A stretch of 64,000 nucleotides of DNA from Haliotis rubra (GCF_003918875.1 NW_025766936.1:620001-684000); one strand, 5' to 3'; shown: positions 1-64,000, numbered from the stretch's first letter. Numbers and translations are program-made. Notes: generated by a model not told the origin, from the sequence alone.

Positions 1-254
1 ACAGTGGTCAGTGGTGTATAAGGTGCACATTAGAGTGAAAGTACAATCACAAGGACAGTGTTATATATAACAGCTACAGTAACAGCATAAAGACAGTGAT
101 ATTCACCCAACAGACACAGTGGTCAGTGGTGTATAAGGTGCACATTAGAGTGGAAGTACAATCACAAGGACAGTGTTATATATAAGAGCTACAGTAACAG
201 CATAAAGACGGTGATATTCACCCAACAGACACAGTGGTCAGTGGTGTATAAGGT
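1..254. repeat. 115-bp tandem repeat (about 2.2 copies visible, continues left of window)
   Basis: Unit starting ACAGTGGTCAGTGGTGTATAAGG recurs at 1, 116 and 231. Confidence 0.9.
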
Positions 255-1878
255 AAGTATATCCAGGGCAGAACAATAACTAGCGTCCTCCCTTGTATAG
301 TTCCTGAAACTTCCTGAGTAAACTTGATTCCAAGGCATCAAACTATAGTAACTTCTACACCCGTGCTTACTTTAGATAGCTATACATTCCTGACGAAAAA
401 GAGTTGTTGAAACAATGTTACAAGAAAGCGGACAAGAAAACATCATAATGCCTTTATTACAATTTCAAACAAATTAAAAGTAGATTAAGACAGTTTTCCT
501 TTAATATTTGAGTTCATATGAACAATGCTGGTTTCAGTTCATTCCCCATTTTACACCATTCCCAATTTTACTACTATGTCTATATATCATGTACACGGAA
601 AGTGTAAACAGTCCATCAGGCCACATTGTCTCCAAGATCATGCATGCAACGAACTGAGAAGTAGGCACCTTACATGATTGCAGTAATCCGTCTGACTAAA
701 GGCAGGCATGTCAGTTTTATAAAAGCGGACAAGTAAGGTCTTATCGATAATTTGAACATAAAGAAAACCAAATATGACATGTTGCAGACAATAGCTTAAA
801 ACGAATACAGAAATGTCCTTACTTTGTACTTCATTTGCTCGTAGAATTTCAGAAAGCTTTTACAGAATGGTATTGTTAATTATAAATTGAATTTTATCAA
901 AAATACAACAATTGCAAATTGTCATTGAGAATGTTATATGAACACAGACACATTCACAAGGAACAATATTTTGCTGGCTGAAATCAGCTGTTGCAGGCAA
1001 GGCGCAAGTCATTCAGCATTCCACCACACGGACTGTTTCCTTGTCTCCCTCTGAATGTTGTGAAAAATTCTCTATCACGTTTTTGACTTTAGGAATTATA
1101 TTAAAAACGCTTAATAATTTCCTATACAATTAAACCCTCATATATGAATCCAGACGTTTCAAAGAAGCATCAGGTAAAGAACTCATACTGAATATTTATA
1201 GAAACAATGCAATACAGTGACAATATTATTTAACAGTTCTTACATTTCCGCATAACAAACGGTATTTTATAGTTAACTTTCACACTTTGATGATATAGAA
1301 CATCCTTGTGTTGGGATAGTTTAACCTGTATCCTCGTAGGGTTCCATACCGACGTTCACTGAATGGAATGTTCATCCAGAAATTTGTTTTGGCCAAGATC
1401 ACTCATACAATGTACACATAACGACAATACAAAATGATTTTATAGAACTCTCGAGGTGTATTCAGGACGATCCGGTACAGTGGTTTCCATCACCACTACC
1501 AGTAAAGCACACACATTACTTTACACTGTGTATATTGTACAGCACTGATACTGTTTAGCCAACTTGACGATAAATTCAAATATGTCAACATCAGCGCCAC
1601 ATGGGATCCGTGATATTATTGATCAGTGCGCTGACGTTGTTAATTGCGCAGAGTACTAGTGTGGGCAAACATTTTGTTAAATGTATTTCACAATGTGTTT
1701 TATCATGTGGAGCTAAACCAAAGGTATAGAATGACGCACATGATCATTTCCATTATGCCATCAGGGTACCTGGTTATAAACTGTTATGGTGTAGCGGTAA
1801 GCAGTTTCACCGTATCACTCTGCACTGTCGTGATTCCTATTGGTGGATGCATATTTCTGTTGAAGTACAAGACAGAGA

Positions 1879-3120
1879 ATGTATGTGCTGAGGCTGTTCA
1901 CAGAGCGAGGGGTGCGCCACCTCAATGTAGTGACATGTGGACTGTGTCTACTGTTGTTTCTGAAGGCGAGCAGAGGTCAGGACGATCACCATGTACTTCG
2001 ACTACACAATGACCTCATCAGAGACAACAACCCCAATGTCAGACCAGTCAAGAACAGTAGTGACTCTATCACGGTCTCTTTAGAATTTCACCTTCTCAGC
2101 ATGTCTAATTTTGATGAAGTTACTCAAACAGTGACAGCCAACGGGTTTTTCTTAGTTTCCTGGAAAGATGAGTTTCTAACCTGGAACGCCAGTGAGTATG
2201 GAGGAGTCAGTGCTATAAGTCCTGACTATGGGAAGGTTTGGAGACCTTACATCACTGTTCGCAACCGGGTGGATAGTTTTGAACCTCTGGGTCTCGATTT
2301 TGGGATCATGCAAGTTACCGCCCAAGGAATTGTAACATGGGCACCTGGCGATACCTTCAAGACTTTCTGCCAAATGGATGTTACCAACTTTCCTTTGGAT
2401 GAACAAGAGTGTACTTACGACACGTTCGTTTGGGGAAATATTCTGGAAGAAGTAGATTTAAAACCGACAAATAACTCTATTGACCTGACGTTATATAACT
2501 CGAACAGCCAATGGCATATCGCTAACTCATCTTCGCAAAGATATATTGTTCAGACCATTGGGTTTTCTTACGCAATGACATCCTTCAATATGACCCTAAA
2601 GAGAAAGCCATCTTTGGTGATTCTGACAACTCTCCTGCCTGTCCTGGTGCTGGGATTAGTGAATGTGGTGGTGTTCCTCATTCCTGTGGAGTCTGGAGAG
2701 AAGGTCTCCTTTGCCATCACGGTGTTGCTGTCTTTCACTGTTTCCCTGTCCTTCGTCACTGGACTGCTTCCACAGAATGCTGACTCGTTACCTATATTCA
2801 CTGTTTTCATTGTTGGCATGTTTGTGATGAGCTCTATCTACGTGTTCCTGGCCATCTGGATCGTGCAAGTGTTCCATCGAGACGCAGCCATCAAACCTGT
2901 TCCGTCGTGGATGGGACGTTTGACAAGGTCCTGGGAGAGAAGTATCTGTGGCACTCCTGTTGTTGGACGTAAGGAGAACCTGACATTGGCATCTTGCAAG
3001 GAACCATTAATGTCTTGGATAAGAGTTAGCAGAATGGCTGACAGAATTTTGTTCTGCCTGTTTTTCATTCTTTACATCCTAACCACGGTCATTGCATTTC
3101 TGAAGATAGCGTATTTCTAA
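1879..3120 (+). CDS. Intronless nicotinic acetylcholine receptor-like Cys-loop channel subunit, non-alpha type (copy 1)
   Basis: 413 aa single ORF with signal peptide, RPVKN motif, Cys-loop CQMDVTNFPLDEQEC (C-x13-C), M1-M3 with SGEKVSFAITVLLS, short M3-M4 loop and M4 after W..VSRMADR. No loop-C CC. Confidence 0.93.
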   Translation: MYVLRLFTERGVRHLNVVTCGLCLLLFLKASRGQDDHHVLRLHNDLIRDNNPNVRPVKNSSDSITVSLEFHLLSMSNFDEVTQTVTANGFFLVSWKDEFLTWNASEYGGVSAISPDYGKVWRPYITVRNRVDSFEPLGLDFGIMQVTAQGIVTWAPGDTFKTFCQMDVTNFPLDEQECTYDTFVWGNILEEVDLKPTNNSIDLTLYNSNSQWHIANSSSQRYIVQTIGFSYAMTSFNMTLKRKPSLVILTTLLPVLVLGLVNVVVFLIPVESGEKVSFAITVLLSFTVSLSFVTGLLPQNADSLPIFTVFIVGMFVMSSIYVFLAIWIVQVFHRDAAIKPVPSWMGRLTRSWERSICGTPVVGRKENLTLASCKEPLMSWIRVSRMADRILFCLFFILYILTTVIAFLKIAYF

Positions 3121-3379
3121 CATACAAACGTAAAGGGACGTGTTGTTGTCAGCATTCATTCTGGAAGATATAAGGTATACATTCATATGAAAAACGCAAC
3201 GTTTGGCGTATGATATCTAATTGTTGAGCATATATACTAAGCCAAGCATCGTGTGTTATCTTATGTCCCAAACACACCCATAAAAACGAAGTATGTTGAA
3301 ATCCGGTTTATGGACGTAAAGAGCGTATACTAAAACTGGATTAGGCATTAAGGTGCGCCTGGTGCACCCTCAACAATCG

Positions 3380-4335
3380 ACAGTAGTACGATTGGGTAAC
3401 GTTTTTATTTCACAGGGACTAACCGTCTGTATTGGAGCTTGTGTAATACCGTCTAAGCCCCCTCTCGCATTCACAATAGGAAGGAAACGTTGTCTCGTTG
3501 ACTGTCTAACACCCGTGAACACAGCGTTAGACAACCTGAGCTAATGATGTAGCAATATGACGCTCTTGAAGATTCTGGGGTTGACGTCCCAAATCACGAA
3601 GACTGCTTCCAAGAGCATCCAATATGTGTTCGATGGGACTGAAGTCAGGTGATCTAGATGGCCGGTCCATGACGTCAATAGCCGCATTTTGCAGGACATT
3701 TAGCCATCTGCAGATGAACTGTGCCCAGCGTTGACGTTCATCACGGTTTAGCTGTGTCAGAATTGGCTGAATATACGGACGTCGGGCAGGAAGATGGGCA
3801 GCTCGCAAGTGGTTTCCTATGTTCTGGACGACCTCTAAACAGTTCGTTACTGGTTGACGTTGGGATCGTAACATGATTACGTAAATGACGTAGTCAAATG
3901 CGATTGCCCTCTGTATGTGACGTCGGACGTGGCCGTCGTGGCCAGGGGCGATCAGTTGTTGTACCCGTTGGATTCACACGTGTAATCAGTTTTTTTAAAT
4001 TGTCCGTCTGCTGCACCTCATTTCACGTGCAAGACTGGCTAGGATGCCAATAGCAGTTCAAGTTCAACATTTTTAGTACTTAGCTTGAAAATTGTTTATC
4101 TCTCAAGGATTGTTAACGTGTTTTTTTCTATACTCAGCAGCAAATTCTTTTTCAGCGTCACGTTTTCACAATTAGCTTGGCGCATGCAGCTTGCTGGTGA
4201 ACGTGGCTCACCATAGTTGAAACTGCAGATTAGACCTGGCCATTATGGCATTCACTCACATCAACTACCTTGTACAACCCCCTTTTCAACATAATTCATT
4301 TCTCCAAGTGTGAAGTTTCATTTTCTGTTTAGTAT
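3380..4335 (-). mobile_element. Degraded, internally deleted Tc1/mariner element
   Basis: Fragments ARRPYIQPILT, WAQ and PSRSPDFSPIEHILDALG. The right end TGTGAAGTTTCATTTTCTGTTTAGTATA resembles the TIR of the 7284-8790 element. Left boundary uncertain. Confidence 0.8.
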
Positions 4336-5759
4336 ATGCAGCCATACCAGCTGCCATGTCATACTGATCCATACCACGAATAGGACACGTCAGTAGAAAT
4401 ATTGTACACAAGGCGCAGATGCCACAACAGAACTGGCAGTTATTACTAAACACGTAGCTGAAGTTATATATATGAAGTCACATATATATAAATATAGCGC
4501 TATGAATGTTATAGTTCGGATACCTGGGTGCCTGAGCACTGAACCATGCATTGCAATATCGTGCTGTTTTCACATCTCTTCTCAGACTAGTGTCTGAAAT
4601 CTTCACGTTTTGCTTTATTTCTCTGATTTAGTAGACGAGAGTAGAGATAAACCGCGTTTGTTTACATGTTCCTGTTTACTTATCAATGACCTTTCCAGTT
4701 CACAAATCATCATGGCATATATCAACATGGCTCAGGTAACGCTTAAGTCTGACCTGAGGAACAGACGGTGAACAGGGTTCCATCTACTGGACTCGCGATA
4801 TCAAACATCTGTGTCTCAACCAAACATAGACACTGACCGTGTTCGTTGCATTACAAAACAGTGATTGAAAAGCAATACATCCAGTTGCGGTTTTTATACT
4901 ATTCCAGTTTCTATCCCACAAGTATGTAAGTTTAAATGTTTAGGTCATGCTACATATTGACGATGAGTCAACAAGATTACTCTATGATGGTGCATTCTGA
5001 AGGTGAGAAGACGGGTTCTCTTTACTGAAGTTACGGTATGTTGGGACAGACAAATACAAATATATACGCCTGGAGAATAATCTGTTCTGTTAGCAGGACC
5101 ACTGTCGGGCACAACAGTAGTCACACAAACAAAGCATATAATCACGTGATCAATTACCTGCAAACATTATCCATAGAAACACTGTTAATACTGTTTACAT
5201 ATCATTGTACAACTTAGAGAAAAATCTTTATTTACTCGGGTAGGGATCAGTTATGTCCATTAATCACAGCTGCCATTAACTGTGTTTGTCCACGGATGCT
5301 CAATGCAGTGACGCGCAAGGAGAACCTGTGAAGGTAGACTCTAAAGGGGTACTGTTTCGTGCCGGTTTCCAAGTTGAAACAAAATCTGAATCCAAAATCT
5401 GTACTAAAAGGATTCGGTGTGAAACCTACACACAACAGAGACATGCTATACATCTAACAATAGCATTCTAATATCAGCTAAGTTTACAAATCAATACAAA
5501 TTACTGGAACAGCAATTACAGTGACAATACAAAGTAGAGTGGCAGTGCGAATACAAAGGCAATATAGTATTTAATCAGTGATAATACCAATGAAGATATT
5601 GATGATAATCTACACCTAGCTGTAGCAGTGGTCAGGTTTCAAAAGTATGTGTATAGGCTGGGAATCCAGGGTGCAAATGATCTTCAGACACATATTTGTT
5701 TTGATGTGATGTGAGACGTAATATGGAATGCCAGACGGGAAGCGTACCACACTCTGTGA

Positions 5760-6198
5760 GTGCCTGCGTATACTTGGGATACTCGCCGGTCCTGATGCCA
5801 TCGCAGTGCTGCGACAGTGCGGTGACTTTTTACCTCGTGTATCGTCAATATTGCCTGTCACCTGCACGTATAAATCTTTATCAGTGTGGTTCATATCTTG
5901 ACGGGACACTACCATCAGACCTGGAAAGCCAATGCCTTGAATTCGGAGAAGCAGAATGGTCGACATGATTATGTTCTGTCGCTTTCTCATATTTTAGATA
6001 TTAGTGAGTTTAGTTTTACGCCGCTTTTATCAATATTCCAGCAATATCACGACGGGAGACAGCAGAGATGGGTTTCACACATTGTAACTATGTGGGGACT
6101 CGAACCCGGGTCCTCGGCGTAACGAGCGAGCGCTTTAACTCCTAGGCTACCCCCATTTTACATATTAACCACATTCATTTCATCGCTAAACATTAGGA
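5760..6198 (+). pseudogene. Decayed nAChR-like relic (M2-M4 remnants) interrupted by a SINE
   Basis: Reads AIAVL..QCGDFLP..RDTTIRP..SRMVDMIMFCRFLIF[SINE]YILTTFISSL, versus copy 1 AITVL..QNADSLP..RDAAIKP..SRMADRILFCLFFILYILTTVIAFL. Contains stops and deletions. Confidence 0.7.
6003..6153 (-). mobile_element. tRNA-derived SINE
   Basis: Minus strand has an A box (GGGGTAGCCTAGGAG), a B box (GGGTTCGAGTCCC), core GATATTGCTGGAATATTGATAAAAGCGGCGTAAAAC and an ACTC-type tail. Imperfect TSD CATATTTTAGATATT / CATTTTTACATATT. Confidence 0.85.
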
Positions 6199-6787
6199 CG
6201 TGTAATATCACAATGTTATCATTTAAATGTCTCGTGGACCTAATAATTCAATGAAAATCAGATCTGACCATTTTATCTTCTCACGTTGTACTAGCGAAGT
6301 ACCTATTCTGACACCATGGACGTATAACAGTTGATTATGCCGACCTTTACGTGTGTTTTATGAGGACACGGATCTCGCAGTCTTTAGATTATTCGTGCGT
6401 TTTTCTTGTGTCATATCTGTTTATGTGGGATCCCATTGTTTAAACACGTACCTGTTGTGGTGTACAGCATTCCTTCACATGACTATATGAAGGACGGTTT
6501 ATATATTTATTCACAGTTTATTGTCGTGCAATACAGAGTAATCTAGTATAGATTCTGTGTTAGAATTGTTCCCAACACAAATTATTTTCGAACAGAGTTA
6601 GCAGGATTAAGCTTTATCTTAACATCTTTCGTTCTTAATTTCGTCCAATAGACACTATAGAAACTCCCTGAAAATTGTCGCAGGCTGTACAAAGCCGACC
6701 CTATGAGAACGTTGCCAGTAGAGTCAGCAGTGACGGAATGACGGAGATCCCCCTGCCACAGACCACAGGGAAGAGACTGATGACGTC

Positions 6788-6842
6788 AGAACCCGGGTCT
6801 TCGGCGTGACGAGCGAACGCTTTAACCATTAGGCTACCCCCC
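6788..6842 (-). mobile_element. SINE tRNA-like head fragment (same family as 6003-6153)
   Basis: GAACCCGGGTCTTCGGCGTGACGAGCGAACGCTTTAACCATTAGGCTACCCC matches 6102-6153. Confidence 0.75.
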
Positions 6843-7283
6843 ATCATCCTTTGAGGTAGATTAGTTTGATTTATGTATGTAAATAGATTGTACGTCTGAA
6901 TACGTCATGCACTGTAACGAAATACAATTGTTTTCAGTTTTGTTATTTCAAACACAATAATAAATTTGAAGATTGTAGGTATTGTATGTGTGGCTTTTGT
7001 ATTTTGTTTCTCTTGCAATCAACAAATAATGTCAAGGTAACAACTGAATAACATGTTTCGCCGAGATACCAACTTCCTGGATGATTGGCCTCCATTGTTG
7101 GTCAAATATAAGCCATGAGTGGATCTTGGCTACTTGAAATTATGAAATGCCAGCGCCAGAGAACAATCCACCGAGACAGGTAACATTGCGTGTAAGGCGC
7201 TAAGCTATAGTAGTATGTCCATGTGTATATATCACTGATGTTCGCGACAATTGAAATCATCTCCTGCCCTGCCGGTAGTACTA

Positions 7284-8790
7284 TACTGAGTCAAAAAAGA
7301 AACTTCACATTCTTTCTACAGGGCACTATAAAAGAACAAGAGATGGTAAGATGGTTAAATTGTTATTATTCCATTGCTGAGATCAGTGTGATGTACTCGA
7401 TACACTGACAGTGCCATAATCATTTCCATTAGGCTACACCGCCGTTCCAAAACATGGGTATACAGAATGTCAAGTCACAAGAATAAAAATGCGAAATTTC
7501 TCAGTTCAATATCGTGTATGGCCGCCCCGCGCATTCACCACTGCTAAACACCGTCTCCTCATCGACTGCCTGATGCTTGTGAACACGTGGTTGGGGATTC
7601 TGCGCCATTCCTCTTGCAAGGCAGCGCCAAGTTCCTGCAAATTCTGAGGTTGGTTCCTAAGACCACGAAGCCTTCCCCCAAGTGCATCCCAAACGTGCTC
7701 TATTGGATTAAAGTCAGGGGACCTCGATGGCCAGTCCATGACGTTGATTCCAGCGTTTTGAAGGGAATTTCGTGTCAACATCGCGGTATGCGGCCTAGCA
7801 TTATCATGCTGGAACTGTAGACCTGGCCATGAGCCGCCATGAAAGGAACGAGTTCAGGGGTGAGCACCTGGTCGCGGTAAGCAGCAGCTGTGAGGTTTCC
7901 ACGGAAGACCAGAAGTCGGGAACGGTTGTTCCCACAGAAAGCACCCCACACCATGCAACTTCCGCCCCCGAATCTGTCGACTTCCTGTACACAACATTGG
8001 GCATACCGTTCACGACGTCGTCTCCAGACTCTATGCCTCCCGTCCGCGAATCTGAGGGTAAACCTGGATTCATCGCTAAAGACGACTCGATTCCAGTCTC
8101 TCTGGGTCCATCGGAGGTGACGTTGGGCCCACAGCAGACGTTGACGTTGATAAAACGGCGTCAATATTGGCCCACGATATGGACGTCGAGAATGGAGATT
8201 GGCAGCCCGCAACCGATTTCGAATGGTCTGTGAGGACAGTCGACCTCTAAACATCTCAGCCCTGGTTCGTGTAGCCGGCAGAAATCTGTCACGTAGGTGA
8301 CTTAGGACGATTTGACGGTCTTCTGCTCGTGACGTCACACGTGGACGACACGACCTTGGGCGATCAGACGTGGTGCCAGACTGTTGAAGACGACCTCGCA
8401 AGTCATACACAGTACGATGGCTGCATCCCATTGCTCTTGCGACGTCAATAACTGATCTTCCCGCTTGCAACATGCCAACGGTACGTTCACGTTGCACATT
8501 TGACAATCGTGGCATTTCAAGTACCGTTAGAACTGTGGTTTAAAAGTGTTTTTTCACTTTCCTGAGGCCAATGCAAACACGTGCATATGAAGAAAACTTC
8601 GATGCGAAGATCACGAGATCGACTGCACGTGCAAAACCTGATTTGGCACTAACATCATTTGCACAACGAATGGATGGGTTTGAGTGGGTTTTGCTAACGT
8701 TTTTCTAGAGTCGAAAGATAGGGATCCCATTTCGTATACATAGATGTATCATCAAATTACATTTTGTGAAGTTTCTTTTTTGACTCAGTA
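7284..8790 (-). mobile_element. Full-length Tc1 (DD34E) transposon with perfect 26-bp TIRs and TA target duplication
   Basis: TIR TACTGAGTCAAAAAAGAAACTTCACA at 7284-7309 and its inverse at 8765-8790, both flanked by TA. Confidence 0.95.
7506..8515 (-). pseudogene. Tc1 transposase with a single frameshift near 7825
   Basis: Paired-like HTH N-terminus, VVFSDESRF, then after a 1-nt shift FQHDNARPH...WPSRSPDFNPIE with 34 residues between the second D and E. Ends GGHTRY. Confidence 0.9.
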
Positions 8791-10978
8791 TATTTCATCA
8801 AATAAAAGTGTTTGTTGCCTAACATCAGTTCGTCTGCCATATAACGACAGCATGGAAACAACAACCCCCGTCCAATCATATGATGGACCAGGCAATCCAG
8901 TGACCAAATAGCGCACATTACTGGTTTTGTTGAAACTTAAAACATGTTAATTTTGAAAGGATGGGGTGGGGGTGTCGGTAGATGTATTGCCGTTTTACCG
9001 AGTGCTCATTTCACCATCTGTAAATGCATCGCCCCTACTTTGTACTGGCGTTTTAATATATTGAAGCAGAGCCTATTAATCGTCTATCAAATCGGGATCT
9101 GACATCGGTCTTAATCAAAACGATATAACGGACATGTAATAAAAGCGGGTCAGACGTTTCAAAAATATACTATCAGCATAATAAGAGTGATGCGAGTGTG
9201 TGCGTGCGTGCGGATGTGCGGATGTGTGTTTGTGTGTGTGCATCAGTACGCCAGTGCATGAACACAGGCCAGGGGCCGGTATTCCTGACCGTAGCGAAAC
9301 TCGCTCGGCAATGGGAGGCGCCGAATATGGTTCTCAACTGTTAGTTGCAACAACTTAGTCACAACATTGTTACAGGTGGTAAAATTCTTTTTGTATTTTC
9401 TTTGTAAAACATATCGCGTTATTTTACTTCTGAAACATCCATGTGTGTTTTACTGACAAGGTGTACTGTTGATTATTGCAAATTTGCAAGTAGGTTAATA
9501 CAGTAATCAGTACCTATAGATCTGGGATTGTGAAATTAGTAAACACTCAAGATCGCAGAATCATCAACGAACCATACTGAAATAGTCAGGACACGGATAA
9601 ATAAACATACAGTGCTGTACAACAACTAAACTGAGTGATGCAATTTTAACAATATTTGCAGATGCAACAGGCATCACCTCCTACTCCTCTAACACACACA
9701 GACACACACACACACACGCACGGACGCACACACCCACCAAAAAACACACACAACAGGGCCCGTAAGCAGGCCACTGCATTTCGCGACCTTAGTACTTACG
9801 GTGACAAACAACATTTCATACCTGTTCGAATGGTCTCATGGTTGACAGTAGGGAACCGATCATCCCTGCAGGCATGACAAATTTCCGATCTAACCATCCC
9901 AGCATTTGCCAAGTATTACGACTGTCAACAGCTGTGACAGTCAAACATGGCTGTACACTAGGTCCGGTCTAGTAAAGTTATATTTGGCGGTCGCGCAATT
10001 TGGAACCAGAACTGCTTCTTGAATATACGCTTGTCGCCGGAAATCTGGTACCGGAAGTAAGCTAGGCCCCGTCTCGCATATCGCGAAGGATGCCAGGAAT
10101 CAGCTTATTACCGAATGTTTACGAATGACAACACATTGGTAAGTTTGGGCTGCATTTATTTGTTTTGTTTTTAGTATGTAAATATTATTCTGAAGAAAGA
10201 TTTTCCACGTGTTAATAATCGAATTCCAAATATATTTATATACAAATACCTGTTAACTTCCGCTTCAAATGAATCATTATTAAATCTGTGTAAACAGATT
10301 TACACCGCTTATAAAAAGAGACACACTTTGTTAATTTCTTAAATGTTTTATTATATTATGCACCCAATATACTTTGATTGTATATATGCTATATGTATAT
10401 GGGCTCGTGGACTTCATGCATGATATAGATCTTTGACCTTTACTTTACACCGATTGTCAAACTACACTAGACATGTTAAAACGTTCTATCACTATTATCG
10501 AATCAATATTTGTCAAACATGACTCGTTGGGCGTGGCACGAGATCTGACTTGAATTCTGGAGAAAGTGCGTGAAATCGCTCTAGAATCAGCATTCAGTCC
10601 GCAGTGGGCACGTGGATAGACCAAGGGTCGTCTGACATGTTTAATGACGTGGAAAGAAAGCAGTGCTCCTCACTGGGGCGCGCTATGTGCCAGGAGTTGT
10701 CAGGCGCTGGGTGGCGTTCTCACATTAAACATATAGTTCCAGGGAGGTAACTCTATTTCAATACCTCCAACTTTTACAATATTGCCGCAGCAGTATCACC
10801 ATAGGTACATAGAACATCTGGAAATAGCAGTAGAGGGATAGAAGTAAACATACACATGGCCTCATTATTACCGAAGCTTATATCACACACGCTGTCATTA
10901 CAACATTTATGACGCATTTTTAAATGCGCCGTCTCTGTTACAGGTTTAGGCTTGAAAGAAATGTTAATCTTTCAAGCG

Positions 10979-12235
10979 TTAGAAACATGCTATCTTCAAA
11001 TACCCACATGTTACTGATGTGATGAAAAGCATCAAAAAGAAATATAAGAAAATCCTGTCAGCCATTCTGCTGACCTGCATCCATGTTATTGATGAGGGAT
11101 CCGATGTTTCCTTTGACACCCTTTCCTGAGTCGAAGTCTCCTGGATTACCACAGCAGGAGTGCCACAGATGCATCTCTCCCAGGACTTTGTCATGCGTCC
11201 CATCCACGTGGGAACAGGCCTGATGGCGGTGTCGCGATGGAACACTTGCACGATCCAGATGGTCAGGAACACGTAAATAGAGCTCATAATAAACAGGCCA
11301 ACAATGAACATAGTAAACACGGGTATACTGTCAGCGTTCTGTGGCAGCAGTCCAGTGACGAAGGACAGGGATACAGTGAAAGACAGCAACATCGTGATGG
11401 CAAAGGACACCTTCTCGCCAGACTCCACTGGAATGAGGAATACAACCACATTCGCTAATCCCAGCACCAGGACAGGCAAGACAGTTGTCAGTATCCCCAG
11501 AGATGGCTTTCTCTTCAGGGTCATGTTAAAGTATACAAAGGAAAAAGGTGTGTCGTTGATGTGATAGACAACTTTCTGAGATGATGAGTTAACTATATCC
11601 CACTGGCTGTTAGAGTTAAACAAATATAATCCTATATAGTTTTTAGTGGGTTTTAAATCTACTTCTTTCAGATCACTTCCCCACTCAAACGTCATATACG
11701 AACACTCCTGTTCATCCAAAGGAAAGTTGGTAACATCCATTTGACAGAAAGTTTTGAAGGTATCGCCTGTCGACCAAAACACAATTCCTTGGGATGTCAC
11801 TTTCATGATCCCAAAGTCGAGACCCAGAGGCTGAATCCGATCCACAACGTTGCGAATAGTGATGTCAGGTCTCCAAACCTTCCCATAGTCAGGCCTTATC
11901 TCACTGACTCCTCCATACTCGCTGGAGTTCCAGGTTAGAAACTCATCTTTCCAGGAAACTGAGAAAAACCCGTTAGCTGTCACTGTTTGAGTAACTTCAT
12001 CAAAATCAGACATGCTGAGAAGGTGAAGTTCCAATGAGACCGTGATTGTGTCACTGCTGTTCTTGACTGGTCTCACTCTTGGGTTATTGGTTTTGATAAT
12101 GTCATTGTGTAGTCGAAATACATGGTGGTCGTCCTGACCTCTAGATGCCCCCATGAATAACAGTAGACAAAGTCCACATGTCACTACCTTGAGGTTACGC
12201 ACCCCTCGCTCTGTGTACAGCCCCAACACATACAT
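10979..12235 (-). CDS. Intronless nAChR-like Cys-loop channel subunit (copy 2)
   Basis: 418 aa. Same architecture as copy 1: WRPDIT, CQMDVTNFPLDEQEC, GEKVSFAITMLLS. No loop-C CC. Confidence 0.93.
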   Translation of the reverse strand: MYVLGLYTERGVRNLKVVTCGLCLLLFMGASRGQDDHHVFRLHNDIIKTNNPRVRPVKNSSDTITVSLELHLLSMSDFDEVTQTVTANGFFSVSWKDEFLTWNSSEYGGVSEIRPDYGKVWRPDITIRNVVDRIQPLGLDFGIMKVTSQGIVFWSTGDTFKTFCQMDVTNFPLDEQECSYMTFEWGSDLKEVDLKPTKNYIGLYLFNSNSQWDIVNSSSQKVVYHINDTPFSFVYFNMTLKRKPSLGILTTVLPVLVLGLANVVVFLIPVESGEKVSFAITMLLSFTVSLSFVTGLLPQNADSIPVFTMFIVGLFIMSSIYVFLTIWIVQVFHRDTAIRPVPTWMGRMTKSWERCICGTPAVVIQETSTQERVSKETSDPSSITWMQVSRMADRIFLYFFLMLFITSVTCGYLKIACF

Positions 12236-13353
12236 TCTCTGTCTTGTACTTCACTTTAACTGTCCAGACTCGACTTGGTTGCTGGTCGGTGATGTCGAGT
12301 TTGTCTCGGTCAGGTTACATTGATTATTTGCTAACGAAGGTATTAGAAGAGTTTATTCATACATTCTTTGAATTGGGAAAGCCTGTAATAGAATTTATGT
12401 TCTTCATATTTCAATTTTACCTTGACATCTTTCCTTATATAAATACCATACGCTGTTCTGTGTAAACTGCCAACCCAATTAACGACACATTTGTTTGTAC
12501 TGATCCGTATTGGTCGATATCTTCCTTCACAGAATTAAAAACTATTTTAATAACCGCGAATTACAAGAAATATCCAATAATATGTAATAAACTGACACCT
12601 TCAGAAGTAAGTTAACTTTGATTTTTTTCCTTTGGACCACCAATGTTATTTTGATATTTTCAATGAACCAGTGAAAGGCAGTGTTAGCACCCGGCTCACC
12701 TCAGGGATTCCTGACTCAGCCCTGCAGTGTATACATGCACGGTATGTAGTTTCAGATTTCAGCAACATTGTGATATCAAATAGGTTATGTTAAAACAAAC
12801 ATACTGATAAAAACAAATAAGAGTTGACAAGAACTGTTTCAAAAATGAAATGACTCGAGGTCAAAGCAGATATTCAATATCCTGTCCAGATTGTAGTACT
12901 GGTAGCGCTCTTTGATATACGCGTGTTGTATGTTTCAACTTTATGTGTTGCATCCGTGCTGTTTCGAACCTTCAAGACATTAGGACCCAAGGGAAAGTCT
13001 GTGAGAAGAACGCGGGGCAAGTGAGCATTAACTCTTGTGGTGTTTGTATTTGTGTCAGTCATTAACACCTGTTTCTTTAACCCATCCCGATACATCCCGA
13101 TACGTCTCTATATCTCATTTCACATGAGTGAAAATCCACTTAACTGTAGATGCTGACATTCTTCAGCTAATTAGTTCAAGAGGTTTGACGAAACAGAACC
13201 AGATACTTGCACCAACCCAATAAGAACCAAACTATGACGAGTAAAGCCATGTCTCCCCTGTAGACAGGAAATGCTGACCTGGGCAACAGGCGGCTCGAAA
13301 ACGCGGTCCTGTTACTTAACTTAACACCAATTCCTTCCTTTAGGATGATTAAA

Positions 13354-13500
13354 AGTGAGCAAGTGTATTTTGACGCCGCTTTTATCAATGTCGACTAGTA
13401 TCACGACGGGAAGTGATCCGAAATGTGCTGCGCATATCGTGGACCAACGAACCGGGACTTGGGCGGGACGAGCTAACAACATAACCATTTTGACCACCCG
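13354..13500 (-). mobile_element. Older diverged SINE copy
   Basis: GACGCCGCTTTTATCAAT..TATCACGACGGGA..CGAACCGGG..AACCAT..GACCACCC is colinear with the 6003-6153 SINE. Confidence 0.6.
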
Positions 13501-13595
13501 ATTGCCCCAACAATATCAAATGTATGTTAGACATCAGACAAAAGTTAAGAGATAGTGACTATATTGAATATGTGAAAACGTTTGATATAACTGGT

Positions 13596-13779
13596 GTGAG
13601 TGAGTTCTTATTTCTGAATGAGTTAGTATGGTTTTACGCCGCTTTTAGCAATATTCCCGCAATATCACGTCGGGGGACACCAGAAATGGGCTGCACACAT
13701 TGTGCCCATGTGGGGAATCAAACCTGGGTCTTCGGTGTGACCAGTAAAACCTTTAACCACTAGGCTACCCCCACCGCCC
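13596..13779 (-). mobile_element. tRNA-derived SINE
   Basis: GGTTTTACGCCGCTTTTAGCAATATTCCCGCAATATCAC...TGTGGGGAATCAAACCTGGGTCTTCGG...CACTAGGCTACCCC. Same family as 6003-6153. Confidence 0.85.
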
Positions 13780-14214
13780 CTATAACTGGGGTGACAGACC
13801 CTTGGTTGGACAATGTAAATCCCTTGTATGTAAATACGGCAAATACGGTAAATATTTCCAGACAGTTTGTTATACTCACGAGATGCTGTTATCACTTGTG
13901 TTGGAGACATAAACATCGGACATGGACGAGAGGAAGTTTTGCTCGAGACAGTATTTGCGGATGTATTGAAGGGCAGAGGCAATGGTGCTCAGGATGGGAT
14001 TTTACGTGCGATTGTTTCAGCCGTTCATCAAGCGATAAAACTGTAAACACCTTTGTGTAGAGCCCGTCAATATTGCTGACTGGTATGCACATTTTGTTAC
14101 TTTCATCAACTGTACCAGGCGAGTTTCCAAGAGGATTCGGTGACGATAACAGATTCACGTATATATACACTTGGTCACTTGCAAAAACAAATTAGTGTAT
14201 TAAGACTGTGTACT

Positions 14215-17200
14215 GTGACGTCACCACGCTCTGTCAATGTTCTATCACTACATCATCTGGGATGTCACCACGCTCTGTCAATGTTCTGTCACTACAACAT
14301 CTGGGATGTCACCACACTCTGTCAATGTTCTGTCACTACAACATCTGGGATGTCACCACACTCTGTCAATGTTCTATCACTACATCATCTGGGATGTCAC
14401 CACACTCTGTCAATATTCTGTTACTACATCATCCGGGATGTCACCACACTCTGTCAATGTTCTGTCACTACATCATCTGGGATGTCACCACACTCTGTCA
14501 ATGTTCTGTCACTACATCATAAGGGATGTCACCACGCTCTGTCAATGTTCTGTCACTACATCATCTGGGATGTCACCACACTCTGTCAATGTTCTGTCAC
14601 TACATCATCTGGGATGTCACCACGCTCTGTCAATGTTCTCTCACTACATCATCTGGGATGTCACCACGTTCTGTCAGTGTTCTGTCACTACATCATCTGG
14701 GATGTCACCACACTCTGTCAATGTTCTGTCGCTACATCATCTGGGATGTCACCACACTCTGTCAATGTTCTGTCTCTACATCATCTGGTATGTCACCACG
14801 TTCTCTCAGTTTTCTGTCACTACATCATCTGGGATGTCACCACGTTCTGTCAGTGTTCTGTCACTACATCATCTGGGATGTCACCACACTCTGTCAATGT
14901 TCTGTCACTACATCATCTGGGATGTCACCACGCTCTGTCAATGTTCTGTCACTACATCATCTGGGATGTCACCACGCTCTGTCAATGTTCTGTCACTACA
15001 TCATCTGGGATGTCACCACGCTCTGTCAGTGTTCTGTTACTACATCATCTGGGATGTCACCACACTCTGTCAATGTTCTGTCACTACATCATCTGGGATG
15101 TCACCACACTCTGTCAATGTTCTGTCACTACATCATCTGGGATGTCACCACGCTCTGTCAATGTTCTGTCACTACATCATCTGGGATGTCACCACACTCT
15201 GTCAATGTTCTGTCACTACATCATCTGGGATGTCACCACACTCTGTCAATGTTCTGTCACTACATCATCTGGGATGTCACCACACTCTGTCAATGTTCTG
15301 TCACTACATCATCTGGGATGTCACCACACTCTGTCAATGTTCTGTCACTACATCATCTGGGATGTCACCACACTCTGTCAATGTTCTGTCACTACATCAT
15401 CTGGGATGTCACCACACTCTGTCAATGTTCTGTCACTACATCATCTGGGATGTCACCACGCTCTGTCAATGTTCTGTCACTACATCATCTGGGATGTCAC
15501 CACACTCTGTCAATGTTCTGTCACTACATCATCTGGGATGTCACCACACTCTGTCAATGTTCTGTCACTACATCATCTGGGATGTCACCACACTCTGTCA
15601 ATGTTCTGTCACTACATCATCTGGGATGTCACCACGTTCTGTCAATGTTCTGTCACTACATCATCTGGGATGTCACCACACTCTGTCAATGTTCTGTCAC
15701 TACATCATCTGGGATGTCACCACACTCTGTCAATGTTCTGTCACTACATCATCTGGGATGTCACCACACCTCTGTCAATGTTCTGTCACTACATCATCTG
15801 GGATGTCACCACACTCTGTCAATGTTCTGTCACTACATCATCTGGGATGTCACCACACTCTGTCAATGTTCTGTCACTACATCATCTGGGATGTCACCAC
15901 ACTCTGTCAATGTTCTGTCACTACATCATCTGGGATGTCACCACACTCTGTCAATGTTCTGTCACTACATCATCTGGGATGTCACCACACTCTGTCAATG
16001 TTCTGTCACTACATCATCTGGGATGTCACCACACTCTGTCAATGTTCTGTCACTACATCATCTGGGATGTCACCACACTCTGTCAATGTTCTGTCACTAC
16101 ATCATCTGGGATGTCACCACGCTCTGTCAATGTTCTGTCACTACATCATCTGGGATGTCACCACACTCTGTCAATGTTCTGTCACTACATCATCTGGGAT
16201 GTCACCACGCTCTGTCAATGTTCTGTCACTACATCATCTGGGATGTCACCACGTTCTGTCAGTGTTCTGTCACTACATCATCTGGGATGTCACCACACTC
16301 TGTCAATGTTCTGTCACTACATCATCTGGGATGTCACCACACTCTGTCAATGTTCTGTCTCTACATCATCTGGGATGTCACCACGTTCTGTCAGTGTTCT
16401 GTCACTACATCATCTGGGATGTCACCACGTTCTGTCAGTGTTCTGTCACTACATCATCTGGGATGTCACCACACTCTGTCAATGTTCTGTCACTACATCA
16501 TCTGGGATGTCACCACGCTCTGTCAATGTTCTGTCACTACATCATCTGGGATGTCACCACGTTCTGTCAATGTTCTGTCACTACATCATCTGGGATGTCA
16601 CCACGCTCTGTCAGTGTTCTGTTACTACATCATCTGGGATGTCACCACACTCTGTCAATGTTCTGTCACTACATCATCTGGGATGTCACCACGTTCTGTC
16701 AATGTTCTGTCACTACATCATCTGGGATGTCACCACGCTCTGTCAATGTTCTGTCACTACATCATCTGGGATGTCACCACACTCTGTCAATGTTCTGTCA
16801 CTACATCATCTGGGATGTCACCACACTCTGTCAATGTTCTGTTACTACATCATCTGGGATGTCACCACACTCTGTCAATGTTCTGTCACTACATCATCTG
16901 GGATGTCACCACACTCTGTCAATGTTCTGTTACTACATCATCTGGGATGTCACCACACTCTGTCAATGTTCTGTCACTACATCATCTGGGATGTCACCAC
17001 ACTCTGTCAATGTTCTGTCACTACATCATCTGGGATGTCACCACGCTCTGTCAATGTTCTGTTACTACATCATCTGGGATGTCACCACACTCTGTCAATG
17101 TTCTGTCACTACATCATCTGGGATGTCACCACACTCTGTCAATGTTCTGTTACTACATCATCTGGGATGTCACCACACTCTGTCAATGTTCTGTCACTAC

Positions 17201-20200
17201 ATCATCTGGGATGTCACCACATCTGTCAATGTTCTGTCACTACATCATCTGGGATGTCACCACACTCTGTCAATGTTCTGTCACTACATCATCTGGGATG
17301 TCACCACACTCTGTCAATGTTCTGTCACTACATCATCTGGGATGTCACCACACTCTGTCACCTGTCACTACATCATCTGGGATGTCACCACACTCTGTCA
17401 ATGTTCTGTCACCACACTACATCATGTCACCACACTCTGTCAATGTTCTGTCACTACATCATCTGGGATGTCACCACACTCTGTCAATGTTCTGTCACTA
17501 CATCATCTGGGATGTCACCACACTCTGTCACCACACTCTGTCAATGTTCTGTCACTACATCATCTGGGATGTCACCACACTCTGTCAATGTTCTGTCACT
17601 ACATCATCTGGGATGTCACCACACTCTGTCAATGTTCTGTCACTACATCATCTGGGATGTCACCACACTCTGTCAATGTTCTGTCACTACATCATCTGGA
17701 TGTCACCACGCTCTGTCAATGTTCTGTCACTACATCATCTGGGATGTCACCACACTCTGTCAATGTTCTGTCACTACATCATCTGGGATGTCACCACGCT
17801 CTGTCAATGTTCTGTCACTACATCATCTGGGATGTCACCACACTCTGTCAATGTTCTGTCACTACATCATCTGGGATGTCACCACGCTCTGTCAATGTTC
17901 TCTCACTACATCATCTGGGATGTCACCACGTTCTGTCAGTGTTCTGTCACTACATCATCTGGGATGTCACCACACTCTGTCAATGTTATGTCGCTACATC
18001 ATCTGGGATGTCACCACACTCTGTCAATGTTCTGTCTCTACATCATCTGGTATGTCACCACGTTCTCTCAGTTTTCTGTCACTACATCATCTGGGATGTC
18101 ACCACGTTCTGTCAGTGTTCTGTCACTACATCATCTAGGATGTCACCACACTCTGTCAATGTTATGTCACTACATCATCTGGGATGTCACCACGCTCTGT
18201 CAATGTTCTGTTACTACATCATCTGGGATGTCACCAGACTCTGTCAATGTTCTGTCACTACATCATCTGGGATGTCACCACGCTCTGTCAGTGTTCTGTT
18301 ACTACATCATCTGGGATGTCACCACACTCTGTCAATGTTCTGTCACTACATCATCAGGGATGTCACCACACTCTGTCAATGTTCTGTCACTACATCATCT
18401 GGGATGTCACCACGCTCTCTCAATGTTCTGTTACTACATCATCTGGGATGTCACCACACTCTGTCAATGTTCTATCACTACATCATCTGGGATGTCACCA
18501 CACTCTGTCAATGTTCTGTTACTACATCATCTGGGATGTCACCACACTCTGTCAATGTTCTGTCACTACATCATCTGGGATGTCACCACACTCTGTCAAT
18601 GTTCTGTTACTACATCATCTGGGATGTCACCACACTCTGTCAATGTTCTGTCACTACATCATCTGGGATGTCACCACACTCTGTCAATGTTCTGTCACTA
18701 CATCATAAGGGATGTCACCACGCTCTGTCAATGTTCTGTCACTACATCATCTGGGATGTCACCACACTCTGTCAATGTTCTGTCACTACATCATCTGGGA
18801 TGTCACCACACTCTGTCAATGTTCTGTCACTACATCATCTGGGATGTCACCACACTCTGTCAATGTTCTGTCACTACATCATCTGGGATGTCACCACACT
18901 CTGTCAATGTTCTGTCACTACATCATCTGGGATGTCACCACACTCTGTCAATGTTCTGTTACTACATCATCTGGGATGTCACCACAGTCTGTCAATGTTC
19001 TATCACTACATCATAAGGGATGTCACCACGCTCTGTCAATGTACTCTTACTACATCATCTGGGATGTCACCACACTCTGTCAATGTTATGTTACTACATC
19101 ATCTGGGATGTCACCACACTCTGTCAATGTTCTGTCACTACATCATCTGGGATGTCACCACACTCTGTCAATGTTCTGTTACTACATCATCTGGGATGTC
19201 ACCACGCTCTGTCTGTGTTCTGTCACTACATCATCTGGGATGTCACCACGTTCTGTCAGTGTTCTGTCACTACATCATCTGGGATGTCACCACGCTCTGT
19301 CAATTTTCTGTCACTACATCATCTGGGATGTCACCACGTTCTCTCAGTGTTCTGTCACTACATCATCTGGGATGTCACCACACACTGTCAGTGTTCTGTC
19401 ACTACATAATCTGGGATGTCACCACACTCTGTCAGTGTTCTGTTACTACATCATCTGGGATGTCACCACACTCTGTCAATGTTATGTCACTACAACATCT
19501 GGGATGTCACCACGTTCTGTCAGTGTTCTGTTACTACAACATCTGGGATGTCACCACGTTCTGTCAATGTTCTGTCACTACATCATCTGGGATGTCACCA
19601 CGCTCTGTCAATTTTCTGTCACTACATCATCTGGGATGTCACCAGGTTCTGTCAGTGTTCTGTCACTACATCATCTGGGATGTCACCACACACTGTCAGT
19701 GTTCTGTCACTACATCATCTGGGATGTCACCACACTCTGTCAGTGTTCTGTCATTACATCATCTGGGATGTCACCACACTCTGTCAGTGTTCTGTCACTA
19801 CATCATCTGGAATGTCACCACGTTCTGTCAGTGTTCTGTTACTACATCATCTGGGATGTCACCACGTTCTGTCAGTGTTCTGTTACTACATCATCTGGGA
19901 TGTCACCACACTCTGTCAGTGTTCTGTAACTACATCATCTGGGATGTCACCACACTCTGTCAGTGTTCTGTCATTACATCATCTGGGATGTCACCACGTT
20001 CTGTCAGTGTTCTGTCACTACATCATCTGGGATGTCACCACACTCTGTCAGTGTTCTGTCATTACATCATCTGGGATGTCACCACACTCTGTCAATGTTC
20101 TGTCACTACATCATCTGGGATGTCACCACACACTGTCAGTGTTCTGTCACTACATCATCTGGGATGTCACCACACTCTGTCAGTGTTCTGTCATGACATC

Positions 20201-20940
20201 ATCTGGGATGTCACCACGCTCTGTCAGTGTTCTGTTACTACATCATCTGGGATGTCACCACGTTCTGTCAGTGTTCTGTCACTACATCATCTGGGATGTC
20301 ACCACGCTCTGTCAATGTTCTGTCACTACATCATCTGGGATGTCACCACACACTGTCAGTGTTCTGTCACTACATCATCTGGGATGTCACCACACTCTGT
20401 CAGTGTTCTGTCACTACATCATCTGGAATGTCACCACGTTCTGTCAGTGTTCTGTTACTACATCATCTGGGATGTCACCACGTTCTGTCAGTGTTCTGTT
20501 ACTACATCATCCGGGATGTCACCACGCTCTGTCAGTGTTCTGTCATTACATCATCTGGGATGTCACCACACTCTGTCAGTGTTCTGTCACTACATCATCT
20601 GGGATGTCACCACACTCTGTCAGTGTTCTGTCATTACATCATCTGGGATGTCACCACACTCTGTCAATGTTCTGTCACTACATCATCTGGGATGTCACCA
20701 CACTCTGTCAATGTTCTGTCACTACATCATAAGGGATGTCACCACTCTCTGTCAATGTTCTGTTACTACATCATCTGGGATGTCACCACACTCTGTCAAT
20801 GTTCTGTCACTACATCATCTGGGATGTCACCACGCTCTGTCAATGTTCTGTTACTACATCATCTGGGATGTCACCACACTCTGTCAATGTTCTGTTACTA
20901 CATCATCTGGGATGTCACCACACTCTGTCAATGTTCTGTT
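14215..20940. repeat. 44-bp satellite array (about 150 copies)
   Basis: Unit GGGATGTCACCACACTCTGTCAATGTTCTGTCACTACATCATCT. It produces spurious 44-aa-periodic ORFs in all three plus-strand frames. Confidence 0.98.
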
Positions 20941-22190
20941 AACTTCCTCTGTTATTTTCCATTTGCTTTTTCCAAATGGGACATTCTTTAGAAAAAGACG
21001 AATGAGGTCCCGAACAGTTTGCACATTTTTTATAAGTACTATAACAATCTTCTGTTGCATGTGTATTCTCAGCACAGTGAGCACATGTAACAGACAATGT
21101 GCAAGTATTAACACCATGTCCGTATTTCTGACACTTGAAGCAGCGCAGAGGGTTTGGAATGAATACATCCACGTTCAGATTGCAATAACCTGCCTTGACT
21201 GACTTTGGAGGAATTGGTGCAGAAAATGAAAAAAGGTAAGTGTTTGTTTGAACAATCTCATTATTTTTCCTGGTTGTAAACCTTTTGACGAATGAAACTC
21301 CTTGGTCTTTCATCTCGGATACAATATCGAGATCAATCATGTCTGCAAATAGAGGATCTCGATCTCTAACAGTACCTTTGCTGGTGTTTAACGTTCTGTG
21401 AGCTGACACCAGAACCAGGAATCAAATGAACAGATCAATTGATAGCAGGTTGGTTGCTTGTTGTTTTCTTTTACATTCGATTAACATCGATCCTGTACGC
21501 AAGCGTTTGATGTTTTTAACTTCTGCTATTCCAGAGACACCTTTAGAAATTGCAAAAGGGTTTAGTTTTAATGGAGTCTTGTCGAGAGTCTCGATGACCA
21601 AAAATTGTGGCCAATAATCGATAGATATGGAGGGTCGTTGCTGATCATCGTTTTCAAGTGGACGTTTGTTTTTTTGTTAGGAGTTTGATAATCCATGGTT
21701 GTTGTACTTGGATGATATACTCCAGCAGAAGAATTATAAATAATTACTCCACCAGATTGGCCCATGAGCCACCACCTTCTGGGCATAAGACTCTAGGCAA
21801 TTTATAGAATGAAAGTTCTAATTTGAATTTCGAAGGAAACATCATTAAGCCAAGACATTTGATAGAAACATTTAACAATATAATATATTTGTGCAGCACA
21901 ATATACATGCACAGGGCTTGGCATGACCAGCCGATTGGTAGAACCTGGCCCATTCTACCGCCCGTCTAGGTGAAGTAAGGGCCGAAGTGGTGTGTTGGGC
22001 AAAAGGAACACTGTTCCTGGCTCCAGTGCCCTCAACCACCAGAATCCCGTCCTCCACGGACACAGGGGGGCAACCCACGGCAAACGGGTTGGTGGACCAA
22101 ATATACCCCCGGGTCCACAACGGGGGGGTTGAAGAGCGCTTAGCGTTACCCAGCACTCTCCACGAGGAGGTGGCTCTTCACGGGTGCCCT
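20939..22190 (-). mobile_element. 5' part of a non-LTR retrotransposon (I/Nimb-like): GC-rich 5' UTR plus frameshifted gag-like ORF1; ORF2 absent
   Basis: VSAHRTLNTSKG, FIPNPLRCFKCQKYGH..C, CAHC..H..C and CANCSGPH..SKECP give three CCHC-type knuckles typical of I-group ORF1. Probable start MDYQTP near 21696, with frameshifts. Confidence 0.85.
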
Positions 22191-23151
22191 GTGATAAAGA
22201 TGTACATGCATGACGGGAAACTTATTTATCAAGACTTAACATTTATATTAATATTTCTTCAATAAAGAAACGATAATTAAATAAAGTAACACAAACATTC
22301 AACATTTATTTGTTAAGAAAAACGTTGATTTATATTTTTACACCACCTGTATTATTAGCATAGATGTAAAGACTTTTTCAGGTTTCTGTTGTTGAACTCT
22401 GAAAAAATCTTAAGTTGTTTTGGTACCAAATTCTCTCCTGTAAACTGCCCTTTAAATGCATGGGAATGTTAAATCAAGTGAAATAAAAATTAGGTACACT
22501 ATAGGTGAGTTGATATATTGACAACATAATACATTTATCACCTTTCTAAAGATATTAAGGCTAAAAAGCATTTTTCTAGCATTTCCGACAGCACTTTAGT
22601 ATAAGATTTCCAAGGATGTTCCATCCATTTTTTACATTTGATAACTACATTTTTCGAATGTGACTTCTGGTTGCCGTCGTCGGCGGCGTCGTCATCATCG
22701 ATAGTGACAACATCACCTTGTTTTCGTTCTGGTTTCTTAGGTGGAGGTGGTTAGAGTTGTTGATTACCTCAGAGATCCCTCGTGTTCAGCATTGCTTCTG
22801 TGGCCTGTTCTCGCCATGGTGAGCTGCTCGTCAACCTTGGCGTTGAAAGGGGTTGTCGTCGCTAAAGTGACCTGAAGAAAGAGAATAACATTTTGCTTTA
22901 TGAAAAAATACATATGTTTTATTGGCACACCAATGTTACAATTGAAGAGAACACTTTTACTGATTAAACAGTTTGCAGAGTAACAGTAGCAAAACATTAT
23001 TTAACCAGGCATGGTTTGTATACTCAAAGAAAAAGATCGGTTAATGACCATCTCAATTTTCAATATCAAAGTATTTAAAAGTTCATATTATGATCTACAT
23101 AACACTTAAGTAGTGGATTTGGGGATGGTTTTTGTTGAGTATATTTCACTA

Positions 23152-23648
23152 TAGTCCGTTTGAGTCAAAATCCCCCCCAATGAATTGCACACTAACTCAA
23201 AAACATATAATTGTAAATGACTCAAACCAACGCCAAAGTAAATAGGGAAAACGCACCAACTCTGCAGAATTTTGTTATCATTTTTGTCAACAAAATAAAA
23301 AAGTTGTTTAATAAACCATCATTATTTTCATTCGATACTACAAGATTTGTGACAAGGGTGTAGCAACAGCTCAGGTAACAGCATCGAAACAACATCGCAC
23401 GTGCCTCTCGCTTACCTGGCTGTTACCTGAGCTGTCTCTACACCATTGTCACAAATCTTGAAATATCGAATGAAAACAATGATGGTTTGTTAAACAACTT
23501 TTATATTTTGTTGACAAAAAATATAATAAAATTCTGCAGAGTTGGTGTGTTTTTCCTATTTACTTTGGCGTTGGTTTGAGTCATTTACAATTATATGTTT
23601 TTGAGTTAGTGTGCAATTCATTGGGGAGATTTTGACTCAGACGGACTG
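23152..23648. mobile_element. About 497-bp foldback MITE (near-perfect palindrome), CAGT-type ends and TA target, Tc1/mariner-pogo-like
   Basis: Arms of about 230 bp are reverse complements (AGTCCGTTTGAGTCAAAAT... / ...ATTTTGACTCAGACGGACTG) around a loop of about 35 bp. Sits in an intron of the recombinase gene. Confidence 0.88.
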
Positions 23649-24735
23649 TACTTTTCATGTACTAAAAAGTCATGCAATCGAATGAATATTACCTTTCCTG
23701 AATGGCCAGAAAATCTTCCATCCAGACCTGCCTCGTCGCACATTGTCTTGAACATTTTCTGCAATGTGTGCATCCCAACTTTGTGTTGTGAGTATCGCAG
23801 TTTTCCGTCCTCAGCTGCAAGAGGTCGTCTGTGGAAAGGACCCTCAGCCGGTATTGCTGCCAAGTAGGTCTCGAGATGTCCCACAAAACATCGTGGGTTG
23901 TCAGGTTGGGCGTATTGTTTCATATCCCTGAAAGAAACACTTAATATTCACCCGGGGCGACTAAAATCGTATAAATATGCTTCAATTGAAATTCAAACTT
24001 AGTCCGTGATCTATTTTTTGCTGTCGAAAGGAAAATGCCGGTTTCGCTAATTAAAGATTTACCAATGAGTTTTTCACGCAAACTATCTTTCGCCGGCTAA
24101 AATTGCTCATTAACATAGGAAGAGGTGATTTTATTGTAAGTTATAGGCGAGTTACTGAAATATACTGAAAGGCAGAAAAAACAAATTGGAACTGATGTCC
24201 ACAATTAGTGATATGGGTTATTACAACTCAAGGATTTACTTTTTGTCTAAATGTGCCAACTTTAAGGGTTTATAGGTCGTAACATACTTTTGAAGGTTCG
24301 AATCAATATCTAAAAAGTATTTTTAAGACTGAATTTGCGTTTCCTTTTTTCTCAGTATACCTGTTTGGAAAATACTTACTTGAACTGAATCTTTCCACAC
24401 TGCTTACGCCCGCCGTGACACGCCCAAAGAATCGCACGTATTCTCCAACAGAATATCGGCCAAATTGACTCACTTCCAGTTTGGCGTGTTCATCAGCCGC
24501 CCTTAATCCAAAAACTTTTCGTAGGAGAAGTAATGTGCATGTAGCAAACCACAAGAAGTCTCAGAAAAAAATGTTCCCTTAGCCCACAACTTCTCCTCTT
24601 CAAAAGGCGTGACAAGCTGTGCTTGCCGTGAAGAGAGTCCAAAACCCTTTTGGTTGATTTGTTTCATCACACCATCAAGAGTGGCACGAGAGTTACTGAA
24701 TTTGTGTTTATTCACATCCATGAAGTTTAGATCTG

Positions 24736-24851
24736 GGGCTCCTTTCACGAAGCAACCTTTACTAAGATTAACCTTAACTCCCATTCTTTAACATTGCACT
24801 AAGGTTACCTTAGCGACTTACGATCACCTTAGTGCTTTGTGAAAGGAGGCC
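24736..24851. mobile_element. 116-bp MITE with 19-bp TIRs and CTG target duplication
   Basis: GGGCTCCTTTCACGAAGCA / TGCTTTGTGAAAGGAGGCC, flanked by CTG on both sides. Removing 119 bp restores the frame KRPDLNF. Confidence 0.8.
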
Positions 24852-25529
24852 CTGGTCTCTTACAAACGTCACGCAAGTAGCGCCATATACCGATACAAAT
24901 ATTGTTGACCAACAGTGCGGGATACACGGTTCCATCTTGTCGTTTAATTTTACAAATAAAGCGACACATCCAAAAGTCGAGGGCGTCTGCAGGAATCTCA
25001 GCAGAGAGAGGAGGTACATTATACATACTGCTCACTTACAGCTGTACCTTGTTGAGCTATTCGTGTGTTTCTGTTTTTCGCCCACGAGTCGTAGATGTTT
25101 ACACACCATTTAGTATTCCGTGGTGTATTTTGAGGAATCCGATTTTTATGCAAGGCTTCGATAAATTCTCCAGTCACAGGTTCACTATAGCGCCGTTGCT
25201 CCTGACTAGATGTAAGTTTAAAGTCTTCTCGGTCCTCAAAGTCAATTTGAGACAACAACTCGTCTGCATCCATATCGAACTCCATGGCTCAATAAAGGTA
25301 TAACACGTGTTCTGCTTTTATACCTGAATATTGCACGTGCAGGAACGCCATGCTCGTGCATTTCGGATGAGCCAATCAAATCACTTGGGAAAACATTCAT
25401 AGTACTACGGATTTCATTGACAAAAACTGGAGGGACCCAAATAAGGTTGTGGAAATTCACAATGTTTCAAGAATTAAAAAGATATAAATTGTTTTCACTC
25501 GGTATTAATGAGATGTAAGTCACCTTTTA

Positions 25530-26810
25530 CATATTACAACATACAGTGAAGCTTTCAAAACGTTTTATGGTAAGGACATTTACAAATTTGACGCATCAAT
25601 GACAAAAATATAACCCGAAGTATTTCCCTATTTAGAGTCGCCTAATATGTTTCCAAGTAGTTTTCAGGTTAACTTATAGTTTACTTTCCTTACAATGTGT
25701 TTATTATGGGCGTCATCAGTGGGACAGGATGCGCTCAACTTTTCCCAAATATCTGTACTTATTACAATGACAGCCAACGTGAGCCTCACCATCCACTTAC
25801 GACTACAGGAGATGCAAAAAGACAGATTCTGACTCAGAATTATAACAAGATACAAAGTGACATGGCAACAGTGACGCTTATTCACATTCTGGGTGAACAA
25901 AACACACATATAAATCAGTTTTCTACTGTTACAGGAATCTCTTTACAGGTCTGTGATACCCGGAACAGGGGGGTACTTCTCTTGAACATCCGACAATACA
26001 AATAACAGCTGTACATTACGTCGACAGAAATACATTTGGTCACGTTGCTCCATCAGACAAATGTAGTACCAAATGATGAATATATACGTAGCATGCATTA
26101 ACAATAAGTATTAGACATACTATCAAACCTCTCAGGTGAACAGTGTACGACAATTGCTAGTACCTACTGAAAAATGCCCATAACAAAGGAATATGTCAAC
26201 ATTACAAAACTATTAGGCCCAGTCTCATGAATCGATCTGAGCGTTATAACTATCACAATTACTGATTCAACACTGGGTGAACACTTATTACTGAAGCAAT
26301 CAGCGATACACCAGCAGTGTGAATGTAGCCAAGTCTGCGCCAATAAGGGAATAAGTGGTCAATATTACAACATACAAGACCTCATTGAAGCTTTCAAAAA
26401 AGTTGTATAGTAAGGACATTTACAAATCAATGACAAAAATAGAATCCGATGTATTTTGCTTATTTTGAGTTGCGCTTATGGTTCAGTGTAGTTTTCAGGT
26501 TAACTTACAGTTGACTTTCCTTGCAATATGTTTATTAATGGCGCCATTGGTTAGACAGGATGCACTCAACTTTTTCCAAATATCTGTACTGGTTACAATG
26601 ACAGCCAATGTCAGCCTCATCCACTTACGATTACAGGAGATGCAAGAGACAGATTCTGACTCAGAATTATAACTTGAGGGAGAGTCAACAAGATACGAAG
26701 TCACATGGCAACAGTGACGCTTATTGAACATTCCGGGTGAACAAAACACACATACAAATCTGTATCCTACTGTTATTGCTAATCTACCATTAGGTTTACA
26801 GGTCTGTGTC
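25530..26810. repeat. Local diverged direct duplication of the receptor 3' flank (about 25530-25955 vs 26360-26810)
   Basis: Shared blocks GAAGCTTTCAAAA..TAAGGACATTTACAAAT, GTAGTTTTCAGGTTAACTTA, ACAGATTCTGACTCAGAATTATAAC and CATGGCAACAGTGACGCTTATT. Confidence 0.85.
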
Positions 26811-26813
26811 ATG

Positions 26814-28071
26814 TCAGTAAGTTGCTATCTTAAGATAACCGATTACTACTGCCATGATGAAAAGCATGAAAAACACCAAAAAGACAATCATGTCAGCCAT
26901 TCTGCTGACCTGCATCCATGTAATTGATGAGGGTTCCGATGTTTCCTTCGACATCCTTTCCTGAGTCGAGGTCTCCTGGGTTCCCACAGGAGGAGTGCCA
27001 CAGAAGCATCTCTCCCCAGGACCTTGTCATACGTCCCATCCACGTGAGAACAGGCTTGATGGCGGCGTCGCGATGGAACACGTGCATGATCCAGATGGTC
27101 AGGAACACGTAGATAGAGCTCATCACAAACAGACCAACAATGAACAAAGTAAACACAGGTATACTGTCAGCGTTCTGTGGCAGCAGTCCAGTGACGAAGG
27201 ACAGGGATACAGTGAAAGACAGCAACACACTGTTGGCAAAGGACAGCTTCTCGCCAGACTCCACAGGAATGAGGAACACCACCACATTCACTAATCCCAG
27301 CACCAGGACAAGCAGGATAGTTGTCAGTATCGCCAAAGATGGCTTTCTCTTCAGGGTCATGTTAAAGTATACAAAGCAAAAAGGTGTGTCGGTGATGTGA
27401 AAGACAACTTTCTGAAATGATGAGTTAACTATATCCCACTGGCTGTTAGAGTTAAACAAATATAATCCTATATAGTTTCTAGAGGGTTTTAAATCTACTT
27501 CTTTCGGATAACTTCCCCACTCAAACATGATATATGTACTCTCCTGTTCATCCAAAGGAAAGTTGGTAACATCCATCTGGCAGAAAGTTTTGAAGATATC
27601 GCCAGGTGACCAAGTCACAATTCCTTGGGCGGTCACTTTCATGATCCCAAAGTCGAGTCTCAGAGGCGGAATACGATCCACCACGTTGCGAATAGTGATG
27701 TAAGGTCTCCAAATCTTCCCATAGTCAGGACAAATTTCACTGACTCGCCCATACTCACTGGCGTTCCAGGTTAGAAACTCATCTTTCCAGGTCACGAAGA
27801 AAAAAACTGTGGCTGTCACTCGCTGAGTGACTTCACCAAAATCGGACATGCTGACAAGATGAAGTTCCAGTGAGACCGTGATTGTGTCACTGCTGTTCTT
27901 GACTGGTCTGACATTGGGGTTGTTGTTTCTGATGAGGTCATTGTGTAGTCGAAGTACATGGTGGTCGTCCTGACCTCTAGCTGCCCCCAGGAACAACAGT
28001 AGACAAAGTCCACATGTTGCTCCCTTGAGGTGACGCAAGCCTAGCTCTGTGTACAGCCCCAACACATACAT
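26814..28071 (-). pseudogene. nAChR-like copy 3: frameshifted, chimeric, second Cys-loop Cys lost
   Basis: Extra C at about 27014 (TCTCCCCAGG vs TCTCCCAGG in copies 2 and 4). Removing it gives 1257 nt (418 aa) ending GYLKIATY. Also DEQESTY (C to S), DFGEV and ANSVLL substitutions. Confidence 0.85.
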
Positions 28072-29315
28072 TCTCTGCCTTGTATTTAACTTTAACTGTC
28101 CATACTCTACTTGGTTGCTGGTCGGTGATGTCGTATTTGTGTCGGTCAGGTTATATTGATCATTTGCTAACGAAGGTAAAAAAAGATTTTATTCATACAG
28201 TCTTTGAATTGGGCAAGCCAGTAGTCGAATTTATGTTCTTCGTATTTTAATGTTACCTTGCCATCATTCCTTATATAAATACCATGCGCTGTTCTGTGTA
28301 CACTGCCCACCCAATTAACGACACATTTGTTTGTACCGATCTGTACTTTCAATATCTTCCTTTTAAGAAATAAATACTGCTTTAATAGCGGTACAAGAAA
28401 TATCCAGTAATATTTCATACTCTCACTACATATAGATCTAACTATAGGTACTAACTAGATCTACGCTGGAATAGATCACATGGCACCATGAAGAAAAGAC
28501 CTTGAACTATTTCGCTGAGTCATCCGTATTTCATCGTGGCATATGATCAAAGACATTGATTAATTTTCGTTCAAAAGGTCGTGTGACCACGTTGACGTTT
28601 ACTCTGGAAGAACAATCAATTATAGTCAGTATACAGTTTGCGCGTCACCTAATGCTTCATATAGATATTGAGAGAGAGCAAATACTTCAAGAAATACTTA
28701 AAGCTGAAGGCCTTTTTATCTCTGTGAACACTTTTGACAGCTTGGGTAGTAGAGATACTTTCCGTTGGCAGCAAAATGACACAGGCAAATAATACATATG
28801 GAGAGAAAGAAGCAAAACATGATGAATCACCATCATAGGACGTCTACACCCAGCACAGTTCTAAACGTCACGCAATCTGACGGGTATGAGTCTTACAATC
28901 ATATTCACAGAAGCCAAAATAACAAAGTTATTTTACAAAGATACTACGACTGTAAAGCACAAATAAAATACAGCACGAAAATAATACCTTCTTTGAGTGG
29001 CATATTTAAAAGTTGCTGAATCGGAGAAACTTTATGGATGAGCAACTTCTTTATAATAAAGTACAGTACACTCTGTCTAATTTGGACCGGCTTGGGACCG
29101 ACTAAAAAGTCCGAATTAGACAGCAGTCCGAGGTACACAGAAAAAAATACGTCTGACCAGATGTAGACTCTGATGCGCACCAAACATATGCGATCGACAA
29201 TTATCCGTAAAAAACGATGATCCCCGCTGAACTAGATCTGCGAAATTGTAAACAAGCAATAGCTGGATTCTGTATAATTGACATACAGAATATTGTTTCG
29301 AATCAAATAGGATAT

Positions 29316-29735
29316 GACTCGTGGGGTGGGGTGCAATCGGTCTGAACCAGAGAGTTGGTCCCATTTTGTTCCCGAGTCTCGGTCAAGGACGAGGAAATGG
29401 AGTCAAAAGACCCCACGTTGTACCACATTTTGGACGTCCCAGAAATCACGTCTTCCAGCAAGACAAAGCTCGTGCCTGCACTGCCAGAGCACCATTGGAC
29501 TTCCTAAGACAACATGACATCCAAACCCCACAATGACATGTACTCAGTCCGGATTGAAGGCCAATAGAACGCCTTTAAACGAGATTCAAAGAAGACTGAA
29601 TGACCACCAACCAATGCCGACAACTGCGGCTGGACTCGATCAGGCATTTTGCAGAGTATGGCCCGGCTAATTCATTCCATGTACAGATGATGCAACGCAG
29701 TCATCGATGCCCATGGAAGCAATACACGATACTGA
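29316..29735 (+). mobile_element. Degraded Tc1 transposase C-terminal fragment
   Basis: WGAIG, RPHVVP, VFQQDKARACTAR, LSPD*RPIE and AVIDAHGSNTRY*. Confidence 0.8.
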
Positions 29736-29939
29736 CTTTGAGGTTTCCTAATGTATCATTATTGTGTGAACTCTAGATGTGATTCCCGAAAATGTGTTAA
29801 CCATAATTGTCAAGTTTGGACTCAATCCTCCGTTTTGATTGTTAATTAGAGCGAAATGTATTGGTTTTAGGAAAACTATTAATCATACACTACTTAAAAT
29901 ACAAATTATAGGACTTTTGGCATCTGGCATGCCCAGCAT

Positions 29940-30838
29940 TGGCACTGTGGAACGATTGCCCTAGTGTCACCTTCATGATGGTGGCGCTGTGGAATGATTG
30001 AGCTAGTGTCCACTTCACGATGGTGGCGCTGTGGAATGATTGCTCTAGTGTCAACTTCACGATGGTGGCGCTGTGGAATGATTGCTCTAGTGTCAACTTC
30101 ACGATGGTGGCACTGTAAAATGTTTGCCCTAGTGTCAACTTCACGATGGTGGCGCTGTGGAATGATTGAGCTAGTGTCAACTTCACGATGGTGGCGCTGT
30201 GGAATGATTGAGCTAGTGTCAACTTCACGATGGTGGCGCTGTGAAATGATTGAGCTAGTGTCAACTTCACGATGGTGGCGCTGTGAAATGATTGCCCTAG
30301 TGTCAACTTCACGATGGTGGCGCTGTTGAATGATTGAGCTAGTGTCAACTTCACGATGGTGGTGCTATGGAATGATTGCCCTAGTGTCAACTTCACGATG
30401 GTGGCGCTGTTGAATGATTGCCCTAGTGTCAACTTCACGATGGTGGCGCTGTTGAATGGTTGAGCTATTGTCAACATCACGATGGTGGCGCTATGGAATG
30501 ATTGCCCTAGTGTCAACTTCACGATGGTGGCGCTGTTGAACTATTGACCTAGTGTCAACTTCACGATGGTGGCACTGTGAAATGATTGCCCTAGTGTCAA
30601 CTTCACGATGGTGGCGCTGTGGAATGATTGAGCTAGTGTCCACTTCACGATGGTGGCACTGTGAAGTGATTGCCCTAGTGTCAACTTCACGATGGTGGCA
30701 CTATGAAATGATTGCCCTAGTGTCAACTTCACGATGGTGGCGCTGTGAAATGATTGCCCTAGTGTCAACTTCACGATGGTGGTGCTATGGAATGATTGCC
30801 CTAGTGTCAACTTCACGATGGTGGCGCTGTGGAATGAC
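29940..30838. repeat. 42-bp minisatellite (about 21 copies)
   Basis: Unit TAGTGTCAACTTCACGATGGTGGCGCTGTGGAATGATTGCCC. Confidence 0.95.
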
Positions 30839-30867
30839 TTAAATCATACAGTTAAATGGGTGAAATA

Positions 30868-31007
30868 TACTCATGGAAACGAATAAGGTTCCTTTATTCT
30901 TTTCCAGGTTTCTTCACAAGCTTTGTATTGCACTGTGGGCGAAATTCTGGAAATATATAAAGGAAAACTTGTACTGTCATGTGTTTCCTTATTCGTTTCC
31001 ATGAGTA
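30868..31007. mobile_element. 140-bp Tc1-like MITE
   Basis: Perfect 21-bp TIR TACTCATGGAAACGAATAAGG / CCTTATTCGTTTCCATGAGTA, with TA on both sides. Confidence 0.85.
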
Positions 31008-33049
31008 TATTGAGATTGATGACAGATGTATGCAATCAATCTTAGAGCCCTAAAAGCGTGCAAGGTCAGAACCATACAATGGTCACTTCAGCTCCAATGT
31101 TAGTATTTGGTTCATCGAGAACTAATTTCGATTCCCAATAATTGATCAACTTCTGGAATAGTACTCTAGAACTCCGTGTTGACAGTTTAAGACGGTAACT
31201 GTGGGTTGTCAGAATAGAGACACAGAGTAGGTCTGCATGGCGCCAATACTCGGGAAACGTGTCAATAGTGTTTGATCCGTGACGACATTAGGCTGCAATA
31301 CGACCACGTTTCTAACACCCTGCTGTTAATATCTCTCCAGAACATGTCATCCCGAGACGGAGATGAAGTGTTTATTCGAGCTTCTCGCTGGCTGTACCTC
31401 CGTTTGATGATATTGATGATAGTTATTGGACACTGCGTGTATTTTCCTCCGCATTAAACAGTTTCAGAAAAGCAAATATTGCTCTAGTAGTCGCCAAAGA
31501 CAACACATATATTTGTTCCTGGCATTGTAAATGCCAGTAAGAATCAATTCGTTCCTGCATACGTTATTGCATTACCAAGCCAATTAATAGAGAATTTTTA
31601 ACAAATGATCGATATCAGTAAAACATTTCCATGGAGTTATCGTCTCAGGAATAATGCAATACCGCACACCCGGCTGCCACTAGTCAAGGCGGACCAGGGT
31701 AGGCTGGTACCAGTAGTACGTTCTGCAGTGATACCTCTGTTGTTGTCACCCTGGGAAACTGCCGAGGCTGTCGGTTGGAGATTGAATTTAGTCTATTCCC
31801 TTGGCCTTTGACAATATGAAGGTGGAGATTGAACGTAGCCGCAGATGCTTACATGACGTAGTTAGTGAACTGCTCCACAGTATGAGAGTATCTGTGAGAA
31901 AGGACGGAAGTATGACAAGAGTCCTATTTGGTCCTGCATAAGTTAAGAAATTAGGAAACGCTCCAAAATCGTTCATGTCGCTATCAGATATGTTTACATG
32001 AGGGAGAGCTGGAGTTTCAACATTTCAACACATGTATGATTTCTACTTGATATACTAGACGTATAAATAGAAAGATTGTAGAAAAGGCATATTTCAGAAG
32101 TTGTAAGGAAACACATATTTAAGATTTAATCAACCCTGAGTTGCCTATGTTGAAAGGGGGTATAGTCACGAATACGGTTGACCATCGATCACGTGACCTG
32201 ATCATACCGGAAATCATTATTATCATTATATCCACACTCCGGCACAGCGATGACTTAACATAACATCACTGCCACAGGCTAATTTGCATGTCACGTGACC
32301 GGACTTTTCTCTTGTTTGTAATCAAACGCGCATATTCATAATAAGAAGAGACGGGACTCACGAAAGCTTTTCGGCGCTCTCTTCATAATGTTTTACATTG
32401 TTACTTATATATTCTTCCACAACAGCGACAGTAAGGTTTATGACAGTACATATTTAGATATCAAACTGGCTGCATCGTTTGCTCTCCGTCGGCTTCGATG
32501 ACTGCACGTGGAGCCGTACAACCTATGTAAACAAAGGATCGCTATGCAAATCGAAATAGTGTAACATGTTTTTGGATATTTTCTCAGTGAAACTGAACCA
32601 TTCTATTAAAGATGATTAGCTAGATGTGTAGACTCGTCAAAAATAAAAGAGTAAAAGAAATCTGTACATTATATTGAATGGACATTGCAAGATGTGACGA
32701 ATCGTCACATTTTTCTGGCCTGTGGCAGAGGTACTATGCTGGCTTGCCGCATGGAACTCTGGGTAGGAGAGTGCATTATATCCATACCATTGCGACAATG
32801 GATTCTAAACAATTGTACTTTTGAAGTTTCCTACTCTCGGGGCATTTTGAAACAAGAATCATCAGCAACCACATTGATGACTGGCGACACACTCCACAGT
32901 GGAGATGTCTATACCCATACTGTACAATACCAGACAATACCAGTTGGAATGAGCCTGAAGACCAGGTTAGGGCCACCAGGAAAAGGTAAGCTTTGCAGCA
33001 GTTGTAAACTTTCAATAAATACCCACAGTCGATACTGTTATAGAAGACT

Positions 33050-35254
33050 GTGCCGACATACAGCCACAGCAATCAGCCCATCAGCTCATCTAACCTTGGG
33101 ACAGGTGCAAACATACAGCCACAGCAATCAGCCCATCAGTTCATCTAACCTTTGGACAGGTGCCGACATACAGCCACAGCAATCAGCCCATCAGCTCATC
33201 TAACCTTGGGACAGGTGCCGACATACAGCCACAGCTTTCAGCCCATCAGCTCATCTAACCTTGGTACAGGTGTCGACATACAGCCACACCAATCAGACCA
33301 TCAGCTCATCTAACCTTGGGACAGGTGCCCACATACAGCCACAGCAATCAGCCCATCAGCTCATCTAACCTTTCGACAGGTGCCGACATACAGCCACACC
33401 AATCAGACCATCAGCTCATCTAACCTTGGGACAGGTGCCGACATACAGCCACAGCAATCAGCCCATCAGCTCATCTAACCTTTCGACAGGTGCCGACATA
33501 CAGCCACAGCTTTCAGCCCATCAGCTCATCTAACCTTGGGACAGGTGCCGACATACTACCACAGCAATCAGCCCATCAGCTCATGTAACCTTTGGACAGG
33601 TGCGAACATACAGCCACACCAATCAGCCCATCAGCTCATCTAACCTTGGGACAGGTGCCGACATACAGCCACAGCTTTCAGCCCATCAGCTCATCTAACC
33701 ATGGGACACGTGGCCACATACAGCCACACCAATCAGCCCATCAGTTCATCTAACCTTTGGACAAGTGTCGACATACAGCCACAGCAATCAGCCCATCTGC
33801 TCATCTAACCTTTGGACAGGTGTCGACATACAGCCACAGCAATCAGCCCATCAGCTCATCTAAGCTTGGTACAGGTGTCGACATACAGCCACAGCAATCG
33901 GCCCATCAGCTCATCTAACCTTGGGACAGGTGTCGACATACAACCACACCAATCAGCCCATCAGCTCATCTAACCTTTCGACAGGTGCCGACATACAGCC
34001 ACAGCAATCAGCCCATCAGCTCATCTAACCTTTGGACAGGTGCCGACATACAGCCACAGCAATCAGCCCAACAGCTCAACTAACCTTTGGACAGGTGTTG
34101 ACATACAGCCACAGCAATCAGCCCATCAGCTCATCTAACCTTTCGACAGGTGCCGACATACAACCACAGCTATCGGCCGATCAGCTCATCTAACCTTTCG
34201 ACAGGTGCCGACATACAGCCACAGTAATCAGCCCATCTAACCTTGGTACAGGTGTCGACATACAGCCACACCAATCAGCCCATCAGCTCATCTAACCTTG
34301 GGACAGGTGCAAACATACAGCCACAGCAATCAGCCCATCAGCTCATCTAACCTTTGGACAGGTGCCGACATACAACCACACCAATCAGCCCATCAGCTCA
34401 TCTAACCTTGGGACAGGTGCAGACATACAGCCACAGCTATCAGCCCATCAGCTCATCTAACCTTGGGACAGGTGCCGACATACAGCCACAGCTATCAGCC
34501 CATCAGCTCATCTAACCTTGGGACAGGTGCCGACATACAGCCACAGCTTTCAGCCCATCAGCTCATCTAACCTTTGGACAGGTGCCGACATACAGCCACA
34601 GCAATCAGCCCATCAGCTCATCTAACCTTGGGACAGGTGCCAACATACAGCCACAACAATCAGCCCATCAGCTCATCTAACCTTTGGACAGGCGTTGACA
34701 TACAGCCACAGCAATCAGCCCATCAGCTCATCTAACCTTTGGACAGGTGCCGGCATACAGCCACACCAATCAGACCATCAGCTCATCTAACCTTGGGACA
34801 GGTGCCGACATACAGCCACAGCAATCAGCCCATCAGCTCATCTAACCTTGGGACAGGTGCCGACATACAGCCACAGCTATCAGCCCATCAGCTCATCTAA
34901 CCTTTGGACAGGTGCCGACATACAGCCACAGCTATCAGCCAATCAGCTCATCTAACCCTGGGACAGGTGTCGACATACAGCCACAACAATCAGCCCATCA
35001 GCTCATCTAAGCTTGGTACAGGTGTCGACATACAACCACAGCAATCAGCCCATCAGCTCATCTAACCTTTGGACAGGTGCCGACATACAGCCACAGCAAT
35101 CAGCCCATCAGCTCATCTAACCTTGGGACAGGTGCCGACATACAGCCGCAGCGCTCAGCCCATCAGCTAATCTAACCTTGGGACAGGTGCCGACATACAG
35201 CCACCGCAATCAGCCCATCAGCTCATCTAACCTTGGGACAGGTGTCGACATACA
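33050..35254. repeat. 55-bp minisatellite (about 40 copies)
   Basis: Unit ACAGGTGCCGACATACAGCCACAGCAATCAGCCCATCAGCTCATCTAACCTTGGG. Confidence 0.96.
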
Positions 35255-36824
35255 GCAATCAGGTGACAGGTGATCGCGTCACACTACAAACACATGCACG
35301 TATCAGTAAACGGAATTTACTTCAGTCAGATACATTCCTACAGATGTTATATTGCCGACATGTGTATCTGTCAATAACAACGTTACATACTACCGAAGTG
35401 AGACAAAATAATTACAGCTGACAAGCGGATTCGTCATACCAACGTGATGTGCTATGTTGAACGACCAATGATATTTAGCTGTATAGGATACACAAAGCAA
35501 GGCTATACTCCTAATGGGATACATCAGATGTAATGTGATACCCGGAACAGGGGGGTACTTCTCTTGAACATCCGACGATACAAATAACAGCTGTACATTA
35601 CGTCGACAGAAATACATTTGGTCACGTTGCTCCATCAGACAAATGTAGTACCAAATGATGAATATATAGCTACGAGACCAGCGATGTATAGTAAGGACAT
35701 TTACAAATCAATAACAAATATAGCTCCTTGGATTTACTTACTTTGGAGCCTTGTGCATCTCTCACATATCTCATGAAAGTAGTAATGGTATTAGTTAATA
35801 TGAATCATATCACTGCTAGTCGAATGCTCTTCGACTGGAAGTACTGGGAGGTCATTAAATTTCGATATACTCATCAAAAATCCTATTTTCGTAGATTAAA
35901 TAATATCACTTAGGTACAATGAATATCAAAACAGAAGAACCCTTTGTTCAAACAGTCAGAGAAACAGAAAATTTTGTGGCCTGAACTAAATAATTTGAAA
36001 GGTTCACTGTGACTGACATTATGTGAATTTAAATGTACGTCACATGTAGCTGACAAGTCGTGATTCACATTTAACGGTCAGTAAACACAACTCATGTGCC
36101 ATTTTACGGAAAGAATGACATTTTCGTGCTCTTTATTATGGTGCATTGCCTACTGATAGAGGTACCTGGCGAGTTTAGTGCGGATTTTTTCTGCACTGTT
36201 GGTAGACACCATTTCCATCTAAATATCAACAGCAACCAAAAAGACATGTCGACACGAAGCACTCGTGCTCTGTATTTCGGTAGCGTTTATCAATATCCAT
36301 AACACTGTTCCTCTCACGCTGACACAAGTGAACATGTGGTTTTACAGCAACTAACGTACTCCAGTAGGGGTATTCTCGGGACGTGGACATCCTAAGTCGT
36401 GTAAAAGCAAGTAATTTGAAGTAATTTGTAATCTAACTGTAGCAACAATTTCCTGACAGTGATTATTACTCACCTAGCGTGTACACTTATCGGAGTGAAC
36501 ACATTTTATGAAATCAGTCAACACTACAAGCGATTTCTGAGTGAACTCACTCACCTATCATAGTCACATGCTAACCACGCTTACCAGAGTGAACTACCAG
36601 AGTGAACAGACTCACGAAACCTTCACAATTCCGGTAACAGTTAGGATTTTAACACTTCCCGACCAGTTAATCCCTTACTTAAAAACAGACGACATCAAAG
36701 GAAACCCGTCTGTCCACGTCCTGAGAAGACAGACAAATATTTTCCTTAAGTCTCACCTCATGTAAAAGTACAGAAGTGGCATATATGATAAAAGGTACAC
36801 TATGGATTTAGCCGCATAAAATAA

Positions 36825-37172
36825 GTTTTCTTCTTTGAAGAACGCAGGTTTTGGCTGTAAAATAAACATGTTCTTTAAATAGTAAAATCATTTCTTCATT
36901 ATCACATATATCTAAGAAGTTGGGATAGCTGAAACACATATGGCAATATAAACTTTCACGTAGATCATCGTACAGCGCACATGCCAACAGTACATGACGT
37001 TCGACTTAAATCTTATCACTACATTGAAAACACACTCTTTCATTTACATGCATATTTGAATATCTGCCTGTTTCCAACTTTAGAGGTGCAGAACCGGATC
37101 TAAACTTGGAAAGGGCAGATCGATAAGAGCGCGGCATTTGCACACTTACATAGCTTTCGCAACCATACACAC
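36825..37172 (-). mobile_element. 3' end of a non-LTR retrotransposon ORF2 (C-terminal CCHC region), degraded
   Basis: RSALSKFRSGSAPLKLETGRY..NERVCFQC..E.HVLLAC..YDDLR is the typical C-terminal zinc-knuckle region of LINE ORF2. Contains an internal stop. Confidence 0.8.
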
Positions 37173-39370
37173 TTCTCTCGCCTCCCATACCTGCACGTGA
37201 ACCACGCTTTGCAGTGGTAGTCTCTTTATTGGACATATCATGAGGGGAAATTAAGCCGACAAACAGTCGCCAAGGTATCCCATGCACATGTTGATATGTA
37301 GATATAGATGTAGATGTTATGACTGCATACTTACCTATTACTTTTCAAGTGCTATCCATGCTGACACGGTGAATAAACGTGCACAACTTGTCTGCGTTTG
37401 TGTGGAATCGATAACAAACAGCGCGTTTCAAGGAGCGGCTATAATCGTCCTCGCGCTTTTCTTCAGACTGTCGCATGTTTTGCACGGGTAATGTGCCGTG
37501 TGTCGTAAATGTGTGAGAAACTCTTTGAAACATTCGGCAATGTATCCCTGGGCCTTCGGTGATGTAAAATACTGCCATATAGCTTGAATATTGGTGACTC
37601 CGGCGTAAAACTAAACTCACTCACTCACTCTCACGCTGATGCAAGTGAACTTGTAATTTCACAGCAATGAAGGTACTTCAGTAGTTTGTATTAGTATCCA
37701 TTACACTGTTACACTCGGGCTGTTGCAAATGAATAGTGAATCGAGAGCAGGTATATATACTGGAAATACACCTAACAGCTCGATAAAGGTCACCTATGAA
37801 GTTTTAAAATCCATGCAAACAGCACCGAATTGTTAGCAAAAGCGTATTACTCTTCGGGCATTGCAAAGTCGGCGCCTGGTCTTCGTTGAACGATTTTACT
37901 AGCGCTTACTTCAGCTAGACCAGAGTTTCCCCAGCAGACCACAGCTACAACTTTTACCCTGACCCGGAACGCTCAATCATTGACAATCTTTAAAAGCTGC
38001 CTAAAGACATACCCCTTACAAAGATTCAATTACAATGAAGGAATAGCACCTCTACTGCAGTGTATTTTAATTTTGTGTAGCGCTAGCGCTCGTCATTGTC
38101 AATTGAAATTTACATCGTCTCCCATATCTGCACGTGGACCACGCTTTGCAGTGGTAGTCTCTTTATAGGAGATATCGTCCTTGCGCCTTCCTTCAGACTG
38201 TCGCATGCTTTGCACGGGTAATCTGCCGTGCCGTAAATGTCGATGAAACTTATGACACATTCGGCAATGTATCCCTGGGCCGTCGGTGATAAAAAGAAGT
38301 CCCTATTTTGTTAAATCTGTCCAAACTTTGGGGTATTTACTGTAAGTATTATTTATGATCACTGGTACGTTGTTGGAAGCCTCTTTGCGTAATGTTTGGC
38401 GTGGTGTGCCTGGAGGTGTGGGTCAGTTTGTTTGGCACTCTTTTTCTTTCGTTTGGGGTTCGTCTCAAATAGTATTTTTTCCTTTTAGCTCCCATACGTT
38501 GTATTCACACGGATAATGTTGAACGCCGTAGCGCTTGCAGTGACTTTTGACATAGGACCAAGAACAGAAAATGTTCCACAACCAAAGGCCACTTCAGAAC
38601 AAGCGTTTAAAGTGTTGTATGTGCTAAGTTTAGTTTGGCACAAAATGGCAAAGAAGCCCGTGAAAGTTTTTGAAGACAACTTTTGCCCAGAAGTAGCGTC
38701 CAACATGGCGGCCATCAAATACACATAGCCACATTTGACGATGCTACTGTGTAGTAAGGTGCATAGACACAAAGTATGCAAAGTTTGAAAGCCGTAGCTC
38801 TTGAAGTTTCAGTGCAGCACATTTTGGGAGGAAAGTAGTCAGCATTTTGCTGAAAAACATCACCAAAAACTTCAATCCAAAATAGCGGCCAAACGGTGCA
38901 TTTTAGCGACTTGAGCCGTCCAGGCGAAATTGTAGGCATTTTGATTGCGCATCTGCTCCAGAACTTTGGCACACATTGGAGCATTAGTTTTGGAGAAATT
39001 TGCATTTGAAATTGAAATTTTTGAATTAATTTTGAATTATCTGCCCTTTGCTATTGGTCCTACAGCCTACAGATTTTAAAGCGCGATATGTACCCCTCGG
39101 TGGGCATTTGGGTGATTTTTGTCAAGGCATTCTGTCCAGCGGTGCTCTCTGTAGCTCAGTTACAAAAAAATACGGCGGAAGAATAAATACAGTAATAATA
39201 ATGGCGCCAATAATAAACTAAATATCTGTACTGGTTACACGAACGATTACAATGCAGGTCTCCTGCCAAGATAATGGCAACAGGACGCCCCGGGTGAACA
39301 AAACACACATACAAATCTGTATCCTACTGTTATTGCTAATCTACCATTAGGTTTACAGGTCTGTGTCATG

Positions 39371-40609
39371 TCAGTAAGTTGCTATCTTAAGATAACCGAT
39401 TATTACTGTCATGATGAAAAGCATGAAAAAAAAAAGAAAGACAATCCTGTCAGCCATTCTGCTGACCTGCATCCATGTAATTGATGAGGGTTCCGATGTT
39501 TCCTTTGACATTCTTTCCTGAGTCGAGGTCTCCTGGGTTCCCACAGGAGGAGTGCCACAGAAGCATCTCTCCCAGGATCGTGTCATACGTCCCATCCACG
39601 TGGGAACAGGCCTGATGGCGGCGTCGCGATGGAACACGTGCATGATCCAGATGGTCAGGAACACATATGTTGAACTCATAATAAACAGACTAACATTTAA
39701 GATAGTAAACACAGGTATACTGTCAGCGTTCTGTGGCAGCAGTCCAGTGACGAAGGATAGTGATACAGTGAAAGACAGTAACACCGTGATGGCAAAGGAC
39801 AGCTTCTCGCCAGACTCGACAGGAATGAGGAATACCACCATATTCACTAATCCCAGGACCAGGACAGGCAGGAGAGTTGTCAGTATCACTAATGTCGACT
39901 TTCTCTTCAGTGTAATATTGAAGTTTACAAGTGAAAATGATATGCCCATGTTTTCAAGCACAAGTCTTTCAGCAGATGAGTTAACTATATTCCACTGGCT
40001 GTTGGAGTTAAATAAATTTAATCCTATGGAGTTATTAATCGGTTTTAAATCAAGTTCATTCTGAGCATAACCCCAGTCTAACGTGATGTAAGAACACTCC
40101 TGTTTGTCCAATGGGTAGTTGGTAACATCCATTTTGCAAAAAGTCTTGAATGTATCTCCTGGCAACCAAGTCACAACTCCATTGGCTGTCACTTTCATGA
40201 TCCCAAAGTCCAATCCCAGAGGATCAACACTGTCCACCTGGTTGCGAATTGTGATGTAAGGTCTCCAAACCTTCCCATAATCAGGACGAATTTCACTGAC
40301 TCCTCCATACTCACTGGCGTTCCAGGTTAGAAACTCATCTTTCCAGGTCACAAAGAAAAAGCCGTTAGCTGTCACAGTCTGAGTAACTTCATCGAAGTCG
40401 GACATGCTGAGAAGGTAAAGTTGTAATGAGACCGTGATAGTGTCACTGCTGTTCTTGACTGGTCTGACCAGTGGGTTGTTGTTTTTGAAGATGTCAGTGT
40501 ATAGCTGATGTATATGATGGTCATCTTGACCCTTGACGGCCAACAGTATGAACAGCAGACACAAACAAGGAAGTGTCAAGTTCAGGGGGCCCTCTTTTGC
40601 CAAGTACAT
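39371..40609 (-). CDS. Intronless nAChR-like Cys-loop channel subunit (copy 4)
   Basis: 412 aa with signal peptide, CKMDVTNYPLDKQEC, GEKLSFAITVLLS and M4. No loop-C CC. Confidence 0.93.
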   Translation of the reverse strand: MYLAKEGPLNLTLPCLCLLFILLAVKGQDDHHIHQLYTDIFKNNNPLVRPVKNSSDTITVSLQLYLLSMSDFDEVTQTVTANGFFFVTWKDEFLTWNASEYGGVSEIRPDYGKVWRPYITIRNQVDSVDPLGLDFGIMKVTANGVVTWLPGDTFKTFCKMDVTNYPLDKQECSYITLDWGYAQNELDLKPINNSIGLNLFNSNSQWNIVNSSAERLVLENMGISFSLVNFNITLKRKSTLVILTTLLPVLVLGLVNMVVFLIPVESGEKLSFAITVLLSFTVSLSFVTGLLPQNADSIPVFTILNVSLFIMSSTYVFLTIWIMHVFHRDAAIRPVPTWMGRMTRSWERCFCGTPPVGTQETSTQERMSKETSEPSSITWMQVSRMADRIVFLFFFMLFIMTVIIGYLKIATY

Positions 40610-41184
40610 TCCAACTGTTCACAGCATATACATACCAACCTGGATGATATTAGTACGAATGATGAATAATAAGAGAACTTGTGTATATAACATGGCTCCC
40701 ATATCTTCATAAATAATGAACAAAACTAAATACTCTTTGGATAATGGAAGGGTCTTTTGTGTACGAATTACTGTTACAAATCCTTTATGTTAGCCATATA
40801 TTCAATGGCAATAACCATGACAAACATCAGAGAACAATCTTTGATCTTTGTGCGAATGCACCCGTGAGACCAATTTCCTAACAGGACAGTCAGTCGCTCA
40901 TCAGTATTCCTAAATTGTTCCATTAAAGGACAACTGCAGTTAATAGCATGACGCACTGTGCACAGTGATCATCTCACAAGTGGGTTAATGGACGAGTTTC
41001 TACTGACATGTACATGATCAAATTAATGCGATGACCATTGATTCAAGGTGGTTAGGTATCGTTTCATATTGTGGGATGGGTGGGGAAAACTGAGTATTAT
41101 TTACCTGGATATGCCTGGATATCCTGATACTGCCCCTTTCAGAGGCAGAGACCGAAACAACATCACCAAACTGTTGTAGGGTTG

Positions 41185-41848
41185 TGTGTTGGCGTGGTTT
41201 GAGGTGGCTTTGTGTTGGTGTGGTTTGAGGTGGCTTTGTGTTGGCGTGGTTTGAGGTGGCCTAGAGTTGGTGTGCTTTGAAGTGGCTTTGTGTTGGCGTG
41301 GTTTGGAGGGGCTTTGTGTTGGCGTGGTTTGAGGTGGTCTAGAGTAGGCGTGGTTTGAAGTTGCTTTGTGTTGGCGTGGTTTTAGGGGGCTTTGCGTTGG
41401 CGTGGTTTGAGGTGGCTTTGTGTTGGCGTGGTTTGAGGTTGCTTTGTGTTGGCGTGGTTTGAGGTTGTTTTGTGCTGGCGTGGTTGGAGGTGGCTTTGTG
41501 TTGGTGTGGTTGGAAGTGGCTTTGTGTTGGTGTGGTTTGAAATGGCTTTGTGTTGGCTGGTATGAGGGGGCTTTGTGTTGGTGTGGTTGGAGGTGGCTTT
41601 GTGTTGGCTGGTATGAGGTGGCTTTGTGTTGGTGTGGTTGGAGGTGGCTTTGTGTTGGTGTGGTTGGAGGTGGCTTTGTGTTGGCTGGTTTGAAATGGCT
41701 TCGTGTAGGCTAGTATGAGGGGGCTTTGTGTTGGTGTGGTTGGAGGTGGCTTTGTGTTGGTGTGGTTTGAGGTGGCTTTCTGTTGGTGTGGTAGGAGGTG
41801 GCTTTGTGTTGGCGTGGTTTGAGGTGGCTTTGTGTTGGTGTGGTTTGG
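41185..41848. repeat. 26-bp G/T-rich minisatellite (about 25 copies)
   Basis: Unit GTGTTGGCGTGGTTTGAGGTGGCTTT with variants. Confidence 0.93.
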
Positions 41849-42675
41849 CCACGAAGCTCAATAATCCAACAGTTAAGGTAGTGATGCTTACTGTAGGAAC
41901 AACTACAAAGTTCCACATAAGACTGTTCACTTTCCGCACACATTAATGTTAACGTTTCGTTGTTTTCCTGTAGTCTTGTCCCCTCATCCTTTAGGACTGC
42001 CAACAAATATAAATGCTTGAATAACTTGCTTGAATATGAATAAACAAGCTGTTGCATATCATCCAGGTGTACAAGAAAATATTCTTTCGCCTATTGAATA
42101 TATATTCTTCTCGTCATATTATCAAAACAGATAAGTCCCATGTTTGTTGAGAGCATATATTTATTCAGTTAATTTTGAAATCCACAACAGAAAGACCTGT
42201 CTTCAGGTTTTAAAGTCAGAATTCGATAGTACCGATATATGGTTTTGAGAATACTTCATAAGCCTTATACGTGGCACTATTTGATACCAAGTTCTTTGAT
42301 CATACAGTGTTTGAGACCTGGACACCATGGGTTGAGTCCAGTCCTCTGATCCTTGATGTTTGGATAACGGCAAGGGAAGAGCGCACCAGATGAGATTAAC
42401 GTTTTGTTCTTGGGCACAAACCTTGGCTTGAGACGATATTCAGCCCTACACCTACACCTAGTCACATTATTCTAACCCAACAACAAACAAAACGAAAGTA
42501 AACACACAAACCTCTGCTCTATTACATATGCTTTCGGTTTTTCTGCGAACTCACATAGATTTAACACAAAGGTATTATTACTCGTGTCACTATATTTCAC
42601 TATACTTTACACTTTCACTTGACGGGTACCGTTAATCAAGACCATATGACCTACGTGTGCGTCTATGCCATTATG

Positions 42676-43908
42676 TCAAAATAATATCTTGAACACAGCG
42701 ACAGCCATCATTGATACGGTGAGGATAAGAAATGTCCAGAAGAAAAACCTGTCCATGGCCTCACTCACTCTTTTCCAATTCATCTCACGTCCACGCATAG
42801 ACTTGTCAATGTCCCGACTAGAAGATCTGTCCGACCCAGCCTGACTGTCAGTCGCGTGTATTCTGATACTCTCACAACAACCCTTCTGGCCACCCGCTAA
42901 TCTACTCACCCAGAGAGGGACGGGCCGCCTGCTTGAGTCTCTGTGGAATACCTTAATAATCCAGATCGTCAGCAGTACATAGAGAGAGCTCATGAGGAAC
43001 AGCCCCGCCATGAGCAGGGTGAACACTGACAGGCTGTCAGCGCTTTGGGGCAGCATGTTGGTGATAAACGACATGAACACAGCAAACGACAGCAGCACGG
43101 TGATGGTGAAGGACAGCTTCTCCCCGGACTCCACCGGGATGAGGAACACTAAGATGTTGAGGATGGAGAGAAGCAGCACGGGCATCACCACGGTCAGGAT
43201 CTTCATTGACGGCCTCCTTGTCAGCTGGAGAGAGAAGGTTAGATGGGGGATCTCATGGTATAACACCTGTTTTGTGTGCCGAGTGGCCGAGGTGTTGGTG
43301 ATGCCCCATTCACTGTTCACGTTATAAATGTCGAGACCGATGGAGTTGTTGACTGGCAAGAGATCAATGGTGCTGATGGTGTCAGCCCAAACAAACACAT
43401 TGAAGGAACATGTCTGAACATCGAAGGGGAACTTGGTAACATCCATTTTACAAGTAGTCTTGAATGTGTCTCCGGGATACCAGGTGAGAGTTCCACTGAA
43501 GTAGAGAACTAAGAGGCCGAAATCCAAGCCCAAAGGTTTCATCTTGTCCACTGTATTCTGCACCGCTATGCTCGGCTTCCACACTCGTTCAAATGCTGGC
43601 CTCATGCTCAACAAGCCGCTGTACAGAGCCGGGTTCCAGGTCAGGATTTCGTCTCTCCATGTCACCGTCATGTAGCCGGTGGAAGCCAGAACCTCGGAGA
43701 CTTCATCAAATTCTGTAATTGCCACAAGGTTAAAGGTCACATAGACTTGGAGAACATGTGTTGTGTTACGAACAGGGCGGATGTTGGGGTTGTTGTGCTG
43801 GATGATGTCACTGTACAGCTGTTGGTGAAGGGTGTAGTCGTCAACACAGACACCGACGTCGACGATTGCCAGAAGAGTTACAACCAAATATATCCTGTCT
43901 TCTAGCAT
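42676..43908 (-). CDS. Intronless nAChR-like Cys-loop channel subunit (copy 5, most divergent)
   Basis: Probable ATG at 43908 (MLEDRIYLVVTLLAIV). CKMDVTKFPFDVQTC, GEKLSFTITVLLSFAVFM and WKRVSEAMDR. No loop-C CC. Confidence 0.92.
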   Translation of the reverse strand: MLEDRIYLVVTLLAIVDVGVCVDDYTLHQQLYSDIIQHNNPNIRPVRNTTHVLQVYVTFNLVAITEFDEVSEVLASTGYMTVTWRDEILTWNPALYSGLLSMRPAFERVWKPSIAVQNTVDKMKPLGLDFGLLVLYFSGTLTWYPGDTFKTTCKMDVTKFPFDVQTCSFNVFVWADTISTIDLLPVNNSIGLDIYNVNSEWGITNTSATRHTKQVLYHEIPHLTFSLQLTRRPSMKILTVVMPVLLLSILNILVFLIPVESGEKLSFTITVLLSFAVFMSFITNMLPQSADSLSVFTLLMAGLFLMSSLYVLLTIWIIKVFHRDSSRRPVPLWVSRLAGGQKGCCESIRIHATDSQAGSDRSSSRDIDKSMRGREMNWKRVSEAMDRFFFWTFLILTVSMMAVAVFKILF

Positions 43909-46900
43909 GATGTTCACAAGGCCAGCTCAACCACGTAGGTCATCTCTATAGCAGTGTCAGAAGAAGTGTGTAACTTTAGCCATGGTGTGTAACGTCGCCC
44001 ACAGATGTCTGTGCCTGCTGCTTGTGGCTATGTCTGTACTCAAATGATCTGCTTGAAATTCCTGTTCCTCAAGTTCCAATGTTTGAAATGTTACAATTGA
44101 TTTTGCTTCATCCAGAGGGGGTTCGATGACAGATCGTTTGTATTAATCAGTTAGTTCCGTATCAGCACTTTTAACACGACATGTCAGAGGCCCCTCAGCG
44201 CTGCTTCAATCCATCGATGGTGTGTATTTAGCCCAAATGCATTTCGATTTCCAATTATTGATTGGGTATAAGATATTACTGTGTCATTCTGTGGCAAAGA
44301 AAAGAATTATTGGGTGGTAAGAAAATCAACACATGGCAGATCCACATGTTGTCAATAATCTGAAGACTGTCAACACAAGGCAGTAATGTGACTATATAAC
44401 ACCTGGATACTCTCCTGTAAGTGATATCCACCCTACGCGGAACGTTGCATTGCCAACTGAAGAATTACGCCCTGACTGTTCTTTGATTCTATGTGACACA
44501 GCTCTTGTTTATCAGAGTGGGGGGATTGTCCCCGGCTGTTAGCGTCTCCAGGAAATCAAACACCGCTCTGTTAATAGACAACTACAACAAGGCATATTTG
44601 TTCCTGAGAATGTTATTACTGGCAATACACATTCATTGTCATTTTACCATACAGCTTATAAAAGTGTTTCTCACACAATCAATTTTGAAAGAAATATCGA
44701 ATGTGTTTCAAACAACCAAATACTAGTAAATAAATAAACCCCTCCCTACTCGCAACCGCCAGTGTCCTATTTTCTATCAATATTTAGAATGCATAATGTT
44801 TTGATTACATAATGCATAATTTATTGCATAATATAGATTATGCAATACATTAATGAGTGTGTGGAACACTTTTTCAATGGATGAGAAGCGTTGGCACAAG
44901 CATTGTACCTTATGCGACTAGATGGTGTGGTTCGATCCCTCTATTTCTGTCTTGCTTGTGGTTTTCTGTTCATTTTGACGCTGATTTGCCTGGAACTATT
45001 TAGGGAAAATATGGCAGATGTTTAGACGTCGGTAACGACATGCCACGCCTGCATCACAAGTACTCAAAATGTTTGCCTCTCCATTGTTCATGGTGCTTTG
45101 GGTTTGGCACTTCCCAGGGAGAGTGGCAATGTTTGATGTCAGGAAAGCAGCCTTTCTGGCAGTCTCAACGATACAGAAGGTCGCAATGATTCTTTGAAAT
45201 GTTCGACGAGAGAGCCCTTCCAAAGTCCCATTCGCTGTTTGAGCTGCCTGTAAAGGGGACAAGGGCCCTGAGCTGATGATAAGCCGAGCCTGACTGTGCT
45301 TGGATCACCCGAACTGTCTTGTTATATTGTAATCTCTGTAATTACTATGTATTTACAACACAAGCACACTACACTAGGCCATCCCACATCCCTAGGGTTG
45401 GTGGGTAACGATGTAATGACCTGGGAGGCCAATAAAGTCTCAACCCTGTCTTGTTTGTGTTTATTATAGAATGAACATAGCCAGACGTGTCATCATAAAG
45501 TGTTCAGTAAGCATAAATCTTGGACAATATTTCGATTCGCTGGTATTATTTTCAAAACTGTAAAACCTTTTGAAAGATTCCTAGTGGCCTATGTTAATCA
45601 AGAGAACATTTCAAGTTTTAAAGGAAAAAGAGAACAGGTTTTGATCATCTTCTTGTTCAAATTGCAATATGACAAGCAAGAAATATGATCCTCGTCAAGA
45701 GTACCTGATAAGAGGACAAAGCTTCACGGGTAATCAATACCTTAAATGATACCACTTGAAGACAAATGAAGACCCATGGATACTTCCCACCTAGTCTTCG
45801 AAAATAAACCTTCTGCTGAAATAGGGTAAACAGCCATAGCGTCCCTGCCACTTGTAATGCAAACACGAAATATCGCGATAACTAACCAACGAGAATTATG
45901 CATGTTGAGTTATACTGTCAATGAGACAATAGCCAGTCCGCCGGCAAGGAATACTACTTGCAGTAAAAACATAAACAACAAAGTGTGCTTTACATAAAAT
46001 GTCCATTTTCTCAGTGATAAACCTGATGATGATGTGTATGCCTCACGTGGTTACAACCAGGGTAGGAATGGACAGTCCGGGTACTGCGAGCTGGTATGTT
46101 GAGCTTTTGCTGACTTTGTGTGCTGGCGATAAGGTGACTGGCTCTGATGAGACATAACCCCACAAAAGTACTAGAATCTGTACTTTAATGAGAAAAGGTA
46201 ATCCTATATATAACATAGGTTACATTTGATCACTTTCTGAATGGCATTAAGTATTCGTTGTCCTTGGTCAGTATCTGCACACGCTGCTAAATATAGCCGT
46301 CAGTAGTTTGCCGGAATGAGGGGGTTGTATTGTTCAGTATTGTCCTCCTGTGGGGGGAACGTAAGTCCCAATATATTCAAAGTACAGTCGCCAACACCAG
46401 AATGGATGATAACTCCAGCTAGGCTCCATGCAAATAGCAAAAGTACTTAAGTCCTCCTGGTCCCGAGCATGGCGATCTATATACCTTCAGTTGCTGGCGA
46501 TCTATACACCTTTTTGTTGTTTGTATTCTTTTATTGTATTGTATTGTAGTCATGTAAATATTCCTATCCTCACATGCTTGTTATAAATCTCTAATTGTGA
46601 TATTCTAGTCGTTTGAAGTCCTTTGACGCCAGATTTTATACTTTAACATGACGCATGTTAATGTATGACCCGTTTTAGTCTCGACATGGCCGAAATAGTG
46701 CGGATGTGACAATACATTTTAACTCACTCACTCTGTCGGTGCTAAACATTTCAGTAATGATGTCTGTCGTTCAGAAAATAATCCAAATATTTCTAAAAAA
46801 AAGCGCACTTTACAACATTTGTCATCAATGTAAGTTATACTTTACTCCCTTTCCTCCGGAATAGATTGTTTCACATAAACAGTATTAACACCGGTGCCTC

Positions 46901-47011
46901 TGTCCATGTCAGTTATTATTAGCTATATTTGGTGATTCTATTTACAGCGGCCGGGACTATACGATCGCCTTACACAACGAGCCGCAGTGGCAGCTGGACA
47001 TCCGCCGGTCG

Positions 47012-56530
<9,519 letters not shown>

Positions 56531-57351
56531 CTAGAAATGTGAGACGATATGTCAGTATAGTGGTCGGCACTCTTCTCTGCACCGCCCTGTGTATAAGACA
56601 GTGTTCTTACAAGAACTACCGTAGTTCAGTAAACTTAGGATGTATGACCCGCTCAGTATCTGTCAACGAGTTTTACAGCCCCAATGACATTGTTGTCTAT
56701 CAACACACCATACCACCTGTAGGCTCACAGAGTCGCCCAGTACAAGACGGTGTCTGTCCTGTACTGTTTTAACACTAGCCCACAATGCTTACCGAAATGA
56801 ATTCCATGGCGACATGTATGGGTAGCAGGCGTGATTGTGTGAGACATAGGTATACATATGCATTGTCACGTACCCAGCAAGAAGCCTGTAGACCACGTGG
56901 TCAGCTGACTCAGGAGTAGTAAAGTTAATATGTCCATCAGAGTCGGCTTCAGGTGACTGACACTGTGTTATGTTGGAACGCCGTGATAAGAGATAGGGAG
57001 ATACACTTCTAGGTCAGGAGTGGCGTCCTTATCACCAGACGCCCATAACTGTAACCAGGATGCCGGAAGTTTGGCTGATTGTCAGCAGATGTTTGGTTCT
57101 CACTGGCATGACTGAAACCTGTACAGACCTGGGGGTATAACACGCGAGATTTAGTATTCCTAATATATATATTCACCCAGTCCGGCCAATATCTCATTTT
57201 TCTACAGATTTTTTGCATTTTTTTAATCATATAATCCCCGGTCCCTGCACTCTCAAACTCAAATTATCAATACAAAATGTTCGTCAGTCATGGTTCTTAT
57301 GTCCAACATTATACACGTAAACTATCAACGTGTAAACTATCGGACAATATA

Positions 57352-58375
57352 TGCTCAGTATGTCGACCTGTAGTATATCAGACACTGTATGCTCAGTATG
57401 TCGACCTGTAGTATATCAGACACTGTATGCCTAGTCAGTATGTCGACCCGTAGTCTATCAGACACTGTAAGTCTGAGGTGTGACACTGTCTGCTCAGTAT
57501 GTCGACCTGTAGTATATCATACACTGTAAGTCTGAGGTGTGACACTGTCTGCTCAGTATGTCGACCTGTTGTATATCAGACACCTGTTGTATATCAGAAG
57601 TCTTAGGTGTGACACTGTCTGCTCAGTATGTCGACCTGTAGTATATCAGACACTGTAAGTCTTAGGTGTGACACTGTCTGCTCAGTATGTCGACCTGTTG
57701 TATATCAGACACTGTAAGTCTTAGGTGTGACACTGTCTGCTCAGTATGTCGACCTGTAGTATATCAGACACTGTAAGTCTTAGGTGTGAAACTGTATGTT
57801 CAGTATGTCGATGCGTAGTATATCAGACACTGTAAGTCTTAGGTGTGACACTGTCTGCTCAGTATGTCGACGCGTAGTATATAAGACACTGTAAGTCTTA
57901 GGTGTGACACTGTCTGCTCAGTATGTCGACCTGTTGTATATCAGACACTGTAGGTCCTAGGTGTGACACTGTCTGCTCAGTATGTCGACCTGTAGTATAT
58001 CAGGTGCGGACACTGTAGTATCCTAGGTGTGACACTCCTAGGTGTGCTCAGTATGCTCGACCTGTCGACCTGTTGTATATCAGACACTGTAAGTCTTAGG
58101 TGTGACACTGTCTGCTCAGTATGTCGACCTGTTGTATATCAGACACTGTAAGTCTTAGGTGTGACACTGTCTGCTCAGTATGTCGACCTGTTGTATATCA
58201 GACACTGTAAGTCTTAGGTGTGACACTGTCTGCTCAGTATGTCGACCTGTAGTATATCAGACACTGTAAGTCTTAGGTGTGACACTGTCTGCTCAGTATG
58301 TCGACCTGTTGTATATCAGACACTGTACGTCTTAGGTGTGACACTGTATGTTCAGTATGTCGACCCGTAGTATAT
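57352..58375. repeat. 59-bp minisatellite (about 17 copies)
   Basis: Unit CAGTATGTCGACCTGTAGTATATCAGACACTGTAAGTCTTAGGTGTGACACTGTCTGCT. Confidence 0.93.
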
Positions 58376-59494
58376 GTGTATGTGCATGCAGACCTGTACA
58401 TCTGTGCCACACTAGAAGCAGACCATGTCTAACTGTAAATCTTTCCTAAACTATATATTCAGTATGTCGACCTGACATGTCCAGGTGACCTGACCGACAC
58501 TGTATGGTAAGCATGTCGACTTCATATGCAATGATATCCACAGCTTTACTGAGCACTGCATGTTCATGATCGACCCACTCATGACGGGACATCGTATTCA
58601 GGATGAATGACATGACGTCCAACGGAACTGGTAGCAGACCTAAATACACATCTGCAGAAATTCTGCAGTGAGGTTGTATAGGCCAGAATCTAACACACAG
58701 GGGGATACTGATGCGAAGTAATAGATCAACATCAAGCATGTTTGCGTATGCGTTTGTGTTTATGTGTGCGTGTGTGCGTGTGTGTGTCTGTGTGTTTGTT
58801 GGTTAATGCCACGCTCATCGATATTCCGTCTGTTTGGATCAATTTCCTCAGACATTAGAGGTGTCTGAGATATTCTGGTTTGAATGAAATTTATGTCTGG
58901 CTTAAATGAAATTTAGCTCCGGAAAAATGTCTAGCCTAGTCGTATTTACAGAGATGATTTCAATAAAATCATATAACGCACATGTCTAAGCCCGGCAGAC
59001 ATTGATATTGATTTTATACTTTAGACATGGTCCATTGGCATGAACACTTCTAACCCAGAATTCCCGCGGGTTGGCTGTTAAACATTCACTTTAGTATACG
59101 ACATATATCTGAACTAATGATGAGAATTGATCCTGGGGGATTCGGCTGCATCAACATCTGATGGACATATTGTGTAAAGTCAGGAGCCTAGGCCTATCTG
59201 TCATTGCAGCATGTAAACGAGTGGTTGAAAGCTGGAGCAACATGTGGTACCGCTGGTGCACAATGGTACACAATCAGTTGATAAGTCACTATTACTACTC
59301 AATTCTTGCGACAGCGTCTGATCGGAAATCCACAGATGTAGAAAATCAAGAACATTCAAGTCAAGCGGACCCCTTTTATTAAACTAATGAATTCGTATAG
59401 ATAAGAGGCGGATCGGGGATACTGACAAAGGAGAGGCACTCAGTGGATCCGCTCTGTACAGTGTTATGAAGGGCTTTCAATCCTACTGAATTCT

Positions 59495-62400
59495 TCACGG
59501 TATTTTATTGTTCCTCGTGTCTGTTTCCATCACACGAGCGATCCAGGCCAGGTAGGACTTGACGCGAGTGTACAAACGAGGTTCGCCAGGCTGCTCACAT
59601 CCGGCTCCCCACGACGCCAGTCCAAATAGTCGCCATCTTCCGGCCCGGTAACACACGAATGGTGCGCCAGTGTCGGCCTGAACAGTGAACAGTAATGATG
59701 TAAATTCTTACGTAATCATTAGTTTCTAAATTGAAGGTACAAAAATATCTTGGTCCAAAGTTTTAGATATTTATAATAACAATATCTTGAAAATATTGAT
59801 AACTGCGATTTTCAAACATTCCTTCTTTTAAACCTCATATCTATCTGTACGTCTGTCTCGCCTCCCCGTCAGTATATACCTGACACGTGCTCCTCTTGTA
59901 TGTAGTGTTGGAAGCAGCTCAGATGAGCCCTGGGCCGACATTCTCCTGGAACTATCCCTTCCCCTGTATTGCATAGCTCACCTGACACGTGCTCCTCTTG
60001 TCTGTAGTGTTGGAGGCAGCACAGATGATCCCTGGACCGACAGTTTCCTGGAACCAACCGCTGCATCTCCAGCTGCCTTCTACTTGTGTATTCGCCTCCT
60101 TCAGGACCACGTGACCTTGCCCATCTTGCGGGAGTGGAAAATAAATTAGTTGCTTTAAACTAAATGGCATGGCGGATTCCTGTAAATAGTCTGCTATGAC
60201 TGATAGCAATGTTCCTTTCCCTGAAGTAAGAAGTACAAAGCGATCGCAATCCCCACACCTTAACATGGGCATACGACAGTCCCAGCGCTGAACGGAATCC
60301 TGGACATCCCGTTTGACCCAATCTACCACTTAGTCCCCCCATACGAGAAGGGCGTTCCTGGGGACCCATTCTCACCCGGATTTCCACATACACCCGACAC
60401 AGAAGTATCACAACGGTATCACTCATTCATCCATTCTTACTCACCCACCCACTAATTCTACTGTCCATCCCACTCAGCCACTGCTTCAAACACACACACG
60501 TACGCACGGACGCACAAACGCATGGGCGCCCTCACTACTCACTCTGTTTCCCCCAGCCAGTGGTCGCACATCGGTCCTTAGGGTCGACATCGTCGTCATC
60601 GTCGTCAGGTAGACAGATGGTGTTGATGTAGTCGCTGTTTAGGCTGACGGCATGTTGCAGTTTGACAAGTGCCAGATCGTTCCCGTATTGTTGCGGTTTG
60701 AAGCCGTCATGGACGTACACCCTGGAGACGTACAGCTCCTGTTCCGTGCGTTCCCACACATCGATGTCATGCTCCCCCAGCCGGACTCGCCAGGAAGCCG
60801 GATTCTCATTCCTGCAGAGTATAGACTGAATGTAGCGGCGGGTGTATACGGACACTGTGTATATAAAGGCGGTCGTATGAAGACACTGTGTATTTAGAGG
60901 TGGGTGTATACGGACACTGTGGATATAAAGGCGGTCGTATGAAGACACTGTGTATTTAGAGGTGGGTGTATATGGACACTGCGGATATAAAGGCGGTCGT
61001 ATGAAGACACTGTGTATTTAGAGGTGGGTGTATACGGACACTGTGGATATAAAGGCGGTCGTATGTAGACACTGTGTATATAAATGCGGTCGTATGAAGA
61101 CACTGTGTATTTAGATGTGGGTGTATACGGACAGTGTGTATATAAAGGCGGTCGTATGTAGACACTGTGTATTTAGAGGTGGGTGTATACGGACACTGTG
61201 TATATAAAGGCGGTCGTATGTAGACACTGTGTATATGTATGCTGGTGTATATGGACACTGTGTAGATGAAGGAGGTCGTATGTAGACACTGTGTATTTAG
61301 AGGTGGGTGTATATGGACACTGTGTATATAGATGCGAGTGTATACGGACACTGTGTAGATAAAGGCGGTCGTATGTAGACACTGTGTATTTAGAGGTTGG
61401 TGTATATGGACACTGTGTATTTAGATGCGGTCGTATGTTGACACTGTGTATATAGATGCGGGTGTATATGGACACTGTGTATATAAAGGCGGTCGTATGT
61501 AGACACTGTGTATATATATGCGGGTGTATATGGACACTGTGTAGATAAAGGCGGTCGTATGTAGACACTGTGTATTTAGATGCGGGTGTATATGGACACT
61601 GTGTAGATGAAGGAGGTCGTATGTAGACACTGTGTATTTAGAGGTGGGTGTATATGGACACTGTGTATTTAGAGGTGGGTGTATATGGACACTGTGTATA
61701 TAGATGCGGGTGTATATGGACACTGTGTAGATAAAGGCGGTCGTATGTAGACACTGTGTATTTAGAGGTGGGTGTATATGGACACTGTGTGTATAATGGC
61801 GGTTGTATGTAGACACTGTGTATTTAGAGGTGGGTGTATATGGACACTGTGCAGATAAAGGCGGTCGTATGTAGACACTGTGTATATATATGCGGGTGTA
61901 TATGGACACTGTGTAGATAAAGGCGGTCGTATGTAGACACTGTGTATTTAGAGGTGGGTGTATATGGACACTGTGAATATAAAGGCGGTCGTATGTAGAC
62001 ACTGTGTAGATAAAGGCGGTCGTATGTAGACACTGTGTAGATAAAGGCGGTCGTATGTAGACACTGTGTATTTAGAGGTGGGTGTATATGGACACTGTGA
62101 ATATAAAGGCGGTCGTATGTAGACACTGTGTATATATATGCGGGTGTATATGGACACTGTGTATATAAAGGAGGTCGTATGTAGTCACTGTGTATATAGA
62201 TGCGGGTGTATATGGACACTGTGTATTTAGAGGTGGGTGTATATGGACACTGTGTATATAGATGCGGGTGTATATGGACACTGTGTATTTAGAGGTGGGT
62301 GTATATGGACACTGTGTATATAGATGCGGGTGTATGTGGACACTGTGTATATATGAGACACTGTGTATTTAGGTGTATATGGACACTGTGTATATAAAGG

Positions 62401-63716
62401 AGGTCGTATGTAGACACTGTGTATTTAGAGGTGGGTGTATATGGACACTGTGTATTTAGATGTGGGTGTATATGGACACTGTGTATATAAAGGCGGTCGT
62501 ATGTAGACACTGTGTATTTAGAGGTGGGTGTATATGGACACTGTGTATTTAGATGTGGGTGTATATGGACACTGCACGTATGGTAGCGGGTGCACATATA
62601 ATATCAACAATTTCATAAAGATACCAAGCTGGTCCTCAATAAGTTTATTGACATGTTGTTGAATTAGTTTTTGCAAATAACTGGAGAACAGGATGTTTTT
62701 ATTACTGCAGATGAAAGTGAAATAGTATTCATATAATTCAGCATAAACATGTTTTAGTATAGTTAATTTTCCCATGATTTTTTTCCGATCAACCTTCTAG
62801 ATGGCTACCTGTATGCCAAGAGCAAGGTGAAAGGAGAAATTGATGATGTTCAAGTGACTTTCTAATAAATGTTATCTGTGCTCTTATCTGACATGTGATG
62901 TAAAATAATATGGTGCTTGGTCTCATATGTTTGATAGGTACATGTATATAAATTATTTATTTTGATAATATTCATAAGGAAATGTGATCTGGCAAATAGA
63001 TGCTGATGTACATATGTGTTGAATCTGTTGATGCAATATGTCTTAACTTAAAAATCATAATTCATTACATGAATTGATAAAACTATAGTTAATACCTAAT
63101 TCTGTCTTTTTTATCTGGGCACATACCATTATTATCAAGGGTACAGCTTCATTAAGCCTTATGCAACCAACCGTAAAATATGTTGTTTTAAGAGGTCTGT
63201 CTTTTGGGAGGTGTGTCTTATGGGAAGATACCAAATATGACAATGCAAATATACACGATTTCAAAGGTTGGTGGCGGTAAAGCAACCAGTGGTTGTTTAT
63301 ACCGGTGTACTAGACATTGTGCCGTCATGTTTATGCAAAGTAGCACATATTATATCTCACGTTTAGAAGAAACTACTCCAGTTTGCATATTGTCTGTAAA
63401 TCTCTCCGTTACATTTCAGATTTGTAATTTAGTTTTAATTTAGTTTCAGATGGCTGTCACCATTCATAGATCATTATACAGATCACCCTCATCATCATCA
63501 TGAAGAACTCATGCAGCTGTGTTGGTCACCTGCTGAAGCACCCTGCTGCTGTGAGGACCCACTGTGGAGAGATCAGGGCACCGCTACAGGTGTGGTGTGT
63601 GTGGCTGTAGTCTGTCGTCACGCGCAGTGAAGCTTGCCATGGCCACGCCCCCTTCTTGGTCATGTGACCAGCTGGTACGTCAAACAGTGTCGTCGTAAAT
63701 ACCGACGTTCCGCACA
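59495..63716 (-). CDS. Catalytically inactive trypsin-like domain (serine protease homolog); gene starts right of the window
   Basis: Exons 63716-63530 (WPWQASL, TAAGC), 60811-60543 (NDLALVKL, TGWG), 60124-59982 (LKEA..STCQ) and 59677-59495 (ADTGAP..SWGAGC..PRLYTRV, stop TGA). Confidence 0.82.
60832..62576. repeat. 31-bp intronic minisatellite with two alternating variants (about 56 units)
   Basis: GACACTGTGTATTTAGAGGTGGGTGTATATG and GACACTGTGTATATAAAGGCGGTCGTATGTA. Confidence 0.93.
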
Positions 63717-64000
63717 CTGCAATTATAGTGAAGATTAAGTTGTGATACCGTCTAGAATTACACCTGGTCACTTCCTGTGCGTCTCTGTACACTTCCTGTA
63801 GACTTCCTGTACATTACATCTACGGGTTGAAACATGATTGATATGTTTGCAGCCTCACGTGATCTATAGACATTCAAAGTTTATATTTTAGTATAATCCG
63901 TTTCCTCGTTGATACACTTTTGTAATGCTGGAGGGATTTATCTCACTTTCGCCGACGTCTTTCACTTTCAAAGTAAAGTGAAGTAGGGAAGCACCAACAC

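What the first reader, a model, noticed from the sequence alone, without database searches (positions are those of the whole stretch)
1879..43908. Tandem cluster of intronless, ACh-site-deficient Cys-loop channels: a candidate chemotactile-receptor-like sensory system
Seen in sequence: five full-length single-exon nAChR-like genes (one frameshifted) plus a relic lie within 42 kb, while the neighbouring gene is intron-rich. All five lack the loop-C Cys-Cys pair, replace the loop-A Tyr of WxPDxxLYN (WRPYITVRN, WKPSIAVQN), and replace the loop-D Trp with F or Y. They keep the loop-B Trp and the cation-selective M2 GEK ring, and have short M3-M4 loops. Established knowledge: cephalopod chemotactile receptors are intronless, tandemly clustered nAChR derivatives that have lost ACh-binding residues, and nAChR-like expansions are known in other molluscs. 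Inference: this is a birth-and-death cluster of ionotropic chemoreceptors for non-ACh ligands, possibly evolved in parallel in a non-cephalopod lineage.
Basis: partly seen in the sequence, partly recalled or inferred. Interest (0 to 1): 0.85.

Follow-up and report, generated by a model that had tools for sequence, protein, structure and literature searches.

The report
Abalone orphan nicotinic-like channel array
This is the end of a 117-kb tandem array of intron-free genes in blacklip abalone that encode nicotinic-receptor-like cation channels without an acetylcholine site; the genes are kept by selection, but such arrays are already known in molluscs and a taste or smell role is untested.

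Summary
The window (Haliotis rubra scaffold C2046:620001-684000) holds five single-ORF Cys-loop receptor genes, A to E. One of them (C) is frameshifted. There is also a short relic at 5803-6015.

All five lack the loop-C Cys-Cys pair, the loop-A Tyr and the loop-D Trp. All keep the loop-B Trp, the Cys-loop and the GEK cation ring.

They are the downstream third of a 14-locus array: eight more copies lie upstream of the window. The genome holds at least 100 further single-ORF relatives in other arrays.

A, B, D and E each have a syntenic 1:1 ortholog in H. asinina. Ortholog dN/dS is 0.25.

Loops B and C hold the most amino-acid change among paralogs, with a tree-based omega of 0.7-0.8, against 0.27 for the rest of the ligand-binding domain and 0.16 for M2. 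Between orthologs these loops are still constrained (0.45).

C is a decayed B/D chimera, which supports birth-and-death by unequal crossing-over.

I read the genes as working, non-cholinergic ligand-gated cation channels with an unknown ligand. No RNA evidence could be obtained, so the chemosensory idea is untested. There is no special kinship to cephalopod chemotactile receptors.

The kind is already published (Jiao 2019; MolluscaGenes 2026), and this scan has already flagged other arrays of the same kind in this genome.

The parts
1879..3120 (+). Gene A: intact single-ORF nAChR-like subunit, 413 aa. It is the only copy on the + strand.
   Evidence: Pfam LBD 3.9e-40 and TM region 6.1e-14. Best solved relative is alpha7, E 3.8e-47. 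1:1 H. asinina ortholog P0011.
5803..6015 (+). Relic: a degraded fragment covering the post-M3 and M4 segments, with stop codons.
   Evidence: tblastn E 0.08-0.25 and blastn 76% identity over 50 nt, E 8e-4. The translation shows RDTTIRP and IRRSRMVDMIMFCRFLIF interrupted by stops.
10979..12235 (-). Gene B: intact single-ORF subunit, 418 aa.
   Evidence: Pfam. Ortholog P0005 in H. asinina. It shows the fastest ortholog divergence in loops B and C: 19 nonsynonymous against 5 synonymous changes.
26817..28071 (-). Pseudogene C: a B/D chimera with a +1 frameshift at 27010-27021 and its second Cys-loop Cys changed to Ser (27538-27540).
   Evidence: It is B-like from -350 to about nt 950, and D-like from about nt 980 to 80 bp past the stop. 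It has the longest branch in the tree. H. asinina has no gene called between its B and D orthologs.
39371..40609 (-). Gene D: intact single-ORF subunit, 412 aa.
   Evidence: Pfam. Ortholog P0002 is 89% identical and syntenic. The AF2 model has pLDDT 81.7 and an nAChR fold, with alpha7 at Z 30.6.
42676..43908 (-). Gene E: an intact, older paralog, 410 aa, about 43-46% identical to A-D.
   Evidence: Ortholog P0020 is 90% identical and lies next to the D ortholog in H. asinina. H. rufescens co-orthologs P0021 and P0022 are 79% identical.

Best explanation
The window holds the downstream end of a 14-locus tandem array in Haliotis rubra. The genes have a single coding exon and encode divergent subunits of nicotinic-receptor-type pentameric ligand-gated channels.

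Shown:
- The proteins keep everything needed to assemble, gate and conduct cations. This covers the signal peptide, the Cys-loop with FP(L/F)D, the pre-M1 Arg, the M2 -1' Glu in GEK, the 9' Leu and the M2-M3 Pro.
- They have lost the residues that bind acetylcholine: the loop-A Tyr, the loop-C Tyr and Cys-Cys, and the loop-D Trp.
- The genes are maintained by purifying selection and retained as orthologs between abalone species.
- The array grows and decays by unequal crossing-over.

Inferred:
- They form homo- or heteropentameric cation channels.
- These are opened by one or more ligands other than acetylcholine, bound at the remodelled interface pocket.
- The principal face of that pocket (loops B and C) differs between paralogs and would set ligand selectivity.

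The ligand and the tissue are unknown.
For: - Domain and fold.
- ACh-site residues, with canonical controls read in the same alignment.
- Gating and pore motifs conserved across all intact copies. Tree-based omega is 0.16 for M2 and 0.14 for the Cys-loop.
- Whole-gene omega is 0.40 among paralogs and 0.25 between H. rubra and H. asinina orthologs at dS 0.28.
- 1:1 orthologs and synteny.
- Loops B and C carry 2.6-fold more nonsynonymous change than the rest of the LBD (Fisher p 1e-9).
- Their paralog-specific sequences recur in the orthologs. Ortholog omega in these loops is 0.45.
- Array structure, young copies with shared flanks and the chimeric pseudogene.
Against: - No expression data of any kind was obtained. 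All database members of the family come from genome annotation only.
- No ligand is known.
- Omega in loops B and C (0.7-0.8) is statistically compatible with near-neutral drift of a disused pocket (p for omega below 1 is 0.07-0.10).
- The related orphan Alpo4 has resisted every attempt to open it (PMC10338036).
- The loop-A position is Arg in most copies, so the pocket differs from the hydrophobic pocket of CRT1.
Confidence: 0.62

Rival explanations
1. Exteroceptive chemoreceptors. The array would encode ionotropic taste or smell receptors. They would be expressed in the tentacle, lip, foot, osphradium or larval sensory cells, tuned to environmental molecules, and evolved in parallel with cephalopod chemotactile receptors.
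For: - The genomic and sequence syndrome matches that of CRs: no introns, tandem arrangement, no ACh residues, cation pore.
- Variation is concentrated in pocket loops B and C and is paralog-specific.
- The array turns over by birth-and-death.
- A short M3-M4 loop with no long synaptic-anchoring region.
- CRs are documented nAChR derivatives with a pocket under positive selection (PMC11526382; 10.1101/2025.03.03.641191).
Against: - There is no tissue data.
- No site shows significant positive selection.
- A, B, D and E are stable 1:1 orthologs with omega 0.25. This does not show the fast turnover I would expect of an environmental chemoreceptor family.
- Similarity to CRT1 and CRB1 is no higher than to alpha7.
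- In bivalves, similar expanded genes are expressed in gill, gonad and embryos and respond to stress (PMC6896357).
- Arg at the loop-A site argues against a CR-type hydrophobic pocket.
Confidence: 0.22
2. Accessory or structural subunits. They would bind no ligand themselves, co-assemble with ACh-binding alpha subunits encoded elsewhere, and tune the kinetics, trafficking or conductance of cholinergic receptors.
For: - They have no Cys-Cys pair, as in non-alpha subunits.
- The pore and gating elements are highly conserved.
- The complementary-face loops D and F are conserved, with omega 0.23-0.24.
- RefSeq names them nAChR subunits.
Against: - The complementary-face Trp55, which such subunits contribute to ACh binding, is replaced by Phe or Tyr.
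- Twelve or more near-redundant accessory subunits in a single array is hard to rationalise.
- Loops B and C are still constrained between orthologs. That constraint is not expected for a principal face that is never used.
- The clade has no relative above 38% identity outside Haliotis, so it does not look like a conserved subunit class.
Confidence: 0.12
3. Non-functional retrocopies drifting toward pseudogenes.
For: Three of the 14 loci are dead. No transcript evidence was found. Intron-poor nAChR genes in bivalves are more often silent (PMC6896357).
Against: - Eleven intact ORFs of about 412 codons.
- Omega is 0.25-0.40, with p below 1e-50 for omega below 1 in the LBD.
- Syntenic orthologs are kept across species at dS 0.28.
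- The one true pseudogene, C, is clearly different: it has a long branch, a lost Cys and a frameshift.
Confidence: 0.04

Closest known systems
Intronless, tandemly arrayed nAChR expansions of lophotrochozoans (Jiao et al. 2019, PMC6896357)
   Same: Single coding exon. Tandem arrays of up to 12 genes. Lineage-specific duplication. Loss of principal ACh-binding residues in most members. The typical LBD plus transmembrane architecture. That paper also counts gastropods (Lottia 64 genes, Aplysia 127).
   Different: That study did not include abalone or any vetigastropod. This clade has no relative above 38% identity outside Haliotis. The present work adds ortholog conservation, per-loop selection contrasts and a crossover-chimera pseudogene.
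Cephalopod chemotactile receptors CRT1 and CRB1 (van Giesen 2020; Allard 2023; Kang 2023, as summarised in PMC11526382 and 10.1101/2025.03.03.641191)
   Same: nAChR-derived. Intronless. Clustered. ACh residues lost. Cation channel. Pocket residues are the most variable part of the protein.
   Different: There is no evidence of clade membership. CRT1 gives Z 22.0 with 26% identity and CRB1 gives Z 22.3 with 21%, against alpha7 at Z 30.6 with 29%. The ten nearest relatives that I looked up are all gastropod. The loop-A site is Arg, Gln or Trp rather than part of a hydrophobic aromatic pocket. Sensory expression and ligands are unknown here.
Alpo4, the orphan nAChR-like receptor of Alvinella pompejana (PMC10338036; PDB 8bx5)
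   Same: A lophotrochozoan receptor with no Cys-Cys tip on loop C, a conserved loop-B Trp, no response expected to ACh, and an unknown ligand. It matches protein A at E 6e-37 and the model of D at Z 24.9.
   Different: Only 23% identity. Alpo4 keeps more of the aromatic box and is not reported as part of a tandem array. It comes from an annelid, not a gastropod.
Vertebrate alpha7 nAChR
   Same: It is the best solved sequence and structure match (E 3.8e-47, Z 30.6, 29-31% identity). It shares the fold, the GEK ring and the Cys-loop.
   Different: Alpha7 has the full aromatic box and the Cys-Cys pair. Full-length alpha7 chains in the PDB are about 480-512 aa, against about 412 aa here. From general knowledge, not tested here: alpha7 has a much longer M3-M4 loop (here about 50 residues) and its gene has many exons.

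Membership tests
Cys-loop pentameric ligand-gated ion channel, nAChR/5-HT3 cationic branch | Neur_chan_LBD plus a four-helix transmembrane domain | tested here: met
   Pfam PF02931 and PF02932 in all five ORFs. The AF2 model shows a beta-sandwich followed by M1-M4. nAChR chains match at TM 0.77-0.80 and Z up to 30.6.
Cys-loop pentameric ligand-gated ion channel, nAChR/5-HT3 cationic branch | Cys-loop (C-x13-C with FPxD) and a cation-type M2 (-1' Glu in GEK, no PAR motif) | tested here: met
   CQMDVTNFPLDEQEC and VESGEK are present in all intact copies. Only pseudogene C has lost the second Cys.
Acetylcholine-gated nAChR alpha subunit | Loop-C YxCC motif and the aromatic box (Tyr93, Trp149, Tyr188/195, Trp55 in alpha7 numbering) | tested here: not met
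   There is no CC. Tyr93 is Arg, Gln or Trp. Tyr188 is Val or another residue. Trp55 is Phe or Tyr. Only Trp149 is kept in all copies. In gene A the Tyr195 position is still Tyr; I did not tabulate it for the other copies. Canonical controls in the same alignment show the full set.
Lophotrochozoan intronless tandem nAChR expansion (Jiao 2019) | Single-exon coding region | tested here: met
   Complete ORFs with a stop just upstream of each ATG. The H. asinina gene models have a span equal to their CDS length. A 5'-UTR intron cannot be excluded without RNA.
Lophotrochozoan intronless tandem nAChR expansion (Jiao 2019) | Tandem array with lineage-specific duplicates | tested here: met
   14 loci lie within 117 kb. 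The upstream copies have dS of about 0.15, below the ortholog dS of 0.28, and still share flanks. At least 100 further single-ORF relatives lie in other arrays.
Cephalopod chemotactile receptors (CRs) | Belongs to the CR clade in a phylogeny | tested here: inconclusive
   CR sequences could not be fetched for a tree. As proxies, no CR chain is among the best 60 PDB sequence hits. Structure-based identity to CRT1 and CRB1 is 26% and 21%, no higher than the 29% to alpha7. The nearest relatives are all gastropod.
Cephalopod chemotactile receptors (CRs) | Expressed in a peripheral sensory epithelium | not testable with these tools
   No RNA run holds D or E. The runs I laid behave as whole-genome DNA. 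Sample names are coded.
Cephalopod chemotactile receptors (CRs) | Gated by poorly soluble environmental ligands and not by ACh | not testable with these tools
   This needs electrophysiology.
Cephalopod chemotactile receptors (CRs) | Pocket residues under positive selection | tested here: inconclusive
   Loops B and C have omega 0.69-0.79 by tree counts and 1.0-1.3 in paralog sliding windows. No LBD site reaches p<0.05 for excess nonsynonymous change, and omega above 1 is not supported.

The most novel reading that the evidence does not exclude
A clade so far seen only in Haliotis of ionotropic chemoreceptors that arose from nAChRs independently of cephalopod CRs. The paralog-specific loops B and C, together with an Arg, Gln or Trp at the loop-A site, would tune each channel to a different waterborne or surface cue. 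Candidate cues are algal, biofilm or conspecific molecules, possibly polar or anionic rather than hydrophobic.
Probability: 0.2. Interest if true: 0.7.

Novelty: new member of a known kind. Interest (0 to 1): 0.33.

Why it matters
If one of these channels were de-orphanised, it would show what the very large molluscan expansions of nicotinic-like receptors are for. That question has been open since 2019. It would also test whether turning neurotransmitter receptors into sensors happened more than once in molluscs.

This array is a good entry point. It offers four intact genes with clear orthologs in other abalone, a conserved channel core, and pocket loops that differ between paralogs. That is an ordered set for expression and ligand screening.

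As it stands, it is one more example of a published phenomenon, and one of many such arrays in this genome.

Tried and rejected
1. Transcription evidence. The look-up of sequencing runs for D and E listed no run on record as RNA. I laid X1, X3, X9 and X4 on 42100-48000.
   - At first I read the cover over E (depth 16-60, with a hole upstream) as RNA. I rejected that reading for three reasons: the contig totals (1.08-1.48 Gb) equal the genome size, unique-region depth is uniform, and a repeat reaches a depth of about 1e5.
   - These runs are therefore whole-genome DNA, so there is no expression evidence either way.
   - X4 (guessed to be RNA) matched only 18-31-nt repeat words.

2. Fetching cephalopod CR sequences for a tree. 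Three word-index searches returned no cephalopod protein. The exhaustive search gives no names, and the ten nearest single-domain hits that I named were all gastropod. The primary CR papers and a review are not held. I used structure-based comparison instead.

3. Site-wise positive selection by parsimony counting on 17 sequences. Only one site, in the signal peptide, reached p<0.05, and no pocket site did. Power is low, and gene conversion (low dS in the ICD and M1-M3) would confound site models.

4. The ESM Atlas look-up only confirmed the family.

5. The long ORFs at 14140-21202 are artefacts of a 44-bp satellite.

6. A retroposition signature was not sought further. The older paralogs share no flank beyond about 30 bp upstream of the ATG, so nothing informative remains.
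Full report
**What is in the window**

Mechanical ORF listing and tblastn find five paralogous ORFs:

| Gene | Coordinates | Strand | Length |
|---|---|---|---|
| A | 1879-3120 | + | 413 aa |
| B | 10979-12235 | - | 418 aa |
| C | 26893-28071 | - | 392 aa |
| D | 39371-40609 | - | 412 aa |
| E | 42676-43908 | - | 410 aa |

- All five carry Pfam Neur_chan_LBD (E 1e-37 to 1e-43) and Neur_chan_memb.
- The best solved relative is human alpha7 nAChR, at E 3.8e-47.
- An AlphaFold model of D (pLDDT 81.7) has the nAChR subunit fold: TM 0.77-0.80 to muscle and alpha7 chains and Z 30.6 to alpha7.
- A-D are 70-81% identical to each other. E is 43-46% identical to them.
- Each gene is one uninterrupted ORF from signal peptide to M4. 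A, B, D and E have an in-frame stop 3-7 codons upstream of the ATG.
- The H. asinina gene models span exactly their CDS length.
- The coding region therefore has no intron. A 5'-UTR intron cannot be excluded.

**Dead copies**

C has a +1 G insertion at 27010-27021, and its reading frame resumes in another frame down to 26817. Its second Cys-loop Cys is Ser (TGT to AGT at 27538-27540). It has the longest branch in the family tree. The insertion lies in a G-run of a Nanopore-based assembly, so it needs confirmation, but the other defects point the same way.

The relic at 5803-6015(+) is weak but recognisable. It shows post-M3 and M4 motifs interrupted by stops.

**The residue claims hold**

I read the residues against alpha7 and in one 58-sequence alignment. 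In that alignment the canonical controls show Trp55, Asp89, Tyr93, Trp149, Tyr151 and YxCC.

- All copies have Phe or Tyr at Trp55.
- All have Arg at Tyr93, except Gln in E and Trp in two upstream copies.
- None has a Cys-Cys pair, and Tyr188 is lost.
- Trp149 is kept in every copy.
- VESGEK, the 9' Leu, the FP(L/F)D Cys-loop, the pre-M1 Arg and the M2-M3 Pro are all kept.
- The M3-M4 segment is about 48-57 residues.

**Where it comes from and how big it is**

The window is C2046:620001-684000 of a 1.378-Gb assembly in 2,855 contigs. This matches the published Haliotis rubra assembly (PMC6774278). Four upstream copies are letter-identical to RefSeq H. rubra proteins named 'neuronal acetylcholine receptor subunit alpha-6/7-like'.

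Fetching the flanks shows 14 loci between 547 and 664 kb, and none in the 27 kb before or the 40 kb after. The 14 loci are 11 intact genes, C, a truncated and frameshifted copy at 579.4-580.3 kb, and the relic.

Genome-wide, at least 101 scored single-ORF matches (702 candidates) sit in many other arrays. This scan has already flagged several of these arrays, with the same conclusion.

**Evolution**

A tree with other Haliotis proteins gives 1:1 H. asinina orthologs for A, B, D and E. The upstream copies form younger, species-specific groups.

The H. asinina locus is syntenic: A(+), B, D, E, then a multi-exon LDLa-CUB-trypsin gene. H. asinina has no gene called between its B and D orthologs, where H. 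rubra has C.

C is a chimera. It is 87-96% identical to B from 350 bp upstream of the ATG to about nt 950. It is then 93-100% identical to D as far as 80 bp past the stop. This is the product expected from unequal crossing-over, or conversion, between B and D.

The young upstream copies still share 0.4-2.5 kb of flank. The old paralogs share only the CDS.

Birth-and-death is therefore supported, though the four intact genes in the window are old and stable.

**Selection**

Nei-Gojobori estimates:

| Comparison | Region | omega |
|---|---|---|
| Ten close paralogs | whole gene | 0.40 |
| H. rubra / H. asinina orthologs, dS 0.28 | whole gene | 0.25 |
| Same orthologs | LBD outside loops A-C | 0.15 |
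| Same orthologs | M1-M3 | 0.18 |
| Same orthologs | loops B + C | 0.45 |

Counts of changes on a 17-sequence tree:

| Region | omega |
|---|---|
| M2 | 0.16 |
| Cys-loop | 0.14 |
| Loop D | 0.23 |
| Loop F | 0.24 |
| Rest of LBD | 0.27 |
| Loop B | 0.69 |
| Loop C | 0.79 |

- Loops B and C are enriched for nonsynonymous change relative to the rest of the LBD (odds ratio 2.6, p 1e-9).
- In sliding windows among paralogs they reach 1.0-1.3.
- The loop B and C sequences are paralog-specific and recur in the orthologs. For example, YDTFVWGNILEEVDL is identical in A and its ortholog.
- No pocket site is individually significant for positive selection.

I read this as a conserved channel core with a principal-face pocket that diverged between paralogs and has since been held, though loosely. 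A largely disused pocket is not excluded.

**Relation to known receptors**

The nearest proteins outside Haliotis are 33-38% identical. They come from Gigantopelta, Lottia, Patella, Littorina, Nucella, Batillaria and Physella. They also lack the ACh signature where I checked.

Structure-based comparison against one chain per PDB sequence cluster:

| Chain | Z | Identity |
|---|---|---|
| alpha7 | 30.6 | 29% |
| Alpo4 | 24.9 | 23% |
| squid CRB1 | 22.3 | 21% |
| octopus CRT1 | 22.0 | 26% |

There is no sign of special kinship with cephalopod chemotactile receptors. CR sequences could not be fetched, so no proper tree was built.

**Literature**

- Jiao et al. 2019 (PMC6896357) described massive, mostly intronless, tandem nAChR expansions in molluscs. 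Most members lack the principal ACh residues, and expression is diverse and partly non-neuronal.
- The Alpo4 paper (PMC10338036) shows that a lophotrochozoan orphan of this type is a real channel protein that no tested ligand opens.
- A 2026 preprint (PMC13174522) reports a CR-like clade in gastropods, bivalves and chitons. It explicitly suggests that divergent nAChR clades may add an ionotropic component to gastropod chemosensation. It does not mention Haliotis.
- I found no paper on this abalone family.

**Expression**

Expression is not resolved. No RNA run holds D or E. The runs I laid are whole-genome DNA by contig total, uniform depth and repeat depth. Every database member of the family comes from genome annotation, and none from run assemblies. 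That is weak evidence for low or restricted expression, and nothing more.

**Verdict**

The genes are real and constrained, and they almost certainly do not bind acetylcholine in the canonical way. Their most likely identity is a set of orphan, non-cholinergic ligand-gated cation channel subunits. The chemosensory reading is a fair hypothesis (about 0.2), but it is untested and already in print as an idea. I classify the finding as a new member of a known kind.

Noticed in passing
window 14213-20939: A 44-bp satellite of about 153 copies at 94% matches, with strong strand skew. It leaves all three + frames open and yields spurious ORFs of up to 2321 aa. H. asinina has no counterpart of this stretch between its B and D orthologs.
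   Followed up: partly
window 29940-30837, 33050-35256, 41185-41847, 54305-55592, 57435-58375, 60833-62574: Six further minisatellites with periods of 26-62 bp and 15-40 copies lie between and beside the receptor genes. The 26-bp array sits between D and E.
   Followed up: no
window 7775-8515(-), 3527-3874(-), 49413-49901(-): Tc1/mariner-type transposase remnants. The first is a 246-aa ORF with HTH_Tnp_Tc3_2, the second is a weaker copy, and the third is a DDE_3 fragment inside the neighbouring gene.
   Followed up: partly
window about 44900-53300(-): The neighbouring multi-exon gene has CUB-domain exons at 51281-51913 and 52144-52656. Its H. asinina ortholog is an LDLa-CUB-CUB-LDLa-trypsin protein of at least 749 aa, lying directly upstream of the E ortholog.
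   Followed up: partly
window 46040-46830: A very high-copy repeat. Contig depth reaches about 1e5 in runs where unique sequence has depth 16-56.
   Followed up: no
window 25531-25955 and 26361-26807: The 3' flank of pseudogene C is duplicated about 850 bp downstream at 79% identity. Both copies resemble the 3' flank of the D ortholog in H. asinina (L013:11248-11662).
   Followed up: partly
G000:C2046:579367-580313(-): A truncated, frameshifted copy covering residues 95-410, outside the window. It is a second dead member of the array.
   Followed up: partly
window 1861-1878 and 12236-12253: A and B share the 18 bp immediately upstream of the ATG (translated *STRQR), although all other flanking similarity is gone. 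This may be a conserved leader or initiation context.
   Followed up: no
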